Shown here: piece after piece, positions 1 to 64,000 of the stretch | Numbering within the stretch: the first letter of the stretch is position 1 | Layout: each line of letters begins with the position of its first letter | From: Candidatus Poribacteria bacterium | GTDB taxonomy: Bacteria > Poribacteria > WGA-4E > JAJDTR01 | Assembly: GCA_965222225.1 (NCBI GenBank) | Contig: CBDCTK010000002.1 | Span: 2,464,001 to 2,528,000, forward strand | Direction of reading: 5' to 3' | DNA: 64,000 nucleotides | Program-made: the position numbers and the translations under genes | Notes under the pieces: generated by a model | The model's input: the letters and a program-made list of their open reading frames with translations, nothing else | Databases searched by the model: none | Told to the model about the DNA's origin: nothing

Positions 1-871
1 ACTGAAAACCCTCACGCCGCGCCAACCTACCCCAAATCGAGCCTTGACCCAATCCCGCCCTTCAGCCGACCGAGTCAAGCAAATCGCGCAGCTAACTCCG
101 CTCGCCTCTCAGTCGCTGAACACGGACGCGAAACTCGATTTGTCCGATACATTGTTTTCAAACCATTCGAGGATGGAACCCCTGTCAGAGGAATTGAGGG
201 GGGCGCCCACCGGCATATTGACCCAATCGGCGCAAGCGCGAGAGGTTGAAATTAAACGCGACTCATCTCAACAGACGGAAAAACAGGCCGAAACAGTGGC
301 TGAAAACGCTCCTCCCGCAAGCCGTGAAGAACAGATTGGCACGGCGCTGGAAGGAATCGCCGAAAGCATCGCGGGCGGGACGAGTTCTTCGCCCGTGGAC
401 ATTGTTTTCCTGCTAGACGCCAGCGGCAGCATGGAGGACAACATCCGCGCCGTGGGAGGGCAGTTCAGGCGCATGGTGGAGGTATTCCAAGAGAAGGAGG
501 TCAACTTCACCTTGGGGATTATTACCTTCAAATATCTCGATCGCGACACCATTGTGTTTCCCCAAACACGGGACTATGCCAAATATGAATATCTGCTTGA
601 GTCGCATGTTATTCAGCGCGGCGGCGATGAAAGAGCGTATGACGCGATTGTAAAGTCAATCCAACGGGTGAAATTCCGCTCCAATGCGGAGCGGCGGTTC
701 ATTCTGGTCACGGACGAAGCCACGAAAGGTTCGTATCCCATCACAGAGGTGTTGAGTCAATGCCGGACAGCGGGCGTCAAGCTGGATGTCATCGGCGTCA
801 ATAGGACGTTGGACAAAGCGTTGGCGGTTCAGACGGGAGGACTGTGGTTTCCGATTCCCGGCGGTGGGTAG
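1..871 (+). CDS. von Willebrand factor A (vWA) domain protein, 5'-truncated by the window edge
   Basis: DIVFLLDASGSM MIDAS motif and ILVTDE; the frame is open back to position 2. Confidence 0.85.
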   Translation, partial: LKTLTPRQPTPNRALTQSRPSADRVKQIAQLTPLASQSLNTDAKLDLSDTLFSNHSRMEPLSEELRGAPTGILTQSAQAREVEIKRDSSQQTEKQAETVAENAPPASREEQIGTALEGIAESIAGGTSSSPVDIVFLLDASGSMEDNIRAVGGQFRRMVEVFQEKEVNFTLGIITFKYLDRDTIVFPQTRDYAKYEYLLESHVIQRGGDERAYDAIVKSIQRVKFRSNAERRFILVTDEATKGSYPITEVLSQCRTAGVKLDVIGVNRTLDKALAVQTGGLWFPIPGGG

Positions 872-897
872 GAATGCGCTCCGAGGAAGGCAGTCCC

Positions 898-1285
898 ATG
901 GACACACCTGCTCTTCAAGAAAGAGGGAAGAATCAACAGAAAAACCTATTGGAAAGGCGTGGCGATTTGCGTTGTCGTCAGCCTATTGCTGTCTATTGCC
1001 ACCTTTTTTGACGATATCCTTCTTTCGCGCGAAAACAGTGCTACTTTCGGCGGATGGCTGCTTGGGTACGCGATGGATATTCTCTCTGTCATGTTCGTGT
1101 TTGTCGTGTTTTCTATCCCTTATGCCTTTATCGGCATCAAACGTGTGCACGACATGGACAATTCGGGGGAATGGATGGCTGTTGCCTATTAATTCGGCGT
1201 GATTGGCTTCATCTACCTAGGTTGCGCAAAAGGAACGCCCGGTTCAAACCGCTTCGACTCACCTCAACCCGAACCCGAAAGCTAA
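898..1285 (+). pseudogene. DUF805-family membrane protein, disrupted
   Basis: LLFKKEGRINRKTYW, IKRVHDMDNSG and GTPGSNRF motifs lie in one frame. There is an in-frame TAA at 1190-1192, and the ATG at 898 is out of frame with the body. Confidence 0.75.
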
Positions 1286-1380
1286 TGAGACTCGTAGAAA
1301 TTCTCACCTACATCGCTATCGGCATTGGAGTAGCACTCGTTCGTGCTTGGTGGCGCGGATGTGAATGGGGATGTGTTTGA
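1285..1380 (+). CDS. putative 31-aa single-TM peptide (MRLVEILTYIAIGIGVALVRAWWRGCEWGCV)
   Basis: ATG overlaps the upstream TAA (TAATG); hydrophobic core. Confidence 0.35.
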   Translation: MRLVEILTYIAIGIGVALVRAWWRGCEWGCV

Positions 1381-1447
1381 TTTGGTATTCATAGCCAACC
1401 AATGAGGATGTTAAGGAAAGGGTAGAGTCTCTAGCGATAGGCAATTC

Positions 1448-1476
1448 TTGACATTCCAGCAAATCTTCGCTAAAAT
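1448..1476 (+). promoter_or_regulatory. sigma70-type promoter
   Basis: TTGACA-17 bp-TAAAAT. Confidence 0.55.
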
Positions 1477-1835
1477 CCACTCAAGAGAAATGGCAGAACA
1501 CCCTCAATACCTTCGCCGATTATCTGAGTTTGAGTTGAATGGATATGTAATGAATACAACCCATTGATCCGTGATGTTCAAAGATTTCATGAATAAAAAT
1601 AGTTTCAGGTTTTTGTGGAAGTCTTTTTAAATCATGTAAATACTTCATCCTACATCAGAGTGCCTTAAGGTCTAAGAGGCTAAACTTAGCGTATTCTAAA
1701 CAGAATGCGGGTACAGGTTAGTCCTCTAATCTATCTACACATTTATAGATGCATCACAGAGTTCATAAGAGTTTGGTTGACTTATGAAGAACCGTCCATT
1801 TTTGGCGAAGGTATTGACCCTAAAAGGACATTCTT

Positions 1836-2708
1836 ATGTATAAAGAACTGGATGGAATCACATCCCCAGAAGATGACGCTGTTTTGTGGCGATATATGAG
1901 TCTTGAAACATTTGCCAATATCTTAGCAACACAATCCTTGTTTTTCACAAGAGCTGATAATTTTGATGACAAGTTTGAAGGACATATACCTAGACAAATA
2001 ATGTCAATTTACAAATCTGTCACCGGTATTTATGAAAAAAAGAATTTACCTGAAGTCCCAGAAGGTTCGACACTAGAATTTGCTTATGGTTTACGCAAAC
2101 ATGTCATGTGTAACTGCTGGTATCAGGCGGAACAAGAGTCAATGGCAATGTGGGATAAATATCACATGCGTAACAGCGGCATAGCCATCAAAACGACTAC
2201 GGAAAATCTGAAGAACAGTTTGCCGGACAGATTTGATGTTTTTATTGGTGCAATACAATACCTTGAGGACCACAATAAAATTGGTGTGCTTGAAAATGTA
2301 TCAATACCGAACTTAGTGCATTACCCTTATTTCTATAAGAGAAAATCTTTTGAACATGAGCATGAAGTGCGTGTGCTTATTGAGGTTGAATCACTTCTAC
2401 GCAATTATTTCAGTGATCAGGGTGTCAGCAAGATTCCTTTTGAACGAGAACTCTACAAAATCGGTATGCCCATTGAAATTTCTGTTGAAACCTTAATTGG
2501 TGAAAATGGTGGGCTCAGCATATCACCATATGCTGAGCAATGGGTTATAGATACAGTCGCATCAATAGTTGGGCAATATGGATTCCAGTTTTCTGTCAAC
2601 CGATCAAGGCTTTCAGACGAACCCGGGCAGGAATTAAAATATCTTCAGGAGAAGTACGGAATTAGAGACGAGATCATAGATTATTTCATAACTACTATGT
2701 TTAATTGA
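1836..2708 (+). CDS. DUF2971-like hypothetical protein (AT-rich)
   Basis: WRYMS, FDDKFEG, CNCW..ESMAMW..Y and KRKSFEHEHEVR motifs. The frame stays open for 43 codons past the TGA, to 2840. Confidence 0.65.
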   Translation: MYKELDGITSPEDDAVLWRYMSLETFANILATQSLFFTRADNFDDKFEGHIPRQIMSIYKSVTGIYEKKNLPEVPEGSTLEFAYGLRKHVMCNCWYQAEQESMAMWDKYHMRNSGIAIKTTTENLKNSLPDRFDVFIGAIQYLEDHNKIGVLENVSIPNLVHYPYFYKRKSFEHEHEVRVLIEVESLLRNYFSDQGVSKIPFERELYKIGMPIEISVETLIGENGGLSISPYAEQWVIDTVASIVGQYGFQFSVNRSRLSDEPGQELKYLQEKYGIRDEIIDYFITTMFN

Positions 2709-3222
2709 GACAAAAAATTTGAGCAGAAAACTGAACAAGAATGGGAGTTGTGGAGGGAAGCAATGACGGTATTCGCTCAACTTACTGATCGAGACAAAAA
2801 TCTAATTAGGACTTACCAGTACCATGACCTTGTATGGTAAAGTATCCGTTTTGTGGAAGCACTCTGACAAAAAAAGTTGCGAGAATGCCCGAAACGGCTT
2901 TTTGAGGCGGGGTTGCCGCGGTTGGCAAAATGTGCGATAGTTGCACATGTGCAGCAGAAAATTCTACACACCTTCCGCCCCGCTGGGGCTATGTCTTTTC
3001 TCAAGGCGTGCGTAAAATGGTAGTCAGCCGTCAGTGAGAAAATCTTGTAATACCTAACCCCCTAAATCCCCTTTATCAGGGGGGTAAGATGTAAGATGTC
3101 GGGAATCGGAGTTCCCTCCTACTGATAAAGGCAGTGGTCAGTAGAACCCTAGCAACGAATTGCCGAAGCCGATTGAGCACGTGAATAGTTAAGAAGGATT
3201 TTCTATGGAAATTCTACCGCAC

Positions 3223-3305
3223 GGGACTTACTATCGCACGCCTTAATCAGTCAGTTGACCGCTCCCTATAGGATCTACTATGGCCCTCGCTGTTCACTCG
3301 GTTGA
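3223..3305 (+). mobile_element. two 36-bp hairpin micro-elements (3223-3258, 3270-3305)
   Basis: Both match the consensus. The second splits the last sense codon of the Kelch gene; removing it gives ...HWE-TAG. Confidence 0.8.
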
Positions 3306-4689
3306 TCCCAATGGATCGTCCCGATTTGCAGGACGTTCTCGGTGTGTGCGTTGTACCCGTGTGTCGGCTCGCCTCCAAAGCCGTAGAGGCGCCCGGTGTG
3401 ATGAATCCAAGGCGCCGTCGCCACGCCGTACGCCAAGACACCGATGCGCGAGTAGTTGTCCTGCTCAATGTAGTAACAGAGGATCATATCCCCGTAGCCG
3501 CGCCACACCGGTGCATCGTTGTTGATAGTCTTTCCCCGGCGGCGGGTACGGACGTCCGCACTGCCCATCAACAGGATGTAGCGTTCGTCAAGAGTGACCG
3601 CGTCGCCGCTGAGCATCGGGAACGGCAGGTTTCGCAATGACGTCCATTCGTCCGTTTCGGGATCGTACCGATAGGCATCGCGGTAGTTCGGCACCCCATT
3701 GTAGGGCACCTCGATGCCATACTTCCCGGGAAGTGTATGCGCCAAAGACCGCAGCACAGGGTCCGGATGCGAACCACCGAACACATACAAACCATCGCCA
3801 GCCGCCCCAAGAGTCACGAGTGCACGGGGACCGCCCGGATAAGGCGCCATCGGTTCCCACTCGGCGCTCGGATCGTCAAGTCGGAGCTTCCAGTCTTGAA
3901 GTTGGGGAGCGTCTCTCGTTTCGGATGGTTTGCCGGCAGGGGTGCCTGCAACCAGACAGAGCCACCTCCCCGAAACGACTCCGCAGCCGGCGAGCCATCT
4001 GCCCGCGGTTTCGGACGATGGCAGCGGAACCAGAGCCGTCCACTTCCAGTCTTCACCATGCCGCGTTAGCTTCCACACCTGTCTCCCGGACCCGCGGCCG
4101 CCCACGACGTACATGCCGGAATCGTCGTAAGTGCCTTGGGTGTATTGGGTCTAAACCGGACAAGGCGGCAGTTCGGTGTATGCATCGGTCTGTGTGTCAT
4201 ACGCGTAGGCAACGTTCAGCCGATCGGGCATCCACATGCCCGCAGCGAGAACGATGGTGTCACCGAAACTGCCTACAACCCCTCCTTTCCACGCTACCGG
4301 CAGGTTGGCGCCGGTTGACCATTCAAGTTTTAGCGGCGGCAGATCGAGGACACCTTCGTATTCGCGGCTGAAGGGGATTCGTTCATAAACCCGATTCAGT
4401 TCACGTCATCGTCGCGCCATTCCGTGGCAGTGGTCTTAGTGTTTCTATGCATAATGAGCTCCTCATTCGCTGATACATCTTGGACATCTTCAATTGCAAT
4501 ACCCTTAGATGGCACTCTAATCTCTCGATTATCGGCGGATAGATCATGAACCTCTAAGGTATCCTGCGCTTGAGCGTACCCGGATATCACGAGACCTATC
4601 AACACAACAAACGTAGTGAGCAACATGGTAAGGGAGATGCGACTTTCTCTCACGGCGTCATCCGATTTCGTGTTTTTCTTGCTTTTCAT
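3266..4689 (-). pseudogene. secreted Kelch-repeat beta-propeller protein, disrupted
   Basis: Kelch repeats (LYVFGG, YRYDPETDEW) continue upstream of 4114 through an in-frame TAG at 4151-4153. A frameshift near 4403 joins this to the signal-peptide ORF 4396-4689. Confidence 0.7.
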
Positions 4690-5545
4690 GAGGCTTTGGA
4701 CGGCTTCGGCCCAAAAGGTTCAGCAGCCGATCGCTGGCAGTTTGCAGTGCATTTTCGGGAACGGGAACGCTATTGCATAAACTAAAGCGCCAGTATGCCC
4801 ATTGGGCGGCGTACTGTGATTGTAAAATATAGCGAGTGTCGTTGGACCGATTGGGCGCTCCTCGGTGCCAGCATTGGGGGTCTTGCAGGTAGATGTCGCC
4901 GGCTTTGCAGAAAACCGACACGGGACCGCGGCCTTCAAACTCCGGGCGGTCTTGATCGTTCGGATTGCGGCCAGAATAATGGCTGCCGGGGACGTATTGC
5001 GTTGGCCCCTGCTCAATTGAGATGATGTCAGTCAGTGCCATCTGGACGGTAAACCACATGACCGGCATCGGAATCCGCGGGTCATGGCGAGGGACGTTGT
5101 CGGGTACAGGAAAATGAACCTGCCCGTCAACATGCCATCGTTCAATTGCCACTCCGGGAAGATTCCGTAGGACATTCTGCCCACAGAACTTGCAGTCTTG
5201 CCCCACCACCGCTTCGGCTATACTAAGAATCGGCTCCCGAAGGAGCATATCCCGAAAGATTGGGTCGAGTTCGATTGTATTTCTCAAAATAAACGGGAGT
5301 TCTTCCTCTGATTCCTCATGTTTTCCCAACTGGATGTATCTCGTGTCGGCGAGTTCCGGATTGGTTCTGTTGAAGAGGGCAGGGTCGGCAAAAAGTTCGT
5401 CGGTTTTGGCGCGTAGGGCGTTGACTTCTTCGGAGGTCAGCACGCCGGGAATGTACGCGAAACCATCACGATACAACTGTTCAACAGCCCCTTGCGTTTT
5501 TTCCTCGCTGAATGGCTCGGCAGAAATGATTGGACTGGTGTTCAT
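4658..5545 (-). CDS. phytanoyl-CoA dioxygenase (PhyH) family Fe(II)/2-oxoglutarate oxygenase
   Basis: YRDGF..IPGVLT, WHVD (HxD), GPTQYVPGSH, WHRGAPNRS. Confidence 0.9.
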   Translation of the reverse strand: MNTSPIISAEPFSEEKTQGAVEQLYRDGFAYIPGVLTSEEVNALRAKTDELFADPALFNRTNPELADTRYIQLGKHEESEEELPFILRNTIELDPIFRDMLLREPILSIAEAVVGQDCKFCGQNVLRNLPGVAIERWHVDGQVHFPVPDNVPRHDPRIPMPVMWFTVQMALTDIISIEQGPTQYVPGSHYSGRNPNDQDRPEFEGRGPVSVFCKAGDIYLQDPQCWHRGAPNRSNDTRYILQSQYAAQWAYWRFSLCNSVPVPENALQTASDRLLNLLGRSRPKPHEKQEKHEIG

Positions 5546-5570
5546 GATCCTCCTTTCTAGATTAATACTA

Positions 5571-5714
5571 ATACCATTGCTTTAGAATGATAGTGCATCA
5601 GTGGGGTGAATTAAAGTCGCGATTCGGAGATCGCTCCTACCAAGTGCTAAACTACGCAAGTCCGAAGAAATTAGTTATTCCATTCTATGCACAATTATTC
5701 AAACGAAATGGTAT
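5571..5714. mobile_element. MITE family A copy
   Basis: ATACCATT...AATGGTAT terminal inverted repeats flanked by TA on both sides; contains a GTAG-type palindrome at 5616-5640. Confidence 0.6.
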
Positions 5715-6002
5715 TAGGTGGTCTTGGACATCTGGAGTGCCGCCGTCTCATTAGACGCTTTCCGTGTTTCTCCCGTTGTCCATGATCGAGATGACAGTGT
5801 GTGCTCACATGGGTTAAGAATGGCTAAGACATTCTCGCCCGAGGGAATCAGTTGCCGGAAACGACCACTGTATTTCTCTTCGGTTGAAATAATTCGGAAC
5901 CCCCGGAATGGGAATTCCATTGATCGTCTGTAGCCCAAACCGACGATAGAATTTTACATTTTTCGGACAGTCAGTCTCTACGCAGCAGCGACCGGATGTC
6001 CT

Positions 6003-7307
6003 TTATTCACGGACCTTCTTCTGCCAAGGGACTGCTCCGGCTTGCCGAATGTGCGCTTGCATGAGGCGGCAGAGATCTTTCATGTCCGTATCGTTTGTCT
6101 GTGAAAGGTCCGTAGTTTCCCGTTCGTCTTCAGCCAGGTCAAACAACTCTAGGGGAGAGAAAGCGTCGTTGTGCAGCAATTTCATGTCGCCCTTGCGCAC
6201 CGCATGATAGTCGTTGCCGACATAGCGGCGTTGCAAAGACCATCCTTCGCGTCGCACCCAGTAGTAAACGCGGTCTGAGAAGTCGACCTCACTTCCGAGA
6301 AACAGAGGTAGGATGGACCGACCTTCAATCGCATGGGTCACTTCAAGGCGGGCGATCTCGCAAATCGTTGGGAAGAAGTCCATTAGCATAACAATTTGAT
6401 CGGACTCGCAATCAGGTTTGATATGGTCTGGCCATTGAACGAAGCAGGGAACGCGGATGCCGCCTTCGTACATGTCGGTCTTACCGCCCCGGAAGGGATT
6501 GTTACAGGCGCCCGCGGGCAACCATCCCCCGTTGTCCGACGTGTAGATCACGATCGTGTTCTCCACCAGTCCGGTTTCGTCCAGTGCTGCCAATACGCGC
6601 CCCACTCCGTCATCCAGGTGCTCGACCAGCGCATTGTAGCGGACGCGTTTCTCGTCGAGATCCGGTTCCCGCGCCCTGACGGTTTCCACCCATTCCTCCG
6701 GTGGTTGAATGGGCGTATGAGGCGCATTATAGGCAAGATACATAAAGAACGGCCTTTCTGCTTCTTCCCGATCTCGGATGCGGTCAATCGCCCAGTCGGT
6801 GAATAAATCGGTGGCGTGTCCTTCCAGGTCGATAACCTCCCGGTTGTGGCGCATGCCATTCTTTCCCATGCGCCGATGCGTCCAGTAGTCGTCCATCATG
6901 TCGTCAATGAATCCGTGGAACTCGTCGAATCCGCGTTCGCACGGATGGTTTTCATCTTCCAGCCCCAGGTGCCATTTGCCGATATGAAGCGTTTCATATC
7001 CTGCCCTACGCAGCATATCGGGCAGCGTGATGGCATTGGGGTCGAAATAGCCCCAGCTATCCTCCACCGTCTGGCGAATCACGCCCGGCACACCGACCCG
7101 GTCCGGGTAACGTCCGGTCAGCAATGATGCACGGCTGGGGGAACAAACAGTCGAGTTAGCGTAAAACCGATTGAACCGGATACCGTGCGAGCCGATGGCA
7201 TCAATGTGGGGAGTTTGAACACCAGGACCGTTGTTGGCGGAGATGTCACCATAGCCGTGATCATCAGCGAGTATAAAAACGATGTTCGGATTTGTATCGT
7301 CGCACAT
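6003..7307 (-). CDS. formylglycine-dependent sulfatase (S1, arylsulfatase-like)
   Basis: NIVFILADDHG, CSPSRASLLTGR, GKWHLG, YTSDNG. Confidence 0.95.
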   Translation of the reverse strand: MCDDTNPNIVFILADDHGYGDISANNGPGVQTPHIDAIGSHGIRFNRFYANSTVCSPSRASLLTGRYPDRVGVPGVIRQTVEDSWGYFDPNAITLPDMLRRAGYETLHIGKWHLGLEDENHPCERGFDEFHGFIDDMMDDYWTHRRMGKNGMRHNREVIDLEGHATDLFTDWAIDRIRDREEAERPFFMYLAYNAPHTPIQPPEEWVETVRAREPDLDEKRVRYNALVEHLDDGVGRVLAALDETGLVENTIVIYTSDNGGWLPAGACNNPFRGGKTDMYEGGIRVPCFVQWPDHIKPDCESDQIVMLMDFFPTICEIARLEVTHAIEGRSILPLFLGSEVDFSDRVYYWVRREGWSLQRRYVGNDYHAVRKGDMKLLHNDAFSPLELFDLAEDERETTDLSQTNDTDMKDLCRLMQAHIRQAGAVPWQKKVRE

Positions 7308-7494
7308 TTTCTATCCTTTCCGTCACGATTGCGGAACGATCTGCCGATAGCGATAAGCTGCATCAGCCGGCGTTGGTTGTTGGCTTCATCGGCTTCTAGT
7401 TTACACCATTTCGTTTGAATAACAGTGCATAGAGTGAAACAACTATTTCGTTAGGACTTGCGCGGTTACGCGGTGTAGCACCCAGTAGGAGCGA

Positions 7495-7551
7495 TCAAGG
7501 GAATGGATAGCGAGTAGGATTTACTATCGCCTTCGCTGTCCGCTCCTTTGA
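7495..7551. mobile_element. 36-bp micro-element (7516-7551, +) next to a half copy (7495-7515, -)
   Basis: Consensus match; sits in a GTAGGAGCGA|TC REP-like sequence. Confidence 0.7.
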
Positions 7552-7766
7552 TCCTTCGCCCGTTCAACATCTCTCTGCTGTTTCGACTTGGTACCGCCGC
7601 AAAGCAACAGAATCGTAGAGGCATATCCTCTTTACGCAACACCTAGCCCGGATTTAGAAGACCATTTTAACCTATACATAACCTCAACCGCAACGGTGTT
7701 ACCAACATCTCCGATTCCATCTCCGCAGTAAACTAACCCGATTCGGAATTCTTGGTTCCTCAAAAC

Positions 7767-7795
7767 TTGACAAACTTTGGATTTCTTGATATAAT
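7767..7795 (+). promoter_or_regulatory. consensus sigma70 promoter of the tRNA pair
   Basis: TTGACA-17 bp-TATAAT, 18 bp upstream of tRNA-Gln. Confidence 0.85.
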
Positions 7796-7813
7796 GAAAT
7801 CAACATGAGATGT

Positions 7814-7887
7814 TGCCCGGTCGTCTAATGGTAGGACGCATGGCTCTGGACCATGTTGCGAAGGTTCGAGTCCTTCCCGGGCAGCCA
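7814..7887 (+). tRNA. tRNA-Gln (CTG)
   Basis: Acceptor stem TGCCCGG/CCGGGCA, anticodon arm CATGG-CT-CTG-GA-CCATG, GGTTCGAGTCC T-arm, encoded CCA. Confidence 0.95.
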
Positions 7888-7891
7888 ATCG

Positions 7892-7963
7892 GGCGCTATC
7901 GTCTAGGGGTTAGGACGGGTGGTTCTCAGCCATCAAACCGGGGTTCGATTCCCCGTAGCGCTA
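7892..7963 (+). tRNA. tRNA-Glu (CTC)
   Basis: Acceptor stem GGCGCTA/TAGCGCT, anticodon arm GGTGG-TT-CTC-AG-CCATC, GGTTCGATTCC T-arm; CCA not encoded. Confidence 0.93.
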
Positions 7964-8213
7964 TTGTCTCTTGTGCGGGTTTGATACTCGACATCTACAA
8001 ATTTGAACGCCCTAAACGGGGTGGATACAGACTAAAAGCACCTAGCTATTCCTAGGTGCTTTTTTTATTGATCGTTTTCTGCTGTCGTCCGGGGTGTTTG
8101 ATGCCAGGGGAAACGCATCTAATTTTTCGGCGAAAATCGCCATATCCCCTATGTCCGCCTCTTGCTCTCTCCATTGTATGTCAGGTCTGGAGCGAGATAG
8201 CGGGAATCTCTAT

Positions 8214-8284
8214 GGGTGTTGTATCAAGATTTACTATCGCCTTCCTTATCCAGTCAGTTGATCCCTCGTTATCCACTCGCTTGA
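8214..8284 (+). mobile_element. nested micro-elements (36-bp copy 8226-8261 inside a 35-bp copy)
   Basis: Removing the inner copy rebuilds a 35-bp consensus-like copy. Confidence 0.75.
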
Positions 8285-8333
8285 TTTCTACAATCAGATG
8301 CGTTTCCCCTGATTTTAACGGTTACATCCCTTG

Positions 8334-8362
8334 TTGACGTCATCAAATAGTCATGATACAAT
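8334..8362 (+). promoter_or_regulatory. sigma70-type promoter with extended -10
   Basis: TTGACG-17 bp-TACAAT, with TGn before the -10 box. Confidence 0.55.
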
Positions 8363-8436
8363 GGGCTTTCGTTAATCGACCAACGCCGCCACAGAAGATG
8401 CCACATTTTCATTCTTGCGTCGAAAGGAGCGTTCTC

Positions 8437-9993
8437 ATGCAAACGCTACGAATTCTCTTCGTTTGTTTACTCCTCGGAATTGGACCGGTGACAGTCATTC
8501 TTGCAAGAGAAGTCAAGATTCTCGACATGGACGGGAAGCTAGGGGATACGTTCGGTTACGTCTCCATTAGCGGGGACACCGCCATCGTTGGGGCAAAGGG
8601 TAACGATGACCCAGTTCAGAATGGTGGTGCGGCCCATATCTTCGTACGCAGCAACGGCGAGGACAATTGGGTACACCATAAAAAACTCGCGCCCCCAGAC
8701 GTTAATAATGAGAGCCAGTTCGGAAAGGCTGTTGGCATCAGCGGAAAGTACGCCATCGGGGGGGCTTTGGAGGACGATTTCAAATTCCAGAATGCGGGCT
8801 CGGCTTATATCTATGAACGTACTGGGAAAAGCTGGCCACAGCGGGAAAAACTCACCGCCAGCGATGCTGCTGGAGGGGACGAATTCGGAACGTCTGTCGC
8901 TATCAGCGGGGACACCGCCATCGTTGGGGCACCGCGGCACGATGGAAATAACGGAAAAGATTCAGGGTCGGTCTATGTTTTCGTAAACATCGGCCGGCGT
9001 TGGAAAGAACAAGCAACCTTTACCGCCAGCGATGTAAGCGCAGGTGACCAGCTCGGAACGTCCGTGGCTATTAGCAGGGACACTGTCATCGTCGGGGCTC
9101 CCGGTAAAGCTGATGCCGGAAGGGAGTCAGGCGCGGCCTATATCTTCGTGCGCAACGGGGAAAAGTGGAATCAGCAGGCAAAACTTACCGCCAGCGATAC
9201 GGCTCAGAGGGACAAATTCGGCATCTCCGTCGCCATCAACAGAAACACCGTCATCGTTGGCGCTCTCGGCAAGGCCGACGCCGGGGCTTCTTCAGGCGCG
9301 GCCTACATCTTCGTGCGCAACGGGGAGAAGTGGAATCAGCAGGCGAAACTTACCGCCGCTGACGGGGCACAACTTGATAAGTTCGGCATCTCCGTCTCAA
9401 TTTTCCATAACACCGCCATCGTTGGGGCTAGTGGGGCAGATGATGGTGAAAAAAATGCTGGCGCAGCGTATTCTTTTCAGCGTACTGGCACATCCTGGGA
9501 GCAGAGGGCAAAGATCGTTCCCAGCGACGCGACAGAAAGTGACCAGTTCGGCATTTCCGTCGCAATTGGGGGGGAATTCGTCATCGTCGGGACTACGGGG
9601 CGTGACACATTTAAGGGCGTGGCATATATCTATCGGTCCATAGAAGATTTTCACCCGGTTGATCCATCTGGGCTGACAGTGACCACGTTGGGACAGGTCA
9701 AGCGGACCGCGCTATATCAAAACTTCCCCAATCCGTTCAATCCCGAGACCTGGTTGCCGTATCGCATAGCTTCCGCTGCACAAGTCACTCTTCGCATCTA
9801 CAATGTCCAGGGGCAGTTTGTCCGTGAGTTGGATCCTGGGCTGCAACAACCGGGAGGGTATTTGAGCAGGGAAACCGCTGCCTATTGGGATGGCACAGAC
9901 CAATTCGGAGACGCCGTTTCCAGTGGTGTCTATTTCTACACGCTCCAAGCCAACACGTTCGAAGCGACCCGGAGAATGGTCATTCTGAAATAG
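8437..9993 (+). CDS. secreted FG-GAP repeat protein with C-terminal FlgD/T9SS-like Ig domain
   Basis: AAAGGAG RBS, signal peptide, about seven FGxSVAISGDTAIVGA repeats, NFPNPFNPETWLPY...SGVYFY tail. Confidence 0.85.
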   Translation: MQTLRILFVCLLLGIGPVTVILAREVKILDMDGKLGDTFGYVSISGDTAIVGAKGNDDPVQNGGAAHIFVRSNGEDNWVHHKKLAPPDVNNESQFGKAVGISGKYAIGGALEDDFKFQNAGSAYIYERTGKSWPQREKLTASDAAGGDEFGTSVAISGDTAIVGAPRHDGNNGKDSGSVYVFVNIGRRWKEQATFTASDVSAGDQLGTSVAISRDTVIVGAPGKADAGRESGAAYIFVRNGEKWNQQAKLTASDTAQRDKFGISVAINRNTVIVGALGKADAGASSGAAYIFVRNGEKWNQQAKLTAADGAQLDKFGISVSIFHNTAIVGASGADDGEKNAGAAYSFQRTGTSWEQRAKIVPSDATESDQFGISVAIGGEFVIVGTTGRDTFKGVAYIYRSIEDFHPVDPSGLTVTTLGQVKRTALYQNFPNPFNPETWLPYRIASAAQVTLRIYNVQGQFVRELDPGLQQPGGYLSRETAAYWDGTDQFGDAVSSGVYFYTLQANTFEATRRMVILK

Positions 9994-10091
9994 TATCAAA
10001 TGACCAGATGATGGCAGGAACACTGACCTAGATTGATTCCAGCCATCACAATTGAACTCGGCGAGCGTTTCCACCATCTAGCCAATGTTAA

Positions 10092-10220
10092 GAGCCTGTT
10101 TGAATAATCCAAATTCGTCTCTGAGAGTTGCCATTTTACGGGTAAATACTTTCAAAATAGCGTGACTTTGCCCATAAAATGACAAGAAATGACAGTCCCA
10201 CCTACTTTTCAACCAGGCTC
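10092..10220. mobile_element. IS5-like MITE
   Basis: GAGCCTGTTTGAA / TTCAACCAGGCTC terminal inverted repeats flanked by TAA on both sides. Confidence 0.55.
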
Positions 10221-10224
10221 TAAA

Positions 10225-10505
10225 CTCGACTTTGTACATTTGAGCGAGGCAACAAACGGTGTCAATTAAGCGTTGAAGAAAAATGAAGAAGATTTTAACC
10301 ATCTGATCTTTTTGGTTAACCATTGAAAAAGTCTCCAGCGGTTGCTGATATTATGCAACCTGTCCGGATTTCTATCGCAGTCACTATGGGATCTTCTATC
10401 GCCTTCGCTATCCACTCAGTTGATCGTTCGCTTGATCCCCGCTGCGGGTTTGGTGCTTCACGGCTTTCCGCTCACCCAACCGTTGTACGTTTGTACAAAG
10501 TCGAG
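10225..10505. mobile_element. MITE with a perfect 14-bp terminal inverted repeat
   Basis: CTCGACTTTGTACA ... TGTACAAAGTCGAG; no transposase ORF. Confidence 0.55.
10365..10435 (+). mobile_element. nested micro-elements (36-bp copy 10388-10423 inside a 35-bp copy)
   Basis: The outer copy rebuilds exactly (CTAT|TCGTTCGCTTGA) with no duplication. Confidence 0.85.
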
Positions 10506-10891
10506 CTAAAGATATTCTGACATTTCAACCGATTTTTCCGAGCGGATTGACACGACTAGATTTTTCTTTTTTTATCGGTTTTCCTCAAATCCAATAGCCT
10601 AAACTCGGGACAAGTCATCGTCTTGCCCCAAAAAGGCGCGTACGGGAGTTGGAGAATCTTATCCCCTAAAAAGTGTCAAGGTGTCTCCACGGCTAAGATC
10701 GATGATTTTGAAGAATCCGAGAATTTGGGATGACTCATGTCTAAGTGATAGGCAAATTGTCAATTTATTATTTCACACTATTCTCCCTCATTGGACGGAG
10801 CCACTAAAGCTTAGGACCTTTCATCTGTTTCGTGGTTGAAAGCATTTTAACTGGCTAAGGACGTACAACAAACCTAATATTTGGAAATGTC

Positions 10892-12268
10892 ATGATTAGA
10901 GCGGACGATTCGATTACGCCGGAATCTTTACTTCCGGATCTCGAGCACTTCTGGACGCTCTCCGGCGCGAAGATTAGGGCCATTGAAGCCAGCTGGAAAC
11001 CGGAGGACGGTTCGCCAGTCTTTACGGTCGAGGGACGCTACACGGCCCAGGGATGGACCGAATGGACACAGGGCTTTCAGTACGGCTCGGCCTTCTTGCA
11101 GTACGACGCCACTGGTGACGAGACATTTCTCGAAATCGGCCGGCGCAAAACCGTCGAGGTGATGGCGACACACGTCTCCCATACCGGCGTACACGATCAC
11201 GGCTTCAACAACGTCAGCACCTACGGGAATCTCCTGCGCCTGATGAACGAGGGTCGCATTTCTGAGAACGCATGGGAACGGAGTTTTTACGAACTAGCGA
11301 CCAAGCTTTCCGGCGCCGTGCAGGCGAGCCGCTGGTCCTGTACCGACGACGGCGGCGGTTACATCTATTCCTTCAACGGGCCGCAGTCGCTTTTTTCGGA
11401 CACCATCCGCTCGCTCCGTGTGCTGGCGCTCGCCCACCGACTGAGACACGTGCTGATGAGTGAGAGGGACGAGCCCGTATCCCTGCTCGGGCGTCTGATT
11501 CAGCATGCCTGTGCCACGGCGCGCTACAACGTTTACTACGGGGAAGGTCGAGACATCTATGACGTGCGCGGCCGCGTGGTGCATGAAAGTTTGTTCAACA
11601 CGAACAACGGAAACTATCGTTCCCCGAGTACCCAGCAAGGGTATTCACCGTTTTCCACCTGGACCCGTGGCTTGGCCTGGATCGTTCTGGCGTATCCCGA
11701 GCAGCTTGAATTCCTGGCGGTACTTGATGACAGTGAGCTCGAGCCATTCGGCGGGCGCGAATCCATCGAGGGCATTATGCTCAAAGCCGCAAAGGCGAGT
11801 GCCGATTTCTACATCGAAAATACGCCGACCGACGGCATCCCCTACTGGGATACGGGCGCGCCGGGCCTCGCTGCAATGGGTGATTATCTTCACCGGCCGG
11901 CAGATCCCTTCAACGAACATGAACCCGTGGACAGTTCGGCGGCAGGCATTGCCAGCCAGGGTCTGATTCGCCTGGGCAGCTTGCTTGAGCGGCGCGGCGA
12001 GACCGATGCGGGACTGCGCTACATCCAGGCAGGCCTCACCGTATTGAAAACGCTGCTCGATGACCCCTATTTAAGCCATTCCGAGGCCCACCAGGGGCTC
12101 ATCCTGCACGCGGTCTATCACCGGCCGAACGGTTGGGACCATGTGCCCCAAGGGCACGTCGTGCCTTCGGGCGAAGCCTGTTTGTGGGGAGACTACCATG
12201 CCCGCGAAGCGGCGCTTTACGTTCAACGAATGGCGAAAGGGCTGCCCGATTACAAATTTTTCGGTTGA
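10892..12268 (+). CDS. GH88-like unsaturated glucuronyl hydrolase
   Basis: WTQGFQYG, HDHGF, QQGYS..STWTRGLAW, DSSAAGIA, WGDY. Confidence 0.8.
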   Translation: MIRADDSITPESLLPDLEHFWTLSGAKIRAIEASWKPEDGSPVFTVEGRYTAQGWTEWTQGFQYGSAFLQYDATGDETFLEIGRRKTVEVMATHVSHTGVHDHGFNNVSTYGNLLRLMNEGRISENAWERSFYELATKLSGAVQASRWSCTDDGGGYIYSFNGPQSLFSDTIRSLRVLALAHRLRHVLMSERDEPVSLLGRLIQHACATARYNVYYGEGRDIYDVRGRVVHESLFNTNNGNYRSPSTQQGYSPFSTWTRGLAWIVLAYPEQLEFLAVLDDSELEPFGGRESIEGIMLKAAKASADFYIENTPTDGIPYWDTGAPGLAAMGDYLHRPADPFNEHEPVDSSAAGIASQGLIRLGSLLERRGETDAGLRYIQAGLTVLKTLLDDPYLSHSEAHQGLILHAVYHRPNGWDHVPQGHVVPSGEACLWGDYHAREAALYVQRMAKGLPDYKFFG

Positions 12269-12291
12269 GGGAAATTTGAAAAGGTTTCCAA

Positions 12292-13761
12292 GTGAGCCAA
12301 AAACAGAGCTTTCGGCGTATCGCGTCGTTCAAGACGATTGACAATTTCCGCGAGCACCTTGAGCATCTTGGTCTGGAGTTGCCGACGGATGATGCGATCC
12401 TCACAGGCGATGATTCGCCGCTTTTAAAGCCAATCCGGTTCGGAGAACGCACGATTTGCAACCGTTGGTGCGTCCAGCCTATGGAGGGCTGGGACGGCAC
12501 GACCACTGGCGGCGTGACCGATTCCATGACCCGGCGGTGGCAGCGCTTCGGCATGAGCGGAGCCAAACTCATCTGGGGCGGCGAGGCAATGGCAGTACGG
12601 CCGGATGGCAGCGCGAATCCCAACCAACTCATCATCAACAAGACAAATCAGGCCGGCATCGCCTCGCTCCGGGAAGCGCTCCTGAGCTCGCATCGCAAGC
12701 GCTACGGAAACACCGACAATCTCCTGATCGGTTTCCAACTGACACATTCGGGTCGCTTCTCACGCCCGAAAAACGAGAAAACGCTCAATCCGCCCATTGC
12801 TTACAGGCACCCCCTTTTGGATCAGAAGTTCAGCATCACGAGCGATGCCGCTGTTTTGAGCGATGACGACATCAAACGACTAATCGACGACTATATCGCG
12901 GCGGCCGGCACGGCTTACGGCGCCGGCGCGGATTTTGTGGACATCAAGCATTGCCACGGTTATCTCCTGCACGAATTCCTGGGCGCCCACACGCGGCCGG
13001 GACCTTACGGTGGATCATTTGAAAACCGGACTCGCATTCTCCGCGAGGTTGTTGAGGGAATACGTGCTCAAGTGCCAGAGTTGGAGATTGCCGTCCGCTT
13101 GAGCACATTCGACTTTGTCCCCTTCAAGCCGCATCCCGACCATAGCACCGCGACCAAGCTCGGTCCGGGAATTCCCGAGGCCTATGACGACATCTTACCG
13201 TATCGCTATGCCTTTGGCGTGAATCCCGATGACCCCATCACTTACGACCTCGACGAACCGGAACACTTGCTCGCCCTGATCGAGTCGCTGGGGATACAGT
13301 TGGTCAATCTCTCGGCGGGTAGTCCCTACTATAATCCGCACATCCAGCGGCCGGCGCTTTTTCCCCCGAGCGACGGTTACCAGCCGCCTGAGGATCCACT
13401 GGTCGGAGTCGCACGCCAGATTCATGTGGTCAAGGCGCTCAAGGCCCGATTTCCGAATCTGATCCTGGTGGGTTCGGGCTACACGTATCTGCAGGAATAC
13501 CTCCCGCACGTGTCGCAGGCTGTGGTGCGCGCAGGCTGGGTGGACTCGGTGGGATTGGGGCGCGTGATGCTTTCCTATCCGGAGATCCTGGCCGATGCCA
13601 CCGATACCGGCGCGATTGACAAGCGGCGTATCTGCCGGACTTTTAGTGATTGCACCACGGCGCCGCGCAACGGGCTTCCGAGCGGCTGCTACCCGTTCGA
13701 CGATTACTACAAGTACAACGAAGATGCCAAGCGGCTCAAAGAGATCAAAAAGACGTTTTAG
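12292..13761 (+). CDS. NADH:flavin oxidoreductase (old yellow enzyme family)
   Basis: [32 protein letters not shown]. Confidence 0.9.
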
Positions 13762-13773
13762 CGGAGGTGTAAG

Positions 13774-14556
13774 TTGGCGAACACCCTCAACCGTGTGGCC
13801 CTGATCACCGGCGGAACGCGCGGCATCGGCCTGGGCATTGCCAAAGTTCTGGCTACGGACGGCTACTATCTTGCCTTAAACGGCGTCCGTGATGAAGCCA
13901 GGGTCAAGCCGGTATTGGAGGAACTCGAAGGTCTTGGCGTCAAGGTCGTGTACGTTCAGGGTGATATTGGCGAGACTAACGATCGCGAGACGATTCTAGA
14001 CGGTGTTCAAAAGTGTTTCGGCCGCCTGGACGTCCTGGTCAACAATGCCGGCGTTGCACCGGCTATCCGCGCGGACATTTTGGAGGCCGACGAGTTAAGC
14101 TTCAACGAACTCATGCGCGTCAACTGCGGTGGGCCGTTTTTTCTCACCCAAGCGGCTGCCCGATGGATGATCGAGCAGAAAGAAAAGGACGCCACGTATG
14201 CGGGCGTGATTGTCTTCGTGACGTCGATCTCGGCTGCGGTGGCCTCAATCAACCGCGGCGATTACTGCATGAGCAAAGCAGCGCTCAGCATGGCGGCGCG
14301 TCTTTGGGCCATTCGCCTGGCGAATCACGGCATTCCAGTCTATGAACTGCGCCCGGGAATCATCAAAACGGACATGACCGCCGACGTGAAGGAAAAGTAC
14401 GACCGCCTGATTGCCGAAGGGCTTACATTGGAACCCCGCTGGGGGTGCCCCGAGGACATCGGTCGCGCCGTCGCCGCGCTCGGGCGCGGCGATCTGCCCT
14501 ATGCCACTGGGCAGGTAATCGTACAGGACGGGGGCTTGACGGTGAGTAGATTGTGA
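13774..14556 (+). CDS. short-chain dehydrogenase/reductase (3-ketoacyl-ACP reductase-like)
   Basis: TGGTRGIG, NNAG, YCMSK. Confidence 0.92.
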   Translation: MANTLNRVALITGGTRGIGLGIAKVLATDGYYLALNGVRDEARVKPVLEELEGLGVKVVYVQGDIGETNDRETILDGVQKCFGRLDVLVNNAGVAPAIRADILEADELSFNELMRVNCGGPFFLTQAAARWMIEQKEKDATYAGVIVFVTSISAAVASINRGDYCMSKAALSMAARLWAIRLANHGIPVYELRPGIIKTDMTADVKEKYDRLIAEGLTLEPRWGCPEDIGRAVAALGRGDLPYATGQVIVQDGGLTVSRL

Positions 14557-15152
14557 TTTCTTTGAAATCAATATGAAATCAGTGGATTGCGAAGAAATCA
14601 CAATCTGCCTCGGTTACATGGTGTGAACCTAGCAAAGCTGCAATCAGAATCAAGATTGGAGAACGCAGCCGGCCATGATAGACCTTCTAGCGTGACGCAC
14701 GCATTTTCGAATTGAATGCCGGCAAAGATTATCCATCTGTTTCGCTTTCGATTACAAGATGTTCCCTCATCTCGAGATGAAAGGTGCCATTCGGATTAAG
14801 GTGAGCGTATAGAGCAGGGTTAATGCGCGTAAATCCACTGCCCTGCCACGGAAAAAACGAACACATCCCTCAGAGCGTATGTGGAGAGTTAACTTGGTTC
14901 AACAAGCGATTACACAATGAACCACAATACCATAACTTCTCTTCCGCATTATCCGAAATCGGAAAGTTTGATTCTCAAATGCCACCGATCCTAGAATACT
15001 GGTAGAGTGAATGCGTAGACTGAGAATCACCCATGTTGGATAAACCCATTTACAAATCACAGGTTCTCAGCCGTTTTAACCGGATATAAGCCCCAAGACC
15101 TAGTATGGAAAATTTCGCAATTACATAAGTCTATGACGCGGAAGGTGAGTTT

Positions 15153-17069
15153 ATGGCTTTGAAGATTTCCACTTCGACTGCCGTTTTTGATGAACGGTCC
15201 ATTCTCGGAACATGGCTGAATGAGAGACTCCTGGATCCTGAAGAAATCCATCGCGAGATAGGACAATTCATCAAGGCCCGTATCCCGCCGCTTTCTCCTC
15301 CCGAAACCTTGACGGCGTGGCAGGATGAGAGCGACAGGTTGCGCCGACGGATTCTTGATGAGGTTGTATTTCGCGGGGTTCCGAACGAATGGATTGAATG
15401 GAAGCCCGAAGTTGTCTGGGGGGATTCGCTGGAAACCGGGGAGGGATACCGCATTCGGAAGTTGCGGTATGAGGCGCTTCCCCATCTGTGGATTCCCGCG
15501 CTCCTCTATGAGCCGATCAATCTTCAAGGAAAGCTCCCAGCGGTGCTGAACGTTAATGGGCACGTAGGCCCTAAAGGAAAAGCGATTCAGTATGAACAGC
15601 TCCGATGTATCAATCTTGCGAAACAAGGGATGTTGGCTTTGCATCCAGAGTGGCTTGTGTTCGGCGAGTTGGGGGATTTGGACTATAAGCACAATCGGTT
15701 GGCATATCTCGATCTCTGCGGATTAAGTGGGCTCTCAGTTTTCTATCTCGCCATGCGCAGCGGCCTGGATGTGCTTCTGGATCAGGCTGCTACGGATACG
15801 CAACGGCTAGCGATGACAGGGTTATCGGGCGGTGGCTGGCAAACGATTATCCTCGGATCATTGGACAAGCGCTTGTCTCTGCTGGTGCCGAATGCAGGAT
15901 ATATCGGATTGGATCAGCGCGTCGATCATCGATCTGACATCGGCGATCTCGAGCAAAATCCGACGGATCTGGTTTCAATCGCGGACTACACTCATCTTAC
16001 CGCCATGCTCGCACCACGTCCGACTTTGCTGATTTATAACGAAAAAGATGATTGCTGCTTTGTTTCAGAGCGAGCGAAACCTTCTGTTTTCGATCCAATC
16101 GTGCCATTCTACAGGCTCTTTGACCGTGAGACGGACTTTGAATTTTACGAGAACACGAATCCTGGGACACATAATTATGATCGGGACAACCGGCAGCAGT
16201 TTTACCGCTTCATCCATCATCACTTCCTCCCAGATGCGCCAATCGGCGAAGAAATCCCTTCCGAAACTGAATTGCTCAACCCGGATCAATTAGAGATGGG
16301 GCTACCTGAAGACAACGCGAATTTCTTTACATTAGCTCAGGCGCAACTTTCATCTCTGCCGAAAAATCGCCCGCCAACAGATGACCTACTTGCTGTCCAA
16401 AAGTGGCAGGAGAAGGCGCGATCTCGCCTTCTCAATCTGCTGAATTTGAAACCGATGCGAGCGAAGGCAATTGACCTTCGGCGCGCTTCACACGGAGAAC
16501 TGGAAGCCACATGGTACAGGTTGACTGTTGGGGAAGCGTGGAGCATTTCCGCACTGGTTGTGTCCAAAGCCTCTCCGCAGACCACAGTAATCACCTTCGC
16601 GGATGCTGGACGTGCGACAATGGAGGGGCTCATCAAGGAACAAATCGAAGCGGGTTCACGGGTTATTGCCGTCGATCCATTGTTCATGGGAGAATGCACG
16701 CCGAAGGGCGCTGCCCCGTCACATTACGCAATGATGATAGGGACGGTAGGTGAGCGTCCACTGGGGATACAGGTAGGCCAGATCGACGCAGTTGTAAAAT
16801 GGGCTTACCAGCAATACGGTGGTCAGCCGGTATACCTGCATTCTAGCGGATGGACTGCTGGAATTGTCGCAATCATGGCTGCCGGATTAAATCCGGATAG
16901 GATAGATCGGGTTGTCGTTCAAAATGGGTTGCCGAGTTTGAAACGACTCATCGAAGATCGTCTGGATTACGAGCAGTACCCCACGCTCTTCTGCTTCGGA
17001 CTATTGGAACAGTTCGACGTCGCGGAGCTAGTGGCTCTCTGTTTCCCCCGGAACGTAATAATCCAATGA
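15153..17069 (+). CDS. alpha/beta-hydrolase, acetylxylan esterase-like, two-domain
   Basis: GLSGGG nucleophile elbow, APRPTL, GTHNY. Confidence 0.75.
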   Translation: MALKISTSTAVFDERSILGTWLNERLLDPEEIHREIGQFIKARIPPLSPPETLTAWQDESDRLRRRILDEVVFRGVPNEWIEWKPEVVWGDSLETGEGYRIRKLRYEALPHLWIPALLYEPINLQGKLPAVLNVNGHVGPKGKAIQYEQLRCINLAKQGMLALHPEWLVFGELGDLDYKHNRLAYLDLCGLSGLSVFYLAMRSGLDVLLDQAATDTQRLAMTGLSGGGWQTIILGSLDKRLSLLVPNAGYIGLDQRVDHRSDIGDLEQNPTDLVSIADYTHLTAMLAPRPTLLIYNEKDDCCFVSERAKPSVFDPIVPFYRLFDRETDFEFYENTNPGTHNYDRDNRQQFYRFIHHHFLPDAPIGEEIPSETELLNPDQLEMGLPEDNANFFTLAQAQLSSLPKNRPPTDDLLAVQKWQEKARSRLLNLLNLKPMRAKAIDLRRASHGELEATWYRLTVGEAWSISALVVSKASPQTTVITFADAGRATMEGLIKEQIEAGSRVIAVDPLFMGECTPKGAAPSHYAMMIGTVGERPLGIQVGQIDAVVKWAYQQYGGQPVYLHSSGWTAGIVAIMAAGLNPDRIDRVVVQNGLPSLKRLIEDRLDYEQYPTLFCFGLLEQFDVAELVALCFPRNVIIQ

Positions 17070-17371
17070 AGCGTGAGTTCACAAGTTCACGGGCTCATTC
17101 GCGCATCACGTTTCACACAGTAAGGAAATCTAATATTCTGTAAATGCAACTCAGGACCCCCCTACTGGTCTATCAAGTCGATGAGTGTATGCTCTTGTTG
17201 GTTGGCGTTTTACGACGCCACAACGGTTGTCGAAGCGGGTGCGGTAGAAGCCATAGAGCGAATTCCTTTCTTTAGGACAACAGCCGTCTCCTCACCCATT
17301 CTGCAATTCTATAGTCATTGCAATTAATAATTACACATCCTTGCGGGTAATAACATTCTTCTGTACCACAA

Positions 17372-17406
17372 GAGATCTCTATCGCACTCGCTATTCACTC
17401 GCTTGA
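17372..17406 (+). mobile_element. 35-bp micro-element
   Basis: GAGATCTCTATCGCACTCGCTATTCACTCGCTTGA followed by TC. Confidence 0.8.
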
Positions 17407-17732
17407 TCTGTTAGATTGTGGCATGCGCAAACTAACAGTTTGCGCTACGCGGAAGCGTTCGATTCTGTGGGTAATTAGATTCTTCTGTACCACAATTATA
17501 TAACCAATCTATCTATGTGCGAACACTCTCAATTTTTGCATGTCTTAGTGCATATCGTCATCGTTCATTAACATACAATCATAATATGTGTAAATATGAA
17601 TGTAAATGACTAAAAGTTTGGAATCGACACTTTCCTTTTGTGATGTAACGGGTTAGAATCTTCAATGTTCGTCAAAGTTTGATTTCGCCGACATTCATGC
17701 CGAAATTGCCCCTGATAGAGAGGAATCTTTCC

Positions 17733-20042
17733 ATGTCTAAGAATTCATCGCTCAAGTTGCCAGTCGGCGACCATCCGACGCCCCTCGCGATGCCCCATTT
17801 CCCGGCGCCCCTGCACGCCGTCATCTGGCGCAACTGGGAACTGGCTCCTGTCGAACGTTTGGCCAAGGTACTCAGGGCGACGCCGGAGCAGGTCGAGGAG
17901 ATTGGGCGCTCAATGGGCCTGCCCGAGTCGCAGCCGATTTCGCCGGAAGTCTGGCGACGTAGCTATATCACCGTCATCCGGCGCAATTGGCACCTGCTGC
18001 CTTACGAGCAACTGCTGGAACTACTCGGCTGGACCGCGGATGAGATGGCCTACACGCTGCGGGAGGACGATTTCCTCTACATCAAGCTGGGAAGCCACAA
18101 ACCTAAATGCCCGCCCGTGCGCTACGCGCCACCGGACGAGGCGGCGCGGCAGAAAGCCGCGTGGATACGTGACTGCATAAAGGACCACTTCGGCGATGTC
18201 TGGACCGTTGCGCCGGAGCCGCGATTCGCATTTGTGCAAGACCTATCAGCACGTGTGGCGAAACCTTCTCCGCCACCCGCATATCCGTCCGAGGATGGTT
18301 TCAACATACGCTTTCTTTACTCCTACTTTGGCCTCTACGGCGATCCGCTTCTTAACCCAGAACTTGACCCGTATCCCGATGGCTACCTGGCCCGATTGGC
18401 GCAGCTGGGAGTCAACGGTGTCTGGTTGCAAGGAGTGCTCCACAAATTAGCTCCATGGTCGCCCCATCCCGAATTGAGCCAGGATTTCGAGTGGCGCCTG
18501 ACCAACCTGCGTCACCTGGTGGAACGCGCGCGACGACATGGCGTAGGGGTGTATCTCTACCTCAACGAGCCACGCGCCATGCCTCTATCTTTTTTTGAAG
18601 ACCATTCCGACTGGCGAGGCATAGCCGAGGGAGAGTATGCCGCCCTATGCACGAGTGTCCCGACAGTACAGGTGTTCCTGCGGGATGGGCTGACCCATGT
18701 CTTTGATCATGTACCGGACCTGGCAGGCGTGTTCACCATTTCAGCGTCGGAGAACCTGACTAACTGCTGGTCACACGGCCGTGGGGTCGACTGTCCACGA
18801 TGCGGCCAGCGCTCACCAGCTGACGTAATCGCCGAAGTCAATCGCCTGGTGGCCGAAGGTGTGCATCGCGCTCAACCCCAAGCACAGGTGATTGTTTGGG
18901 ACTGGGGTTGGGCTGATGAGTGGGCGACCGACGCCATTGATTTGTTGCCCCGCGATGTGTCGCTGATGAGCGTCAGCGAATGGAGTTTGCCGATTATACG
19001 CGGCGGCATCGCCAGCACAGTGGGTGAGTATTCCATCTCGTCTGTCGGACCGGGGCCGCGGGCAACCACACACTGGTCGGTCGCGCGGCAAGCGGGCCTG
19101 CCCACTGTGGCCAAGGTGCAGTTGAACAGCACTTGGGAGCTGTCGGCCGTGCCATATCTTCCCTGCATGGACCTGGTAGCCGAGCATCTGGAGAACCTGA
19201 CGCGGGCAGAGGTGAATAGGCTGATGCTCAGCTGGACGGTGGGTGGTTATCCTTCCCCTAACCTGGCGTTGGCTGCCCGCTACTGCGGCCAAACCGACGT
19301 CACGTCTGAGGATAATCTGGACGCGGTCGCGGAAGAATTCTATGGGTCTGTCCTCGCCCCGGTGGTGCGACAGTCCTGGACGAGGTGCAGCGAGGCATTC
19401 CGGGAATTCCCCTTTCATGTCGGCGTGGTCTACAAGGCTCCCGTTCAGGTCGGGCCGGCGAACCTGCTTTTTGACGCCCCGACCGGCTACCAAGCGACCA
19501 TGAGCGGTCTACCCTATGACGACCTGGTTGGTTGGCGAGCCATCTACCCGCCGGAGGTGTTCATCACTCAGATGGAGAAAGTCGCCACCGGTTGGCGGGA
19601 AGCGCTGGAGATACTACGTGCCGCCGCCCCACCTGTTCGTAGTCAATCGCACAGCGAGAGCGAGATTGTGTGCAGGTTAGACGACACCCCGCTTCATTCT
19701 ATGCCAGATTACAAACGGGTCGCTTTCGACGACCTCCTCCGCGTGATGGAAGCAGCCTACCTACATTTCCACAGCGTCGCCCAGCAGTCCCGTTTTGTGC
19801 TGGCCCGGAACTGTTTGGCAGAGGCAACGCATCTAGCGAAGCGGGAGGAACTCCGCGCGACCTTGGGCCATCTATTGATCGACGAGATCGCGGCGGCCCG
19901 TCAGCTCTTCGACCTGGTCACGGCCGACAGTCGAATCGGCTTTGAGTCGAGTAACCAATACTACTACACCCGCCTGGATCTGGCTGAAAAGGTACTCAAC
20001 TGCCTAGACTTGCGGCAGCGCTGGCTAGCAGAACATGGATAG
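17733..20042 (+). CDS. conserved hypothetical protein, probable TIM-barrel glycoside hydrolase-like
   Basis: Long GC-rich ORF with GAGAGG RBS; GVNGVWLQ, GVYLYLNEP, VIVWDWGW. Confidence 0.7.
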   Translation: MSKNSSLKLPVGDHPTPLAMPHFPAPLHAVIWRNWELAPVERLAKVLRATPEQVEEIGRSMGLPESQPISPEVWRRSYITVIRRNWHLLPYEQLLELLGWTADEMAYTLREDDFLYIKLGSHKPKCPPVRYAPPDEAARQKAAWIRDCIKDHFGDVWTVAPEPRFAFVQDLSARVAKPSPPPAYPSEDGFNIRFLYSYFGLYGDPLLNPELDPYPDGYLARLAQLGVNGVWLQGVLHKLAPWSPHPELSQDFEWRLTNLRHLVERARRHGVGVYLYLNEPRAMPLSFFEDHSDWRGIAEGEYAALCTSVPTVQVFLRDGLTHVFDHVPDLAGVFTISASENLTNCWSHGRGVDCPRCGQRSPADVIAEVNRLVAEGVHRAQPQAQVIVWDWGWADEWATDAIDLLPRDVSLMSVSEWSLPIIRGGIASTVGEYSISSVGPGPRATTHWSVARQAGLPTVAKVQLNSTWELSAVPYLPCMDLVAEHLENLTRAEVNRLMLSWTVGGYPSPNLALAARYCGQTDVTSEDNLDAVAEEFYGSVLAPVVRQSWTRCSEAFREFPFHVGVVYKAPVQVGPANLLFDAPTGYQATMSGLPYDDLVGWRAIYPPEVFITQMEKVATGWREALEILRAAAPPVRSQSHSESEIVCRLDDTPLHSMPDYKRVAFDDLLRVMEAAYLHFHSVAQQSRFVLARNCLAEATHLAKREELRATLGHLLIDEIAAARQLFDLVTADSRIGFESSNQYYYTRLDLAEKVLNCLDLRQRWLAEHG

Positions 20043-20239
20043 GAATCGGCCACAGATGCACAGAGAAGCAACCACATTCCATTGAATTTAGTGGAAAGCC
20101 GCCGCGACCTCCGAGCAGGTAGTCGCGCAGAGTAATCGCATCTTTTTTCTGGACAGCATAATGGTTAGACGTGCTCTAGCAGCACATATCACTGAGGGGG
20201 AATCACCGTGTTGGGGCTGATTGTTCCTGGGAAACAGAT

Positions 20240-20620
20240 TCCATCCCGGCAAATTGAGATTAAAACCGACACGCGCCTTCGCTTTTTCGTTGAGGTGGTG
20301 TAATCGCCCCATTCAATTGACAGTATTTTATATCAAGCTGCCGTCGAAGACAAAAAAGCGTCCCAACTCGAGATGCTTGTTGCTGACCACGTTTGCGGCT
20401 TCATGGCTGAGGCCACCAAAGAGGACGAACATTTGGTCCAGCCCATGGATATAGAGGGGATCGAAAAGCGCGCTTTCTTGATTCCCATACGGATAAAGCT
20501 GAGGGTTGCAGGTTACAATTCACGCTGTTGCGATGCCTTGAACTACTGATTCGTACGCGAACTTGAGCAGGGCGATCCCTATCGATTCAATAATCAGCCC
20601 ACCAAAGATGATGCTTCATA
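20240..20620 (-). pseudogene. IS4-family transposase remnant
   Basis: Degenerate GLDQM...HLELGRFFVFDGSLI...KAKARVGFNLN with stops; boundaries approximate. Confidence 0.5.
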
Positions 20621-20946
20621 GTGACCGTTGCTGTAAGGGCAGGATTTTTTCCCTGCCCCATAAGGAGTCGTCAAGGGTTTTACGACGGGAATCCCAGCAA
20701 TACGAGACGTACTCTCTAAAGTTGGTTCCTTTGCAGGCTCTATATTTGCTACGCAGGTGTGAACTCAATGCTGCGATTGTTGAGCGATTGAATTTTAGTA
20801 ATGTGCTTGAGTATCCCCAACAAGGTGCCATGCAACAGATTCCATGTTGGGGCATTGTCTGCGGTGACAGGTTGCGGCAGTAGATGCGTCCTGTCGGTCT
20901 TTGCGCATTGCTGGCTGAGAGAAGAATGTCCTTCAAAATGTGAACC

Positions 20947-22896
20947 ATGCCTACAATTTCTCCACCACCATCGTCAGAATCCCGCCCTTCACAAGAAAGA
21001 GGAAAAGATATAGGTATTAAGGCTATCGGTTTGGGTATTCTGCTGATTCCTCTGAATATCTATTGGATCGTGCGACTCGAGGTCGTCGGATTTTCTTACC
21101 CAACCCTGGTTGTCCCGTTTACTAACGTCATCTTCCTATTCTTTATCCTCTTGTTTCTCAATCTTGCTTCAGGAAAGGTCCTTGGAAGAAGGTTTCTGAA
21201 TCAAGGAGAGCTTATCACGGTTTACGTCATGCTGAACATATCTTCAGCAATCGCCTCCACAGATATGCTCCAGGTTCTCGTCTCGACTATGGGGCATGCC
21301 TTTTACTTCGCAACGCCAGAAAACGAATGGAAGGAGCTTTTCTGGGACCACCTACCCCGTTGGCTTGTGGTACATGATGAAGCTGCACTTGAAGGCTTTT
21401 ATAACGGCGGAACCAGTTTCTACTCTTGGCAGAACGTAAAGGCATGGCTCCTGCCCGCATTGGTCTGGCTCTGCTTTATCGTCGTTCTTATCTTCATGAT
21501 GATTTGTCTCTGCAGTATTCTGCGCAGGCAGTGGACGGAGCGGGAAAAACTCACATATCCCGTGATCCGCCTCCCTCTAGAAATGTCGGAGCAGAAGTTC
21601 ACGTTTTTCAACAACAAGCTGATGTGGGTGGGATTCATAATCGCGGCTCTCATAAGCCTTATAAATGGTCTCGGGTTTTTCTTCCCCGCCGTGCCAGAAA
21701 TTCCAGTGAAACACAGAACAATCTCACATCTTTTCACCGAAAGACCTTGGAATCTGATGGGAGGCGTGGATCTCGCGTTTTATCCCTTCGTCGTAGGTGT
21801 GAGCTTTCTCATCCCGTTAGACCTTCTATTTTCATGCTGGATTTTCTTCTGGTATTATAAGGCAGAACTTATGTTCGGGGGGCTTATGGGTTACATGAAC
21901 TTGCCGAGATTCCCGTACCAGAGTGACCAGGCCTTTGGAGCGGTTATTAGTATCGTGCTTTTCACTCTTTGGAGGGGGAGGGCGCACTTGAAAAATGTGG
22001 TTTCAGGAATTTCGGGCCCAAAATCTGAAGCGGATGTCGATGAGCCTTTGCCTTACACATTTGCCGTCTTAGGATTTATATCCGGATTTTTCCTTCTTTC
22101 CATTTTCTCATCAAGGATAGGAATGAAGTTTTTAATTGTTCCAGTCTTTTTTGTGGCTTACTTTCTACTTGCGACGTTCATCACGCGAATGAGGGCAGAA
22201 ATTGGGCTCTGCGTACATTACATGGGGCATATTGAACCGAGGAAGATGATCACAGAGGAGCTCGGGACGAAATCTCTTGGAAGGGGAACCCTTACGGTTT
22301 TCGCCCTTTACAGCTTCTTCAACAGAGCATATAGGAGCCATCCGATGCCACATCAGCTTGAGGGATTCAAGCTGGCAAGTTCGTCAGGAATACGACTGCG
22401 GAGGCTTTCGTTGGCGATGCTTATCGCCGCTGCTCTCACGGTGTTAGTGGGATTTTGGGAGTATTTGCACATTTACTACAATTTTGGCGTTACATCCGGC
22501 TATTTCGGTCTTTGGATTGTAGGGTTTGGAAACGAGACTTTTTTTGGACTTCAAAACTGGATATACTATCCGACAGGAACCGACTGGGTAGGGGTCTCAT
22601 TCATGGGAATAGGGTTTCTGATATCATCTATCCTCATGTTCCTGCGTATCAGGTTCCTCTGGTTTCCCTTTCATCCACTCGGCTATGCGATGGCTGGTGA
22701 CTTGGGGATGTTTTGGTGCCCTTTCTTTGCGAGCTTTGTTCTGAAATGGATAATCCTCAAATACGGGGGACTAAAGCTATATCGAAGAGCCGTCCCATTC
22801 TTCTTAGGGCTTATGCTTGGAGATTTATTCATTGGAAGCGTTTGGAGCATCATCGGAATTGCAATGGACAGAACGATATACTCGCTTTTTCCTTAA
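20947..22896 (+). CDS. polytopic membrane protein (DUF6785/DUF6784-like, putative transporter)
   Basis: Many TM helices; RRQWTEREKLTYP, TRMRAEIG, WFPFHPLGY, FFLGLMLGD. Confidence 0.8.
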   Translation: MPTISPPPSSESRPSQERGKDIGIKAIGLGILLIPLNIYWIVRLEVVGFSYPTLVVPFTNVIFLFFILLFLNLASGKVLGRRFLNQGELITVYVMLNISSAIASTDMLQVLVSTMGHAFYFATPENEWKELFWDHLPRWLVVHDEAALEGFYNGGTSFYSWQNVKAWLLPALVWLCFIVVLIFMMICLCSILRRQWTEREKLTYPVIRLPLEMSEQKFTFFNNKLMWVGFIIAALISLINGLGFFFPAVPEIPVKHRTISHLFTERPWNLMGGVDLAFYPFVVGVSFLIPLDLLFSCWIFFWYYKAELMFGGLMGYMNLPRFPYQSDQAFGAVISIVLFTLWRGRAHLKNVVSGISGPKSEADVDEPLPYTFAVLGFISGFFLLSIFSSRIGMKFLIVPVFFVAYFLLATFITRMRAEIGLCVHYMGHIEPRKMITEELGTKSLGRGTLTVFALYSFFNRAYRSHPMPHQLEGFKLASSSGIRLRRLSLAMLIAAALTVLVGFWEYLHIYYNFGVTSGYFGLWIVGFGNETFFGLQNWIYYPTGTDWVGVSFMGIGFLISSILMFLRIRFLWFPFHPLGYAMAGDLGMFWCPFFASFVLKWIILKYGGLKLYRRAVPFFLGLMLGDLFIGSVWSIIGIAMDRTIYSLFP

Positions 22897-23137
22897 CCGC
22901 AATGAGCGCACTAGGGACTACCGGGCGCATTTGAATGAAAACGAATGGTATCCAGAGTATTTATAGAGGATTCCGTTGCTATCCACTAGCGATCTGTCGC
23001 TTCTGCTTGAAAAAAATATCAACAAATCCATTGCCAATAATGGAGATGAGTTCGAGCAAGGTTTAGCTTCCTCATTGTTTGTGTTCATGGTGAGCAAGCC
23101 ACAATTGGTATTTCTAATCCTGTCGCGATATCTCCTT

Positions 23138-25672
23138 TCATTCAAATTTGACGACTACCATCTTCCAGAACAACACCTGAGGTATTGTAACAGAGGCTTT
23201 GCCTTTGGAAATGTTAATCTTCAGAGGAACAGCCTGTGTTTTTGCCTTCTTACCCCAGGTCCAGGATTCACACGAGAGAGCCCAGGCATCCGCCTTCGTG
23301 CTGTTCTCAGGTAGCTCGACCTCGACTACGACATTCTTCACAGGATCCCGGAAACAGCAGCTCGGATCTCCTTCAATCTCTTCCGCTACCGGCGGATTGA
23401 TCAAGTGTATCACCAAATGGTCTTCCTCCTTTGATGAGAGGCGATAAACACTCTTCTTCCACCAGATGGGTTCATCCGATGTCATGCTCACGATTCCCTC
23501 TGGCTGATCTACCCGCCTCAGGTCGTTATCGTAGACAAAGCGGCCAAAACGCACCGCGAACTGGTTACGGTTTCCGGTAGGGAAACAAGAGTTCAAATAT
23601 GCTGACGAAACTACGGGATGGCCCCTTGTCGCAAGCGACACAATACCTCCATAGATATCATCGGGAGGGTATTTCCATCCACCTATGTACGGATGGTAAT
23701 GTCCTCCTAGCTTCGTGACCAGCTCACCTTCATCGGAGATCACTGAATAGAAGTTCCGCCAGATGTTATACGGTTCCTTTTTGCTCCTGATGTCATCCCA
23801 GGGAACTTCCAATCGATTGTACCACTGCGAGAACTCATTCAGCATCCATCCACCATCACGACACATCTCTTCCGTGAGTCTTAGGTCACGGTTCAACTCC
23901 GCCCAGGAACTATAATTGTAGCCCCATACAAGATTGGGCAGCTCCTTCGCCACTTTGAACTTCAGGCGCCTGAATATTGTCAACGTCTGCTCTATGGCTT
24001 CCTCAACAGTGGTGTTCAGTGGGTTGCCCCAAAAGTCGTAATAGGGAACGTACGGCCAAGCGAAATCAGCCGTGTACACCCCCATTCTGCCATCCCAGCG
24101 TATCCCATCCCATCCAAACATCTTCACCGAGGCGATAATCTGCTTCGCAACGTGATCCACCACCTCGGGTAACTTATGGTTGGGCATGATAGATCCCTTA
24201 CTCAACGGGATATTCAACTTTGCAACGTCTGACTCCATTCGCTTCCAATAAGCCCTGTACCTAACCCAGTCCGCCTGGGTTCCCTGCCAATCTGGCGAAT
24301 CTGGGTCAACATATCCATCATACCCAGACTGCTCAAGTGATTCCCAAAAGCGGGCCAGCCTCTCCATAGCATCAGGCTGGTAGTTGACATGAAAATCGCC
24401 GGCTCGCTTTTCGTATATGCTCCTATTGTACGCGTCTTGTACGTTTTCAAGGTTTTCAGAGGTTCCCGGGGCATGATAAATAAACCACTCCGGCTTTTCC
24501 CTAATCAGCTTCATTAGGTAAGGGCCACCCCACGCGTAAGGACTGAGATAGAGGGTTACACCAATCCCGTGCTTCTTCAAGGCAGTTACAGCATATCTCA
24601 TTTCATGCTTACTGACCATCCACCCAGCTTGGTTGTCAAACCACACCGGCTCTGTGGGAGCCATATAGAGCAGTTCTTCAGGCATCCGTCCCAGTTCTAC
24701 ATTAGTGCAATAACCCTTCTGCCGTCTTCCTATTTCTACACACGCCAATATCTCCTCATCAGAATGGCCACCACCCATAGTAATAGCGTGGTGCCAGTAG
24801 ATAATGGGCTCGGGGGGCTCTACATCAAAACCACTACTCTGGCTGACCGCCCATATGTTGTCATGTACGGTGAAGAATTCACTCATCTGGTCAAGGACTT
24901 TCCCATCTTGCTCTAACGTTGCCCGAACTTCGTAACCCCACTTGTCGTTAAGTTCGCTGAGCGGAAATTTGACGTCCAGGGCGCTTCCAGGCTCTATCTC
25001 CACCGTCCTTTCACCAATCGACCTGCGCTTTCCCAGGTCATGAAAGAGTTCGAGGCTCAAGTCGACCTTCTCCGCTTGCGCGGATACACTTTCCAGGGAG
25101 ACAGTAACATCTCCGGTCTGGCCTGGAACATACCTGACACGATCTGGCCATACCGCTTTCAGTCGGGCCGGCGTTACATCGCCTTGCCGAATAAGATCAA
25201 TGGCATCGAGGTAGAGAGTGGGAGTTCCTTCTTTACCGCTCCAGTGCATGGATATCTCAAGAGGAGTTCCCCCCAATTCACACGCCAAAACAAAATCCTG
25301 ATAGCCATTTTTCCATTTCAAATCGTAACCATAAACTACGTCGTAGTGTGCGATTTCTCCACCTTCGCGCACTTCTATCCGCCACCCTTTACCAAGGTCA
25401 AACAGATTCTCTGCCTTAAGTCTGAAAGAGAGCTGATATTTGCCGGGATTGAGAGATTCGGAGAACCGGAGAAGGATTATTTCTTTCCCTTCAATTTCAG
25501 ATGATATCTGAAGCGCTCTCCCACCGGATGCATCTGCATCACGCACAATTCTTACCTTTTGATGTCGAAACACTTCGCGGGCTTCAGCTTCTATGCGCCA
25601 ACGCTCTTCCGTCTCTGCTTGCAGGGATATCAATAAAGGCATTACCATAATGATGTGGACTAGCTCAGGCAT
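23138..25672 (-). CDS. secreted glycoside hydrolase-like protein (CBM-like N-terminus, GH66-like core)
   Basis: Signal peptide, Ig-like segment, FGWDGIRWD, VIHLINPP; family assignment tentative. Confidence 0.55.
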   Translation of the reverse strand: MPELVHIIMVMPLLISLQAETEERWRIEAEAREVFRHQKVRIVRDADASGGRALQISSEIEGKEIILLRFSESLNPGKYQLSFRLKAENLFDLGKGWRIEVREGGEIAHYDVVYGYDLKWKNGYQDFVLACELGGTPLEISMHWSGKEGTPTLYLDAIDLIRQGDVTPARLKAVWPDRVRYVPGQTGDVTVSLESVSAQAEKVDLSLELFHDLGKRRSIGERTVEIEPGSALDVKFPLSELNDKWGYEVRATLEQDGKVLDQMSEFFTVHDNIWAVSQSSGFDVEPPEPIIYWHHAITMGGGHSDEEILACVEIGRRQKGYCTNVELGRMPEELLYMAPTEPVWFDNQAGWMVSKHEMRYAVTALKKHGIGVTLYLSPYAWGGPYLMKLIREKPEWFIYHAPGTSENLENVQDAYNRSIYEKRAGDFHVNYQPDAMERLARFWESLEQSGYDGYVDPDSPDWQGTQADWVRYRAYWKRMESDVAKLNIPLSKGSIMPNHKLPEVVDHVAKQIIASVKMFGWDGIRWDGRMGVYTADFAWPYVPYYDFWGNPLNTTVEEAIEQTLTIFRRLKFKVAKELPNLVWGYNYSSWAELNRDLRLTEEMCRDGGWMLNEFSQWYNRLEVPWDDIRSKKEPYNIWRNFYSVISDEGELVTKLGGHYHPYIGGWKYPPDDIYGGIVSLATRGHPVVSSAYLNSCFPTGNRNQFAVRFGRFVYDNDLRRVDQPEGIVSMTSDEPIWWKKSVYRLSSKEEDHLVIHLINPPVAEEIEGDPSCCFRDPVKNVVVEVELPENSTKADAWALSCESWTWGKKAKTQAVPLKINISKGKASVTIPQVLFWKMVVVKFE

Positions 25673-26023
25673 CGCTTACCTCCTCATTGTCTAAGAGTGT
25701 GTGAAAAGCCCAACGAACCTTTCGGCACGTTCATATTGCCGCGGGTATTTTGAAAAATGTGCATTAGTCCATTGGATGGTTCACATACTCTGCTGGTGAA
25801 TTGCCAAGACCGTTGGTCGAGGCTTGGTTTTGGCGTGAGTTCAGCGAAACGGCAATCTAAGCGGAACGAGAAACAGTTGTCAGAACTTACCATCTTCTTG
25901 ATTATTACAGTAGTCTGAAGAATGAGATTGTTTCATGCTCAAAATAGTTGCAAATTGGCTTTGTAACCCGGCGACGGTTGGCAGAGCACCGCTTTTCATA
26001 TGCCCTATAAGCGCAAGATCGTA

Positions 26024-26779
26024 TCATAATTTATGTTCACGGTGAGCGAGCCAGTACAAAACCTTACTCAACAATTCCGGCCAATTCTGCCACCTGTAGA
26101 ACATCGTTTTCCATTCCGGCGCTGTTCCATAGGGTGTGCCCACAAAGCAGGCAACCCTACCGCCTCCGAATTCACCGGATACCAGAAACGGTTTCTCTCC
26201 AGCACGGATAGTGACATCGCCTCCGGTGCGGACCTGGACACGGTGAATGAACGGTGAAACCAAATGTGTTGGCAATGTTACATCAGCAATAATCGGATTT
26301 TCCCCCGGAGCAAGTATTCCCTCAACCCGTTCTATATCAAAAGGTGTGTCGGCTATCTCTAATGGGAGAACCTCATCCAGAACTGAACCCCGGATTCCAC
26401 TTGCACCATAAGCAACTTTTCCTCCCAGTATCAGAAACCCTTTCCCTTCTCTTATCGCATCCCTTAAAAGCTGAAGCTGTTCTGTATCGAGAATCCTTAC
26501 GCTTGTGTTCACAAAGACGATTACATCAATATGCTGTAACTCTTCCCAGCTCCTGGGAAAGTTCTCTATCTTTAGGTGATGCTGGTTGTAGTAGAGGTGG
26601 ATCACTTCGAGCCCTTGTGTCACTTGTTCCACCTTGTAGAGATACCCTAACAACCCTTTTACGAGCAGTATCCGGAGCGGAGCACCCGTGGTTCTTTTTT
26701 GCTCTCCGGCGTTCCGTGACCATACGTGGGATGCAACAAGCGCGAACAGAATGCTACAGATAATAACCTGTTTCAACAC
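26024..26779 (-). CDS. secreted class I glutamine amidotransferase-like (DUF1355-type) domain protein
   Basis: DVIVFVN, EGKGFLILGG..YG, LDEVLPL, GEFGGGRVA. Confidence 0.65.
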   Translation of the reverse strand: MLKQVIICSILFALVASHVWSRNAGEQKRTTGAPLRILLVKGLLGYLYKVEQVTQGLEVIHLYYNQHHLKIENFPRSWEELQHIDVIVFVNTSVRILDTEQLQLLRDAIREGKGFLILGGKVAYGASGIRGSVLDEVLPLEIADTPFDIERVEGILAPGENPIIADVTLPTHLVSPFIHRVQVRTGGDVTIRAGEKPFLVSGEFGGGRVACFVGTPYGTAPEWKTMFYRWQNWPELLSKVLYWLAHREHKL

Positions 26780-27060
26780 AATTTTCTCCTCCCGTTAAAT
26801 TATTCGACAATGCCCAAATGAAAGATGACGGCTCTGAAAATGCGAACAAGGTGCTTTTCCCATATGGAAGTTTACCTTTAGCCCAAATCTTTGTGTGCGT
26901 AGAAAAATGAGACCCGTTGGGTAAAGGTATGTAACTTTATGAGGAGTCGTCATTATTCCGAATAACGAGAATTCTGGCGCAGATTTCCCAATCTGCGAGA
27001 CTCAGCAACGTCACGATTGGATCTCGATTTTCATCAGCGGCTCATAGTGGCTGTCTTGCT

Positions 27061-30000
27061 TTAGCGCACCCGGATGATCGCCCTAACCTGGTGTCCGCCA
27101 GTCCATTCGGTGACTTTCACCTTCCAGTTGCCGGGTATGTGGTTGTGGGCCGGGCTCAGTTGGAGTGTTAACTGTCCCTTCTCTACCACATAGGTGCCAC
27201 TACCTTCTAGGGACAAGCCCTCAGGGGTATGTATTTCCACCTCCACCGGATAGAGGCCCACAACGTGCCTTTCGCCTCCCATGAGTTCAACCTCCACTGT
27301 CGCGAGCTCTCCACGTGGCAACGACTCTGGCGCCACAATATTAACCTTGGTTACCCGGCTAGGATACAACGCAATCAGCGTTCCGCCCAGGCGCTCCATG
27401 TCCACCGTAAACTCGGTGCGATTACCCATTGTCTCGGTCTCCAACCACTTTTGGTTCACAAGGTCATAGACCTGGTAGTTACCGTCGGGAACACTCACCG
27501 TTGTCGAAAACCGATTGGTGTAAACGCCGCGCTCGGTTAAAAACTCCTTTACGTCTGCTCGCCGCTTCGCTCGGGGTTCCGTCGGAAACCCATCAGTCAT
27601 CGTTACCCGGCGTTCGCGCAGGAATAGGTACTCATCCTGGGTATGGATGTTCACCAGCCATAGATAGGTCACCCCATCCCCTTCAAACCGCCGGATGACC
27701 AGATCTGAACTTGGCGAATCCGCCCAGGGCTTGACAAACGCCTCCAGTGCATCCTTGACAACCGATATCCGGTCTGGGTGAAAATAGTCCTCAACGCCAG
27801 GGGCGGGTAACCATGGGTAATTCACATTCAGGTGGGTGCGCTTCTTTCCCATGGCCAGATCAACATCCAGCTTCAGGGCACCGATTATGGGGATTCTGGT
27901 GGTTGCATCGACCAGAACAGTTCCACCGGAGTTAATGTAGTTTTCAAGTGCTTTGACCTCGCTCTCACTCATCCACTCCACGTTCCAAAGCAGCAGCGCT
28001 TCCTTGTCCCCGATGGCGCCGGAGATGATTTCTTCGCTGCTCACGGTATCGGCATCAACATGCGCCGACATCAGGTTGGCAAAGGGATAGACGGCTGATA
28101 TGGGATACCGCCACACGTGAGCGTACTGGGTATAAGGCAGGAAAAAGCCAATCTTTGCCGAAGCCGGCCGCAGTTTGGATAACAGCGGCCCAAGGGGTTT
28201 GATTACCTTACGGGCAAGCTTTCCCAACTCATCCCACTCTTCTGGTTCTTTAAATTCATAAGCGAAGTAATTCAACCCCTTCACCCCTCCAGCCAGATGC
28301 AGGAAGAACGTGTTTCTGACATAACTGGGTTCGTTCAAGTATGTGTAGAAAATATCTGGCATCGTCCATAGCGGCATATTCCGGTTGTTCATACGCATGA
28401 TATTGTCCCTATACAGGTTGGCGATGAGCGGCTGCCAGTAAGAAAGATAACAGTAATAGTACAGAAGATTGAACCCGTTTGGCCCGAACTGGTCAGGCGG
28501 ATACTGGCCAACAACCCAGACTGGGTGCGTGGGAGGCTGAGGAACCGGTCCCACCCGTCCCTCGGGGAATACCCTTGTGAAGGCACTGGTCACCGCTTTG
28601 TTGAATTCCCCGCCAATTTCCCGGGTGGTGAAGCGAACCCATTGCAGCCAGGGGTCTTTGTCCGGGACAATTCCCTTCGGCCGATCTATCTGCCCGATAT
28701 TGAACGGATACCACACGTATCCGGTGTCCGCCGCGACCTCTGGGGGAGCCGGGGGGTCTAGCCCGGTGAGTTCTTTGAACCTCTTCTTCGCGTAATCAGA
28801 ATAGTCCCATCGATAGCGATTTGCCTGGTCATCCATAGTGTCCATATACGGCCATATCGCGGGATAAGGCGCAATCTTTTCGAGCCCCTCTATGAAATCA
28901 GCCGCTATCGCTTCCCGCAGCTTCGGATGGATCAGTCCTAAAGCTGCTTTGCCCGGCTCACCGAAAAGCAACTGGCCGCCGGGCCTATGGATATAAACCT
29001 CCGGAGCTTTTTCAACTGTAAGAGCGTCTCGCCTGGGTTTGCTAACCATGTCCCGAAGCGCACAACGCATTCCCTGTCTTAAAACGGCGTCGAAAAGCGC
29101 GGGGTCTGCGTCAGTCCCTATACATGGGAAGACCGCATGGGCTGCCATATCAGCCAGTGCCATTTCAAATCGGTAGGGATTTCCACTCCTGCGTACCCAG
29201 CGTATACCGAGCCAGAAGCACGGGTCACGGGGTTTTGCACACAGATCGATTTCTAAATCACGAGATTCGACCGTTCGATCCGCGGCAGAGGCAATCACGG
29301 CTAATTGGTAACGCCCGGGTCTCAGGTCTGCGGTCGGGATGCGGGCCATCACCTTCTCGGTATCAGTCCAGGGGTACTCTTCATTCCACAAGACGTTCCC
29401 ATGTTCTTTTAGGGAAAAGCGGATGGACTCAGCGGCGACAGCGCCGGGCCTTCCCCTGAGCGAAGCGAAGAGTTTGCCCGCCTTCGCCTCCACCGGAATA
29501 ACTTCGCCGCGAGCAAATGCGCGACGGTCCCGCGGTGCGTCTAAGAGCACCACAAGGGGCATTTCGGATGGAGGAACATACGCCGGAAGTGGAGGGGGCG
29601 CGGTTACCGGCTCCCCAACATACAACGCCAACTTGTATACCTGCTGCTGCACCGCAGGCTCCGAAAGGTTGGTGCCCCTTAAGGTCTGGATAAAACCGCT
29701 CCAGGGGAACTTAGCGTTATAGTTGACGAACCAATCCATTGCGAGGTAGGCGTCGTTTTCTTTGGACTGAAATTGGGTAAGCGCCAGGGTCACATCCTTG
29801 ATAGGGACGGCGAACGAACTGCTGGAAGGAATGGCAAGTCCCCACGCGTCACCTTCAGGGGTTATCTGAATCCGTCCAGCACCATTGACCCTCGTGTAAT
29901 AGTCGTATGCGAACTCTCCCGGACCGCTGATCTCGCGATGTCTCACCTCGGGACGATTATCGCTCTGGGAATACCAGAACGACACCTCACCCAACCAGAC

Positions 30001-30384
30001 GACCCTGCCCCCCGCATTGACGTACTGACGGATAGTCCATCCGTTCGTCTCATCAAATTCCCTCTCCAACACCGATTCAGGGGCTATACCCATCGGAACG
30101 ACAGCCACTGTCTTGTGGGCACCAGAATCGATCTTTTCCTTCATCCATTCCCCGATCGCCATCGCATTAAGTATTTGAAATCCGTGATTCTCGAGATATT
30201 TCACTAGGACATCCGCGTGGGACGCCGCCCAAGTATCATAACGGGCATCGTAGTAGACAACTTTGTGCTCCCAGGTGACCGGCTGCGCCGTCTCGCCCAT
30301 TGCTCCCACAATCGGATTCAATAATTCCGCCACTGCAAAACTTGCCCCTAATAAGAACATCTGGGTTTGCACCAAGCCTACCAT
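27061..30384 (-). CDS. large GH42-like protein with beta-galactosidase trimerisation-like domain
   Basis: 1107-aa ORF; HLAGGVKGLNYFAY, ALENYINSGGTVLVD. Confidence 0.6.
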   Translation of the reverse strand: MVGLVQTQMFLLGASFAVAELLNPIVGAMGETAQPVTWEHKVVYYDARYDTWAASHADVLVKYLENHGFQILNAMAIGEWMKEKIDSGAHKTVAVVPMGIAPESVLEREFDETNGWTIRQYVNAGGRVVWLGEVSFWYSQSDNRPEVRHREISGPGEFAYDYYTRVNGAGRIQITPEGDAWGLAIPSSSSFAVPIKDVTLALTQFQSKENDAYLAMDWFVNYNAKFPWSGFIQTLRGTNLSEPAVQQQVYKLALYVGEPVTAPPPLPAYVPPSEMPLVVLLDAPRDRRAFARGEVIPVEAKAGKLFASLRGRPGAVAAESIRFSLKEHGNVLWNEEYPWTDTEKVMARIPTADLRPGRYQLAVIASAADRTVESRDLEIDLCAKPRDPCFWLGIRWVRRSGNPYRFEMALADMAAHAVFPCIGTDADPALFDAVLRQGMRCALRDMVSKPRRDALTVEKAPEVYIHRPGGQLLFGEPGKAALGLIHPKLREAIAADFIEGLEKIAPYPAIWPYMDTMDDQANRYRWDYSDYAKKRFKELTGLDPPAPPEVAADTGYVWYPFNIGQIDRPKGIVPDKDPWLQWVRFTTREIGGEFNKAVTSAFTRVFPEGRVGPVPQPPTHPVWVVGQYPPDQFGPNGFNLLYYYCYLSYWQPLIANLYRDNIMRMNNRNMPLWTMPDIFYTYLNEPSYVRNTFFLHLAGGVKGLNYFAYEFKEPEEWDELGKLARKVIKPLGPLLSKLRPASAKIGFFLPYTQYAHVWRYPISAVYPFANLMSAHVDADTVSSEEIISGAIGDKEALLLWNVEWMSESEVKALENYINSGGTVLVDATTRIPIIGALKLDVDLAMGKKRTHLNVNYPWLPAPGVEDYFHPDRISVVKDALEAFVKPWADSPSSDLVIRRFEGDGVTYLWLVNIHTQDEYLFLRERRVTMTDGFPTEPRAKRRADVKEFLTERGVYTNRFSTTVSVPDGNYQVYDLVNQKWLETETMGNRTEFTVDMERLGGTLIALYPSRVTKVNIVAPESLPRGELATVEVELMGGERHVVGLYPVEVEIHTPEGLSLEGSGTYVVEKGQLTLQLSPAHNHIPGNWKVKVTEWTGGHQVRAIIRVR

Positions 30385-30591
30385 CAGATTTTCCTTCTAT
30401 CTTTAAGATTGTTTGCACTGAAAAATTTGACCATAACGAATCGCAGGGGCAGTGCGCGAACCACTCCTACCGGGAGCAATTCTATGCGGCTACCGCATCA
30501 AGCTCATCTCATCTGAAACGACAAATGGCTAACGACATGCGGACTGAACCAATTGATGAAATCGCCATAGGCCCGGGGCTTAGATCTCATG

Positions 30592-31569
30592 CTAACCCGA
30601 TGTTTCTACGTTTCGAGGCATTCTGTTCGCCTTGGTGAATGCCCAAACGTCTGTGTAAAGGATTTCGCCGTCCCGTCCACCGATAACCCACAGCCTATCA
30701 TCATAGACCAAACACGACGGGGCGTGTCGTGCAGACCACGTCGCTCGCCTATCTGCTTCTTGCCAGTGCCTTCCGTCACGCGAGAACCAGACATCATTCA
30801 GATTCTTCTCATGGGGCATGGTACCCTCAAGGGCGCGCGCCCCTGCAATGACCCACATCTTGTTGTCATACACAACTGAACAGTGAAAACATCGGCCGCT
30901 CCACTGTGCATTCTCCGTGACTTCCTGCCAGTTCTCTCCATCGCTCGAACACCAAACATCATTGTGCTCGATCACGGTATTGTAGAGACCACCGCCGATA
31001 ACCCAAATCTTGTTGTCAAAGACTACGGACGTGTGCATAGCCCGCGGCCCCCAGAGCGCGTTATTCGTGACCTGCTCCCAATTTTTCCCGTCACTCGAAC
31101 ACCACACCTCACTATTATGGGTGAAGTCACTGGCATGGAGCCCACCCATTATCCACATCTTGTCGTCGAATACAACAGCGGTAGCTGCGCCCCGCATACT
31201 CCACGCCGCGTTATTTGTGGCCTGCTCCCAGTTCACACCATCACTCGAATGCCATACATCATTATAAGTATCCAGTTCAAAATTCTTAAACCCCCCTATA
31301 ATCCACATTCTATCATCATACACCACGCAGCAAGCACAGTTTCGTTTGCCCCATGCCGCTGACCCTGTGGCCATGCGCCAGCCTACACCATCACTTGAAT
31401 ACCAAACGTCATTAACGCGTTCCGGAGTCCACCCACCTAGCAACCACATTTTTCCACCGTATACCAGGTGCCCCATAGAGTCACGGCCGCTCCAAGGCGC
31501 CGCATTCGTTATCCGTCCCCAGACAATTTCATCAGCGCGCTCCGCCGAATTCGAAGAATTATTTCTCAT
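30592..31569 (-). CDS. Kelch-like beta-propeller repeat protein
   Basis: Six repeats of WSxR...VVYDDKMWIIGG...NDVWxSSDGxNW. Confidence 0.85.
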   Translation of the reverse strand: MRNNSSNSAERADEIVWGRITNAAPWSGRDSMGHLVYGGKMWLLGGWTPERVNDVWYSSDGVGWRMATGSAAWGKRNCACCVVYDDRMWIIGGFKNFELDTYNDVWHSSDGVNWEQATNNAAWSMRGAATAVVFDDKMWIMGGLHASDFTHNSEVWCSSDGKNWEQVTNNALWGPRAMHTSVVFDNKIWVIGGGLYNTVIEHNDVWCSSDGENWQEVTENAQWSGRCFHCSVVYDNKMWVIAGARALEGTMPHEKNLNDVWFSRDGRHWQEADRRATWSARHAPSCLVYDDRLWVIGGRDGEILYTDVWAFTKANRMPRNVETSG

Positions 31570-31626
31570 GGACGTTCCTTTTAGTAACCTTGATAACGAA
31601 ATGTGGACTGACTTAATTGACGAAAT

Positions 31627-33747
31627 CTACGCGTCAATATATCTGAATACCGCCAACTCTGCAAGGTACCACAACGCTTCCGCATCCGGATTCGACGCGA
31701 TGCAAAGCTGATTGGGCACAAAGCCATCCCACCCTTGCGTAGGCGGCAGCACGATGCGGAACAACAGCTGATTGTCCACCTCCAGCGTCAAGCATCGTTC
31801 TTCGGGGACGAACAGGAAGCGATAGTGGTGCCAGCCCCCATCAATCTTGGTTTCAGCTATGCCGCCTCCGTTCCGGGTTTCCTCGACTCCGGACCACCAC
31901 TGTCCCCATGTCTTGTGTCCGGGCAGGATTGTCAGACGCGCCGGATTGATAATCAACCCCATCCCTGCGCTGGGGTCGGAGGCATGGGTGAGGGAAATGG
32001 TTGGAAAACGATGCTCGCCAGCAATGTCCGAGCGTTCACACCGGAGTACCACATCAAAACCAAAGGGCTCTCCCGCGTCAGACGCGTTTTCTACAGGACA
32101 ACACCAGAGGCTGCGCACTGCGGAGCCAGACAACCACTTATTGCTCCAGTCCGCCAGGTGCAAAACGCGACCCTCGCGGCCATAGGAGAGATTGTAAAGG
32201 TCGGTGCGGAAAATAGAACCATTCCCATAGTAATCGTCCCAGCCCTCCATCCGACTGAAGCCGCCCAGATCACATTGCGTCAAGTCTAACACAAAGTCGG
32301 AGCGATGGTATTTCCGCGGCGGCGGAAGATGCCGGGCGTCCGATTTACTTAGCGAATCCACATCGGCAATCTCAACGCACGCTTCCTTCGATGACTCATA
32401 AAAGATGCGCTCCGTGTACGTCGTGAGCTCCGCGTGCCTGTCGGTGGCTCGCACTCGCCAATAGATGCGGTCTTCTATCCGGACCGGTAGGGTAAGAAAG
32501 GTTTCCTTTGTTCGGTAAACCCCAATATCGCTCGACGTTGGCTCGTTTCCCACTTCCACAATGTAATCGCGAAAGTCGCCATCCGGATCGTAACTGCCGC
32601 TCCACTCCAAAACCGGACGGCCTTCCTCCCAGAACCGGACGGGCAATGTGACCGGAATACTCGGCGGAAACTCCATAGGGGCGCCATAGAAACAACTGGC
32701 ATAACCCATCTGCGTAGAGCCTGATGTACAAATGTCCCCGGTACAGCGAGTCCCGCCCGCCGCTAAGACCCATTCCCCACTGACTTCTTGCCAACTGGGA
32801 TAGCAATCCAGCAGATAGAAGTTCGGGTACTGGTATATCCACTCCAGTTCGGGGATTTCGCCGTCATCTGTCAGCGGAATACATCCCGCCTTCCAGCCGT
32901 CCAGGTCTACAAAATACCAACGACCGTCAATTTCGATTTTTGCCGCGCAGTGACACGAAGGCGGCGGGTAACTGACAAGTTCCAGGCCCGCGCGCCGAAA
33001 CAAGGATTTTCCGATGAAGCTGTTGATTTGCCCGCATCTACCCATGTGCATCTCCAAGGCAAGGACAGCCGCCCGGTCATAGTCGCCGTTCCAATAATCC
33101 CGCCCGGCCTCCTGTTCCGCGTCACTGAGAGGCGGTAGGTAAAGCGGATGATGCACGACCGCTGTGCCCAAGAATGTCCATAGCGCCACAACCTTTTGCA
33201 TCGGCGTCATCTCAGGTCGAGTGACGGTCCGCACAATATGTTCGAGATAAGAACGAAGGCAAGTGTCTCCCAGCAGGCGGTTAACCGGCTCGGGGGATTG
33301 TTCGGTCTGACTCCTGTGTGCAAAGATCTTCGGGTCGCCTGGATGATGACGTAGCCACGGGTCTAACAGCGAGAAACGATAACCATAGGGGTAACGAACT
33401 AAGGTTCGAAATGAGAGGGTTGGCGAATGCCATGGTTCGCCTTGCCGTGGCCACACCGTCAGCCGGCCAAAATAGTTCTGCCCGCGTGGTGCCAGTCCGT
33501 CTATGACGACTTGCCAATCATCTCCCGTGTGCTCTACCGGAACGATACTCCCAAATTCGGATGTCTGACCCCACTCCCATTCAGCCCGGATGATTGATGC
33601 GGTGTTCCAGGACAGACGAAGAGTGTTGGCTTGTGTTTCGACCGAAGGCGGCTGTTGGACACAAGCCTGAACATCTCCAATGGCGAGAGACCAATGCCAG
33701 GAACGTTCTGTAGCAGTTGCACGGATATCTTCGGCGACAGGATACAT
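31627..33747 (-). CDS. transglutaminase-like (Cys-His-Asp) protein with FN3-like and beta-sandwich domains
   Basis: GRCGQ, CHCAAKIEIDGRWYFVDLD, YWRVRATD. Confidence 0.6.
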   Translation of the reverse strand: MYPVAEDIRATATERSWHWSLAIGDVQACVQQPPSVETQANTLRLSWNTASIIRAEWEWGQTSEFGSIVPVEHTGDDWQVVIDGLAPRGQNYFGRLTVWPRQGEPWHSPTLSFRTLVRYPYGYRFSLLDPWLRHHPGDPKIFAHRSQTEQSPEPVNRLLGDTCLRSYLEHIVRTVTRPEMTPMQKVVALWTFLGTAVVHHPLYLPPLSDAEQEAGRDYWNGDYDRAAVLALEMHMGRCGQINSFIGKSLFRRAGLELVSYPPPSCHCAAKIEIDGRWYFVDLDGWKAGCIPLTDDGEIPELEWIYQYPNFYLLDCYPSWQEVSGEWVLAAGGTRCTGDICTSGSTQMGYASCFYGAPMEFPPSIPVTLPVRFWEEGRPVLEWSGSYDPDGDFRDYIVEVGNEPTSSDIGVYRTKETFLTLPVRIEDRIYWRVRATDRHAELTTYTERIFYESSKEACVEIADVDSLSKSDARHLPPPRKYHRSDFVLDLTQCDLGGFSRMEGWDDYYGNGSIFRTDLYNLSYGREGRVLHLADWSNKWLSGSAVRSLWCCPVENASDAGEPFGFDVVLRCERSDIAGEHRFPTISLTHASDPSAGMGLIINPARLTILPGHKTWGQWWSGVEETRNGGGIAETKIDGGWHHYRFLFVPEERCLTLEVDNQLLFRIVLPPTQGWDGFVPNQLCIASNPDAEALWYLAELAVFRYIDA

Positions 33748-33821
33748 GCGTTGATTTCCTTTCCAAACTTTCCACCGGTCAAAATAAGCCTTTAGAAAGT
33801 TTTTGTGGTAGGGAAGGATTT

Positions 33822-34001
33822 ATACCATTTCGCTTGAACAATGGTGCATATGATGTCTTAATTGTATCGTTCACTTTCTCCGTAGGCGGGGCATCTTGCC
33901 CCGTCGACTTTGCGCGGAGACAAGGCTTCTTACTCCGCTCCACGCACGTTTCTTTACTTGATCCAGGTAATCAATGCACTTGCATTTTAGAGAAATGGTA
34001 T
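33822..34001. mobile_element. MITE family A copy (reverse orientation)
   Basis: ATACCATTTC...GAAATGGTAT ends; internal GTAGGCGGGGCATCTTGCCCCG palindrome. Confidence 0.6.
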
Positions 34002-34031
34002 TACAAGGCTCAACAGGGCTTGGTCAGCCAT

Positions 34032-34946
34032 TCAGCTTGGGGACGAGAGGATTCGGAATCGATTCGACGCAGCGGCTATCGTGGCGCCGGTCATTTCAAC
34101 ACCCAAGGCGTCCCCCATGGCTTGCAGGCGTTCGATGACAACAGCCAGTCGGGGACGCAGATGCCCTGGCCCCCACTCCTCGGAACTATAGTCATAAAGG
34201 TTGTGAGTGAACAGGCATAGGTGGGGCAGTAAGACACCCTCATCCAATTGTCGTGCAACCTCGTTCCGACAGACGTAGGTTATATAATCTTCGTCTGCGT
34301 CCTCAAAACGGATGTCGCCGACTCCCGTCCAGTGGCCTGTGGAGTTGTGGTCGCTTGTCAATGGTACTTCGACGAAATCCAAATTCCCCGGAGCCAACCG
34401 GTCGGCTCGATGAGCAAAGTGGATTTCGGGACACGCCCCAACCCAAGTGGCATGGTACCGCGGCAGCCTTCTCCCAGGCTGCGATACGGACCCCCATCGG
34501 AATCCCGCGGCCAGCATGGCTGAGTACGTGCTGTCATTAGCGGAGACGTTGCCAGGGCGTACTGCGAGAGGTTGTTGTCCGAGGATGGCAGCCCACTGCG
34601 CGCACGCCTCCCGCAACATCCGCTCCTGCTCCGACTGCGTGTAACCGCCCAAGTAACCATGACTGCCCGGTTGCAGATAGTTGTCACGCCAGGATTGTGG
34701 ATGCAAGTGAAGTCCCAATTCGACGCCCCAACCGGCCACTTCCAAAAGCACATCCCGGTTCTCTTCGGCGGCCTCCGGCGTAATGAACAGCGTGGCTGGA
34801 AACCCGTGCCTACGCAATAGGTCACAATACCCCAGGATAGCCTGACAGCTCGTCTCCAAATTGTCTGGGCCTCCTGTTGGTGACTTTTCCGCCAACCGTT
34901 CCACGTCCATCGTAAAACAAACCTGCACTGCGGGGACACTTCTCAT
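34032..34946 (-). CDS. polysaccharide deacetylase (NodB/CE4-like)
   Basis: FTMDVE, PATLFIT, ELGLHLHP, VRPG. Confidence 0.85.
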   Translation of the reverse strand: MRSVPAVQVCFTMDVERLAEKSPTGGPDNLETSCQAILGYCDLLRRHGFPATLFITPEAAEENRDVLLEVAGWGVELGLHLHPQSWRDNYLQPGSHGYLGGYTQSEQERMLREACAQWAAILGQQPLAVRPGNVSANDSTYSAMLAAGFRWGSVSQPGRRLPRYHATWVGACPEIHFAHRADRLAPGNLDFVEVPLTSDHNSTGHWTGVGDIRFEDADEDYITYVCRNEVARQLDEGVLLPHLCLFTHNLYDYSSEEWGPGHLRPRLAVVIERLQAMGDALGVEMTGATIAAASNRFRILSSPS

Positions 34947-35032
34947 TTGGAACTATCTCCTTGACCACCTTCCTCTCAGGCGTACTGTTCGGTGCGGTTG
35001 GAAACCGAACCTACCAGGGTTGGTTATCAATT

Positions 35033-37510
35033 TTACTTCACAATCACCATCCGCCGCGATGGCGCATAATCACCCGCCCGGAATTGATAAATATAAATCC
35101 CGCTCGCAACCGCTTCCCCGCGTTCGTTCCGTCCGTCCCAATACGCCGCCTTTCCACGCTCCGCGTAATACCCCGCCCGACCTGACTCCCGAGCGCCAAC
35201 CGGCGCACCAGCGTCCCCTTTGTGTCATAAATCGTAATCGCCACCTCCGCCTCACGCGCGAGATGATACGGTATCCACGTCTCCGGATTGAAGGGGTTCG
35301 GGTAATTCGGCAACAGCATCGTCTCTTTCGGCGTCAACGCCGCAAGCAACTGTTCAAGGAAGCGGATTCCCCGTTGAAAATTCGCATCGCCGACGCCTAA
35401 ACCCTGTGCGCCTGCAAGCCAGCTCGCGACATCTGCAGCGCTAATAATCGACGGGTCTGGGGAATATGCCGAAGGCGCAGCTCCGCCATCCCCAATCGCC
35501 CCGGCAACCTGAACAAGGTCAAACACATTCACCACCCCATCCCCGTTGACGTCCACCCCCTTTTTGTCCGTCCCAAACCCCTGCGCTACTGCCACCAAAT
35601 CCAAGATATTTACCACCCCATCCCCGTTCACATCCGCCGGATTCGCCGGTTTTACCCGAAGATACATCTCCCCGTCGAGATTCGGCAGCGCGTGCTCCGT
35701 CTTCACCAAACCGCTGGCAACACCCTGCGCCTCCTCCGGCAACGTGATGACCTGCGCCTCGCCGCTGTGATTGTACACCGCCCACCCGTTCGTGAATTCC
35801 CGAATATAAAGCCCATCTATATCTTGATACAGTTGCGACTTCTCGCCACTCGGCCGCCCCAAGTCCGCATCCCAAAAATCGTACCAGTAATGCGTCCACG
35901 GAGCTGCGGACGTCTCGTAGGGGATGGTGTAAACGACATACCCATCGGAGTGCGTAAGGCTCAAGGTTGTTACAACACGCATCCACCGAAGGTTGTTCGG
36001 ACTGTCGGGAGCTTCGGTTGGGATTGCCCAACCTTCTAGTCCGTTAATGCGGGGCTCCCGCAGGTTGTTGTCAAGCCATGCAAGAGAGCTCTCGACGCCA
36101 TTCAGCGATCTTTCAAGTCTAGCTCCTGTTTTTGTAGTGGGGAAGCCGCTTTCCATGAAGCCGCCGTTGATGTAGGGCCCCGTAATCGGTTGAATATGGA
36201 CATTTGTGTTCCCCATAATGAGAAAATCCGGGCGGGTGGCGGCGCGAATGCGTTGTACAATGCTTAGCCTAGCTTTCTGTTCGGCTTCTAATCCCCGAAA
36301 TATCTGATAATTGCCGTCGGCGTCATAGTCTGCAAGAATGAGAAGTTCATCTTGCCAATAATCGAAAAGGATGCCGTCGTACAAACCGCACTTTGACACG
36401 GCGATAGCTTGTTGTACGATTCGATCTTGTATGACCGGATGTGTGAAGTCGATTAAACCGGAATCTCTTGATGGATCCTCCGCTTTGAGGCGGAATATAT
36501 GTCCTTGAGCGTCGCGAATCCAATAGGGCCAATCAGGCGGATAATTCGCGAGGACGTCGGCTCTCATACGAATATCCATTAGAGTAATCATGTTGGGATT
36601 GATAGCGAGCATGCGGTCGCGTCTATCGATTGCCCTGTTAATGTTGCCCCTGATTTCGAAACCGTGAGGCCCTCAAAATGGAATAATCCGAACACTTTGA
36701 CGCTAAACCACAAATCATGGAGTGCTACATTTTCTACGCCTGTAAGGTCGGGCCGATTGCTAACGGGCGGCCAAGACGGACCGCTCCACCGTGCGAAGAT
36801 TGACGGATAATGCCGGTTTTCTAATCGCGGCTGAACCGGAAGCGGAGGCATCACGCATGTCTGATCGTAAACAAAATGAGAAAGCGCGAGCGCGTCAAGC
36901 GGGCTAAAATCGACTATTTCGTTGTCATTGATTTCGAGGAATTCAAGCCGGGACAACCTCGATAAAGGAGAGACATCGCTAATTTTGTTGACATTGAGCC
37001 GCAGTTCAACAAGGTTTTTCAGATTCGCCAACGGAGTGATATCGACAATTTTATTTATTCGAGCGTTGAGGAAACTTAACTTGGTGAGGTGGGAGAGCGG
37101 GCTAATATCGACTATATCGCAACCGGCGATGTCGAGGCTTCGTAGGTTTGTGAGATTGGCTAAAGGGGTAATGTCAACACCAGGCAGCCCCCACATGCCC
37201 AAGTCTTTCAATTGTGTTAAGCCGGCTACAGGACTAAGGTCTACTATCGGGTTGGCGTCAATATAAAGTGTCTCCAGATTGCTTGCGAATTCCAAGCCTG
37301 TTAGATTGCGGATGTCCTGATGATGAACGGTAAGCTTTGTCAGCCGTTTCATGTCCGCTTCGGTGATGGGCGCGCCATGCGGGACACCCAACGCATCGGC
37401 GATGGCGGAACGGAGGTTGGGGTCGGGAATATCGACCGTTTGGGCGAATGCGGCACTGGACAGCGCGATGTAGAGAAAAAATTGAGCGTAAGTTTCTGTC
37501 GGAAATTCAT
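35033..37510 (-). pseudogene. secreted internalin-like LRR protein with hydrolase-like, dockerin and FlgD-Ig domains; frameshifted
   Basis: IPDPNLR cap, LRRs, two DVNGDGVVN repeats, NYPNPFNPETWIPY. Frameshifts near 37478, 36670 and 35180; the corrected end reads ...RRMVIVK-TAA. Confidence 0.75.
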
Positions 37511-37549
37511 CGCTTTTTCCCCTAAATCCGCGTAATCTGTTTAATCCGA

Positions 37550-37620
37550 TCAACCGACTGAATAAGGAGTAAGATTTCCTATCGCCTTTCCTATTCGGTC
37601 AGTTGATCGATAGAGATCCC
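37550..37620. mobile_element. nested micro-elements (36-bp + copy 37571-37606 inside a 35-bp - copy)
   Basis: Outer 21 + 14 bp halves rebuild GGGATCTCTATCGAACTCCTTATTCAGTCGGTTGA. Confidence 0.85.
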
Positions 37621-37827
37621 CCTGTTTCTATCAGAATTGATTCGCCACAAACACCGATATCTTATGGCGGGTTGGCAGCGGTCAGCTTTTCATAATTCAC
37701 ACAAGACCTCATCGGGTTCTGGCGACTGTTAGAGATGCCGGTCAATTTGAAATCTTTGTCCTATCGTCCCATAGCTTCATGGGCCAATTTTCCGGGAGAC
37801 GGTTATTGAATCACGGCCAATCGTCGT

Positions 37828-39117
37828 TTAAGTAAGTAATTCCTCGTGATGCCGCACAACTTTGTTTATCGCATCAATGACCATATCGGCATATCCGGGT
37901 GGCGGATCGATAAACACAGGCATTCCGACAATTCGAGGGTGCACCTCCTCGGTAACGGGTAGACTGCCTTCCGGATAACCCGGGTAGTCGCCGCTCAACG
38001 GACCTCTTCCACTCCCATACAGGTCGAAGCCTTCAGCAAAGAGTTTCAAACGATGCGTCAGTGGATAGGCGCGCCACAGCGTTATAATACCCTCCGCACT
38101 CAGCGCTGCGTCGAAACTATTGACATCCAGTCCATTGAGTTCCTCAGGGTTATAGATAAAAGGAAAACCGCCATAGAAGCCCGCCGGACGAGATTGTGGA
38201 TAATTCCTAATAGGATGCAACCCCGGAAGGCCTCGCACACCGTTGTAGATTTTGTCTCGGTAAGCCAGTTTCTTTGCATTGCGTTCATCCAGACTATCCA
38301 TCATCGCCAAGCCCACAGCGGCTGCCCACGCATGCATCCGGAACTTCAACCCTAACATTAACGGTATTAATAGCTTTATCTCCGGGTCTTCGATTTCTTC
38401 CGCCAGCCCCGCGCGGTTGAGATGACAGAAGAGCAGAATCCGCTCGTAGTACGTGCGGTTGTTAGTCACGATCAAACCGCCTTCGCCGCCGGGGATGGGC
38501 TTGCCGTTTATTGGATCTCCCTGCATCGAAAAGCACCCGATATCCCCTTGCGTCCCAAGTTTCCGGCCCTCCCACTCCGCGCCATGGCAATGGCTGCAAT
38601 CTTCAATCACCGGCAAGCTGTGCTTGCGGGCAATCCCCAAAATTTCATCCATGTTGCAAGGGTTGCCGTATAAGTGAACGATACTAATCGCACGGGTGCG
38701 GGGTGTGATTTTTTTCTCCATGTCCACCGGATCGATGAGGAGCGTGTCCGGCTCAATTTCACAGAAGACGGGACGCGCTCCCATCCAAATCACAGGCGAG
38801 ATGGAGCAAATCCACGTATACCCCGGATGAATCACCTCATCACCGGGCCCGACACCCGCCGCATAATATGCGGCCCAGAGGGTAGATGTTCCGTTGTGCT
38901 GGCTCAGGCAATACCTTGTCCCCAGGTATTCACGGAATCGAGTTTCTAAATCACCGGGCAATCCACTGTCTGTCTGCGAATATATGCCCGTATCAATCAT
39001 TTGACATACCATTCGCCTAATCTTTTCCGTTGGTGGAGACCAGTTCTCCTGGCTCGGGATGGTCACTGCCTTAGGTCCACCAAGAATGGCAAGGTGAGAT
39101 TTTGTATCGGTTCCCAT
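37828..39117 (-). CDS. DegT/DnrJ/EryC1/StrS PLP-dependent aminotransferase
   Basis: GVGPGDEVI, VHLYGNPCNM, IEDCSHCHG, K..GGEGG. Confidence 0.92.
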   Translation of the reverse strand: MGTDTKSHLAILGGPKAVTIPSQENWSPPTEKIRRMVCQMIDTGIYSQTDSGLPGDLETRFREYLGTRYCLSQHNGTSTLWAAYYAAGVGPGDEVIHPGYTWICSISPVIWMGARPVFCEIEPDTLLIDPVDMEKKITPRTRAISIVHLYGNPCNMDEILGIARKHSLPVIEDCSHCHGAEWEGRKLGTQGDIGCFSMQGDPINGKPIPGGEGGLIVTNNRTYYERILLFCHLNRAGLAEEIEDPEIKLLIPLMLGLKFRMHAWAAAVGLAMMDSLDERNAKKLAYRDKIYNGVRGLPGLHPIRNYPQSRPAGFYGGFPFIYNPEELNGLDVNSFDAALSAEGIITLWRAYPLTHRLKLFAEGFDLYGSGRGPLSGDYPGYPEGSLPVTEEVHPRIVGMPVFIDPPPGYADMVIDAINKVVRHHEELLT

Positions 39118-39434
39118 GTTATTTTGCCGTCACCCTTTTTGAAGTGTCAGTTTCTCCGTTCCGCGCGTATCTTAAACGAAAAATCGATCAGTGTCAATGA
39201 CAACCGCCACCACTGACCGTATTGGGAAAGCCGGCGAAAGTAGCAGTGATGAGAAACAAGCGAATAGCCCAACACAATTACATCTCAGTTTTTGGATATT
39301 CTTCCTTGGTAAGGATTTGATGACCGGCGCCGTTTCGCAATGAAAATCAACAGACGCGCGGCCCCATTTTGGGTTAAGGCCGCGCTCAGAATGCCCACCA
39401 AAACAAGACAAATCCAACAATCAGGAAGCATCTA

Positions 39435-40439
39435 CTACATTCCCAGAAACAGATCGCGTCCTTTAACAAGACTCTCCAATTTCCCAAGTGCGACACTACG
39501 GGGCAGCATCCACAAACCGCAGTCGGGGACAACGTGTAACCGATCCACGCCAATAATACTCGCACCGGTCTCTATCCGTTTGGCGACCAGTTCCGGCGAT
39601 TCGATTTGCAAATCTTTGATGTCAATCACGCCCAATCCGATCTCGATTCGAGAGTCGTATTTCGCAAAGTGCTTGAGTTCATCATAGCCGCGTCGAGCAA
39701 ATTCGAGCACAAACGCATCCACTCCGACTTCCAATAGCTTCGGGAGCAACGCTTCATAATTCCCCTTTTGGACGGTCTGTCCGCCGTAGTTGCCCAAACA
39801 GATGTGAACGCCGGATCTGCCAGGGATGCCTGCGGCGACAACGTTGATTGCCTCAATCGCCCACTCGATGTCTTGCGGATGCCCGACGATTGACGCCTCA
39901 TCAATCTGAAGAAAGTCCGCATGAATGTCTCTTACCTGCTCACTCAGCACTTTGGCAATCGCCATCGCCAACGATCGAAGATTGGGGTAGTAATCATTAA
40001 TCAACACTCGTGATAACATGTGAGGGCCTGTAAACGTGAACTTGAGCGGTTGTTTCGTTAATTGCCGTGACCCCTCAAATTCACCACGCAAATCTAGCCG
40101 CCCGTGATCAATCTCTCCCACCACAACGCCCGCAGGCTCGTCGCGATATGCCAGGTCCGCATCGTTGCGCATCCGCTCGATTAGCGAACGCGGAAATTCT
40201 GTCGAAATCCCTGCAAGCCGTTGGGCGTAGTGATCAATCATCCCGTTCGTCTTCTCGTGACAGTACAGGGAACGGAAGATCTCGCCGTCGGAGATTAGGT
40301 CTAAACCGATATTTTCTTGATCCTTGATTGTTGCCTTAATTGCGTCGAGGATAGCTTCCTGGCTTGCAGTCTGAGTCAACCACCTCGGCAACGGAAAGCT
40401 CCCGACAACGCTTGTTTCAATGCGTCTTTGGTTTGACAT
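39435..40439 (-). CDS. cobalamin-independent methionine synthase II family protein (C-terminal barrel only)
   Basis: VVGSFPLP, SDGE, QIDEA, HICLGN, PDCGL Zn-ligand motifs; 334 aa. Confidence 0.85.
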   Translation of the reverse strand: MSNQRRIETSVVGSFPLPRWLTQTASQEAILDAIKATIKDQENIGLDLISDGEIFRSLYCHEKTNGMIDHYAQRLAGISTEFPRSLIERMRNDADLAYRDEPAGVVVGEIDHGRLDLRGEFEGSRQLTKQPLKFTFTGPHMLSRVLINDYYPNLRSLAMAIAKVLSEQVRDIHADFLQIDEASIVGHPQDIEWAIEAINVVAAGIPGRSGVHICLGNYGGQTVQKGNYEALLPKLLEVGVDAFVLEFARRGYDELKHFAKYDSRIEIGLGVIDIKDLQIESPELVAKRIETGASIIGVDRLHVVPDCGLWMLPRSVALGKLESLVKGRDLFLGM

Positions 40440-40622
40440 TTTCAGCGCGTGTCCTCAATAACGTACCTTTTGTAAATGGGTAACTGTTTAGTATAATGAT
40501 TTCTAGCGAGAATGAGTGGCAATTACTTATGATATAAGGGGTGAATGGCTTAACTAATGTTTGCCTAATTTTTGCCAAGACACACCTAGTGCCATTAGCT
40601 ACTGTACCATTTATTGTAGATA

Positions 40623-40818
40623 TTTACATTCCGCTCCGCCGGAGCGGAAAAGATAGACGTTTCTTGGCTACAGACATAGCACTCCGCTGGAGTGCAAGAC
40701 ATAACCAACCCATAGCTACAGAGGTATAACGCTGCTGCAAGAGTCTCGCTCCAGCGGAGCGACATGTCTGTAGAAAGCGGATGTATGACCGTCTTGTGCT
40801 CCAGCGGAGCACTATGTT
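40623..40818. repeat. cluster of four REP-like GCTCC-NNN-GGAGC palindromes, two facing two
   Basis: CTACAGACATAGCACTCCGCTGGAGTGC and inverted GCTCCAGCGGAGCGACATGTCTGTAG. Confidence 0.6.
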
Positions 40819-40903
40819 AGGCAGTCTTAACCATGCGAGGGTTGACTGCTACCACTAAACACTTTCGTAAATGGTAGTATTCCTTTTCTACTTCCACGAA
40901 AAC

Positions 40904-43585
40904 TCACGATATTACCTGGAGTTCCACTGGTTCGTCGTCCGGTGCCAGAACTTCCACGCGGCCGGTCCGCTCAACGCTCTGCCAGTTGTCCGGTACCGGC
41001 TGGCCGTTGCAGATAGTCGTAGGCTTTGTAGGACTGTAATAGCGCACCCACGCCCGTCCCGGTCCACGCAGGAGGGCGTGCGCCACGCGGCCACCATCAC
41101 TCGTATTTGCCTCTACCAGCCCCAATCCTGAGGCTTCCATAATTACCGGCCCCCGAGGCGCTGTCTCCCCGAAGGACACCTCCACCTTGTGTAGACCCCC
41201 GCGCGAAAGCTCTAATGGCAAGCACCATGCGCCGGTCTGCTCTTGGCCGTCGACAACGATTCTATCAGGCCAGGTCCCCTCGCCCTGCAAATGGAAGTCC
41301 CACACCGACTTCCCGTAGCGCAGCCCCTCCAGAACCATCTCGCTGCCGAGTCCCACCGGGAACAAGCCAATTCCACCGGGACCGGTAGTGATTCCGAAAA
41401 AATTCTCAATCATCATCTGGTACCGACAGGCCAAACCATAGTTGAACGCATTGCATCCGGTTGCGTCCGGCGGCCTTAAGCTGTATGTTTCTCCAAAAGT
41501 ATGGAACTTGCCGAAGGTGTGCTCACACATGTCCCGACACGCAGCCAGTGCGTTTTGGTCGCGCGCCACGCGAAATAACCTTGCCGGCCCCATGTCATCA
41601 AGAGCGGTCCCAATGTATTGCCAGACGCTTGGTGACAAGCTTCCTTCACGCGCAAATTCTCGCATCCCCTTCCAGTCGGTATCAAAAAACATGCGGAAGG
41701 TCGATTCCGCAAGCTCAGTCTCCTTCCCGGCCACGAGTTCTTCGACGAAGGGGGTGTAGACATTGTAGCCGAGGAAATTGCTCCGAAAAATTGGGCCGCG
41801 CTCCATTGTGTCGGGCCAGACGAAATGTGCCACACACCGATGCTTCGGATTGTAAAACAGCCGCAAGTAATTTGTACGTACCTTCTCGGCTACCGATCGC
41901 AGCCGTGTCGCGAACGCCTCATCGCCAAACTGCATCGCCACAATCTCCCAAGTTCGAAGGACACTATACCAGCACCCGTTGGTGCAACTGGTATAGACAT
42001 AGCCATTGCGGAGTCCAAAGTCTTCCAGAGTGGTGTCACCACCCCAGAAGTGAACCTGCAGCCCCGTGTCTGCGTCCGCCTCCGTCAGCATCTTCTCCAG
42101 CCACGCTTTTCCCGGGACGTAGCGCTTCTGGTGGAAGAAATCATCGCGCACCCGCCACTGCAGCATAGCGCTTATGGTGAGAAAGTTGTACTCCGCCGAA
42201 CATGGCACCGCGTAGGAGATGTCCGCGGTCCAATCGTAATTCCACCCGTAGGATAGTTGTCCCTGGCGGCCGCGGTGCTCCGGCTTCCCCGCGAATGCCA
42301 GAAACCTGTCCGCGAAATCCTCATCGCCCATGTACATCATGCCGGGTTGGCTGTGCTGAATCTCGATGGCGCCAGTGTAAGTCCAGTCCGCCATACTCTT
42401 CATGACATAGTCTTCCCACTTAAACGCCTCAAGTTGAAGGGGCAACCAGGCTGCCATTACCTCCAGGTTCTCATGCCCAGGCGCCTTGACGCGGGGAAGG
42501 CCCGCCGCCACATCTCGCGCGTGCTCCCGGCGACGGACGAAGATTGACCGGCTATGGCCTCGAGTCGCCTTGAGATTCTCTACTGCCTCCGCATAGGTTG
42601 TCCCCACAGCCAAGCTAAACTCCAGATGTTCCGTCCCCCTCCAGCACAGGCGATTCTCCACCTGTGCCGGGCACTGTTCTCCGCAGCTGAACAGAAAGTA
42701 CAGGTTGCCCGCCGTCATCTCGTCCCGCCACGATTCGTCTGGATTGAAGCCTTTGTGCTCCCGACACCGCTCCGGCGTCATCTGCGGAGGACAGAACAGA
42801 TTTCCGGCAAACGGGTTGCGCATCTCCGCGACATAGAGCACATAGGCGTGGTTCTCAGTGTCCCACCCCAGCCGCATCCAGCGCCGTCCGTGCTCATGAC
42901 TGGACGCCCCTTCATCGGTAATGACCGACGCCAGGTTCACCTCTGCCCATACCTCTCCCGTGCCTGCCACCTCAAGGACAAGCTTGTTCCGCTCGATTAC
43001 CAGACGCGAGAAATTATCGTGGTCGGCGCCATAGCGGTTCTCAAAACCAAATGGCCACAGCTTCACCTCCTCGAACACGTTGCCTTGCTCGCCATGTCCA
43101 AAGCACAGGAATCCATTTCCGAAGAAGGTCTCCCGCGCACGCGGATACCGGGCCCATGGCCAGCAGGTAAACAAGTCAATGCCACCACTGGCTTGCGAAT
43201 AGCGAACACCCAGTCGACCATGGGTGGCCGAGAAGAACGCTTGCGGCAATCCGTCTTCCCGCACCAAAGCGACACCATCCACGTCGAGGTTCGCCGGACG
43301 TGGTGTATCCCCATAGTAGCCCTCTACCGGCGGCCTCGCCGGTAACATCCACTCTTCCGCCTCTATCGGTGGAGCGCCCGAGTATCCCGCGGTTGTGTTC
43401 AACTGGCACGCGGCATGCGTGTTTTGCCCTACTACCTGCGCGGCGGTTAGATTTCCACAGGCATCTAGTGAATCTATCCCTAAATTTCGTAATACCGACC
43501 GGGTATACTCGTACTTTTCCCACAGTTCTGCCACCGGCTGCTCAGGTAATATATAAACTCTCACGTCAACTTTCTCTTCAGCCAT
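40904..43585 (-). CDS. (alpha/alpha)6-barrel glycoside hydrolase-like protein
   Basis: GAGGGAG RBS before MAEEK; NGCWYSVL...A..LR..AEKVR.NY..LFY helical pattern. Confidence 0.6.
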   Translation of the reverse strand: MAEEKVDVRVYILPEQPVAELWEKYEYTRSVLRNLGIDSLDACGNLTAAQVVGQNTHAACQLNTTAGYSGAPPIEAEEWMLPARPPVEGYYGDTPRPANLDVDGVALVREDGLPQAFFSATHGRLGVRYSQASGGIDLFTCWPWARYPRARETFFGNGFLCFGHGEQGNVFEEVKLWPFGFENRYGADHDNFSRLVIERNKLVLEVAGTGEVWAEVNLASVITDEGASSHEHGRRWMRLGWDTENHAYVLYVAEMRNPFAGNLFCPPQMTPERCREHKGFNPDESWRDEMTAGNLYFLFSCGEQCPAQVENRLCWRGTEHLEFSLAVGTTYAEAVENLKATRGHSRSIFVRRREHARDVAAGLPRVKAPGHENLEVMAAWLPLQLEAFKWEDYVMKSMADWTYTGAIEIQHSQPGMMYMGDEDFADRFLAFAGKPEHRGRQGQLSYGWNYDWTADISYAVPCSAEYNFLTISAMLQWRVRDDFFHQKRYVPGKAWLEKMLTEADADTGLQVHFWGGDTTLEDFGLRNGYVYTSCTNGCWYSVLRTWEIVAMQFGDEAFATRLRSVAEKVRTNYLRLFYNPKHRCVAHFVWPDTMERGPIFRSNFLGYNVYTPFVEELVAGKETELAESTFRMFFDTDWKGMREFAREGSLSPSVWQYIGTALDDMGPARLFRVARDQNALAACRDMCEHTFGKFHTFGETYSLRPPDATGCNAFNYGLACRYQMMIENFFGITTGPGGIGLFPVGLGSEMVLEGLRYGKSVWDFHLQGEGTWPDRIVVDGQEQTGAWCLPLELSRGGLHKVEVSFGETAPRGPVIMEASGLGLVEANTSDGGRVAHALLRGPGRAWVRYYSPTKPTTICNGQPVPDNWQSVERTGRVEVLAPDDEPVELQVIS

Positions 43586-43681
43586 GTTTCTCCCTCTTGA
43601 ATGTGCATAGAGGCGGCGGAGCCCGCTCTCACAGAATAAACGAATTTGATTCGAATATGCTGTCAATCCGTGCTCTAACGC

Positions 43682-45559
43682 TTATTCGCTCATTTGGCCG
43701 TTCTGCGAAGACGCATACACCACATTTAGCCAGACCTTTTCGCCGGGTTGAAGCGAAAGTATGACCCCGACTTGCTCCATTCCTTCCAGGTGCAGGTATT
43801 GTAATGGTTTTAATGCGCCGTTGATAACTACTTGTTCCGCATTGCTACCTTTGTATGTACGGGGAAACAGCAAAGTCAGCCCGTCAATCCCAATCTCGTT
43901 CTGAAGACTAAAAGAGAGGCTTGAATCTTTAATCCGCCAGTCTCCAAAGACGACGCTGCGACGGGCGTCGTTGAACGCTAACCATTCGGTCGCGTTGACA
44001 AAAGGAACTTCGTTTTCAGACAGGCAAGACACGACGAAATCTATCCATGCGCCTTCCGGTTCTTGTGTCGCCATCACCGGATGAAAGCACGGGTGGAAAA
44101 CACCGTGATATTTGCTTCGACAATCGTCTATCAGTTTTTCGGAAAGGGCGCACAGGGCTTCAGCATCCAACGCGGGCTGGAGAAGTTTATCACTCCTCAG
44201 TCCGTCGTCGCTGAAGACGGTGCTCTGTTCGTAGCAGTCGATGATTGCCCCGCTCTCGGAAGCAAACTTCACGGGCAGCGCGCTCCCGTTGAGATAGCCG
44301 TATTGAAATGGGGGACCCGGCATGAAATTTGTGTCAAGGCGAATTCCATTGGTCGAGAGGAGTTCAGCAGTTTCAGACCAACCGACCCAAATCGCATTGT
44401 GCCCCCTGTGAACCGCCGGTTCCCATCCCAAGATGTCATTGAAAAGGCGTGTCCCTTCTGAAAACGCCGTTTCCAGCATTTCAAGACTTGGTCTTCTGCC
44501 GGCAAAGAGGTGTGGACCAAGATCATGGCCCTTCTGTCGCATACCTGCTATCTCTTCACGCGAAAAAAAATCAAAATGATCATACATCGTCGCCCACTCC
44601 TCCCGACAGGAGTGCGCTGCATCGGCGTATAGGGGGCCACGCGTCGTGAGATATATGGTATATTTACCACCCACAACCTCCACGGTCTTGAGCACGAAAT
44701 CGATTTGCTCCCGATTCATCGCATCACTGTCACCAGACAGCAGTGCCATTGACGGAGCACCGTGGGGAAAATGCCAGACCCGTGGAAAGGCAAGCCGGTC
44801 CTCACAAAGCCATCGCAACAGCGTGACAAAAATGTCCTGGTGCACATCGGCCTGTGGGATGAGTTTCAATCGCTCGTCCAAATATCCGACGAAGAGGTCG
44901 TTCGGCTTGTAGGCGTAATCAAGGTCTGGGTCGGGTCGAACACTGAGGCTGGACTGATACGGAAGTCCCTGGTGGAAGTAAACCGTTGAAGCAGCAATGT
45001 CATAAGCGAACATGGCAACCCGGCTAGTTCCATCCTCACGAGTGACAATAGCCGGGTAATGCGTGCACACGCCGGGTGAGCCTCCGAAATAAGCGAACAC
45101 TTGTGCATCGCACGGTTCATACAGATCTGCCTGCCAGTGAAATTGAAGGGTTTCAGCGATAATGGATCCCGTCAGTGAATGATCTGGATTGAGCGTAATA
45201 TAGCCATCCATACACCCTTTGACGACCCCCGTCGCTCGTTTCACACCAAAAAGATTGTCTAAGGAGCAGGGAGGTTTTGAAGCGATGAGACGTCCTCCTG
45301 AATGAACGTACTGTCGGATGACATCTTGATCGGTTTTTTCTAAATCAACGTTGCCCAAGATAACGACCTCAAAACAGAGCAGTTCATCTTTGGTCAGCGG
45401 CACGTCACCGGCTGCACGAATCTCATAGCAGAGGATACCCTCTACCGCTAAAATCTCCAGCAGGTACTCGGCAAAAACGTTGCCATCGCCTTTGTTTACA
45501 ATGATCAGGATGGGTTGTTTGGTATGTCCTGAGCTTTGCTCGCGATTGCTTTTGTTCAT
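43682..45559 (-). CDS. hypothetical protein with GATase-like N-terminus and polysaccharide deacetylase-like C-terminus
   Basis: YVHSGGRLI, SGDSD, GHDLGPH, HRGH, FHP. Confidence 0.6.
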   Translation of the reverse strand: MNKSNREQSSGHTKQPILIIVNKGDGNVFAEYLLEILAVEGILCYEIRAAGDVPLTKDELLCFEVVILGNVDLEKTDQDVIRQYVHSGGRLIASKPPCSLDNLFGVKRATGVVKGCMDGYITLNPDHSLTGSIIAETLQFHWQADLYEPCDAQVFAYFGGSPGVCTHYPAIVTREDGTSRVAMFAYDIAASTVYFHQGLPYQSSLSVRPDPDLDYAYKPNDLFVGYLDERLKLIPQADVHQDIFVTLLRWLCEDRLAFPRVWHFPHGAPSMALLSGDSDAMNREQIDFVLKTVEVVGGKYTIYLTTRGPLYADAAHSCREEWATMYDHFDFFSREEIAGMRQKGHDLGPHLFAGRRPSLEMLETAFSEGTRLFNDILGWEPAVHRGHNAIWVGWSETAELLSTNGIRLDTNFMPGPPFQYGYLNGSALPVKFASESGAIIDCYEQSTVFSDDGLRSDKLLQPALDAEALCALSEKLIDDCRSKYHGVFHPCFHPVMATQEPEGAWIDFVVSCLSENEVPFVNATEWLAFNDARRSVVFGDWRIKDSSLSFSLQNEIGIDGLTLLFPRTYKGSNAEQVVINGALKPLQYLHLEGMEQVGVILSLQPGEKVWLNVVYASSQNGQMSE

Positions 45560-45568
45560 TTTATCTGT

Positions 45569-46678
45569 TTATTGGCAGGTTATGAGTCGCTCCGGGATAG
45601 TTGCTACGTGCACTTGAGGATAGCCAGAGCGGTCTGAGCAGAATACAATGCGCTTTCCGTCCGGGCTAAAAGACGGATGCGGATGGGTCCATTGAGGGCC
45701 ATACAGTGTGTCACCACTGATTTTCATCGTTTCCCACCCGGGCGCCCCTACCGCAGATTCCTCCGGCAATGCGCCAGCTGCATAGTCTTTTTCCCATTGC
45801 GTTCCCTGATTGGAACCTTGGGGATAGCAAAGCGGAACGTGGTTTCCGGTTAATGTATGGATCAACCGCAGTCCAATGTCCGGATGCACGGTATCGCACA
45901 CAATCCATTGCCCATCCGGCGAACTGGCGATATGCCAGGCGTTGAGCGCCGCAATTGTCTCAATCTTACCGCTGTAAGGATCGATTTTCTTCAGTGCGTG
46001 CGGCCAGTGAACAAAGATTACCTGATCTGTCTGGCCCAGAAACGTCTCATGTACGAAGAACTCACGGGGTTTGTTGTGATACAGGCAGGTGTCCTCAGAA
46101 CCGTCAATATTGACTCGCCATAGCCGCGGAAGCGGATCGCTAGCGTAGAGAATCCACTCCGAGTGATTCGGAGGCCACTGGGGATGCAGAATGGGCTTCT
46201 GACCCCGGATGACATACTCCCAGCCCTGGCCATTGGTTTCTACAACCACGATTCCGTATTCACCCTCTCTTATACAGGTGGTCACGATTAGCGTACCATC
46301 GTGGTTGAGTCGGCACTCTCCCAAGGCACAGCCGGGGAAGCGAGCTAATACCGCCCTCTCCAATGTAGTTAGATTCAGTTTGCAGACCGTATCCGCGGCG
46401 GTGTAGAAAAGTGTGCTACCGCTCACATGGCCTGAGTAGCCAAACAGCCCCTCAACATCAGTAAGCCTTGCAATCGGTCCTCCCTGTGCGTCCACGTTGT
46501 ACAAGTCTGCTTTCCCGGCGCGGTAAGACGTGAAAACCAGGGATTGTCCATCCTCAGTAAAGGAATTATTCAGATAATAAAGGTTATGATTGACGGAAGG
46601 GTGGTTGGTCAGTCTTACAATCTCCACTCCTGTTTGCTCGTCATAAACGCTGGTGGCCTCTCCAGGCAGCAAATCCAT
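45569..46678 (-). CDS. oligogalacturonate lyase (PL22)-like beta-propeller protein
   Basis: DEQTGVEIVRLT, LYYLNNSFTEDG, HE, THPHPSFSPDG; AAAGGAG RBS. Confidence 0.8.
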   Translation of the reverse strand: MDLLPGEATSVYDEQTGVEIVRLTNHPSVNHNLYYLNNSFTEDGQSLVFTSYRAGKADLYNVDAQGGPIARLTDVEGLFGYSGHVSGSTLFYTAADTVCKLNLTTLERAVLARFPGCALGECRLNHDGTLIVTTCIREGEYGIVVVETNGQGWEYVIRGQKPILHPQWPPNHSEWILYASDPLPRLWRVNIDGSEDTCLYHNKPREFFVHETFLGQTDQVIFVHWPHALKKIDPYSGKIETIAALNAWHIASSPDGQWIVCDTVHPDIGLRLIHTLTGNHVPLCYPQGSNQGTQWEKDYAAGALPEESAVGAPGWETMKISGDTLYGPQWTHPHPSFSPDGKRIVFCSDRSGYPQVHVATIPERLITCQ

Positions 46679-47015
46679 AGCTCCTTTTCTCCATATTGAA
46701 GTGATTTCGCTGAAAGAACATTTAATCACCTGTGTGATTTTTTCAGTTCGGAGAATCTGCTGCCAGAATCCGTCATTGTAAAGGCATGTCCTTGAGCGGA
46801 GGGATGGGCTGGCAAAACGGGGCGGAGATGACACATAGAAGGTGTAGGAACGCAAAAAATAGTACGTCCGACCATTGTGGTACGGTTAATGGAAATGTGA
46901 ATAGCGGTACGTAGGAGAACATCTTGAATTCAAGCGATTTGTCCTCGCCGCAAACGGTGAGAATTGTCAAAATTTTTTGGGGTCTTACCTTAGCAAGGTC
47001 ACGGACGCCCTATTC

Positions 47016-47795
47016 CTACTGCCCCTTCAAGGAAGCCCACGTGGTAGCCAGTTTGCCACTCGGCTCCACCGCCTGTTTTTGGGATTTCATCAGATTGTTT
47101 AGTTCCTTTTCACTCAATGCCCTGCGGTATATCCTTAGTTCATCGATAACACCTTTAAACGAATGGGCACCTATAGCCCAAGGCTGGGAGCCGACAACGA
47201 GGGACACACCTGTTTTAGCAATGGGTTTTCCCCCTGTTTGTAGACGTCTGTTTTCCTCGCCGTTTAGCCAAGCGGTCAGAGCCTTTTCCTTCAGACTATA
47301 TGTCCAGGCTAGATGAACCCACTCACCAGTGGGAACCGCATCCTTTCCTTCGAACGTAAGATAGCGTTTGTCTACATCCTGAAATTCAGGATACATCTGG
47401 TGACCGTTGCCGGATACGCCGCAGACCCAGCCCTCAAGGACGCCGAAACGGCCTTCCGCTTTTCCGACTAACTTGAAAGGATAAGGGGCGTCACCGTTAT
47501 CGAATATCCACGCGGCAGCCGTAAGCTCATCTGGCTCCAGATTATCGGCATGCTGAACGACAATACTACCAAAGGGAGACCTGAGTTCCAAACCACCGTT
47601 AAATTTTCCTCCAACCCACTTGACTGTCCCTTTGAAGGTCCCGTTATTTTTATTGCCGGAACGATCTCGAACTTCATCCCCGGCGGCCTCATCAAAGCTA
47701 AAGTAAAGACTCAAGGATTTATCTTGAGCCGACACGGCGGCGGTTAACATTATACAGGATAACCCGATTGCCGAAGTAAGAGTCAGGATTCTCAT
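47016..47795 (-). CDS. secreted LamG/concanavalin A-like domain protein
   Basis: LYFSFDE, WVHLAWTY, GVIDELRIY; ends AVEPSGKLATTWASLKGQ. Confidence 0.85.
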   Translation of the reverse strand: MRILTLTSAIGLSCIMLTAAVSAQDKSLSLYFSFDEAAGDEVRDRSGNKNNGTFKGTVKWVGGKFNGGLELRSPFGSIVVQHADNLEPDELTAAAWIFDNGDAPYPFKLVGKAEGRFGVLEGWVCGVSGNGHQMYPEFQDVDKRYLTFEGKDAVPTGEWVHLAWTYSLKEKALTAWLNGEENRRLQTGGKPIAKTGVSLVVGSQPWAIGAHSFKGVIDELRIYRRALSEKELNNLMKSQKQAVEPSGKLATTWASLKGQ

Positions 47796-48035
47796 TGTTG
47801 TGTCAGTGTTATCCAGACCGTATTGAGTTCAGGGCTGCGATTTCGCATACCGTGCCTGATTCCCGATTGCGTTCATCAAGAACTATACCACCGATGGTCA
47901 CAAGTATCATTCTGCAAGGAGCTCATCAATGAAACAAGTGAGTGGTGAATGGTTAGTGGGCTTTTTCATCCGCTACTCACCGCTCGACCACTCACTTGTC
48001 ATCAAAAGGCTCCATTTACCGCTGTTTAAGGAATA

Positions 48036-48207
48036 ATACCATTTCTTTAGATTCGCAGTGCATTATAGGCATCAATCAAGTCTCTCCAATGCGGGGCAAG
48101 AGGATCTCTATCGCATTCGCTATTCGCTCATTTGATTCCCGCCTACGGAGAATGTGAAGAATATAACCGATACATCATAATGCACTATTATTCAAGCGAA
48201 ATGGAAT
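48036..48207. mobile_element. MITE family A copy carrying a 35-bp micro-element (48101-48135)
   Basis: ATACCATTTC...GAAATGGAAT ends; the micro-element splits the internal palindrome. Confidence 0.65.
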
Positions 48208-48238
48208 AACCATCAGTATCAAAACACCTGCCAATGGC

Positions 48239-49036
48239 TTACTTAGTCTTCAGGGAAGCCCACACGGTAGCGAGCTTGCCGCTCGGCTCAACGGCAGTCG
48301 GGCTATCCATGAGAGCCATTATCTGATCCTGAGTGAGTGCATCGTCGTAGACTGCAACTTCATCTACAACACCGTGATATCCATGGGCTCCCGGATTCCA
48401 GGGCTGGGCGCCTATAATGAGACCCAACTCACCCGCCGTGTCGAAATTTGTCCTGATCGGCTTTCCCGGGATGTCTCTAGTGTGGTGGACCTCGCCGTTT
48501 ACCCAACCGGTTAGGGTCTTTTCCGCTACGCTATACGTCCAGGCAAGGTGAGCCCACTCACCAGTCGGGATAGCCTCAGGCCCTTGGAACGAAATGGGAT
48601 TGAGATCCGTATCCTGGATTTCAGGGTACATCACGTGACCGTTACCGGATATACCACAGACCCAGCCTTCGAGGACGCCGAAACGACCTTCTGCTTGTCC
48701 TATCAGCTTGAAAGGATAGGGGGCGTCGCCGAGGTCGAAGATCCATGCGGCTGCAGTCAGCCCACCAATCTTTAGGCTATCGGAATCCTCGACCCGGACA
48801 TGGCCTTGTACAGGGTCAGCAAAGAATTCAAGCGCGCCGCCAAAGCCATCTTTTCCGGCAGTCCACTCGGATTCTCCCATGATGGCCCCATTATTTCCGT
48901 TGCCGGAACCATCTGTCACTGTATCCCCTCCACCCTCATCAAAGTTGAAGTAGATGACCAGGTTTTGAGCCGCCGCAGTAGAGGTTAACATCAAACAAGC
49001 TAACCCCGCTATGAGTGTAAAGACTAGACACTTCAT
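48239..49036 (-). CDS. secreted LamG/concanavalin A-like domain protein (paralogue of 47016-47795)
   Basis: Shares AEGRFGVLEGWVCG with its neighbour; ends AVEPSGKLATVWASLKTK. Confidence 0.85.
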   Translation of the reverse strand: MKCLVFTLIAGLACLMLTSTAAAQNLVIYFNFDEGGGDTVTDGSGNGNNGAIMGESEWTAGKDGFGGALEFFADPVQGHVRVEDSDSLKIGGLTAAAWIFDLGDAPYPFKLIGQAEGRFGVLEGWVCGISGNGHVMYPEIQDTDLNPISFQGPEAIPTGEWAHLAWTYSVAEKTLTGWVNGEVHHTRDIPGKPIRTNFDTAGELGLIIGAQPWNPGAHGYHGVVDEVAVYDDALTQDQIMALMDSPTAVEPSGKLATVWASLKTK

Positions 49037-49471
49037 TTGTTGTTCTCCTTGTATAACATGTTTAGTGAACGATGCCATCTTTCGCGAAATAAAATTGTGC
49101 AATGGTTTTTTCATACTAAATCTTGTAGTATACACCCAAATCACCTAATTCGCGGCTAGATTTCAAGGTCGAGTTTGTCTCAGTAGCGGGACATATAAGG
49201 CATTATATACAAGATTTGGTATGTCCTAATTTGACATTATACAATTCCATTACGCGGAAGGTTAGAACAGTGGTGACTTAGACACAGATTGTCAACAGAA
49301 AATAGTGGACATCGGCGTGTAGTTCGTTTTCTGCACGACGCCCGTTGTTAAATGAATTCCTCAAGCGATCTGTTGCAAGAAAACGCTTAAAGCATTGAAC
49401 CTTGTTCTTCCCTGGCTTGTGAGGCCTACTTCCACAATTCTCACCCCCTTGTTTCCAATTCAACAATAAAC

Positions 49472-49518
49472 AAAAAAGGCGTCTCCGAAGAAGCAATCAA
49501 ACTCCTTCAAAGACGCCT
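49472..49518 (-). terminator. intrinsic terminator-like hairpin
   Basis: AAGGCGTCT...AGACGCC stem followed by T6 on the minus strand. Confidence 0.55.
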
Positions 49519-50456
49519 TATTGACGCGGTCACAAAAAATTCCCTTCGGGGCGAAACTCTCCTGCTCCGAACATTCGGTGGTGGTAGAGAGTTTTGGAAT
49601 TTTTCTAAATGAACTAGATTAGGAGACCATAAAGCCATTTTTCCTCCGGAAAGAACTTTAGGTCATTATACAATCAAGAGATTCGGGCGTTATACATCTT
49701 TTCAGATTCCTTGTCGATCAATTAAAATCGCTAAATCAGTCATTTTCGGCTTTTCAGAGCTAGATGTGGAATGCTGTAACGGCTCGGTATCGGAAGAGCT
49801 CAAAGTCGCGAAATCCAGAGGCCTTGCCGGATCGGGACAGGGCGGCGTTTGATGAGGTTGATTTTATTGTTGATGCCTTCGGCGATGCCGCTGGTCGTGC
49901 GGTGACAATAGTAATTGGCGATTTGGTCAATCCAGTTTGCTAGCGTCCAGCGGAAATTCGAACAGAGTCCCGCTTTCTCAGCTACGAAGGACCACTTCCG
50001 CAGCCACTCGATTGCCTTCTCTTTCGTCAAATTGCACTCAACGATATGCTGCAGACAGTCATTGAGTCAATGAGCCGTCTTGACCAGAGGAGACACCTGA
50101 TAAACGTGTTCCCCGATAGATCGGGGGCTGCTTTTCGGTTAGTCGTCCTGGTTCTTTTGCTGATTCTTTAACTGCTTGAGTTCCCGGTTGACCGCCTGCA
50201 TCACATGAAACCGGTCGGCGGTAATCGTCGCCTAGGGCAACAACTCGGCACACACAGTATCATAGGGACTCCACATGTCGATGACGACTTCTTGAATCTG
50301 TGCGCGCTCGAAAGCCGATAGCTGTTCAAGTCGCGCCCTGAGTTTCTCTTGGGTTCTCGCTTTGAGGAAATCGACGACTTCTTTCATGTCCAGATTCGTC
50401 AGAATCAAGGCGAAGTCCCCTTTTCCCTTCCGCAACGCAATTTCATCAATACCCAA

Positions 50457-50528
50457 CGGAGTCTCTATCGATTAACCGACCGAATAGGGAGGGCAATAGA
50501 TAATCCTGCTCGCTATCCGCTCGGTTGA
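50457..50528. mobile_element. nested micro-elements (36-bp - copy 50472-50507 inside a 36-bp + copy)
   Basis: Removing all 72 bp restores ISL3 LKR|LGIDE. Confidence 0.85.
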
Positions 50529-50813
50529 ACGTTTGAGATTGGCAACGGGGGTTAAGGGGATGCGACATCTCGTTTCGTGGAGGGAGATGCTTTCAATCTG
50601 GCCATAAGTCAACCCTTCAGTGCTGGGTACCGCGCTGATGTTGTTCTCTCGAACTTGGTGGAATATCCAATCTTGGTAACGATGGGTGTAATCGCGTCGC
50701 TCGTCGACAAAGCCGAAGGATTCGGAGAAGGCACCTTCGCAGTCTTCACGGAAGAATCGACGGAAATTAGTCAGCTTGCCACAGTGAGAGCATACCGCCG
50801 TCTGAGATGCCGA

Positions 50814-50849
50814 TCAACTGACTGAATAAGGAAGGCGATAGCAAATCCT
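50814..50849 (-). mobile_element. 36-bp micro-element in the ISL3 remnant
   Basis: Reverse complement AGGATTTGCTATCGCCTTCCTTATTCAGTCAGTTGA followed by TC. Confidence 0.8.
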
Positions 50850-51001
50850 GATAGAGATCCCTTCACTGTCCCATGAAATCCTATCTAGACCAACCTCGGC
50901 AGAAACTACCTGGTAGTTGGGAATGTCGATTCGTTGAATTATAGTCATTGTGATTAAGAATTACACATATGGGATTTACTTGGTTCGGTTTGTAGTAGCA
51001 A

Positions 51002-51036
51002 TCAAGGGAGCGAATAGCGACTGCGATAGAGATCCC
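51002..51036 (-). mobile_element. 35-bp micro-element
   Basis: Reverse complement GGGATCTCTATCGCAGTCGCTATTCGCTCCCTTGA. Confidence 0.8.
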
Positions 51037-51116
51037 TTGTGCTACAAAGGTATGACTTGCCCCATCCCTAAAGGTGTTTCAGAGGCTTTGTAACAACCAG
51101 TAATTCTGATAATGCT

Positions 51117-52193
51117 CTATAGTAATTTTGAGAATCCTTCTTTTACTGTTGCCTTAGTCGTAAGGTCAACAAATATGAAGTTTTTGCACAAGGGTTTAAA
51201 AAGTGGAACTTCGTCAATAAATTTTCTGTGCCACTTATCCCCAGATACAAATGTAATACCCTTGTGATACGTATAAAGCAAGTATTCAGCATCTCTAAGG
51301 ACGTTTTGGGGCGCTGCATTTTCGGAATTCTCACGAAGGTAGAGCTGAATTGTGTAAATCCATATCGCTGCTCTGAGTGCGTATGGTGCGAATCTATTGA
51401 TAGGCGGCATATCTTCCTTCAGAAACCTGTTAAAGATCTGGGTATGTTCTTCTGGCGTAAGTATAGGATCGAATAGCCTACCTAGCCGCTGTAATTTATC
51501 ATATGCAGCACTGCGATCGCTCGAATCATGGTTGAGTAGGCTTGCAGCTACTTGATTTGCGTTTTCCAGAGAATCTGCCTTATATGTATCAAAGAGTGTT
51601 TTGATGGATGTTTGGAAGAGTTGTTTGCCTTCCCGCAGAAAGCCTTCGGTTTCTACTTTTTTTAGAATGCGTTCTATCTCTGGATAATACGTTTGGTTTG
51701 CTCTCAGGACCTCTTTTAACCTGTTCACCCACTCTTTTTCAGAAAGATTGTCTGTATTTTTAAACAAACCCAACAATCCTTCTTTCAACGGATTGATTAT
51801 AGAGTCCAGATTTCTATAAAACTCTTCGCTTTCTTTCAGCATCTCTATGGTTTCACTTGAAGCTTCCTTGAACTCCAAAAGTTCTTGTTCCGAGCATTCG
51901 CGAACTGACTTCATTGCGTTTGCACTTCCGATAGGTAAGGGTTTAGCGGATTCCTCTGTAAGCAAGTCCATTTTTGCGTATTCCGACCAATGGGGAATCC
52001 AGATGATATTTTCTAGATTGAGGAGAGCATTATGCCTTTTTAGCCCATGTCTAGCAACTTCAGTGAATAGGATTGATGGACAAAGGATTGTGTATCTGGA
52101 AACTAATGCCTCACGTTGTTCACGATCTAAGGACATCCAAAATGATTTGTCCGGTAGCAAGAGGTTGCTCTGATTGTTCATCGTCATGTGCAT
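51117..52193 (-). CDS. AT-rich hypothetical protein, possibly a PIN-like fold with a large helical insertion
   Basis: N-terminal LLPDKSF and C-terminal RDAEYL...FVSGDK acidic motifs. Confidence 0.5.
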   Translation of the reverse strand: MHMTMNNQSNLLLPDKSFWMSLDREQREALVSRYTILCPSILFTEVARHGLKRHNALLNLENIIWIPHWSEYAKMDLLTEESAKPLPIGSANAMKSVRECSEQELLEFKEASSETIEMLKESEEFYRNLDSIINPLKEGLLGLFKNTDNLSEKEWVNRLKEVLRANQTYYPEIERILKKVETEGFLREGKQLFQTSIKTLFDTYKADSLENANQVAASLLNHDSSDRSAAYDKLQRLGRLFDPILTPEEHTQIFNRFLKEDMPPINRFAPYALRAAIWIYTIQLYLRENSENAAPQNVLRDAEYLLYTYHKGITFVSGDKWHRKFIDEVPLFKPLCKNFIFVDLTTKATVKEGFSKLL

Positions 52194-52214
52194 CTCCGTT
52201 TATTTGACTCCGTT

Positions 52215-52415
52215 CTAATTTGCTTCGGCATCCTCCCCCTCCCTTTTGTCCTGTTCAGCAAACAGTGCATCCGCAATTTCCGTGAGCGCCTCATCTGTTA
52301 TAGGTGAGAAATTCAACAGAGCCACCTGCTTTATGATTTCAGAGGTTATCGCATGTTTTTCAATCCGAGGGAGTTGGTTGAATGCTTCCAATATGTTTTG
52401 TGGGGTTGCGTGCAC
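52215..52415 (-). CDS. small acidic antitoxin-like protein
   Basis: 66 aa, GGAGG RBS, ILEAFNQLP...TDEALTEIADALF. Confidence 0.5.
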   Translation of the reverse strand: MHATPQNILEAFNQLPRIEKHAITSEIIKQVALLNFSPITDEALTEIADALFAEQDKREGEDAEAN

Positions 52416-53038
52416 TGGGACCTCCGTGTAGCAAGAGCGTAAAGTTTATGCGAATTATACACGATGCCTTGACGAAATTTAAGGTTTCTCTACATTCCAA
52501 TAGAGCCATCTAATTTTTGGTTCCCTGTCGGTGGTCTAGTGTGAGTCGCGATTCAGCGACCGCGCCGAAGGTTCAACCGATTTAACTTCACCATTAAGTC
52601 AAATTATGGCTAAGAAGTCGCGACCTAGAGCTCGCTCCTACAGAGGACGGGAAATGAACTGCGATACTACAAACCGCACAACGTAAGCCCCGAACGTATA
52701 ATTCTTAGTTTCAATGACTATAGAAATGTACTGCCATCGGAAATTTAGACCATTATCTTAAACAAGATTATGATACAATTTCCAATCGGATTGAAAGGAG
52801 ATTCCGATGGCTAAACGAAGGAAATTCACGCCCCAATTTAAGGCTGAAATTGCTATTGAAGCACTTACCGGTCAAAGTTCACAAGCGGAACTTTGTCGGC
52901 GGCATAACCTCAGCCAAGAGCAACTATCAAAGTGGAAACACCAACTTCTTGACAACGCGGCGACTCTCTTTGAATCCACTGACAAGCAATCTAACGACCA
53001 TAGGGAACGGATTGCTCAACTGGAGCAACTCGTTGGGA

Positions 53039-53073
53039 TCAAACGAACGAATAGTGAGTGCGATAGAGATCCC
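53039..53073 (-). mobile_element. 35-bp micro-element in IS3 orfA
   Basis: Removing it restores LEQLVGILSLALDIQKKASTLLN-stop. Confidence 0.9.
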
Positions 53074-53457
53074 TATTGAGCTTGGCGTTAGACATCCAAA
53101 AAAAAGCCTCGACTTTGCTCAATTGAATTGGTCTCAAAAACGACAGATGGTTGAAGCTTTGCACACCGATTACCCGGTTCGACACATTTGTGATGTACTC
53201 GGCTTCAATCGGAGCAGTCTGTATTATCAACCGAGGCACGACCCCATTGAACTTGAGCTACGAGACGAAATTGAGAAACTGGCAGCCCGTTATCCGAAAT
53301 ATGGCTATAGGCGTATCACCCAGCTACTGTTGCGAATGGGGTACTCTGTCGGTTATCGACGCGTTGCTCGATTGATGAAAGCAGAGAATCTTTCGGCAGC
53401 CGTAAAACGTACTTGTCAAACTACCAAATCGTTTGACGGCTGCGGTCAATGGGGGAA

Positions 53458-53492
53458 GGGAACTCTATCGCCCTCCTTATTCAGTCGGTTGA
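53458..53492 (+). mobile_element. 35-bp micro-element in IS3 orfB
   Basis: Removing it restores GQWGNRLENLDI and joins ORFs 52850-53593 and 53449-53997. Confidence 0.9.
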
Positions 53493-54071
53493 TCGGCTTG
53501 AGAACCTTGACATCTGTCGTCGAAATCAGGTTTGGGTCGGTGATATTACCTATGTCCGACTCAAAGAGCAATTCGTCTATGTTTCGGTGTTAATGGACGT
53601 GTTCACCCGAATGATAAGAGGTTGGCGACTGAGTCGGCACTTGACAGAACCTCTCACATTGAGACCGTTGCAACAGGCATTAAGCCAAAGCGTTCCGGAA
53701 ATTCACCATAGTGACCAAGGGGTTCAGTACCTTTCGAACGCTTATATCTCCACTCTCATTGGTCATGGAGTTGAGATTTCCTTAGCTCATAGGGGGCGTC
53801 CTTGGGAGAACGGTTATGCCGAAAGGCTTATCCGAACCCTCAAGGAAGAAGAAGTCCACCTCAACGAATACAATGATATAATGGATGCCAGAGAGCGAGT
53901 CGGTCATTTTATTGTAAAAGTCTATAACCAGAAACGATCTCACTCGGCGTTAGGCTATTTGACGCCGGTTGAATTTGAGCAACAATACTTGTCTTAACTT
54001 TGCTTATTTGTGGTCTAAATTAGCGTTGGCACTTCAAAAAGATTATGACGCGTTCCGCGAAGCAGTAGAAG

Positions 54072-56010
54072 ATGAATAGGGCGAACAGGATGTCCCCCGG
54101 CATTACCTGGAAATCCATAGCTATAACGATCGCCTTAATTCCATTCAACTTCTATTGGATAATTGCTGGTGAAGTGGGACTTGTCGGATATGCTCTGAAC
54201 ACCTACGCTGTCCCATTCTACAATGTCATATTTTCTGTATTTGTGCTCGTGCTTCTGAGAGTTATCGTAAAAGGGACTCTCGGCGTTTCCATCCTTGACA
54301 ATGCGGAACTGCTTACCATCTACATCCTATTGAGCGTAGCCTGTGCCCTCCCCTCAATAACTTTCATGACGCTCTTGGTTACGAGCGTAGGTCACGCTTT
54401 CTGGTATGCAACTCCGGAGAACGAGTGGCAGCAACTGTTCTGGAACTATCTCCCCGACTGGCTTGTCGTTAAGAACAGGAGCGTTCTGGGCGGTTATTAT
54501 GAGGGAGAGTCAACCTTATACACGCTTTCTCATGTCAAGGCTTGGCTACAGCCGGCAGCATACTGGACGATATTCACCACTTGCCTCATATTCGTGATGT
54601 TGTGTATAAACTCGATCTTGAGGAAGCGATGGATCGAGCGCGATCATCTGGCTTATCCTGTCACACAGATCGCCTATCAATTAGCCTGCAACACCAACAG
54701 GCTCTTCTCCAGCAAGATGCTCTGGATGGGGTTTGCGGTAGCCGCCTCGATAGCTATCATTAACGGGTTGAGCTTTCTGTTTCCCGCCATACCCACCATC
54801 CCAGTAAAACGAGCCGGCAGTTGGCACGGCATCGGTCATCTATTTACAGAAAAACCGTGGAATGCCATCGGCCACATCAGCTTCTCATTCTACCCGTTTG
54901 TCATCGGTCTCGGTTTCCTTATGCCTCTGGATCTTGCATTCAGCAGTTGGCTCTTCTTTCTATTCTACAAGGCGGAGCTGATACTCACCAGCGCTCTGGG
55001 CATAAACATACCCGGATTTCCGTATCACAATGAGCAATGCTTCGGAGCGGCAGTAGGTATATGCCTGACACTTCTAATCTACAGTAGGAAATATGTATTC
55101 GGCGTTTTTAAGGCAGCGTTTACGAATAGCCCCATGGATGATGAAGACGAACCTGTGGGATACAGATTTGCCATAGTGGGCATCATTCTGGGATTCGCTT
55201 TTCTCGTTATGTTTTCTCTAAAGATTGGGATGTCTCCCTGGCTCATTCCCATATTCTTTGCCATCTACTTTGTCATATTACTCGTGATAACCAGAATGCG
55301 CGCCGAGCTGGGTTTCCCTGTTCACGCCATGGAAAATATGCCAACTTACGGCATCTTGACAGGTTTAATCGGGACGCGAACTCTCGGGGCAAACAATCTC
55401 GTAGCGCTATCACTTTATAAGTGGTTCAACAGAAGTTTTACCAGCAATTCGATGCCGCATCAGATGGAGGGGTTTAAACTGGCTGACAGGTCGGGGATCA
55501 ACACTAGAAGGTTGTTTTTTTCTATCATAGGAATAACAACTCTAGGTTCAGTCACCGTGTTCTGGGTCATACTCCATTCATTCTATAAAGTCGGTGCGGT
55601 ATCGGGGGGGCGGAGGCGGTTGGTCCCTGCATTTTGGATGGTATGTATATGACGGGCTAAAGAACTGGCTTTATTCCTCGACGGAACCCAACTATTACGC
55701 TGTGGGGGGAATGACTTTCGGTTTGCTGTTCTCGCTTATACTGACGTTCATGAGGTCAAGGTTCCCTTTCTGGCCGTTCCACCCCATCGCTTTTGTGATA
55801 TCCGGTGATTGGGGCATGAAATACTTATGGAGTTGCATGTTGGTCAGTTCTGTCGTAAAATGGATGGTGCTGAAGCTTGGAGGGCGAAGAGCATCGCAGC
55901 AGCTTGTCATCTTTGCCATCGGTCTTATGCTTGGCGATTTCATCATAGGCGGTTTATGGAGCCTGCTTGGAGTATTCACAAAGACGCCAATGTATAACTT
56001 CTGGCCATAG
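54072..56010 (+). CDS. DUF6785/DUF6784-like polytopic membrane protein with a +1 frameshift
   Basis: Full-length paralogue of 20947-22896; one extra G in the G7 run at 55604-55610. Confidence 0.8.
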
Positions 56011-56210
56011 AATTGACCCCGATCATTTCTATGAAGTCCGGCTGCGAGGATTGTCTTCTTTGTAATTCCTGTAGCGCCCATTCACCCACGAATGTGCATA
56101 GTACCCTGATTTTGATGTGGCAAAATTCTGGATGAAAGGGTTTTGCAGAAAAAATCGCGGTAAAGTTTTTATGCCGAATTGTATCTACCTGAAATCGGGA
56201 GATGGTATTT

Positions 56211-57601
56211 ATGCCTAAAACAGATGCGCACCCCAATTTGCTTATCATAATGGCCGATCAGCATGCGCCCATGTTCAGCGGTCCGTACGGACATTCTGTG
56301 GTTCGAACCCCCCTATGGATAGATTGGCGTCAGAGGGGGTTGTCTTCGATGCTGCCTATTGCAACTCGCCTCTTTGCGTCCCGTCGCGAATGTCGTTCAT
56401 GACAGGACGTCACATTCAGCACATCGGAATCTGGGACAACGGCGTGCCGCTTGCCGTGGAGGCGGCGACTTGGGCGCACGCGGTGAGGACGCAGGGCTAT
56501 GATGCCGTTCTCGCAGGCAAGCAGCATTTCAGAGGTCCCGACCGGCTCCACGGCTTTCGTGCGCAGATCTCGCCGGACATTAATGCCGAAAACAAGCCGA
56601 TGATTCCGGACTGGTCGCAGGAACTCCAGAACCGCGCGCCTATCAGGGAGATACGCACGGGGGCCGGGTTGAGCGAGGAGGTGGTGGCAGATGACGAGGT
56701 GGAAGCCGCCGCATTAGCCTATCTGCGTCATCCGGATCGCCAATCGGGGTCCTGGGCACTGAACGTCGGGTTTGTGGCGCCGCACCCGCCCTGGACTGTT
56801 CCGCGGCGATTCTTCGATATGTACCCACCGGATGAGGTGGATATGCCGGTGATTCCGCCGGGTCACCTTGAGGGGCAACACCCTGTCCACCAACGAATGC
56901 GGCGATGGCGAGGTCTACCGGAGGGACCGCTTCCGAAGGAAGCGGTTCGCCGCGCGCGCTCTGCTTACTACGGCTTGGTGACCTATCTGGACGAGAAGGT
57001 TGGCAGGCTGCTCGACGCCTTGGATGAGACAGGGCTGCGCGAGCGCACAGTGGTAGTTTACACAAGCGACCACGGCGAATTGTTGGGTGAACACGGGATG
57101 TGGTATAAATGCAGTTTGTATGAGCAGTCTGTCCGCATCCCCCTGATTATTTCATGGCCTGGCAATCTGCCCCGTCGCCGCGTGAAGAAGCCCGTCTCAT
57201 CGGTCGACCTGTCGGCGACAATTGTGGAACTTGCCGGTTCGCCGCGGCTGGACTGGATGGACGGTGACAGCCTACTGAGCCTGGCGAAGGGAGAATCGCG
57301 GGGATGGAAGAACGAGGCAATCTCTGAATACCATGCGATTGGTGTGACTCGGCCGCTGGCTATGATTCGGCAGGGTCGGTTCAAGCTCAATTACAGCCTC
57401 GGCGAACGCGCCGAGCTTTACGACCTCCAAGATGATCTGGGTGAATTCAACGACCTGGGTGAGAATCCTGCCTATGGGGACATTCGTGAGACACTGGAGA
57501 CGCGGCTGCTATCTCAATGGAATCCCAACCGGCTGGATGAGGAGGTTCGGCAAAGCCAGCGCGAGCGCCGACTGATTTTCGATTTCTTGTTTGATTGGTG
57601 A
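56211..57601 (+). CDS. choline-sulfatase-like S1 sulfatase with a frameshift near the N-terminus
   Basis: PNLLIIMADQH and CVPSRMSFMTG are in different frames; the shift is at the C6 run 56308-56313. Confidence 0.8.
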
Positions 57602-57712
57602 AGATTTTGTCCTGATTGCCGCCTTCAGGATTTCGGACGGCGCCGACCGATTTTCCCGGATGCGTGGGCTTGGATTGCACCGAAGATCGAGTTGTGCGGT
57701 TTGTAGTAGTGA

Positions 57713-57764
57713 TCGCCCCAGTGGATAGCGAAGGTGATAGAAGATCTCAGTGCGATAGCGATTT
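57713..57764 (-). mobile_element. degenerate 36-bp micro-element (57713-57748) plus an adjacent half copy
   Basis: Reverse complement GAGATCTTCTATCACCTTCGCTATCCACTGGGGCGA followed by TC. Confidence 0.65.
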
Positions 57765-57784
57765 TCGTCTGCTCACGAAAAGAA

Positions 57785-57809
57785 GTCGCGACCTAGAGAT
57801 CGCTCCTAC
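57785..57809 (-). repeat. GTAG-type REP-like palindrome (relatives at 3098-3122, 5616-5640, 52617-52641)
   Basis: GTCGCGACCTAGAGATCGCTCCTAC; reads GTAG + hairpin on the minus strand. Confidence 0.65.
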
Positions 57810-57909
57810 AATCGGTTTGTAGTTACAATTTTCAATCGTCAAATCAAGCATTTCCGTTCTTTAGTAATAACACACGCCACATTGTGGCATCTAGCGAAGG
57901 AGGAACAGT

Positions 57910-58968
57910 GTGATGGGAAAAACGTACCGAGTCGGAGTCGTGGGCTGCGGAGGCATGGGACGCAACCATTCACGCGCCTGGACAGATCATCCGTCGGCTG
58001 AGCTTGTCGCGGCGGCGGATATCAACGAACAGATGGCGCAGAAGGTTGCCGAGGAGTTTTCAATTCCCACAATCTATGCCGACTATAACGAGATGTTTAG
58101 AAATGCGGAGCTCGATATTGTCAGCATTCCGACATGGCAGGGGGTTCGTGCGGAAATCACCATCGCGGCAGCGAACGCGGGAATCAAAGGCATCATTGGT
58201 GAAAAACCGATGGCGGCGTCTTTGGGAGAAGCCGATGACATGATTGAGGCGTGCGAACGCAATGGGGCGAAACTCGTCATCGGACATCAATCCCGATTCA
58301 CGCCGGCAAGGACCGAAATCCGGCGACTCGTGGCTGACGGCGCCATTGGTCAACCAACGATGGTTTACGATCGGACAAAGCCGCGGGCGGGATTGCTCAA
58401 CATAGGCACGCATGTCATTGATAGGTGGCGCTACATTCTATCCGATCCGGAGACGCTTTGGGTGATTGGGCAAACGTCGCGCACCACCGATCGATGGGAG
58501 CGCCGCAGCCGCTGCGAGGATTTGTGCATGGGTTTGATCTGCTTTGAGGGCGGCACTAGGGGTCTATACGAGAGTGACTTGCCCGAGCCGATCGTGCCGA
58601 TATCTCTCATATCCGGCACCGAGGGTCAAATCACAGAGGGCGGGGACGGCGAGATTCTGCTTCAGAACGAGAAGGAGAGCGGTTGGCAAACAATTCAACC
58701 GCCCCCGGAGGAGACCAACCAGTACCAGGAATTGACGGATTGGATGGAGGGCAAGGTTCACGAGCACCGGAGCAGTGGTCGGCAGGCGCGGTATACCATG
58801 GAAATCCTGATGGCGATATACGAGTCGCTTCGAATCAAGAACGTGGTCACCATGCCGCTCGAGACCAGAGAATCACCGCTGGAGTTAATGGTGGCTGACG
58901 GCACATTGCCGATTCTCGAGGAGGGGCGTTACGATATTCGCAAGCCATTCCCAGATCAACAGACATGA
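57910..58968 (+). CDS. Gfo/Idh/MocA family oxidoreductase
   Basis: GVVGCGGMG, EKPMA, GHQSRF, GTH.ID; AGGAGG RBS. Confidence 0.92.
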   Translation: MMGKTYRVGVVGCGGMGRNHSRAWTDHPSAELVAAADINEQMAQKVAEEFSIPTIYADYNEMFRNAELDIVSIPTWQGVRAEITIAAANAGIKGIIGEKPMAASLGEADDMIEACERNGAKLVIGHQSRFTPARTEIRRLVADGAIGQPTMVYDRTKPRAGLLNIGTHVIDRWRYILSDPETLWVIGQTSRTTDRWERRSRCEDLCMGLICFEGGTRGLYESDLPEPIVPISLISGTEGQITEGGDGEILLQNEKESGWQTIQPPPEETNQYQELTDWMEGKVHEHRSSGRQARYTMEILMAIYESLRIKNVVTMPLETRESPLELMVADGTLPILEEGRYDIRKPFPDQQT

Positions 58969-59280
58969 CCTCAGTCCGTTTGACACGCCCCGGAAAAGTG
59001 CGTTTTCCAGCGCTTGAGAGTACGTCGTCTCATATATCGGCGCAATCTCAAAAACTCGATAGCAAATTAGCGAAAGATAGGTATCAACCGACCTGTTGGA
59101 GAGAATTGCGTGTCTCGATGTTAGGAAAATGCGTTGGGAGCGTTGCCGCCTTTTCTTTCCCATTGGAAAGAAAAAAGTTGCGTCATACAATCGGAAGCGG
59201 TTACAATAGGCTCAGTGGCTAGTTTTCTCGCTACAATACTAACCTTTCATTTTAGGAAAAAAATGAAAATGATAGAGGTT

Positions 59281-59621
59281 ATGAGATACAATCTTACTCT
59301 AGTATTTGAGCCTGACCCCGATGGGGCTATGTTGTTAACTGTGAGGAACTTCCAGAACTTATAACTGAAGGCGACACATCAGATGAGGCATTTGCAAATG
59401 CAAAAGACGCCTTTGAAACCATATTTGATGCGTACGAGAGAATAGGGCGTGAACTTCCAGAGTCAATTATTAGTGTTCATAGAGTAAAAAGTAAAGAGGT
59501 ATGGATAAATCCAGCTACAAACACAACGGCGTCTATTCCCAACCACGGCTCGAAGGACTTGAAAATGGGAACAATTAAGTCAATCGAAAGAGAATTAAAG
59601 GTTGACTTAGATAGTGTGTAA
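59281..59621 (+). pseudogene. HicB-like domain fused in frame to a truncated HicA-like domain; one frameshift
   Basis: YVVNCEELPELITEGDTSDEAFANAKDA (HicB) runs into EVWINPATNTTASIPNHGSKDLKMGTIKSI (HicA); the shift is at the G4 run 59323-59326. Confidence 0.7.
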
Positions 59622-59637
59622 TGTGACAACATAAATT

Positions 59638-59669
59638 AGGCGGAGCGATAAACTTGCTTCGCCTTTTTT
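59638..59669 (+). terminator. intrinsic terminator
   Basis: AGGCGGAGCGA-TAAAC-TTGCTTCGCCT stem followed by a T run. Confidence 0.75.
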
Positions 59670-59866
59670 GTATCTAATTGAAAAAACCACAAATTTCCTC
59701 AGTTTCGATTGTGAACACTACTTAAAGCGGTGGTGCATGTCTAAAATCTTGTAAGGAGCAACTTAGGTTGTCTATTAAACACGTGGAGGCAACATTGTGA
59801 ACCCCGTCCAACGTTATGAACCGATTCGTCCTATCCTGAATACCGAAAAGACTGCAAAGGATCCCA

Positions 59867-61783
59867 ATGTCTGAGCAAAATTACAACCTCGTCATCTACG
59901 GTGGCAACCCCGCCGGCATCGCCTGTGCCGTGCGCGCCGCTCGCGAAGGTCTCACCGTCCTGCTCGTCAATCACACCCCGCACATCGGCGGTCTACCTGC
60001 CAATGGACTGGGCATCTGGGACACACTCTACGAAGGCTGGCGCTCACCCATCTACAATGAAATGCGCCAGTCTATCTTCGATTATTATCGCGGCAACTAT
60101 GGCGACAACTCGCCGCAATACGCCGCCTGCCTGCCCGGCGAAACCGGTCACTCCAACGGCAAATACGAAGCCGGCGTCTTTGAAAAACTCGCCGAAGAAA
60201 TGGTTCAAGACGAACCAAACATCACCCTCATCAAAAGCCATTATCCCACCCACGTCGAACAATCCGACCGCCTGATCGCAGCCGTCACATTTACCGAAAT
60301 GAACGGCGACAAGAGTTTTCGCGCCACAGGTGACATATTCGTCGACACATCCTACGAAGGCGATCTCTTGCCCTTGGCTAACGTCGCCTATCGTGTCGGC
60401 CGAGAATCCAGAGACGAATACGATGAGCCCCATGCCGGTCGCATCTTCATGCGTTTCACTCAGGAACTTCCCGCCTACGAACGACACCTGATTGATATCG
60501 CTGCATCGCTAAACCTGCGACAATTCGGTGGAGTGATGGAAACCATCATGCCCGAAAGCACAGGCGAAGGTGACGGCTCGGTGCAAGCCATGAATTTCCG
60601 TACAGCGCTCAGTAGTGATCCGGACAATCAAGTCAAACCATTACCACCTGAGGACTACGACCCGGAGCGAATCAAAACACTCCTTCAAAAACTCGAAGTA
60701 AACCGCCCCGACCGGGGGCAAGACGGCGGCGAATTCCCCAACAACAAAAGCGATTGGAATCGGCCGCAACTCATCGAAGGCGCCACCGACTACGTACACG
60801 GCGATTGGCTGATCCGCCAGCGCATGTTGCGCGACTTCTGGAACATCGCCATGGGTATCATGTATTTCTTCCAAAACGACCCCGATGCCCCTGAAAACAT
60901 GCGCGAAGCCTTTGCGCAATGGGGCCTTGCAAGAGATGAATTTGCCGACAACAATCACATGCCCTGGGAAATCTACGTACGCGAAGCCAGGCGCCTTGAA
61001 GGCCGTTACATCTTCACCGAGCACGACGTTCTCCTTGCCGAAGGCATTGACCGAGCACCTATTTACCCCGACAGCATTGCCATCTGCGAATGGTACACAG
61101 ACGTTCATGCCTGCCATCCCGAACGGGTCAAAGACAGCCGAGACGAAGGTAAAGTCATGTTGCACAAGCAGACCGTCCCGGGTCAAGTGTCCTATCGCAG
61201 TCTGCTGGCAAACGAAGTCGACAACTTGCTTGTGCCCGTCTGTCTCTCATCCAGCCACCTCGGTCAAAGCGCCATTCGTCTGGAACCCACCTGGATGCAA
61301 ATCGCCGAATCCGCGGCGTGGGCAGCTGTTCAGGCCATCAACAACAATCAAACCCCTGCCGACATCGACGTACAGACACTCCAGCGCACCCTAGCTGAAC
61401 ACAAATCAATGCTCACCTTCCTCAACGACATCGCACTCGACGACGATTATCCATACAACGCCGCCGTGCAATGGGCAGGCACAAAAGGCTTCTTCGACAC
61501 CTATAACGCACGCCCTCAAAATGACCTTGATGAGCGCACGGCACACCACTGGATCAACGGTTTTGTTCAAATGATCGATGGAACGCTCGAAGCCAATCAG
61601 TTTGCAAGAAAGCTCTCCATTCTTTCAGCCGGCAAGCCAATCACAAGCGATGCCTTCTGTGCACACGTGCGGTCTCAGACGGAAAATCGGGACATCAATG
61701 CATCCCACCACAATACGACAACCCCCAATGCAACCCTGACACGTGGAGAAGCGTGCCAGATTCTCTACAACGCGTATTTTTAA
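59867..61783 (+). CDS. FAD-dependent oxidoreductase (FAD_oxidored family)
   Basis: IYGGNPAGIACAVRAAREG, DTSYEGDL, YRVGRE, YVREARR, IRLEPTWM. Confidence 0.9.
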   Translation: MSEQNYNLVIYGGNPAGIACAVRAAREGLTVLLVNHTPHIGGLPANGLGIWDTLYEGWRSPIYNEMRQSIFDYYRGNYGDNSPQYAACLPGETGHSNGKYEAGVFEKLAEEMVQDEPNITLIKSHYPTHVEQSDRLIAAVTFTEMNGDKSFRATGDIFVDTSYEGDLLPLANVAYRVGRESRDEYDEPHAGRIFMRFTQELPAYERHLIDIAASLNLRQFGGVMETIMPESTGEGDGSVQAMNFRTALSSDPDNQVKPLPPEDYDPERIKTLLQKLEVNRPDRGQDGGEFPNNKSDWNRPQLIEGATDYVHGDWLIRQRMLRDFWNIAMGIMYFFQNDPDAPENMREAFAQWGLARDEFADNNHMPWEIYVREARRLEGRYIFTEHDVLLAEGIDRAPIYPDSIAICEWYTDVHACHPERVKDSRDEGKVMLHKQTVPGQVSYRSLLANEVDNLLVPVCLSSSHLGQSAIRLEPTWMQIAESAAWAAVQAINNNQTPADIDVQTLQRTLAEHKSMLTFLNDIALDDDYPYNAAVQWAGTKGFFDTYNARPQNDLDERTAHHWINGFVQMIDGTLEANQFARKLSILSAGKPITSDAFCAHVRSQTENRDINASHHNTTTPNATLTRGEACQILYNAYF

Positions 61784-61789
61784 TCGTCT

Positions 61790-62089
61790 GTGTGTTGCGT
61801 TTATCGATTCTCCGCTGTTTGTGCCAAAGGTAAAACGCATGACATCACGATTCTGAAAGGCAGTCGTCCGCCGATACGAGGGGAAGCGGAGAAAATCGCA
61901 GACCGGGGGTATCAAGGGATAAAGCGGCTGTATCCCAATGCGGTGACTCCTTTCAAGAAGAGCAAGTTCCTGAACCACCAGCAGTGCAAATTCAACTGCG
62001 AACTGTCCAAACGGCGAATTGTTATTGAACACGTGAATCGAAGATGCGTCTTCATCGTCGCCCGCATTTATTTGACACGTATCCAGTAA
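61790..62089 (+). pseudogene. IS5/ISL2-type DDE transposase fragment
   Basis: GKTHD, IADRGYQGI, TPFKKSK, FN.ELSKRRIVIEHVN. Confidence 0.7.
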
Positions 62090-62109
62090 CGGATATTGGA
62101 GAGGCACCA

Positions 62110-64000
62110 ATGACGGAACCAACGGAAAAATTGGAGACTATCGAAATCTGCGATGTATGTGTCGCGGGTGGAAGTCCGGCGGGAATAACAGCCGCCGTAA
62201 GGGCGGCACGTGAAGGAGGGAAAGTCATCCTCGTCTCCGCCAATCGGCATCTCGGCGGTGTACTATCGAACGGCCTAAGTTGCTGGGACACCATGTATGA
62301 TGGGTATCGCGCGCCCATTCAGGAAGAGTGGTTGGAGAAGATGCGCACCCATTACCGAGAGACGTACGGTGAAGATTCGGAAAATTATCGGATTTCGCAA
62401 AGCGGGCCTTTCGGAGGGGGAAGGTTCAAGGGCGCTTACACTTGGGAGCCCCACATCGCCGAACGGATGTTCGAAGAATTGGTGGCCTCGGAAAGCGGGA
62501 TCCGGGTCGTTCGGGAGTATCTTCCGGACGCGGTGGAGCGCGCCGGCAGAGAAATAAGGTCAGTATTTTTCCGTTCCCTTGCCGGGGGAGACCCAATGCG
62601 CGTCAGCGCCCAGGTCTTTATCGACGCGACCTACGAATCCGATGTCGCCGCACTGGCAGGCGTGCCCTATCGGGTCGGTCGAGAAGCCCGCGGCGAATAC
62701 AACGAAATCTATGCTGGGAAAATTTGGGTCAAGCGCAGTGGGAACGAGGCCAATTTCTCCCACGGTAGCGACGAAGCCTTGCAATGGCCTAGGGCAGCGC
62801 GGCGCGGCGATCTCAATCTCCGCCCCTGGTGGGGAACCACCCAGGAGATTTTTTCCGAGAGCACAGGGGAAGGCGACCGTGCCGTGCAGGCCGCCAATTT
62901 TCGCGTCTGCCTAAGTTCCGACCCCGATAACCAGATCCCGGTTGAACCACCCGACGGGTATGACCGGCGGGAGTTCCTGCCGATCGTAGAAGGCGACCCT
63001 GAAGAGGGTGCGCTCTATCCGCATCGTATCAAGAGTGGCCTGTTGAACTATCCGCTCACGGCGTTTCCGGGCGTCATTCCGATACCGGGTTCAAAGTGCG
63101 ATTGGAATGCCGCCGCCATTCCCGGCGGTGTCGACGATTTTCCTGATGGCAACTGGGAGACACGTCAAGCGATCATTAAACGGCACCGCGATTTCGCCCT
63201 CGGTCTGCTCTTTTTTCTGCAACACGACGACGCCGTGCCCGAGAAGATTCGCGGGGAGGCATTGAGTTGGGCCCTCCCGGTGGACGAGTTCGCCGACAAC
63301 GGACATTTCCCACACGAGTTTTATCTGCGGGAAGGTAGGCGCATCATCGGCCGTTACGTCATGCGCGAGAGCGACGCCTGTATCGGCACCGCTCTCGACC
63401 GAGCGCCGGTGCACGCCGATGCGGTCGCTATCGCGGAATGGCTGATGGACTCTCACGACTGTACTCCGGAGCGCCTTCACGGCGCCGAGGGTGACGGGTT
63501 TACCAGCCTGTCCGAGTACACACGGCCCTCCCAGATTCCCTACCGTTCCTTCCTCCCAAACGACATTGATAATCTGATCATGGGTTTGGCGGTTTCCGCG
63601 ACGCACGTGGCATGGGGTACCGTCAGGGTGGAACCTTGCTGCATGCACATCGCGGAAACAGCGGGGCACGCTGCGGCTTTGGCCCTCGCATCGGGGGTTG
63701 CGCCGGGGGACATTGAGGTCGAGGCGCTGCAGCGGCGGCTCGTCGAAAACCGGGTCATGCTGACGTTTTTCAATGAATTCGACATGGCGACTGATGCGTC
63801 ATGGGTATCTGCCATCCAGTTCCTCGGAACCAAGGGTTTTTTCAGCTCTTTCAACGCCAAGCCCGACGACCCACTTACCAAAGCGGTGGGGGAAATCTGG
63901 GCACGAGCATTCGGCAGCCTGATGGATGGTTCACACGACGCAGCGAACTGCGCGCGGCAGGTCGCGGAGGCTGAAAAGGGCGAACAGATTACGATTACCG
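62110..64000 (+). CDS. second FAD-dependent oxidoreductase paralogue, 3'-truncated by the window edge (absent from the ORF track)
   Basis: GGAGAGG RBS, MTEPTEK...VAGGSPAGITAAVRAAREG, DATYESD, YRVGRE; no stop seen before the window end. Confidence 0.88.
   Translation, partial: MTEPTEKLETIEICDVCVAGGSPAGITAAVRAAREGGKVILVSANRHLGGVLSNGLSCWDTMYDGYRAPIQEEWLEKMRTHYRETYGEDSENYRISQSGPFGGGRFKGAYTWEPHIAERMFEELVASESGIRVVREYLPDAVERAGREIRSVFFRSLAGGDPMRVSAQVFIDATYESDVAALAGVPYRVGREARGEYNEIYAGKIWVKRSGNEANFSHGSDEALQWPRAARRGDLNLRPWWGTTQEIFSESTGEGDRAVQAANFRVCLSSDPDNQIPVEPPDGYDRREFLPIVEGDPEEGALYPHRIKSGLLNYPLTAFPGVIPIPGSKCDWNAAAIPGGVDDFPDGNWETRQAIIKRHRDFALGLLFFLQHDDAVPEKIRGEALSWALPVDEFADNGHFPHEFYLREGRRIIGRYVMRESDACIGTALDRAPVHADAVAIAEWLMDSHDCTPERLHGAEGDGFTSLSEYTRPSQIPYRSFLPNDIDNLIMGLAVSATHVAWGTVRVEPCCMHIAETAGHAAALALASGVAPGDIEVEALQRRLVENRVMLTFFNEFDMATDASWVSAIQFLGTKGFFSSFNAKPDDPLTKAVGEIWARAFGSLMDGSHDAANCARQVAEAEKGEQITIT

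Follow-up and report, generated by a model that had tools for sequence, protein, structure and literature searches.

A REP- and SDR-like single-hairpin repeat of 35-36 nt, very probably mobile, in sponge-symbiotic Candidatus Poribacteria

Relation to described small repeats

Very small mobile repeats such as REPs and small dispersed repeats (SDRs) are common, and the movement of single units is still unclear. The proposed REPIN unit is a doublet, SDRs measure 21-27 nt, and integron attC sites have stems that are conserved by structure rather than sequence, fold on one strand and carry conserved unpaired features. Elhai et al. in 2008 reportedly described nesting of SDR units and hairpin potential with conserved flanks; to our knowledge, SDRs have no known transposase, and their mechanism has gone unexplained since 2008. 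REPs are described as 21-65 nt long, with a guide tetranucleotide, GT[AG]G, on the 5' side of the hairpin foot (PMC6006769); compensatory changes are reported in their stems (PMC3116915, PMC2817692), and the cognate rayt gene is described as flanked by two inverted copies (PMC2817692). SDR5 is reported to insert between bases three and four of GCGATCGC (PMC4390886), and one account of HIP1-rich cyanobacteria reports no SDR-like repeat outside Nostocaceae among them (PMC5861425). For the IS200/IS605 group, subterminal hairpins with mismatches are described, together with strand polarity for IS608 (PMC6006769).

Here we describe a unit of 35-36 nt that is present about 1000 times in the genome of a sponge symbiont. 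An original prediction, made from a window of 64,000 nt of this genome, had likened the repeat to REP/RAYT elements and to cyanobacterial SDRs, an apt comparison. We class it as a REP/SDR-like single-hairpin mobile element, a variant of an already known kind of repeat. Like REPs and REPINs, it is a short, high-copy, intergenic hairpin repeat of lineage-specific families, with compensatory stem changes and a logic tied to single-stranded DNA. Unlike them, its foot lacks GT[AG]G and is flanked by TCAA/GCGATAG on the bottom strand (CTATCGC/TTGA on the top), its thermodynamically weak stem has only 2+2 variable pairs around a tandem G.A, and its positions turn over between sister species. It also inserts as single units, with neighbors at most 120 nt apart lying in the same orientation 264 times and in opposite orientation 64 times, and a screen of all open reading frames (ORFs) found no Y1 gene consistently flanked by inverted copies.

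With the SDRs of Nostocaceae the element shares a very small, dispersed unit devoid of coding capacity that inserts precisely at a short defined site, also within other repeats; at 35-36 nt, in another phylum and with an apparently unrelated sequence, it is set apart from SDRs. IS200/IS605 ends and their miniatures appear to resemble it in the absence of target duplication, a short fixed flank on one strand, orientation specificity, a link to replication direction and a subterminal mismatched hairpin. They differ in that the element is one hairpin filling the unit, with no distinct left and right ends; its fixed flank is no longer than a dinucleotide, insertion at GC targets yields TC, its strand bias has the reverse polarity, and no TnpB-type gene is present in the genome. 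MITEs are likewise non-autonomous, intergenic and multi-copy, whereas the element is several times shorter and has no notable terminal inverted repeats or target-site duplication. Its structure-conserved stem, strand-specific fold and conserved unpaired features recall attC, although it does not lie at cassette ends, is not arrayed with genes and is much shorter.

The repeat family and its hairpin

On the top strand, a variable leader of 7-8 nt (GGGATCT or RGGATTTN) precedes the 28-nt core CTATCGC-NN-TC-NN-TATYC-NN-TC-NN-TTGA. The window holds 13 matches to this core at ≤3 mismatches, against 0.00 expected from 100 shuffles, and 17 at ≤4 mismatches, the additional ones lying at 7495(-), 37550(-), 50501(+) and 57713(-) (Table 1). 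The predicted consensus was borne out, most of its coordinates hold, and copies do occur in both orientations; the 35- and 36-nt classes are real, their difference residing in the leader. Eighteen copies had been called complete, of which 13 are clean; those at 37550 and 57713 are degenerate, and those at 8214, 10365 and 50457 are incomplete, being the 5' parts of host copies into which another copy is nested. Conversely, a supposed half copy at 7495 scores as a copy with four mismatches. Nesting of copies inside one another had been missed.

Table 1. Copies of the repeat and related features in the window
Feature	Positions	Strand	Basis
Copy, 2 core mismatches	3224..3260	+	core match
Copy, 2 mismatches	3271..3307	+	core match
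Degenerate copy, 4 mismatches; head-to-head with copy at 7517	7493..7529	-	
Copy, 1 mismatch	7517..7553	+	core match
Remains of the 5' part of one or two host copies (GGGAATCTCTAT, GGGTGTTGTATC), interrupted by copy at 8227; rest of host copy resumes after 8263 (host junction at core position 5/6)	8199..8226	+	
Copy, exact core, nested in host copy	8227..8263	+	core match, nesting class
5' half of host copy split in the loop (TAT^); 3' half at 10424-10440	10365..10388	+	class host junction 16
Copy, exact core, inserted in host-copy loop	10389..10425	+	core match, nesting class
Copy, exact core	17372..17408	+	core match
Degenerate or split copy, 4 mismatches; inverted relative to copy at 37572	37548..37584	-	
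Copy, 1 mismatch	37572..37608	+	core match
Copy, exact core	48101..48137	+	core match
Copy, 2 mismatches; preceded by + strand 5' fragment at 50457-50471	50470..50506	-	
Degenerate copy, 4 mismatches; absent from original prediction	50494..50530	+	
Copy, exact core; followed at 50850 by tail of another copy (GATAGAGATCCC)	50812..50848	-	
Copy, exact core	51000..51036	-	core match
Broken IS3-type transposase gene (HTH_21 + rve) with two copies	52727..54040		
Copy, exact core, in broken IS3-type gene	53037..53073	-	
Copy, exact core, in same IS3 gene as copy 53037	53458..53494	+	
Degenerate copy, 4 mismatches, intergenic	57711..57747	-	

The scan was extended to the whole genome, which gave 1092 core matches (≤3 mismatches), and to related genomes. 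Information content falls steeply beyond positions -6 to +30. No two of the 13 window cores are identical, as had been claimed for the window; genome-wide, 891 distinct 37-mers occur among 1028 copies. Among 176 genomes of the phylum, high copy number is confined to two genera, with 604-1309 copies per genome in the first (ten genomes) and 207-216 in the second (four genomes); of the other 162 genomes, 155 have no copy and seven have one to 19. Both the core and its pairing are maintained in the two high-copy genera. An Rfam scan of the window at gathering thresholds returned only two tRNAs, and a permissive scan of 50300-53700 gave chance-level matches only, so that no curated covariance model matches the element. 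The element accounts for the breaks that occur every few kilobases in short-read assemblies of these sponge symbionts; at the copy at 17372, short-read contigs of four runs end and word depth rises about 40-fold or more.

The original prediction described no structure beyond the consensus, yet the four pairs of NN positions covary as base pairs. The four pairs, all Watson-Crick, carry 1.18 (12:20), 0.97 (9:23), 0.78 (8:24) and 0.44 bits (13:19) of mutual information. In the closest species, pairing holds in 94.3% of cells across 111 distinct copies, compared with 76.3% after shuffling, and double-change cells number 170 against 37.5 in shuffles, with slid controls at 20-48%. The G/A-rich bottom strand reads 5'-TCAA NN GA NN GRATA NN GA NN GCGATAG ARATCCC-3', and forms a short hairpin of two variable 2-bp helices around the conserved tandem G.A, with GRATA as the loop. 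Three Watson-Crick pairs plus one top-strand A.C (that is, bottom-strand G.T) are found in 289 copies, whereas only 28 have a top-strand G.T instead; the corresponding cells in the closest species number 162 and 24. Scored with RNA parameters, the covarying fold comes to -4.2 kcal/mol for the bottom strand and +1.2 for the top, and the bottom strand scores better in 1027 of 1028 copies. DNA parameters do not predict the hairpin, the minimum free energy being about -1 kcal/mol in six of eight folds and no better than in shuffles. The element is a covarying hairpin, and its G/A-rich bottom strand is the only one to tolerate the wobbles.

Insertion, junctions and turnover

Filled and empty sites were compared directly. 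In a pair of IS3 paralogs, the copy at 53458 is a +35-nt insertion at AA^TC that is absent from the paralog, with neither duplication nor loss; the paralog in turn has an additional 36-nt copy within the loop of the shared copy at 53037, again with no duplication and no loss. An orthologous empty site was found in the closest species for one copy, lying in a hairpin loop, and paralogous empty sites exist for 95 of the 1028 copies. Excision of the nested unit restores the host copy in 230 of the 1028; these events fall at few hot spots and mostly in the same orientation. One such hot spot is located within the element's own GCGATAG. Head-to-tail arrays have periods of 36 (six units) and 35 (six of the copies listed, spaced 35 or 70 nt apart). 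In colinear intergenic gaps, the closest species has 53 copies and this genome 72, of which four align in place and one is identical. The intergenic region holding the copy at 57711 measures 308 nt here and 22-55 nt in five congeners.

The element thus multiplies within genomes and turns over fast, with a preference for the loops and feet of other hairpin repeats and for its own copies. With about 1000 copies, sites that differ between sister species and insertion into itself, it behaves as a very small mobile element, and we consider it very probable that it is a mobile single hairpin of 35-36 nt. The proposal of a non-autonomous mobile micro-element therefore stands.

The 3' junction is sharp, TTGA|TC being found in 899 of 1028 copies here and in 252 of the 302 of the closest species, in keeping with the earlier description of a T, mostly TC, after TTGA. 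The 5' leader varies in length and sequence and reads ..RAAGA in records attributed to the second genus. The element lands one-way, directly 5' of a top-strand TC (3' of the bottom-strand GA), without target duplication; the original prediction had seen no clear one, and the ortholog and IS3 paralog comparisons agree. GA targets give precise events, and G-only targets gain an A. In about 100 nested events, the target was GC or CGC, the product is always TC, and one to three target bases are missing. The orthologous empty site AATAAC^AA corresponds to the filled AATAAC-GA-TCAA, and units of tandem arrays join as TTGA|GGGA without TC. Not all junctions, then, fit clean cleavage and ligation, given the GC/CGC targets that become TC, the lost target bases and the variable leader.

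Replication, the enzyme and alternative readings

Orientation follows GC skew in two genomes. In 50-kb bins of this genome, bins with skew >0 hold 340 plus and 197 minus copies and bins with skew ≤0 hold 207 and 471 (rho 0.57-0.64), and the correlation persists after clusters are collapsed. The closest species, over 2.4 Mb, gives 112/76 versus 68/103 (rho 0.54, p 0.007); its first 800 kb alone show no skew correlation (61/61 versus 20/25). In most copies the folding strand is part of the C-rich, presumed lagging strand rather than of the lagging-strand template, a polarity opposite to that expected from IS608. HUH Y1 enzymes are described as targeting single-stranded DNA hairpins at the lagging-strand template, and some Y1 subclasses as having atypical REPs of weak structure without GT[AG]G (PMC6006769).

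We tentatively favor a mobile single hairpin that would be moved or copied as single-stranded DNA at the replication fork by a trans-acting HUH (Y1, IS200/RAYT-type) nuclease-ligase; taken as a whole, this statement is plausible and somewhat short of probable. That the catalyst is a Y1 enzyme we hold with slightly more reserve; the candidates would be the five Y1 loci of this genome. Multiplication of copies that keep the hairpin would account for the compensatory stem changes.

A unit of 35-36 nt has no coding capacity, and any enzyme therefore acts in trans, as had been proposed; the claim that it lies outside the window extends further, since none was identified in the whole genome. Among Y1 transposase, reverse transcriptase and TnpB genes, none has a distribution that follows the element. 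Of the Y1 loci, one scores as an IS200/IS605 transposase with 65.8 bits (cut-off 55) and another as a REP-associated tyrosine transposase with 104 bits (cut-off 80). Only the Y1 gene G000:C2:3080258-3080728 is flanked by inverted copies; it was rejected as the cognate gene, as it owns a different repeat, CTATA[CG]ACCT[GT]TCGCCCC-NNN-GGGGC, into which the 36-mer is merely inserted, and its homologs were found in all seven searched genomes of a genus in which those seven carry no copy. In this genome the RAYT-type locus is a pseudogene; it has no match at E 1e-15 in three of the ten genomes of the genus, and no exact copy lies within 1.5 kb of 15 of the 22 loci of its family. Copies also flank a Y1 remnant here, whose full-length homologs in five congeners are unflanked. 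The genome carries other, canonical-looking REP families. RVT_1 matches occur in six of nine congeners and two of four second-genus genomes; the sole one in this genome is weak, in a 679-aa ORF next to a gene resembling a type I restriction helicase.

A minimal replicator of 35-36 nt served by no known transposase class we regard as rather unlikely. Here a single G.A-zippered hairpin strand would spread via priming or strand transfer at the replication fork, or an undescribed enzyme common to the two Poribacteria genera would act on it.

Unlikely as well is template-directed copying, target-primed and replicative, in place of cut-and-paste. A free bottom-strand 3' end (for example, an Okazaki fragment ending ..GA or ..G) would anneal to the 3' end of a top-sense template, ...TTGATC-3', of RNA or single-stranded DNA, which would be copied before the chromosome is rejoined with small target losses. 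Such copying fits one sharp and one fuzzy junction, a flanking GA whether the target had GA, G alone or neither, the loss of one to three target bases on the other side, the preference of the bottom strand for the presumed lagging strand, and the very high copy number with its head-to-tail arrays. Against it, no reverse transcriptase has a matching distribution, no template molecule was seen, and a linear template ending in ..TC-3' does not predict array joints lacking TC.

That most copies are passengers of larger repeats (REPs, MITE-like units, IS), or products of recombination between those, is improbable. For 703 of 1028 copies, at least one adjacent 40-nt flank has three or more further occurrences, identical composites recur (e.g., a REP with the same insert), the most frequent 37-mer occurs 19 times, the copy at 53037 is common to two IS3 copies, and the copy at 48101 lies in a stretch of about 190 bp (roughly 48006-48204) missing from the orthologous site of the closest species. 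Yet solo insertions of exactly 35-36 nt occur in unique sequence, most 37-mers are distinct, and the 230 nested events involve the 35-36 nt unit alone; hitch-hiking adds copies and cannot be the primary mode.

Crude ORFs span 81% of the genome and contain only 149 of the 1028 copies, so that the earlier restriction to intergenic DNA, repeats and dead IS genes holds in broad terms. Copy density is similar in convergent, divergent and tandem gene gaps, tandem gaps hold 317 antisense and 276 sense copies, and placement is not tied to transcription. A host-selected motif kept in place (bound by a protein, acting in RNA stability or termination, or serving as an uptake signal) would suit this strong ORF exclusion and the core and pairing conserved in two genera, but is hardly credible given copies without orientation relative to genes, alike gap densities, positions that differ between sister species, copies within dead IS genes and other copies, no Rfam family match, and 155 of 176 phylum genomes without a copy.

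The family amounts to an unusually clean data set, with 14 high-copy genomes set against 162 with few or none, hundreds of nested insertions that map the target rules, and a strand-specific fold and link to replication direction in addition; a search for the enzyme and a test of single-stranded DNA versus templated copying are therefore directly feasible. If the minimal replicator were true, it would be a second, independent case of the unexplained Nostoc SDR phenomenon, with about 14 genomes for phyletic profiling of its machinery. The element shows that the intergenic regions of these sponge symbionts are remodelled quickly.

Element structure and folding strand

Matches to the 28-nt core CTATCGC-NN-TC-NN-TATYC-NN-TC-NN-TTGA number 13 in the window at up to three mismatches, compared to 0.00 expected, and 17 when up to four are permitted; the consensus of the original prediction is correct. 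Genome-wide (5.70 Mb in two contigs, about 50% G+C), 1092 matches were found at up to three mismatches, 537 of them exact and 3 on the 63-kb contig. A sequence logo of the 1028 copies with at most two mismatches displayed sharp borders: the leader GGRATYT, at positions -6 to 0, shows moderate conservation, the core after it is almost invariant, and T (96%) and C (89%) come next, beyond which information falls. The 35- and 36-nt classes, also predicted, are real and differ in having a 7- or an 8-nt leader. Leader variants in the window's genus are GGGATCT, RGGATTTN or GGGAACT, while ..RAAGA was seen in records that we tentatively assign, as a guess, to the other high-copy genus (here the second genus).

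The eight N positions of the core constitute four base pairs in which G:C, C:G and A:T substitute for one another, with mutual information of 1.18 bits for positions 12:20, 0.97 for 9:23, 0.78 for 8:24 and 0.44 for 13:19. The pairing test was repeated on the bottom strand of 111 distinct copies from the closest species, a sister species, where 94.3% of cells were paired compared to 76.3% in shuffles, both-side changes occupied 170 cells compared to 37.5, and slid controls gave 20-48% paired. The two 2-bp helices are separated by TC/TC of the top strand, which reads GA/GA on the bottom. Four Watson-Crick pairs are present in 531 of the 1028 copies; another 289 have three plus a top-strand A.C, equivalent to a bottom-strand G.T wobble, whereas three plus a top-strand G.T occur in only 28. 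The same comparison by cells in the closest species gave 162 and 24, respectively. With RNA nearest-neighbour parameters, mean energies were -4.2 kcal/mol for the bottom and +1.2 for the top strand, and the bottom strand scored better in 1027 of the 1028 copies. Because wobble asymmetry and these energies both favor it, the bottom strand is the folding strand.

DNA parameters did not predict the hairpin, and six of eight folds scored no better than shuffles; any structure therefore probably needs tandem G.A pairs, which are known from general nucleic-acid chemistry, or a protein. The same wobble asymmetry would be expected from a strand-specific C-to-T mutation bias acting on exposed bottom-strand DNA. 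Both readings, folding and mutation bias, imply a single-stranded state of the bottom strand.

Crude open reading frames (ORFs) cover 81% of the genome yet hold only 149 of the 1028 copies. Orientation relative to neighboring genes is random (317 antisense, 276 sense), and the copies are spread over convergent, divergent and tandem gaps roughly as expected from gap length. Rfam scans of the window returned no relevant family. The element is not a gene-expression signal. Two adjacent tRNA genes in the window sit between two copies (see table), and short-read contigs of other samples show small indels at 7887-7891.

Insertion, nesting and turnover

A broken IS3-type transposase gene in the window and its paralog (see table) are roughly 90% identical outside both insertion gaps and 84% across the full BLAST alignment. 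The paralog lacks the copy at 53458, an exact difference of 35 nt between ..CAA and TC.. in which no base is duplicated or lost. Both genes share the copy at 53037, and that of the paralog carries an extra 36-nt copy exactly in its loop. The site GTAGAGAATAACGA|TTGTTATTTTCTAC, which forms the loop of a small palindrome, is filled in this genome but empty in the closest species. Paralogous empty sites were found for 95 of the 1028 copies (283 pairs), and both flanks are at least 85% identical in 38 of them. A strict two-HSP search for orthologous empty sites gave 0 pairs (31 spanning, 103 without usable flanks), and these sites were then sought by anchor-based alignment, where only one of 8 aligned short gaps had a clean junction. 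The comparison of filled and empty orthologous sites thus yielded one clean empty site in the closest species, in line with the mobility originally predicted.

Excision of a nested copy restores the host copy, with at most two mismatches, in 230 of the 1028 cases, all distinct in sequence, and these events concentrate at a few hot spots. Three copies that had been listed as complete in the window, at 8214, 10365 and 50457, are in fact 5' parts of host copies split in this way. Neighboring copies within 120 nt share orientation in 264 cases and oppose in 64. Two head-to-tail arrays were also found; one consists of six identical units with a period of 36, and in the other, of period 35, at least six copies are listed, spaced by 35 or 70 nt.

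Features, nesting hot spots and junction parses (G000, this genome; C2, its main contig; G005 and L066, another genome and locus)
Feature	Location or site	Details
Broken IS3-type transposase gene	window 52727-54040	two ORFs (HTH_21; rve); paralog at G000:C2:4078620-4079931
Adjacent tRNA genes	window 7814-7884, 7892-7963
MITE-like stretch	window about 48006-48204	~190 bp
IS-like segment	window 49757-50762	10-14 copies listed per congener (two congeners), 75-76% identity
Intergenic region	window 57601-57910	308 nt
IS200-like Y1 gene	G000:C2:3080258-3080728	157 aa; HUH and Y motifs
Y1 remnant	G000:C2:3560268-3560498	element copies on both sides
ORF with weak reverse-transcriptase similarity	G000:C2:4499563-4501599	679 aa; immediately follows a type I restriction helicase-like ORF
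Head-to-tail arrays	G005:C1:174705-174912; L066:18294-18531
Nesting hot spot	CTAT^CG^C	76 events
Nesting hot spot	CGCAC^TC	27 events
Nesting hot spot	inverted class at same GCGATAG	22 events
Nesting hot spot	loop TAT^TC	17 events
Nesting hot spot	CTT^CG^CTATCC	17 events
Nesting hot spot	head-to-tail TTGA^GGGA	10 events
Junction parses		unit ending TTGA before TC; TTGAT before C; TTGATC replacing 2-3 bases

On the top strand, the element has a sharp 3' junction, as TC directly follows TTGA in 899 of the 1028 copies, and the preference noted in the window extends genome-wide. Targets with TC gave exact events (the IS3 pair and nesting classes 9^10, 16^17 and 28^29). At GC, CGC or TGC targets, among them the element's own CTATCGC, the REP foot CCTGT^CG^CCCC and the palindrome GCGCAG^TG^CGCACC, the product reads TC all the same and one to three target bases are missing; in the ortholog filled/empty case, TT was converted to TC. 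Viewed from the bottom strand, the rule is ..G(A)^ followed by TCAA...GCGATAG-ARATCCC. A single cut-and-ligate parse for all junctions was rejected, as three parses each fit different event classes.

Turnover was assessed by comparing this genome with 800 kb of the closest species (genes 84-99% identical), where 142 gaps are colinear. These gaps hold 72 and 53 copies, respectively, of which only four align at the same place and one is identical in sequence. Many copies also hitch-hike with larger repeats: the adjacent flank is itself repeated for 703 of the 1028, and identical REP-plus-insert composites recur in the genome.

Other repeats were observed in the window. A ~190-bp stretch, for which the closest species has no counterpart at the orthologous position, shows inverted ends (CCATTTC..GTGCATTAT), a possible GGAATAA duplication and a 36-mer in its center; it is called MITE-like because many copies of 80-93% identity occur across the genus. 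The 308-nt intergenic region has a similar length in two congeners and spans only 22-55 nt in five others, and its extra DNA consists of stacked small repeats, including a GTAG-type unit (TTGTAGGAGCGATCTCC..GTCGCGAC).

Distribution and candidate enzymes

A pattern scan of species-representative genomes returned at least 101 stretches, and the matches listed were from Candidatus Poribacteria MAGs only. A cyanobacterial origin was rejected on the basis of these matches and of T9SS and sulfatase genes, which indicated a different source. A census of 176 genomes of the phylum, counting the element at one mismatch or fewer, found 604-1309 copies in each of 10/10 genomes of the window's genus, 207-216 in each of 4/4 genomes of the second genus, which belongs to another family, 1-19 in seven genomes of other genera (G066, G146, G010, G125, G060, G065 and G124) and none in 155. 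Copies in these seven genomes could be relics, stem from bin contamination or have arrived by low-level transfer. As a control, the pattern was reversed, and this version had no match in any of the 176 genomes; a scan of viral contigs gave 0 matches. An adapter or assembly artefact is disfavored, because stretch 7450-17440 of the window is present in 20 runs from 9 studies, short-read (Logan) contigs from four runs, each of a different study, stop at element copies, and the 334-nt bins with copies at 10389 and 17372 have a word depth ~40-85x that of neighboring single-copy bins. These contigs contained no empty allele, although data of this kind do not reveal absence.

Five loci of Y1 (HUH tyrosine) transposases are present in this genome. 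All crude ORFs were screened, and among the 30 with inverted copies on both sides, only the IS200-like Y1 gene, which scores as an IS200/IS605 transposase, was plausible as an enzyme. Across about 20 homologs, this gene owns a different, canonical-looking REP, CTATA[CG]ACCT[GT]TCGCCCC-NNN-GGGGC, into which the 36-mer is inserted in some species and absent in others. Homologs occur in 7/7 searched genomes of a genus, and those genomes are without the 36-mer. The gene was therefore rejected as the cognate enzyme, as its flanking copies are insertions in its own REP and its homologs reside in element-free genomes. This locus and L077-L106, loci in many Poribacteria genomes where the Y1 gene is flanked by its own REP, look like the classic REPtron arrangement; a second subfamily has the REP variant GCTCC/GGAGC, and stop codons or a frameshift interrupt the gene in several congeners.

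The remaining candidates fared no better. No copy lies within 1.5 kb of the full-length homologs that the Y1 remnant has in 5 congeners, and second-genus orthologs of Y1 loci 2-4 are patchy and unflanked (2/4, weak; 3/4, one truncated; 2/4, only one close). A RAYT-type locus (104 bits, cut-off 80) is a pseudogene in this genome, and its family, which is flanked inconsistently, was without match at E 1e-15 in 3/10 genomes of the genus. The distribution of reverse transcriptases does not track the element. The ORF with weak similarity to these looks like a defense-island reverse transcriptase, and similar ORFs of 628-695 aa are present in five congeners. No TnpB-type gene matched in this genome, and a Y2 search was without match here and in control genomes alike. 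The originally proposed search for a parent or copy beside a Y1/RAYT or reverse transcriptase gene with the element's distribution thus found no counterpart among those classes.

Strand polarity and mechanism

GC skew was computed in 50-kb bins of this genome with element copies masked. Bins of positive skew hold 340 plus- and 197 minus-strand copies, compared to 207 and 471 in the remaining bins (Spearman rho 0.57-0.64, p below 1e-6). The link persists when clusters are collapsed (199/112 compared to 119/278) and is stronger than the bias that long ORFs show. In the closest species, no link was seen over the first 800 kb (61/61 and 20/25), but it emerged across 24 blocks of 100 kb, with counts of 112/76 and 68/103 (rho 0.54, p 0.007). 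Positive GC skew marks the leading strand in most bacteria. If this holds here, the leading strand carries the element's C-rich top strand and the lagging strand its folding bottom strand. This polarity would be the reverse of that of IS608 and ISDra2, which insert into and excise from the lagging-strand template (PMC6006769). The main contig (5.64 Mb) has many skew sign changes in place of two clean replichores, which points to rearrangements or misjoins.

The mechanism with the best precedent, an inference here, is single-stranded DNA handling through a Y1 enzyme acting in trans; it is weakened by the lack of a cognate gene, the imprecise events at GC targets and the reversed strand polarity. 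Template-directed copying primed on the lagging strand explains these three points better, but neither a polymerase nor a template for it was found.

Of the analogues first proposed, REP elements have two defining features that the element lacks, the GT[AG]G guide and a rayt gene with inverted copies on either side; nor does it form REPIN doublets. The likeness to the small dispersed repeats (SDRs) of Nostoc held up at the functional level, as those are also tiny units with precise insertion at a short site and no known enzyme. SDRs are reported only in Nostocaceae (PMC4390886, PMC5861425). A limited search of the Poribacteria literature gave no relevant report on REP/MITE-like or other dispersed repeats. 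Overall, we conclude that the element is a REP/SDR-like single-hairpin mobile unit, for which the comparisons presented here demonstrate mobility, strand specificity, a target rule and fast turnover.

What the first reader, a model, noticed from the sequence alone, without database searches (positions are those of the whole stretch)
8214..53492. Compensatory covariation shows the micro-element is a strand-specific hairpin with tandem G.A pairs
Seen: of the four variable dinucleotides N1-N4, N2 and N3 are complementary in all 18 copies. Fourteen are Watson-Crick (CT/AG, CC/GG, GC/GC, AC/GT, GT/AC) and four are GC/AC, which is a G.T wobble only on the opposite strand. N1 and N4 are Watson-Crick in 9 copies (CT/AG, CC/GG, AT/AT, AC/GT) and wobble-compatible in 2 more. 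The four complete copies that host another copy all have imperfect N1/N4. The opposite strand therefore folds as 5'-TC-AA-NN-GA-NN-[GRATA loop]-NN-GA-NN-GC-GA-TAG: 2 bp, a near-invariant GA/GA internal loop, 2 bp and a G..A pentaloop. The basal TC/GA pairing can extend into the flanking target bases (..GA|TC against GATAG). Known: tandem sheared G.A pairs are stable in RNA and ssDNA, and IS200/IS605 and RAYT HUH enzymes recognise irregular ssDNA hairpins and choose targets by base pairing. Inference: structure, not sequence, is selected, implying a single-stranded DNA or RNA intermediate read by a protein. Element-target pairing might explain the TC preference.
Basis: partly seen in the sequence, partly recalled or inferred. 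Interest (0 to 1): 0.9.

Follow-up and report, generated by a model that had tools for sequence, protein, structure and literature searches.

The report
Tiny covarying hairpin repeat in Poribacteria
A 36-base DNA snippet that occurs about a thousand times in this sponge-symbiont genome keeps a tiny one-strand hairpin intact by matched base changes and has inserted itself into new sites, making it one of the smallest mobile-looking elements seen in bacteria.

Summary
The motif TCAA-NN-GA-NN-GRATA-NN-GA-NN-GCGATAG plus an ARATCC(C) tail occurs 13 times in the window (0.01 expected by chance) and 1028 times in the genome. It reaches 200-1300 copies per genome in two Candidatus Poribacteria genera and was not found in most others searched.

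The four predicted pairs are the only strongly covarying columns (MI 0.44-1.18 bits). G.T outnumbers A.C 452:63, so the fold is read on one strand only. The signal repeats in 150 distinct copies from other genomes.

It is not a founder effect. 95 pair-compatible stem haplotypes hold 863 of 1028 copies, and each pair switches Watson-Crick state in 26-29 different backgrounds.

The element is mobile. I found paralogous, orthologous and population-level empty sites, and frequent nesting. It sits 3' of a G, makes no target duplication, and replaces 0-4 target bases.

Orientation and pairing quality are independent of neighbouring gene direction. That argues against an in-place mRNA function.

Best reading: a non-autonomous, REP/SDR-like single-strand hairpin micro-element, moved in trans by a structure-reading enzyme, possibly a Y1 HUH transposase. 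The enzyme, the DNA-versus-RNA question and the G.A pairs themselves remain inferred.

The parts
3224..3258 (-). Degenerate full copy (core 3231-3258 plus tail); N1/N4 mismatched
3271..3305 (-). Full copy (core 3278-3305 plus tail), 2 mismatches to the motif
7495..7515 (+). 5' part of a copy truncated or interrupted by the opposite-strand copy at 7516-7551
7516..7551 (-). Full copy (core 7524-7551 plus tail TAAATCCT); N1/N4 mismatched
8226..8261 (-). Full copy, all four pairs Watson-Crick
8262..8284 (-). 5' part of a same-strand host copy (TCAA..N4 GA) directly upstream of copy 8226-8261
10388..10423 (-). Full 36-nt copy inserted into the loop of a host copy
10424..10437 (-). Host copy, 5' part up to the loop G-A
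10365..10387 (-). Host copy, 3' remainder (ATA-GT-GA-CT-GCGATAG plus tail): a clean nested insertion
17372..17406 (-). Full copy, with G.T wobbles in both helices, lying inside a larger repeat
37550..37570 (+). Host copy, 5' part
37571..37606 (-). Full copy inserted in opposite orientation into host 37550-37621, at CTATCG|C on its own strand
37607..37621 (+). Host copy, 3' remainder (T-CGATAG-AGATCCCC); the host G21 is replaced
48101..48135 (-). Full copy between two minus-strand ORFs; RNA-library contigs reach into it
50458..50471 (-). Host copy, 3' remainder (T-CGATAG-AGACTCC)
50472..50507 (+). Full copy (TTAA...GCAATAG: both C1 and G23 changed, keeping that pair) inserted in opposite orientation into host 50458-50528
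50508..50528 (-). Host copy, 5' part
50814..50849 (+). Full copy
51002..51036 (+). Full copy (N1/N4 with a G.T)
53039..53073 (+). Full copy
53458..53492 (-). Full 35-nt copy; one contig of run X17 lacks exactly 53457-53491 (an empty-site allele)

Best explanation
WHAT IT IS. A non-autonomous, about 36-nt mobile micro-element: 5'-(A)TCAA-NN-GA-NN-GRATA-NN-GA-NN-GCGATAG-ARATCC(C)-3'. I class it as REP-like or SDR-like.

HOW IT FOLDS. Its functional form is one single strand folded as a mini-hairpin. Two 2-bp Watson-Crick/wobble helices, which are free to vary, are bracketed by invariant purines. The core reads (A-V-B-G)x2 - RAT - (A-V-B-G)x2. These purines probably form G.A pairs: a tandem GA/GA, a G..A loop closure and an A3..G21.

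HOW IT SPREADS. A protein encoded elsewhere in the genome recognises this shape plus the invariant unpaired bases and copies or moves the element. The most plausible enzyme is a Y1 HUH (IS200/RAYT-type) enzyme acting on single-stranded DNA. Only copies that still fold propagate, so the stems drift by compensatory changes, while G.T is tolerated and A.C is not.

HOW IT INSERTS. New copies land directly 3' of a G (mostly SG), often in loops or at the foot of other hairpins, including other copies. They make no target duplication and lose 0-4 target bases.

SHOWN: repetition, one-strand covariation, mobility, insertion anatomy, and independence from the transcription direction of neighbours.
INFERRED: DNA rather than RNA, the G.A geometry, and the enzyme.
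For: COPY NUMBER AND SPREAD.
- 1028 copies in the genome.
- At up to 1 mismatch: 616-1309 copies per genome in genus g1 (7 of 7 genomes), about 200 in g4 (4 of 4), 3 in g2, and none in 82 of 82 genomes of family f2. The reversed-pattern control found 0 everywhere.
- A covariance model gave the same picture: g1 4/4, g2 1/1, g4 4/4, g3 0/24, g6 0/7, g9 0/10.

COVARIATION.
- MI is 1.18, 0.97, 0.78 and 0.44 bits for the four predicted pairs.
- The next-best column pair scores 0.43 and is a tail-length register effect. All others are 0.26 or below.
- The independent set of 150 distinct copies confirms it.

STRAND ASYMMETRY. G.T against A.C is 452:63 in this genome, 366:44 in the anchor-only set, and 194:36 in other genomes.

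MOBILITY.
- 32 clean and 55 relaxed paralogous filled/empty pairs.
- 138 of 1028 copies sit directly inside or after another copy at four fixed positions: 71, 40, 22 and 5.
- One orthologous empty site, seen in two congeners, inside a 2419-aa ORF.
- One contig of run X17 lacks exactly the 35-nt element at 53457-53491.

NOT AN IN-PLACE mRNA FUNCTION.
- Between co-directional ORFs, 314 copies are sense and 276 antisense.
- All four pairs are intact in 264/314 sense copies and 235/276 antisense copies (p=0.73). G.T:A.C is 146:17 and 126:18 respectively.

ENZYME CANDIDATES.
- Y1_Tnp (PF01797) matches occur in 9/9 g1 and 4/4 g4 genomes, and none in the g2 genome that has only 3 copies.
- In this genome, one intact IS200-type gene and one RAYT fragment are each flanked by copies on both sides within 25-220 nt.
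- RVT_1 was found in only 3/9 g1 and 2/4 g4 genomes.

PUBLISHED PARALLEL. RAYTs recognise only one strand of REP, need stem irregularities, and use a 5' tetranucleotide guide to choose a dinucleotide cleavage site (PMC8266576, passages read).
Against: - No enzyme is tied to the element. The same Y1 types occur in genera without it (g6, g3, g9), and the flanking arrangement is inconsistent across 33 Y1 loci.
- Loss of 1-4 target bases is not what IS200/IS605 chemistry gives.
- The replication-linked orientation bias expected for single-stranded DNA transposition is strong in this genome: the folding strand lies on the C-rich strand in 331 of 459 clusters. It was not reproduced in 231 copies on 8-kb loci of other MAGs (OR 0.98). 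Nor was it reproduced in 20-kb samples of two congeners (OR 0.88, n=56; OR 0.59, n=79, p=0.35). Its direction would also put the folding strand opposite the lagging-strand template.
- Nearest-neighbour energies are marginal. The RNA model gives a mean of -3.3 kcal/mol against -2.7 for shuffles. The DNA model does not predict the hairpin at all.
- An RNA form is not excluded. The RNA model returns exactly the proposed fold for 655 of 1028 copies, and the element is present in RNA-library contigs.
Confidence: 0.55

Rival explanations
1. The hairpin is an RNA motif kept by the host in transcripts, for example as a stabiliser, a processing or termination signal, or a protein-binding site. The covariation would then reflect selection on each copy where it sits.
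For: RNA parameters give the proposed fold as the minimum-energy structure in 655 of 1028 copies. Contigs from four metatranscriptome runs reach into or bridge copies, for example 48109-48204. Most copies are intergenic: 879 of 1025 lie outside my ORF calls.
Against: Copies show no sense preference between co-directional ORFs (314 against 276). Pairing quality and G.T:A.C asymmetry are the same in sense and antisense copies. Copies interrupt one another. Presence/absence polymorphism exists. The element was not found in most genera of the phylum that were searched. The contigs cannot show strand, ends or level of an RNA, and RNA libraries may hold DNA.
Confidence: 0.15
2. The element spreads through an RNA copy and target-primed reverse transcription. 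A target 3' end ...G(A) would prime on the template, giving a fixed left junction, a variable tail and small target deletions.
For: The left junction is fixed after G/GA. The spacer between GCGATAG and TCCC varies from 2 to 4 nt. Between 0 and 4 target bases are lost and there is no target duplication. In the orthologous case, 5-9 nt of the target resemble the element's 5' end (GGGA|TCAAG).
Against: RVT_1 was found at E<=1e-5 in only 3 of 9 g1 and 2 of 4 g4 genomes, and weakly in this genome (27.5 bits). No 5' truncation series is seen. The anchor-only search shows a fixed 17-nt core spacing (844 against 4-15 at other spacings).
Confidence: 0.1
3. There is no structural selection. The apparent covariation comes from a few founder subfamilies that happened to carry complementary dinucleotides.
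For: Some linkage exists between the two helices (Cramer's V 0.36). Many copies sit inside larger repeats that have themselves been duplicated.
Against: There are 240 stem haplotypes, and 95 fully compatible ones hold 863 of 1028 copies. 65 of 90 major helix combinations are occupied. Each pair shows two or more Watson-Crick states in 26-29 different backgrounds. The same signal appears in 150 distinct copies from other genomes, with the slid-partner controls failing. The one-sided G.T excess cannot come from founders alone.
Confidence: 0.02
4. It is a double-stranded DNA binding site, a quasi-palindromic operator or nucleoid-protein site, spread by ordinary recombination.
For: It has palindrome-like symmetry and near-invariant bases between the variable positions.
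Against: A duplex site gives no reason for G.T to be tolerated and A.C not (452:63). It also gives no reason for the two arms to covary while their sequence is free. The insertions are clean and discrete.
Confidence: 0.03

Closest known systems
REP sequences and their RAYT/TnpA_REP enzymes (REPtrons)
   Same: Both are 20-40-nt imperfect hairpin repeats with hundreds of copies per genome, mostly extragenic. Only one strand is the substrate. Stem irregularities are required, conserved unpaired bases flank the stem, and the enzyme is a Y1 HUH supplied in trans (PMC8266576 and PMC3733652, passages read). Y1 genes are present in every element-rich genome searched.
   Different: There is no GTAG or CGTC tag; TCAA lies 5' of the stem and GCGATAG 3'. 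The stems are only 2+2 bp and are hypervariable with covariation, whereas the REP families characterised in PMC8266576 have 5- to 8-bp or longer stems. Self-nesting is frequent. There is no consistent REPtron arrangement. Target bases are replaced.
REPINs (inverted REP doublets, Pseudomonas fluorescens SBW25)
   Same: Both are thought to evolve within a genome as a population of small hairpin repeats moved by a RAYT (PMC3116915, passages read).
   Different: In SBW25, 18% of REPs are singlets, 61% are in doublets, and 93% of doublets are inverted. Here 449 of 1025 copies are singlets and only 34 of 162 doublets are inverted. The single hairpin looks like the unit.
Cyanobacterial small dispersed repeats (SDR1-8; Elhai et al. 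2008, Genome Res 18:1484)
   Same: These are very small (21-27 nt by my recall) dispersed repeats that look mobile. SDR5 inserts precisely between bases 3 and 4 of GCGATCGC, that is after GCG (PMC4390886 passage). Here insertion is likewise after GCG/GGG. Nesting of SDRs is from my recall only.
   Different: [quoted passage not shown] The sequence differs and this element is 35-37 nt long. I could not read the 2008 paper (not held), so I cannot say whether it reports stem covariation or loss of target bases.
IS200/IS605 insertion sequences and their miniature derivatives
   Same: They make no target duplication and insert 3' of a short specific sequence. Their irregular single-stranded DNA hairpins are read by shape, and target choice uses a guide 5' of the hairpin (PMC8266576 passages; PMC6006769 abstract).
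   Different: This element has one hairpin rather than two distinct ends. It has no coding capacity. The target requirement is one or two bases. Target bases are lost. The orientation bias is not reproducible.
Rickettsia palindromic elements (recalled, not looked up)
   Same: These are small palindromic repeats that can sit in frame inside protein-coding genes. Here a copy lies inside a 2419-aa ORF that stays open.
   Different: They are about 100-150 nt long (recalled). Their sequence is unrelated, and no covarying mini-stems are known to me.

Membership tests
REP / RAYT (REPtron) | Short imperfect palindrome, high copy number, mostly extragenic | tested here: met
   1028 copies in the genome; 879 of 1025 chromosomal copies lie outside my ORF calls.
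REP / RAYT (REPtron) | Conserved GTAG or CGTC tetranucleotide at one end of the palindrome | tested here: not met
   The conserved ends are TCAA (5') and GCGATAG (3'). No GTAG or CGTC is present. The tag definition is taken from PMC3733652.
REP / RAYT (REPtron) | A RAYT gene flanked by inverted copies of its own REP | tested here: inconclusive
   Two of the 5 Y1 places in this genome are flanked on both sides by inward-pointing copies. Across 33 Y1 loci of relatives the arrangement is inconsistent, and the same Y1 types occur in genera without the element.
REP / RAYT (REPtron) | Only one strand is the substrate | tested here: met
   This is met only as a sequence signature: G.T:A.C is 452:63 in this genome and 194:36 in others. 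No biochemistry was done.
REP / RAYT (REPtron) | Cleavage at a CT or CA dinucleotide beside the hairpin | not testable with these tools
   Junctions lie after G/GA. The replaced target bases are often CG or CA, but cleavage itself cannot be seen in sequence.
REPIN | Inverted doublets are the predominant, better-conserved unit | tested here: not met
   449 of 1025 copies are singlets. The 162 doublets comprise 128 direct and 34 inverted.
IS200/IS605-derived miniature element | Insertion 3' of a fixed tetra- or pentanucleotide, no target duplication, no loss of target bases | tested here: not met
   No duplication is seen, which fits. However, only G/SG is fixed at the target, and 43 of 55 filled/empty pairs show 1-6 unmatched target bases.
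IS200/IS605-derived miniature element | Orientation bias relative to replication | tested here: inconclusive
   This genome shows 331 of 459 clusters on the C-rich strand. The bias was not reproduced elsewhere.
Cyanobacterial SDR (Elhai 2008) | Family consensus sequences and restriction to heterocyst-forming cyanobacteria | not tested
   The paper is not held. All 80 listed loci of the 99 found in the species-wide scan are Candidatus Poribacteria MAGs.
Any Rfam RNA family | A match to a curated covariance model | tested here: not met
   Only two tRNAs reach gathering score in the window. No match at E<=1 in 50300-53600, which holds five copies.

The most novel reading that the evidence does not exclude
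The 36-nt hairpin is itself the complete replicating unit of a so-far undescribed way of moving DNA. A single-stranded oligonucleotide-sized element would be recognised purely by a purine-zipper mini-hairpin and spliced into a single-strand gap or nick directly after a G, replacing one or two bases. This could happen, for example, at hairpin loops or replication/repair intermediates. Its stems would evolve as a quasispecies under selection for foldability. That would make it the smallest self-defined mobile element with proven structural selection, and a chemistry distinct from IS200/IS605 and from REP/RAYT as now understood.
Probability: 0.3. Interest if true: 0.85.

Novelty: new variant of a known kind. 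Interest (0 to 1): 0.7.

Why it matters
How very short dispersed repeats such as REPs and cyanobacterial SDRs spread is still largely unsolved. This family offers an unusually clean natural experiment.

- About a thousand copies per genome carry eight free positions that record which variants could still propagate. That gives a direct read-out of what the mobilising machinery recognises: the shape plus the invariant purines.
- Nested and polymorphic insertions define the ends of the element to the base.
- The unit is small enough to synthesise and test in vitro with the handful of Y1 enzymes these genomes encode.
- The element also matters in practice. It breaks assemblies of sponge-symbiont genomes, marks two Poribacteria genera, can sit in frame inside genes, and may drive rearrangements.

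Tried and rejected
ORTHOLOGOUS EMPTY SITE AT 17379. The intergenic region is itself a larger repeat with different contents in G005 and G007, so it gave no clean comparison.

REPLICATION BIAS. It is strong in this genome but not reproduced in other MAG loci or in samples of G005 and G001. I treat it as unresolved.

COGNATE ENZYME BY NEIGHBOURHOOD. Y1 loci in this genome and in relatives were scanned. There is some proximity, but no consistent arrangement and no lineage-specific Y1 type.

REVERSE TRANSCRIPTASE CO-OCCURRENCE. It is poor.

THERMODYNAMICS. The energies are only marginal. The parameter sets may not credit sheared G.A pairs, so I do not use this result against the fold.

RNA RUNS. 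Only assembled contigs were available, so no strand, ends or level can be read. Parts of 47000-55000 with little or no cover (for example 49670-50470 and 51272-52600) are not evidence of anything. Several other joints have short sides (20-23 letters) and join one copy to another, as expected for repeats. I used only the 35-nt skip at 53457-53491, and only as weak support because its side is 23 letters.

FLANK-STEM COUPLING. No information is shared between the N positions and the flanks, so a guide-like role of the variable bases is not supported.

DIVERGENT RELATIVES IN OTHER GENERA. The covariance model found none, apart from one marginal hit at E=0.004.

LITERATURE. Six full-text searches found no description of this repeat in Poribacteria.
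- Elhai 2008 is not held, so what I say of it beyond the passages is recalled.
- I did not open any supplementary files. The REP family tables in the additional files of PMC3733652 might list related repeats of the PVC group.
- The rule that sheared tandem G.A prefers a 5'-Y-GA-R-3' context is recalled, not looked up.

TOOLS NOT USED. Structure prediction, fold search, complex prediction, the protein-atlas search, the search for homologous proteins and the search of protein representatives. No protein claim here needed them.

Full report
WHAT IS THERE. Shuffles give 0.01. The window is part of a 5.7-Mb, two-contig genome that holds 1028 copies at up to 2 mismatches: 537 exact, 344 with one mismatch and 147 with two.

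A logo with flanks shows that conservation runs from about -4 to +35. Upstream it reads G-S-G-A. Downstream there is a tail of 2-4 bases followed by (A)TCC(C).

An anchor-only search that fixes nothing between TCAA and GCGATAG finds 844 copies at a spacing of 17, against 4-15 at spacings 14-16 and 18-20. In that set the inner GA dinucleotides, G10 and A14 are 94-98% conserved without having been asked for.

All four NN dinucleotides avoid T at the first base and A at the second. The core can therefore be written (A-V-B-G)x2, RAT, (A-V-B-G)x2. Every invariant G is preceded by a non-A and every invariant A is followed by a non-T. As I recall it, that is the context favoured by sheared G.A pairs.

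WHOSE GENOME. All 80 listed are Candidatus Poribacteria MAGs.

Within the phylum, 121 genomes were searched at up to 1 mismatch. The element has 616-1309 copies in genus g1 (7 of 7; this genome has 881), about 200 in g4 (4 of 4), 3 in g2, and single matches in g6 (1 of 14) and g12. None was found in 82 genomes of family f2, and the reversed-pattern control gave 0.

A covariance model built from 150 copies of other genomes gave the same distribution in 61 genomes and found no divergent relatives elsewhere.

THE COVARIATION. In the window's 13 full copies, N2/N3 is compatible in 13 of 13 (3 with a T.G). N1/N4 is Watson-Crick in 9, wobble in 2 and mismatched in 2 (sequences). The four interrupted hosts in the stated range are also Watson-Crick at N2/N3. 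I rebuilt 14 copies in the stated range, not 18.

Genome-wide, mutual information is 1.18, 0.97, 0.78 and 0.44 bits for pairs 8-16, 5-19, 4-20 and 9-15. The next-highest column pair scores 0.43 and reflects tail length. Everything else is 0.26 or below.

Of 4112 pair cells, 3462 are Watson-Crick, 452 G.T and 63 A.C/C.A. The complementary strand would turn every G.T into A.C, so the fold is read on one strand.

In 150 distinct copies from other genomes, 92.2% of cells pair, against 70.9% in column shuffles (0 of 500 as high). The covariation score is 0.628 against 0.227, and sliding the 3' partner by 1-3 columns gives at most 0.142. Among 428 copies from other genomes, G.T:A.C is 194:36.

FOUNDER EFFECT. 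They do not.
- There are 240 stem haplotypes, and 95 fully compatible ones hold 863 of 1028 copies.
- The ten major helix-1 states and nine major helix-2 states combine in 65 of 90 cells (Cramer's V 0.36).
- Each pair shows two or more different Watson-Crick states in 26-29 distinct backgrounds of the other three pairs.

THE BASAL TC/GA PAIRS. These hardly vary. For C1-G23 the variants are T.G 17 against C.A 4, with one double change (the window copy at 50472). For T0-A24 there is no signal. That part of the model is untested.

IT MOVES.
(i) Nesting. 138 of 1028 copies lie directly after a partial copy at four fixed positions (71, 40, 22 and 5). In the clean cases the host resumes exactly after the insert. 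The window has such a case: host 10424-10437, insert 10388-10423, host remainder 10365-10387.
(ii) Paralogous comparison inside the genome gave 32 clean and 55 relaxed filled/empty pairs. Different stem variants occupy the same site in different members of one repeat family, so these are independent hits on a hot spot.
(iii) One copy lies inside a 2419-aa ORF. Two congeners have the uninterrupted sequence GGGA|TCAAG at that point. This genome carries a net 72 extra bases there: the 36-nt element plus a second complex 36-nt change. The frame stays open.
This is weak support because only 23 letters lie beyond the joint.

ANATOMY OF INSERTION. The insert is 5'-(A)TCAA...GCGATAG-ARATCC(C)-3', 35-37 nt long. 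It always follows a G. The last three flank bases are GGG in 20 and GCG in 9 of 55 pairs. There is no target duplication. The target bases left unmatched are: none in 12 pairs, CG in 8, CGAC in 5, C in 4, GCAT in 3, CGG in 3, CA in 2, and others singly.

In host copies the same rule gives three patterns:
- N4-G|CG|ATAG in the same orientation (71 copies);
- G|A in the loop and after the second GA;
- CTATCG|C in the opposite orientation (window 37571-37606 and 50472-50507).

By eye, many of the target sites lie in loops or at the foot of other hairpin repeats; I did not quantify this. I know of no described transposition chemistry that replaces one or two bases in this way.

RNA OR DNA, HOST OR SELFISH. 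Between co-directional ORFs (my own simple ORF calls), the folding strand is sense in 314 cases and antisense in 276. Divergent and convergent spacers hold 147 and 142 copies.

Sense and antisense copies are equally intact (264/314 against 235/276, p=0.73) and show the same G.T:A.C ratio (146:17 against 126:18). The one-strand signature is therefore not maintained by selection on neighbouring mRNAs. It is stamped in when the element propagates.

Four metatranscriptome runs contain contigs that reach into copies, but contigs cannot show strand, ends or level.

RNA energy parameters return the proposed fold for 655 of 1028 copies. The gain is small: -3.3 kcal/mol against -1.3 for the complement and -2.7 for shuffles. 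DNA parameters do not predict the fold. Neither result settles DNA against RNA.

REPLICATION. In this genome the folding strand lies on the locally C-rich strand in about 72% of loci: clusters 331 of 459, singletons 207 of 303, Fisher p from 1e-10 to 1e-33. The bias holds for skew windows from 2 kb to 200 kb either side of a copy and is not explained by gene direction.

It was not reproduced in 231 copies on 8-kb loci from other MAGs (OR 0.98). Nor was it reproduced in twenty 20-kb samples each of G005 (OR 0.88, n=56) and G001 (OR 0.59, n=79, p=0.35). I leave this open.

ENZYME. This genome has five Y1_Tnp places:
- one intact 157-aa IS200-type gene (NF033573, 65.8 bits);
- one 247-aa RAYT-like gene that scores below the cut-off;
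- one RAYT gene broken by a TAG stop;
- one 73-aa RAYT fragment;
- one weak match.

The IS200-type gene and the fragment are each flanked by inward-pointing copies within 25-220 nt. Similar pictures occur in several congeners.

Y1 matches occur in 9/9 g1 and 4/4 g4 genomes, and none occur in the g2 genome that has 3 copies. They also occur in g6, g3 and g9, which lack the element. The arrangement around 20 further RAYT-like loci is inconsistent.

RVT_1 is found in 3/9 g1 and 2/4 g4 genomes. A Y1 HUH enzyme is therefore the best candidate, by analogy and by presence, but it is not shown.

COMPARISON WITH KNOWN SYSTEMS. The element works like a REP. It is a one-strand irregular hairpin with invariant unpaired bases, probably served in trans by a Y1 enzyme (PMC8266576).

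It fails two defining REP or REPIN features:
- no GTAG/CGTC tag (PMC3733652);
- no predominance of inverted doublets. 449 of 1025 copies are singlets, and 34 of 162 doublets are inverted. In SBW25, 18% are singlets and 93% of doublets are inverted (PMC3116915).

In size and behaviour it resembles the cyanobacterial SDRs. SDR5 inserts after the third base of GCGATCGC (PMC4390886). I could not read the primary paper.

No Rfam family matches. Six literature searches found no description of this repeat in Poribacteria.

VERDICT. The element is best filed as a new variant of the REP/SDR kind of micro-repeat. Three features are unusual:
- 2-bp stems that are free to vary and covary in a thousand copies;
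- a regular purine frame;
- insertion that replaces target bases.

The mobilising enzyme, the nucleic-acid form of the intermediate and the G.A geometry remain to be shown.

Noticed in passing
window 17308-17615: The spacer that holds copy 17372-17406 is itself part of a larger repeat bounded by TTCTTCTGTACCACAA-like direct repeats. It has hundreds of partial matches in congeners, and the orthologous spacers of G005 and G007 have different contents.
   Followed up: partly
own genome, e.g. G000:C2:4027128, 5333072, 4225126, 4858888: At least three other hairpin-type repeat families serve as hot spots for the micro-element: CCCCAGCGGGG + CG + ACAGGTATGTAGCAGCC; the 17-nt palindrome GGTGCGCACTGCGCACC; and GTAGGCGGGG-CATCTTG-CCCCGCC. 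Different stem variants are inserted at the same base in different members.
   Followed up: partly
G000:C2:2917913-2925169 (copy at 2921274): A 2419-aa ORF carries the element plus a second complex 36-nt change, and stays in frame. Over this 1.2-kb stretch this genome and G005 are 99% identical, while five other congeners are 78-83% and G008 70-72%. That may point to recent exchange between species.
   Followed up: partly
own genome, 131 copies inside my ORF calls: Copies lying within called ORFs are antisense to the ORF in 94 cases and sense in 37. By my own reading of the consensus, not by a call, the pyrimidine-rich complement can never form a stop codon in two of its three frames, so it can be read through. 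Most of these ORF calls are short and may be spurious.
   Followed up: no
G000:C2 whole chromosome: GC skew changes sign many times along the chromosome. The cumulative maximum is at 0.82 Mb and the minimum at 2.5 Mb, with further reversals. This suggests rearrangements or assembly joins.
   Followed up: no
G000:C2:3088937-3089269 (L114): A RAYT-type gene is split by one in-frame TAG into 74-aa and 91-aa ORFs. The C-terminal half scores 92.6 bits against NF047646 (cut-off 80).
   Followed up: partly
window 7814-7963: Two adjacent tRNA genes are followed within about 260 nt by a nested pair of copies (8226-8284).
   Followed up: no
G029 (genus g3), several contigs: 17 RVT_1 matches lie in ORFs of up to 1436 aa, many near-identical. 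This is a burst of a reverse-transcriptase-bearing element in a genome that lacks the micro-element.
   Followed up: no
57700-57760 holds a 3' half with GTGATAG followed by a second GCGATAG remnant.
   Followed up: no

Follow-up and report, generated by a model that had tools for sequence, protein, structure and literature searches.

The described systems closest to the repeat reported here are the small dispersed repeats (SDRs) of heterocystous cyanobacteria (Nostocaceae), which are approximately 21-27 nt long. Elhai et al. are said to have described SDR1-8 in 2008, and these reportedly occur also within one another and within other repeats. Among the larger systems, elements of the IS200/IS605 family land precisely, 3' of a fixed word of 4-5 nt, and the target word of ISDra2 is TTGAT. 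IS1397 and ISKpn1, which Tobes and Pareja reportedly found in 2006 to target REP hairpins, are complete insertion sequences of about 1.4 kb that encode a transposase and duplicate their target. According to the passages of published reports that deal with them, SDRs have been reported only in Nostocaceae (PMC5861425), and SDR5 of this family is 21 nt long (PMC13756078) and sits between the third and the fourth base of the HIP1 palindrome GCGATCGC (PMC4390886; PMC5861425). REP and REPIN sequences, in the relevant part of one account (Bertels & Rainey 2011, PMC3116915), are short, intergenic and abundant, and are mobilised by RAYT (Y1/HUH) transposases. Our full-text literature searches returned no paper on repeats of Poribacteria, and SDRs did not appear in the review PMC3184786.

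We analysed a stretch of 64,000 nucleotides from a Candidatus Poribacteria bacterium (hereafter the window), corresponding to positions 2464001-2528000 of contig C2 of genome G000, which comprises 5.70 Mb in two contigs. The window contains members of a dispersed, gene-less family with a unit of 34-37 nt, here called the micro-element. Its consensus is (R)(R)G-GAT[CT]T(N)-CTATCGC-NN-TC-NN-TAT-YC-RN-TC-NN-TTGAT, and the next base is invariably a C; the core reads CTATCGC-NN-TC-NN-TAT-YC-RN-TC-NN-TTGATC and is preceded on its 5' side by (G)GGAT[CT]T, at times with one additional base. The window contained 12 matches to a loose pattern of this core, whereas 0.4 were expected from shuffles. A weight matrix derived from 1096 seed copies, with a core cut-off of at least 14 bits, gave 1256 matches in the genome and none in reversed and complemented controls, and 1003 strictly intact copies were obtained when both ends were required. 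Two classes were distinguished by the distance from the GA to the core: 538 of the intact copies belonged to the 35-class (GGGATCT-), 317 to the 36-class (GGGATCTT-, GGATTTA- and so on) and the class of 148 was ambiguous. The family amounts to 45,112 nt and occupies 0.79% of the genome and 3.7% of its non-ORF DNA, a share which, like the gene positions, rests on a crude ORF map made for this analysis. About 80% of the copies lay outside predicted ORFs and the copies were clustered; peaks of 7, 11, 28, 47 and 55 nt in the gaps between copies were by-products of nests and triple nests and not separate insertions.

The copy that best matched the consensus in the window was a solo one (17372-17408, plus strand, matrix score 48.1), and Rfam covariance models gave no match at E<=1 in the region 17300-17480 that contains it. 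The only terminal inverted repeats in the element were the 6 nt GGGATC ... GATCCC at its ends. A CRISPR-repeat origin was considered but seems unlikely, the copies being dispersed, irregularly spaced and nested in one another. Other repeats are present in the window. Tandem repeats in frame with ORFs, of five to seven units each, were found at 8560-9607 (ORF 8353-9993, period of 165 nt) and at 30676-31400 (ORF 30592-31569, period of 150 nt), and these ORFs probably encode repeat-domain proteins. A second small family, at 5569-5716, 33820-34003 and 48034-48209 (also at 7401-7446), consists of TAATACCATT..GTGCAT with the inverted partner ATGCAC..AATGGTATTA located about 115-150 nt downstream, and looks like a second MITE-like element.

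The preliminary description of this DNA had reported four clean and three truncated nests, in which one micro-element interrupts another, and all of them were recovered in place. In the nest at 10365, the left part of the host copy (10366-10387, plus strand) comprises GGATTT and core columns 0-15 and ends at the loop TAT; it is followed by an inner 36-class copy in the same orientation (10388-10423, plus strand, GGGATCTT...TTGA, with a core at 10396-10425 that scores 44.4), and then by the right part of the host (TCGTTCGCTTGATC; 10424-10437, plus strand). Excision of the 36 nt at 10388-10423 rebuilt a host scoring 45.6 of a possible 48.1.

The nest at 8214, all of it on the plus strand, has three layers. 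A truncated outermost head (GGGAATCT CTAT; 8202-8213) is followed by a middle copy of the 35-class, whose left part, GGGTGTT GTATC (8214-8225), is separated from its right part (8262-8286; host score 30.0) by an inner 36-class copy in the same orientation, inserted after GTATC (8226-8261, AAGATTTA...TTGA), and a T at 8262 replaces the host G. The entire nest is colinear in the relative G005 and is therefore older than the split between G000 and G005. In the nests at 37550 and 50457 the inner copy is reversed and lies directly 3' of the host CTATCG. The first consists of the right part of a minus-strand host (core columns 7-29; 37548-37570), an inner plus-strand copy of the 36-class (AAGATTTC...TTGAT; 37571-37607; host score 40.9), which replaced the host C6, and the left part of the host (GGGGATCT CTATCG on the minus strand; 37608-37621). 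Only flanking pieces of its orthologue were found, in one of five relatives, and these provided no comparable allele. The second consists of the left part of a plus-strand host (GGAGTCT CTATCG; 50458-50470), an inner 36-class copy on the minus strand (50471-50508) and the right part of the host (CTCGCTATCCGCTCGGTTGAAC; 50509-50530, plus strand). It lies within a decayed ISL3-family transposase gene (approximately 49200-51100) that has received at least three micro-element insertions, namely this nest, the truncated nest at 50812 and a solo copy at 51000.

The three truncated nests retain one host half each. At 7493-7553, a minus-strand right host part (7493-7515) adjoins a plus-strand 36-class copy (7516-7553) and the left host part is missing. 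At 50812-50862 (minus strand), a 36-class copy (50812-50849) lies behind the host head GGGATCTCTATC (50850-50861) and the right host part is missing, and at 57711-57766 (minus strand) a degenerate 36-class copy (57711-57748) lies behind the host head GAAAATCG CTATCGCACT (57749-57766).

In order to tabulate nests throughout the genome, each of the 1003 intact copies was removed (small offsets were allowed) and the joined flanks were scored with the core matrix, a host being counted as restored at 20 bits or more; mock excisions were made 150-400 nt away. A host was restored in 309 of the 1003 excisions, in contrast with 31 of the 1003 mock excisions. This nested share of 31%, compared with a non-ORF occupancy of 3.7% (binomial p ~1e-186, or 1e-124 with one nest per flank class), implied that entry into resident copies is about 7-8 times the random expectation. 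When nests with homologous adjacent flanks were grouped together, the 309 nests formed 239 flank classes, of which 214 were singletons, and the nested share was 239 of 933 (26%). The inner copy had the same orientation as its host in 272 nests and the opposite one in 37 (205 and 34 per flank class). Split points were distributed non-uniformly across the host columns (chi-square 1763): column 6 (CTAT^, CTATC^, CTATCG^) held 152 of the 309 nests and 126 of the 239 flank classes, followed by columns 9, 12, 28 and 16 with 38, 32, 20 and 16 nests. Self-targeting of the micro-element is far above chance, as had been suspected from the window. Random landing in neutral non-coding DNA, with nests as a result of crowding, would agree with the clustering of the copies and with their location mostly outside predicted ORFs, but it is refuted by the nested share and by the biases of orientation and site, and we give it practically no weight.

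The junctions fell into recurrent types. With both copies in the same orientation, insertion occurred after CTAT with a net gain of 34 nt (type A; n=56, class 35 in 50), after CTATC with a gain of 36 nt (type B; n=51, class 36 in 42), after CGCAC with 36 nt (type D; n=28, class 36 in 24), after CGCNNT with 34 nt (type E; n=19, class 35 in 15), within the loop TAT^TC with 36 nt (type F; n=14, class 36 in 14) or after the TTGA of the host itself with 36 nt (type G; n=10, inner class mixed). In the opposite orientation, it occurred after CTATCG with 36 nt (type C; n=30, class 36 in 25). In the window, the nest at 10365 was of type F, that at 8214 of type B behind a type-A junction, and that at 37550 of type C. 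The length class is tied to the insertion site and both classes nest: the sites after CTAT and after CGCNNT are entered by class 35, and those after CTATC, after CGCAC and in the loop TAT, as well as the reversed one after CTATCG, by class 36.

The rule that the inner copy always belongs to the 36-bp class held in the window, where 7 of 7 inner copies were of this class (the one at 57711 judged by eye), but not genome-wide, where the inner copy was of class 36 in 143 nests, of class 35 in 127 and other or ambiguous in 39. Class 36 was nevertheless enriched among nested copies, 45% of its copies being nested compared with 24% of those of class 35 (odds ratio 2.66, p 1e-10). The further proposal that the 36-bp class may be younger was unsupported, because 36-class hosts hold 35-class inner copies (42 nests) and solo copies of the 36-class were not nearer the consensus (4.2% mismatches vs 3.0% in the 35-class). 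Both classes act as hosts, with 91 nests of a 36-class copy in a 35-class host, 59 of a 35-class copy in a 35-class host and 38 of a 36-class copy in a 36-class host. At conserved columns, inner copies had 3.4% mismatches and host copies 5.9%, both sets being score-filtered and the comparison possibly biased.

The number of nests would overstate self-targeting if a few composites had been formed once and multiplied by duplication or by larger mobile repeats, such as MITEs or REP clusters. The nest at 10365 lies in the middle of a MITE-like repeat of approximately 290 bp (10220-10511), which has terminal inverted repeats of about 19 nt (CTAAACTCGACTTTGTACA ... TGTACAAAGTCGAGCTAAAG) and many paralogues in G000 and in other genomes of the genus. 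Those at C2:2961537, 5050460 and 5627811 are 86-88% identical to it and carry the same type-F nest, and the nest at 10365 has therefore probably spread, at least in part, as a passenger of this repeat. Diversity was low in type F as a whole (inner signature CTGTCACAG in 8 of 14), identical inner/host pairs in type A numbered 5 against 0.25 expected, and 70 of the 309 nests, that at 10365 among them, had adjacent flanks in common with another nest; these 70 may be passengers of larger repeats. As the main source of nests, however, passengers are refuted by the number of flank classes, most of them singletons, and by the free assortment of inner and host signatures within most types; type B, for example, comprised 29 inner and 47 host signatures with identical pairs in 0 of 51 nests. 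Moreover, the inner cores of the nest at 10365 and its paralogues could be identical (30/30) in spite of a divergence of ~12% in the carrier repeat, and alleles with the host only and with host plus inner copy were observed directly, as described below. On balance we regard multiplication of a few composites as very unlikely. The variable signature was the same in the inner and the host copy in only 2 of the 309 nests, and therefore nests are not local duplications, the origin that the preliminary description had set against insertion.

For the comparison of alleles, 1.6 Mb of G005, the closest relative, was compared with G000 at loci with unique flanks in both directions, which yielded 27 and 28 loci. 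Copies of the micro-element were present or absent at otherwise identical loci of related genomes, and the nest at 50457 formed a series of three states: empty in G009, host only in G005 and host plus inner copy in G000. G009 has three copies of an intact gene for an ISL3 transposase of 396 aa with the empty site CCCAA-AC-GTTTGAG, which is the centre of the palindrome CAAACGTTTG. At the second step, 38 nt in G000 replace the 2 nt CC of the host copy of G005, a net gain of 36 nt. The host copy is laid down first and the inner copy enters later. Net gains in the empty/filled pairs ranged from 33 to 36 nt, and no target-site duplication was found in any of these pairs; instead, 0-4 target bases were replaced. 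The left junction carried one to three purines, often in place of target bases, and clean gains of 34 and 35 nt, without microhomology, were found at C2:3851242 and C2:5374458.

These alleles also decided the origin of the T at the right junction. It had been noticed that the host base next to the inner TTGA departs from the consensus to T, which is correct and is explained by the empty allele: on the strand of the inner copy at 50457, G005 has a G ahead of the conserved C and G000 has a T. Among nine single-step allele pairs, the T pre-existed in two, another base was present in four, two were clean insertions and one was ambiguous. The empty ISL3 site, where an A was replaced on insertion, is a further case. 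Of the two options raised beforehand, a target requirement or a base written by the element, the second is the correct one.

Besides resident copies, the micro-element favours small palindromes and REP hairpins of the GTAG type, which it enters in a fixed orientation. A CTAC was present within 20 nt downstream of 255 of the 651 solo copies, compared with 5.5% of random intergenic 20-mers, and showed a peak at +5 (103 copies). Only 31 copies had GTAG there; many solo copies therefore lie at a fixed place and in a fixed orientation inside GTAG-tagged REP hairpins. The CTAC is located outside the unit, 5 nt downstream, and no tag occurs inside it. Empty alleles likewise showed REP-hairpin targets, GGTGCGG-TTAGAAA-CCGCACC and others. 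In the window, GTAG/CTAC-tagged hairpins of the REP type (AAGTCGCGA...TCGCTCCTAC), favoured landing sites of the micro-element, are found at 52612-52642, 57780-57810, 5611-5641 and 3093-3123. Perfect flanking stems of at least 6 bp were found at 85 of the 651 solo copies, compared with 29 in a permuted control, and one REP family had been entered in its 5' arm (C2:5374458). Entry into a hairpin loop was rejected as a general rule on these two grounds and is a tendency. At one orthologous REP loop (C2:5150534-5150626), the resident micro-elements of G000 and G005 differ at several variable positions and an extra nested copy is present in one of the two genomes, a possible sign that resident copies are turned over or overwritten.

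The orientation of the copies had no link with the direction of the flanking genes (119:181 in ++ and 101:118 in -- contexts) and followed the local GC skew, 64% of the copies being on the plus strand where the skew was positive and 29% where it was negative (63% and 31% per 2-kb cluster). REP-borne, other solo and nested copies all showed this bias. Reading the GC skew as replication direction is only an assumption, because the skew is patchy in this assembly. Along contig C2 (5.6 Mb) it flips its sign many times without forming two arms, which suggests many inversions or assembly joins, and the gene strand tracks it weakly (60% vs 50%).

Four pairs of positions in the element covary, with Watson-Crick combinations in 708, 912, 932 and 838 of the 1003 intact copies against 302, 387, 354 and 489 expected, and 298 different signatures among these copies. 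Inner copies had 3.52 intact pairs of the four and host copies 2.99, both sets being score-filtered with a possible bias. Mismatches at the pairs were A.C in 436 cases vs G.T in 61, and therefore pairing on the bottom strand is favoured, whereas it is the top strand that lies on the G-rich strand. DNA folding, however, predicted no stable hairpin: energies ranged from -0.5 to -4 kcal/mol, weaker than those of shuffles (z +0.8 to +1.35), and single copies and the 10365 nest did no better than shuffles, so that any fold would be protein-helped or transient. With palindromes and REP hairpins as favoured targets and no stable hairpin in the element, targeting may be guided by homology or by structure.

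Spread through RNA was considered in view of this pairing. A transcribed element, folded as RNA with its G.U-tolerant bottom strand, would be reverse-transcribed or reverse-spliced into structured targets; the mismatches at the paired positions would be G.U on a bottom-strand transcript, and the additional purines found at one of the junctions resemble untemplated additions. This explanation seems to us highly improbable, as the orientation of the copies is unrelated to that of the flanking genes and follows GC skew, no Rfam match was obtained and the fold, calculated with DNA parameters, is too weak for a ribozyme.

Of 176 genomes of the phylum, 21 contained the core (<=2 mismatches); the backward control gave 0 throughout. 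All ten genomes of the genus of the window had 679-1434 copies each and all four genomes of a second genus, from another family, had 225-243 each; one further genome had 21 and a few had 1-4. When one genome per species was scanned for exact matches, at least 129 stretches were returned, and among the matches listed 80 of 80 belonged to Candidatus Poribacteria, the only group from which the element is known so far. The junction pattern of nests had 449 occurrences in G001 (2 in the control), and the genomes of the second genus had 6-26, mostly of type D. One of the latter, G021, contains a tandem array (C1:4109012-4109905) with a spacing of 145 nt and a type-D junction in each unit (CTATCGCAC, junction, GGGATT.ACTATCGC). 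A cyanobacterial origin or a link with HIP1 was considered and rejected, as HIP1 showed no enrichment (120 copies in 5.7 Mb).

Taken together, the excision test, the alleles and the junctions indicate that the nests are likely to have arisen by insertion, one after another, of a tiny mobile element without genes. We propose that it would move as single-stranded DNA during replication and that an enzyme acting in trans would read a protein-stabilised fold of the element, whose four variable pairs covary. The element itself supplies its terminal T and the one to three purines on the left, and 0-4 target bases are lost. A Y1/HUH (RAYT-like) transposase is our first guess for this enzyme, to which we give rather less than an even chance, and something novel is equally plausible. 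The variable 5' flanks (CTAT, CTATC, CGCAC, TAT, REP loops and others) and the junctions that differ by 1-4 nt speak against the Y1 reading. The weak predicted folding, the mismatches that favour pairing of the bottom strand, the patchy GC skew and the 70 nests with shared flanks also count against the proposal. Y1_Tnp genes gave three matches in G000 and were present in all element-rich genomes and in most element-free ones too; since they occur in 149 of the 176 genomes and the element in 21, they do not single out its carriers and were discarded as a discriminating marker. A parent element with the same ends was sought in G000 among orphan halves, but these did not recur at any particular distance in the range of 100-6000 nt (26 pairs, evenly spread), and no such parent was found.

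The replacement of 0-4 bases, the variable, purine-rich left junction and the missing target duplication could also be produced by template switching, a copying process similar to gene conversion and without a dedicated transposase, in which a nascent strand at a palindrome or at a resident copy would switch to another copy of the element and return at a microhomology, overwriting a few target bases. The preference for palindromes, REP hairpins and resident copies, the bias that tracks GC skew, the different resident copies of G000 and G005 at the orthologous REP loop and an empty site at C2:2540823 that had TTGACC, similar to the end of the element, are all in keeping with such copying. Across hundreds of events, however, the ends of the unit hardly vary (within 2 nt) and the flanks of the donor were never co-copied, and the clean insertions of 34 and 35 nt lacked microhomology. 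The separate sites of the two length classes look like recognition and not accident, and the presence of approximately 1000 copies per genome in one genus and of none in most relatives argues for a specific agent. We therefore consider template switching unlikely, and insertion of a mobile element remains our preferred interpretation.

A more speculative form of the insertion model, which we put forward with considerable doubt, is that the micro-element represents mobile DNA of a new kind, a ~35-nt unit written into single-stranded palindromic targets by replacement and not by cut-and-paste, the variable nucleotides of which unit (left-end class and four covarying pairs) would help to pick the landing site. 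The hosts of type D carried the signature AC..GT/GT..AC in 10 of 28 nests. Were the element self-guided in this way, the class-specific host columns and the demands of some types on the host signature would be explained, and it would be a minimal self-targeting element that is programmable and depends on an enzyme yet to be discovered.

Few known mobile DNAs are as small or as self-targeting as the micro-element. A genus with approximately 700-1400 copies per genome and hundreds of independent nests at a few exact columns is a rich data set, in which two classes with differing sites, three-state alleles and overwritten bases constrain the mechanism and should help to find the enzyme. The element breaks genes, such as that of the ISL3 transposase, remodels REP hairpins and inflates intergenic DNA, and it will complicate the assembly of sponge-symbiont genomes and the annotation of their repeats.

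Compared with known systems, the micro-element differs from MITEs in having no target duplication and no parent in G000. It shares with IS1397 and ISKpn1 the preference for palindromic extragenic repeats as landing sites, but it is a unit of 34-37 nt without a gene. Like the IS200/IS605 elements IS608 and ISDra2, it makes no target duplication and shows a strand bias, tied here to GC skew as a proxy for replication, and the target word of ISDra2 is the pentamer that ends the micro-element; in contrast with this family, its 5' flank is variable, its junctions are ragged by 1-4 nt and it removes target bases. REP and REPIN sequences, the next nearest systems after the SDRs, resemble it in being short, intergenic, abundant, gene-less and presumably moved in trans, with structure-linked covariation, and G000 has both GTAG-tagged REP hairpins and Y1_Tnp genes; the micro-element, however, lacks a GTAG tag of its own, a stable GC-rich hairpin and inverted doublets, and is a guest inside REP hairpins. 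The SDRs, of which SDR1-8 were compared by description only, belong to another phylum, and the micro-element of 34-37 nt differs from them in size; they are nevertheless similarly very small, gene-less and dispersed, with precise insertion, and the micro-element shows presence/absence polymorphism. Mobile elements of 34-37 nt are barely documented, and the SDRs of Nostoc are their sole close precedent.

Follow-up and report, generated by a model that had tools for sequence, protein, structure and literature searches.

A dispersed 35-nt hairpin mini-element interrupts an IS3-family insertion sequence in Candidatus Poribacteria

Insertion sequences of the IS200/IS605 family enter 3′ of a fixed tetranucleotide with precise junctions and carry their top strand on the lagging-strand template, whilst IS1397 is an insertion sequence that targets REP hairpins. 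The SDRs are regarded as among the smallest mobile DNAs; reportedly, Elhai et al. in 2008 described SDR1-8 of Nostoc punctiforme and its relatives as units of 21-27 nt and proposed an RNA route for them. REP elements and REPINs are linked in PMC3733652, PMC6006769 and PMC3116915 to RAYT transposases of the Y1 HUH type, and according to PMC3733652 one end of the REPtron's REP is tagged with the tetranucleotide GTAG or CGTC. Background to the IS200/IS605 family is given by PMC6006769. Moreover, PMC4478555 deals with the GC clusters of yeast mitochondria, short mobile hairpin DNAs that can land inside genes, and PMC12288879 with ISPpu9, an insertion sequence targeting REP hairpins. Here we compare with these systems a 35-nt unit from Candidatus Poribacteria, two copies of which interrupt an IS3 element in a window of 64,000 nucleotides, the whole stretch of DNA that was analysed.

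The host element is a member of the IS3 family, with TG...CA ends, a 3-bp duplication and orfA/orfB joined by a slip site (Table 1). Its left terminal inverted repeat (IRL; TGTACTGCCATCGGAAATTTAGACCA) and the reverse complement of the right one (IRR; TGAAGTGCCAACGCTAATTTAGACCA) are identical at ~21/26 positions as read by eye. The sister species G005 holds a single ACA where AAA occurs twice here, and related IS3 copies have duplications of their own (AAG, GTC and TTT). OrfA matches Pfam HTH_Tnp_1 (E 2.4e-15) and the pieces of OrfB match HTH_21 (1.2e-13), rve (1.6e-20) and rve_3 (1.2e-15); the DDE residues fall in VWVGDITY, HHSDQG and NGYAERL, with a spacing from second D to E, read from the translation, of 36 residues. 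The terminal repeats, AAA duplication, A8G run and DDE motifs listed in the initial annotation are thereby confirmed by sequence and Pfam. The reading frames of orfA and orfB agree with those of intact relatives, and both are interrupted here by inserts. As an IS3 it is unremarkable, in contrast to what disrupted it.

Table 1. Features of the IS3 element, its two inserts and the neighbouring ISL3 in the window
Feature	Position	Strand	Remarks
Decayed ISL3 transposase gene	49800..50456	-	Two DDE_Tnp_ISL3 pieces; N-terminal part to about 50950
Mini-element copy within ISL3 gene	50472..50507	+	Family profile match
Mini-element copy within ISL3 gene	50814..50849	+	36 nt; family profile match
Mini-element copy, loop of palindrome adjoining ISL3	51002..51036	+	Family profile match
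IS3 target duplication AAA, 3 bp	left 52724-52726, right 54037-54039		
IS3-family insertion sequence	52727..54036	+	1310 bp; 1240 bp without the two inserts; empty site in sister species G005
Left terminal inverted repeat (IRL, starts TG)	52727..52752	+	IS3 ends conserved in 15 related copies
orfA, truncated	52807..53079	+	77 native codons, 13 codons from I1, stop
Insert I1, 35-nt hairpin mini-element	53039..53073	+	Old; common to other IS3 copies
orfB, first part	53093..53457	+	HTH_21, frame 2
A8G slippery run, -1 frameshift orfA to orfB	53098..53106	+	Conserved in relatives
Insert I2, 35-nt hairpin mini-element	53458..53492	-	This IS3 copy only
orfB, second part	53493..53997	+	rve/DDE core; frame 1 due to I2
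Right terminal inverted repeat (IRR, ends CA)	54011..54036	+	Conserved in related IS3 copies

Insert I1 cuts orfA short by a stop codon at 53077-53079, and I2 moves orfB from frame 2 to frame 1. That two 35-bp inserts are present, as first proposed from this sequence, is real: deleting either restores colinearity with intact IS3 relatives. When 80 related Poribacteria IS3 loci were aligned, most showed about 70-90 gap positions, the number to be expected if neither insert is present. Moreover, the alignment of other IS3 copies that had been suggested as a check recovered the empty sites, with 12 of 13 foreign copies lacking both inserts at the exact positions (9 of these being 1240 bp long) and the remaining one carrying I1 only. 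Contigs from four runs gave high depth on I1 and I2 and also included related IS3 copies with the sites empty, each contig being too short to show I2 polymorphism at this locus.

Both inserts belong to one element family, scoring 38.2 (I1) and 34.3 bits (I2) against its profile. They differ at 7/35 positions, six of which are compensatory changes in three stem pairs. As their stems differ and their orientations are opposite, they represent independent events, in agreement with the original proposal. The 'perfect stems' noted at the outset hold for four Watson-Crick pairs only, which alternate with G.A mismatches, and not for folding energy, which for the two inserts with their flanks is no better than that of shuffled sequence (z -0.49 and +0.33). 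The hairpin structure of the 35-mer shows through co-variation alone, not through folding energy.

The two inserts have different histories. The statement that insertion followed the arrival of the insertion sequence fits I2, which is private to this copy, but fails for I1, which is found with the same stems in a second IS3 copy of this genome (G000; C2:4078620-4079930), in two copies of G015 and in one of G027. The latter two genomes represent two species of another genus and family than G000, the I1-bearing copies lie at different loci, one of them (G015a) with its own AAG duplication, and at least 5 loci across 3 genomes are occupied. To judge from the empty site kept in G005, the IS3 came to this locus after the split from that sister species. 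Since I1 is present in copies elsewhere and the locus was filled only after that split, the IS3 most likely arrived already carrying I1. On this history I1 would already have been in place as the IS3 proliferated and dispersed, probably with the aid of intact sister copies, and I2 would have struck the present copy later. Purifying selection does not decide whether the copies with I1 remain functional: their orfB C-termini give a dN/dS of 0.11-0.18 (dS 0.35-0.54), and the copies are mosaics, because I1 itself is nearly unchanged (1-4/35 bases differ between IS3 copies) and the nearest relative of the G027 copy with I1 is G015c, which is without it.

Searched with an iterated nhmmer profile, this 5.7-Mb Candidatus Poribacteria genome yields about 1,054 members of the family to which the inserts belong, and 813 of these are full-length. 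The consensus is TCAA-NNGANNGAATANNGANN-GCGATAGAGATCCC with a length of 34-36 nt, in which the head (TCAA) and the tail (GCGATAGAGATCCC) are both fixed, their positions being 94-100% conserved, and enclose a 17-nt hairpin. Its four Watson-Crick pairs take nearly any sequence provided that they pair, and are interleaved with conserved tandem G.A/A.G mismatches, putatively of the sheared type. The Watson-Crick share of pairs 5-21, 6-20, 9-17 and 10-16 is 70%, 91%, 93% and 84%, where the marginals predict 30%, 39%, 36% and 49%, and 230 distinct stem combinations occur among 1034 copies. Moreover, G-T pairs greatly exceed A-C pairs (254+31+33+140+329 vs roughly 120), the wobbles being confined to one strand. 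That the stems co-vary so freely suggests that shape is recognised and not sequence. Stems templated by the target were rejected, as stem and flank positions share no more than 0.10 bit of mutual information compared with 0.48-1.17 bit for true pairs, and so was pairing between the 5′ flank and the element 3′ end, since positions -1 to -7 and 33 to 39 gave no co-variation. We found no description of this 35-nt Poribacteria family in the literature searched, and at E up to 1 no Rfam 15 model matched any of the five element copies in the 7 kb of 47500-54500. A palindrome in the same stretch (47924-48008) drew two weak miRNA-like Rfam matches, far below gathering scores.

The element sits 3′ of G, preferably in GSGA (G(C/G)GA), and 528/590 flanks have G at -1 and 566/590 have A at 0. 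The base ahead of TCAA is always A. Insertion removes 1-4 bases of the target and duplicates none. Of the copies, 124/813 lie within another copy, the halves of the host rejoin on removal, and iterative peeling resolves 811+84+3+1 elements. Nested copies have A where the uninterrupted host element has C or G, in 31/33 cases at host position 23 and 13/13 in the reverse class, and the same replacement is seen in REP loops and in hairpins of Y1 genes. Landing sites are often the loops of hairpins, be they GTAG-tagged REPs, other repeats or the element's own copies; 191/802 sites are within 16 nt of a GTAG tag, and flanking stems of at least 6 bp accompany 11% of sites vs 3.2% of control SGA sites. 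Furthermore, paralogues of an integrase and of a dockerin-type protein are without the insert. Taken together, the 35-nt unit is a mobile non-coding DNA without a gene of its own, its mobility being read from empty sites, nesting and paralogues and the insertion itself never having been seen to happen. G005 and G001 have diverged too far in their syntenic regions for orthologous filled and empty intergenic sites to be aligned at base resolution. Classification as a MITE was rejected, there being no target duplication and the GGGATC/GATCCC pairing using target bases, and no parent insertion sequence was found; a CRISPR repeat was likewise rejected, as the copies are dispersed, their stems differ and their spacing is irregular.

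Orientation of the copies follows GC skew, not transcription. The hairpin strand is the locally C-rich one in 725/1051 copies, and across 53 blocks of 100 kb orientation correlates with skew (Spearman rho -0.55, p 2e-5), which is patchy in this genome, so that the direction of replication is itself deduced. The bias persists within ++ and within -- gene contexts; co-orientation with neighbouring genes is just 336 vs 303, and intergenic regions between divergent, convergent and tandem genes all contain copies. The heads of GTAG REPs share the polarity (242/322). Selection after insertion could also have produced the strand bias.

In several respects the unit resembles an SDR, being tiny, without coding capacity, folded into a hairpin with compensatory changes, inserted into other repeats and into itself, and limited to one coherent clade. 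It differs in size (35 nt vs 21-27 nt), in phylum, in the tandem G.A mismatches of its stem, and in having a defined target (after GSGA) at which 1-4 bases are lost; moreover, its replication-strand bias argues for a DNA and not an RNA route. The likeness drawn here is one of described features. A cyanobacterial origin was rejected, HIP1 (GCGATCGC) not being over-represented in the genome (117 found vs about 172 expected).

Like REP elements, the unit is an imperfect palindrome of 20-40 nt that folds as a single strand and is present in hundreds of largely extragenic copies, in a genome that also holds Y1 genes and GTAG-tagged REPs of the same strand polarity. However, its consensus contains neither GTAG nor CGTC, its head being TCAA after GSGA, it inserts into genes and REP loops, and no cognate flanked RAYT was found. 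Unlike REPINs, its copies are single, nested or direct neighbours and not inverted doublets: among neighbours < 100 nt apart, we counted 119 ++, 69 --, 19 +- and 6 -+, with 25/213 inverted. It shares with IS200/IS605 elements such as IS608 and ISDra2 the lack of a target duplication, entry on the 3′ side of a specific short motif, a role for hairpins in recognition and an orientation tied to replication. It departs from them in having one central hairpin where they have two subterminal ones, in losing target bases and gaining an A, and in a GC-skew polarity opposite to that reported for IS608. As in IS1397 and ISPpu9, hairpins serve as targets, but those are full insertion sequences with transposase genes; hosts, sequences and sizes differ from those of IS1397, ISPpu9 and the GC clusters alike.

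The element pattern occurs in all ten genomes of genus g1 (407-971 matches each) and all four of genus g4 (130-156 each); among the other genomes one has 2 matches and 26 have none, and a reversed control pattern gave 0. As candidate enzymes, this genome has five Y1_Tnp matches. One, a 157-aa gene at C2:3080258-3080725, adjoins three element copies, which lie on both sides and in inverted orientation. Its neighbourhood was rejected as proof of a mobiliser, since in every genus it is flanked by a hairpin that belongs to the gene and differs from the element (AAAGCCCCAGNGGGGCGACAGGTG); as the 35-mers are inserted inside such hairpins, the copies beside the gene are probably a side effect. Its phyletic distribution does not fit either: homologues are present in 7/7 g6 genomes, which are without the element, and were not found in 2/4 g4 genomes that carry it. 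A class-2 RAYT-like gene (247 aa, within C2:2563962-2564705) has no element copy within 3 kb, and among the Y1 genes examined no enzyme could be tied to the element.

On balance, we consider it probable that the unit found twice in this defective IS3 is a non-autonomous single-strand element, coupled to replication and similar in kind to REPs and SDRs. The moving form would be single-stranded, folded and acted upon in the course of replication, because the G.T wobbles are confined to one strand and orientation goes with GC skew, not transcription. Mobilisation would occur in trans through a host-encoded enzyme, with a Y1 HUH transposase of the REP/IS200 kind as leading candidate. IS608-type Y1 enzymes are not known to leave an added A with 1-4 target bases lost, and a junction of this kind is atypical for HUH enzymes. 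Furthermore, the strand polarity reported for IS608 and ISDra2 is opposite to that of the element, whose hairpin strand is the C-rich, lagging-strand one. No transposase class, Y1 HUH included, is known to leave such a junction. We can tentatively entertain the less conservative idea, doubtful as it is, that the insertion chemistry is new: a single strand defined by its shape would enter exposed hairpin loops after G on the lagging-strand side of the fork, swap 1-4 bases and always bring an A. Stems would then be free to vary, only the geometry of the G.A-studded hairpin being read. If true, the element would rank with the smallest DNAs that propagate themselves, and would do so by a new mechanism.

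Template switching without any dedicated transposase is unlikely but has several observations in its favour. A nascent, probably lagging strand ending in G would stall at a hairpin, copy the element elsewhere from ATCAA and return a few bases downstream. This would account for the variable 1-4 target bases replaced, the A added after G, the lack of duplication, the enrichment of sites in hairpin loops and the presence of the hairpin strand on the lagging-strand sequence in 69% of copies, and it suits the finding that no enzyme examined has the phyletic pattern of the element. However, both ends of the unit are sharply defined in > 800 copies, which sequence-specific cleavage explains more easily, nothing makes a polymerase stop at TCCC, and the confinement of a thousand copies to two genera implies a lineage-specific factor. 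We regard as improbable an RNA intermediate, whereby the unit would be transcribed, folded as RNA and copied back to DNA. The one-stranded wobbles are G.U-compatible, RNA often contains tandem sheared G.A pairs, and a contig from an RNA library spans the IS3 and part of I1, which is no proof of transcription; against this, orientation tracks GC skew with indifference to the direction of neighbouring genes, and Rfam is silent across the 7-kb stretch with its five copies.

How the copies are distributed bears on whether they are functional and on whether insertion sequences are targets. About 98% are intergenic, and long open frames lie on both sides of only 20/899 element sites vs 1592/3000 random sites. 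Within long ORFs 18/811 copies are read through, and a few proteins gain 11-12 residues from the element, the net insertion being in frame. Together with the conserved structure and its compensatory changes, the intergenic preference might suggest that the hairpins are kept as functional cis-elements (terminators, mRNA stabilisers or protein-binding sites), their hits on insertion sequences being incidental. We give this very little credence: copies show no co-orientation with flanking genes and occur in all intergenic contexts alike, they nest in one another and in other repeats, they break or lengthen genes, and related genera manage without them. The pattern indicates selection against disruptive insertions, copies persisting where they are harmless, in intergenic DNA, dead mobile elements and, in frame, a few genes.

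The same data address the initial annotation's two suggestions for the cluster of inserts at this locus. Of the three copies it placed in the neighbouring ISL3, two are inside the decayed transposase gene and the third is in a palindrome beside it. Density is 0.102 per kb in repeated or IS-like DNA (45 in 443 kb) and 0.713 per kb in unique non-ORF DNA (775 in 1.086 Mb); it is 0.44 per kb in the non-ORF part of repeats, and repeat-borne long ORFs have taken 5 events only (0.014 per kb). Two hits in 1.24 kb compare with about 0.9 expected at the non-ORF rate (Poisson P about 0.2) and are unremarkable. The density comparison proposed with that annotation thus puts IS-like DNA below, not above, unique non-ORF DNA; this speaks against preferential targeting or silencing, whereas neutral accumulation in dispensable DNA agrees with the genome-wide avoidance of ORFs and with the densities. 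Nothing indicates that insertion sequences are sought out, and a genome defence in which the mini-element is aimed at transposase genes, or selected for inactivating them, is scarcely credible despite the five copies in or beside the IS3 and ISL3 of the window and hits on an integrase (C2:460879), an IS3-like gene (C2:1604347) and a putative HTH transposase gene (C2:3229976; all three named from reading translations only, the HTH of the last being N-terminal in its product), given these densities, a target consisting of a short SGA motif, preferred within hairpin loops and not linked to IS sequence, the disruption of non-mobile genes too, and the later spread of the I1-bearing IS3 itself.

In summary, two genera of sponge symbionts harbour, at roughly a thousand copies per genome, a protein-less hairpin of 35 bases. 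This extends to another phylum a kind of very small mobile DNA known from some cyanobacteria, and it offers sharper mechanistic handles than were available before in its defined target, odd junction signature, stem co-variation and clear strand bias. Moreover, the inserts create frameshifts and apparent pseudogenes, and annotators of Poribacteria should recognise them as such.

The window spans C2:2464001-2528000 of the source Candidatus Poribacteria genome (G000), which measures 5.70 Mb in two contigs at 50% G+C. A search of it for HIP1 enrichment found none, which excludes a cyanobacterial host. The initial annotation had described an otherwise intact IS3 in the window as knocked out by two 35-bp inserts, I1 and I2. 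Pfam assigns fragments of its two reading frames to HTH_Tnp_1, HTH_21, rve and rve_3, and the best 80 loci related to its transposase all come from Candidatus Poribacteria MAGs (80/80), which marks the host as a sponge-associated poribacterium. Most related copies in other Poribacteria show some 70-90 gap positions in the alignment. The element is 1240 bp long in 9 of 13 aligned foreign copies, and intact relatives (e.g. locus L002) have the customary -1 layout, with an orfA of 105 codons and an orfB of 313. Twelve of these 13 foreign copies carry neither 35-mer at exactly the reported sites, whilst one (locus L006) carries I1 only. In the window copy orfA terminates 13 codons into I1, orfB switches at I2 from frame 2 into frame 1, and the copy is unable to produce a transposase of its own. 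The ends, Pfam matches, empty sites and frame effects therefore confirm that this IS3 was broken by the two inserts.

Coordinates of the IS3, its inserts and other features (C2, the contig carrying the window)
Feature	Position	Strand	Remarks
IS3	window 52727-54036		inverted ends TG...CA; AAA either side
A8G run	window 53098-53106		within IS3
I1	window 53039-53073	+	insert in IS3
I2	window 53458-53492	-	insert in IS3
ISL3	window 49300-51300		
358-aa ORF	window 51117-52193	-	between ISL3 and IS3
Long palindrome	window 47924-48008		
GTAG-tagged REP, example	flanks of window 48101-48135		
157-aa Y1 HUH gene	C2:3080258-3080725 (locus L091, 2255-2728)	-	HUH motif DHIHIL; Y motif YIKNQEAHH; orthologues L095-L105
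In-frame mini-elements	C2:460879-460914; C2:3738219-3738253; C2:2910572-2910606; near C2:3940000		11-12 residues added in tyrosine recombinase and dockerin-type family members
Reverse-orientation mini-element, read through	C2:2921274-2921308		
Head-to-tail mini-element pairs	C2:2721241-2721321; C2:2713340-2713381		41-nt period

Both inserts had been taken to post-date the arrival of the IS. This stands for I2, which is private to the window copy when compared with the second G000 copy and with copies from other genomes, including those of another genus (g4) in another family. It is not supported for I1, which recurs with identical stems in the second G000 copy (free of I2, and with a 36-nt element inside I1, following its position 12) and in two copies of G015 and one of G027, both g4 genomes. 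One of the G015 copies (G015a) has its own target duplication, AAG. The nearest relative of the I1-bearing G027 copy is an I1-free G015 copy, and hence these copies are mosaics. The sister species G005 retains the empty site of the whole IS3 (ACA against AAA...AAA in the window), so the IS3 arrived at this locus recently, and most likely it already carried I1. Every full-length copy in G000 contains I1.

Elsewhere in the window, the ISL3 is badly decayed, with two or three inserts of the same family, several frame changes and an internal gap (DDE profile positions 75 to 164). The 358-aa ORF has no Pfam match and shares 88.6% DNA identity with G005. The palindrome is probably another repeat; on each strand it gave weak, sub-threshold Rfam matches to two families of miRNA precursors.

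I1 and I2 belong to a family of hairpin mini-elements. In element orientation they differ at 7 of 35 positions, and six of these differences compensate one another within three base pairs. An iterated profile search recovered 1054 copies in G000 (813 full-length, mostly 34-36 nt) with the consensus TCAA NN GA NN GA ATA NN GA NN GCGATAG AG ATCCC, preceded by G (528/590) and then A (566/590). Watson-Crick pairing at 5-21, 6-20, 9-17 and 10-16 is seen in 70-93% of copies where 30-49% would be expected, and pairs 7-19, 8-18 and 11-15 are nearly always G.A or A.G. G-T is far more frequent than A-C among stem pairs, showing that one particular strand folds. Diversity is high, with 230 stem combinations in 1034 copies and 837 distinct sequences in 1054; neither the flanking bases nor flank-to-tail pairing showed linkage with stem sequence. 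Counted as matches to a 28-letter pattern, the family is present in every genome from the window's genus (10/10; 407-971 matches each) and in every g4 genome (4/4; 130-156 matches each). One further genome has two matches and 26 others none, and the reversed pattern, our control, gave 0. Foreign IS3 loci totalling 402 kb contained a single copy.

Insertion events can be read from nested copies: 124/813 mini-elements interrupt another, whose halves rejoin into a normal element, and iterative removal recovered 811, 84, 3 and 1 over successive rounds. Insertion falls after host position 19 (n=37), 23 (n=33), 12 (n=25), 18 (n=8) or 17 (n=5), or after reverse-strand CG (n=13). An A precedes TCAA in 31/33 nested cases at host position 23 and in 13/13 of the reverse-strand class, at places where the host, before interruption, read C or G. 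Filled and empty sites agree: in GTAG-tagged REP hairpins GTAGGGTGCG-CAC-TGCGCACC becomes ...GCG-A[element]-TGCGCACC (10 copies), at a Y1 transposase gene the mini-element replaces CG of a hairpin, and in two protein families it replaces four bases (net +33). Therefore, insertion occurs after G with loss of 1-4 target bases, gain of A and no duplication, a junction that to our knowledge no known transposase explains. Close neighbours show an excess of 35-38-nt and 41-nt spacings, and two head-to-tail pairs were seen.

Mini-element orientation shows no dependence on the genes alongside (336 co-oriented vs 303). The hairpin strand is instead the locally C-rich strand in 725/1051 copies (382/526 at strong skew), orientation correlates with GC skew when 53 blocks of 100 kb each are compared (rho -0.55, p 2e-5), and the bias persists in either gene orientation. 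For genes the correlation with skew is positive (rho +0.51), and so the G-rich strand is taken as leading. Tracking of skew and not of genes points to a single-strand, replication-linked process and argues against an RNA-level role. The GTAG REPs of G000 share this polarity (242/322), which is opposite to that reported for IS608. Cumulative skew along C2 changes sign many times, with no two-replichore pattern, and element orientation flips in step, suggesting many inversions or assembly joins.

As to what generates the copies, our first guess is a candidate HUH enzyme, and its main rival is template switching on the lagging strand. Y1_Tnp genes occur in 34/41 genomes of the order, with five matches in G000. 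One encodes a 157-aa protein and has three mini-elements within 210 bp; these are insertions into a hairpin of its own, AAAGCCCCAGNGGGGCGACAGGTG, which flanks orthologues in every genus (four genera) as inverted copies, at times in tandem arrays upstream. Homologues occur in all seven genomes of a genus (g6) without the mini-element, and none turned up in 2/4 g4 genomes that carry it. The separate hairpin and mismatched distribution rule out neighbourhood or phyletic match as a demonstration that this gene is the mobiliser. The protein resembles subclass 1.2 of Quentin et al. 2018 (PMC6006769), where terminal hairpins are generally absent from that subclass, and its pairing with AAAGCCCCAGNGGGGCGACAGGTG may thus be noteworthy.

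The nearest known systems are cyanobacterial SDR elements, which are smaller, and REP/RAYT systems. Examined for the tag of a REP and the doublet of a REPIN, the mini-element showed neither. We found no account of it in the literature on Poribacteria and repeats, and only cyanobacterial and REP work on SDR-type elements.

Some copies lie within genes. Mini-elements are read through in long ORFs in 18/811 cases; for example, the tyrosine recombinase at C2:460879 and the dockerin-type protein at C2:3738219 have 11-12 residues more than their paralogues. At C2:2910572 a 2-nt deletion directly after the mini-element breaks the frame. Two paralogues that are just ~60% alike in their upstream halves have mini-elements with 100% identity, which suggests gene conversion. 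The reverse-orientation copy reads as GITIALPIRSLDP; the open frame around it extends upstream for at least 700 codons and downstream for at least 833, where the scan stopped in each direction.

Lastly, the initial annotation had offered two readings of the inserts, neutral accumulation in dispensable DNA or preferential targeting that silences insertion sequences. Of the mini-element sites, 20/899 are flanked on both sides by open frames of 80 codons or more, against 1592/3000 random sites. A favoured landing site is the GTAG-tagged REP (GTAGGGTGCGCACTGCGCACCA and a GGG/CCC variant; 322 heads genome-wide, 75% on the C-rich strand), 191/802 sites lying just 3' of the tag, and sites have flanking stems of 6 bp or longer 3.4x more often than control SGA sites do. 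In repeated DNA, defined as repeats of 300 bp or more, density is 0.102 per kb (0.014 in ORFs, 0.44 outside), against 0.713 per kb in the non-ORF part of unique DNA and 0.019 in its long ORFs, which contradicts targeting. These densities, together with the avoidance of ORFs, fit neutral accumulation, and the placement pattern is that of a parasite filtered by selection, not of a device directed against insertion sequences.
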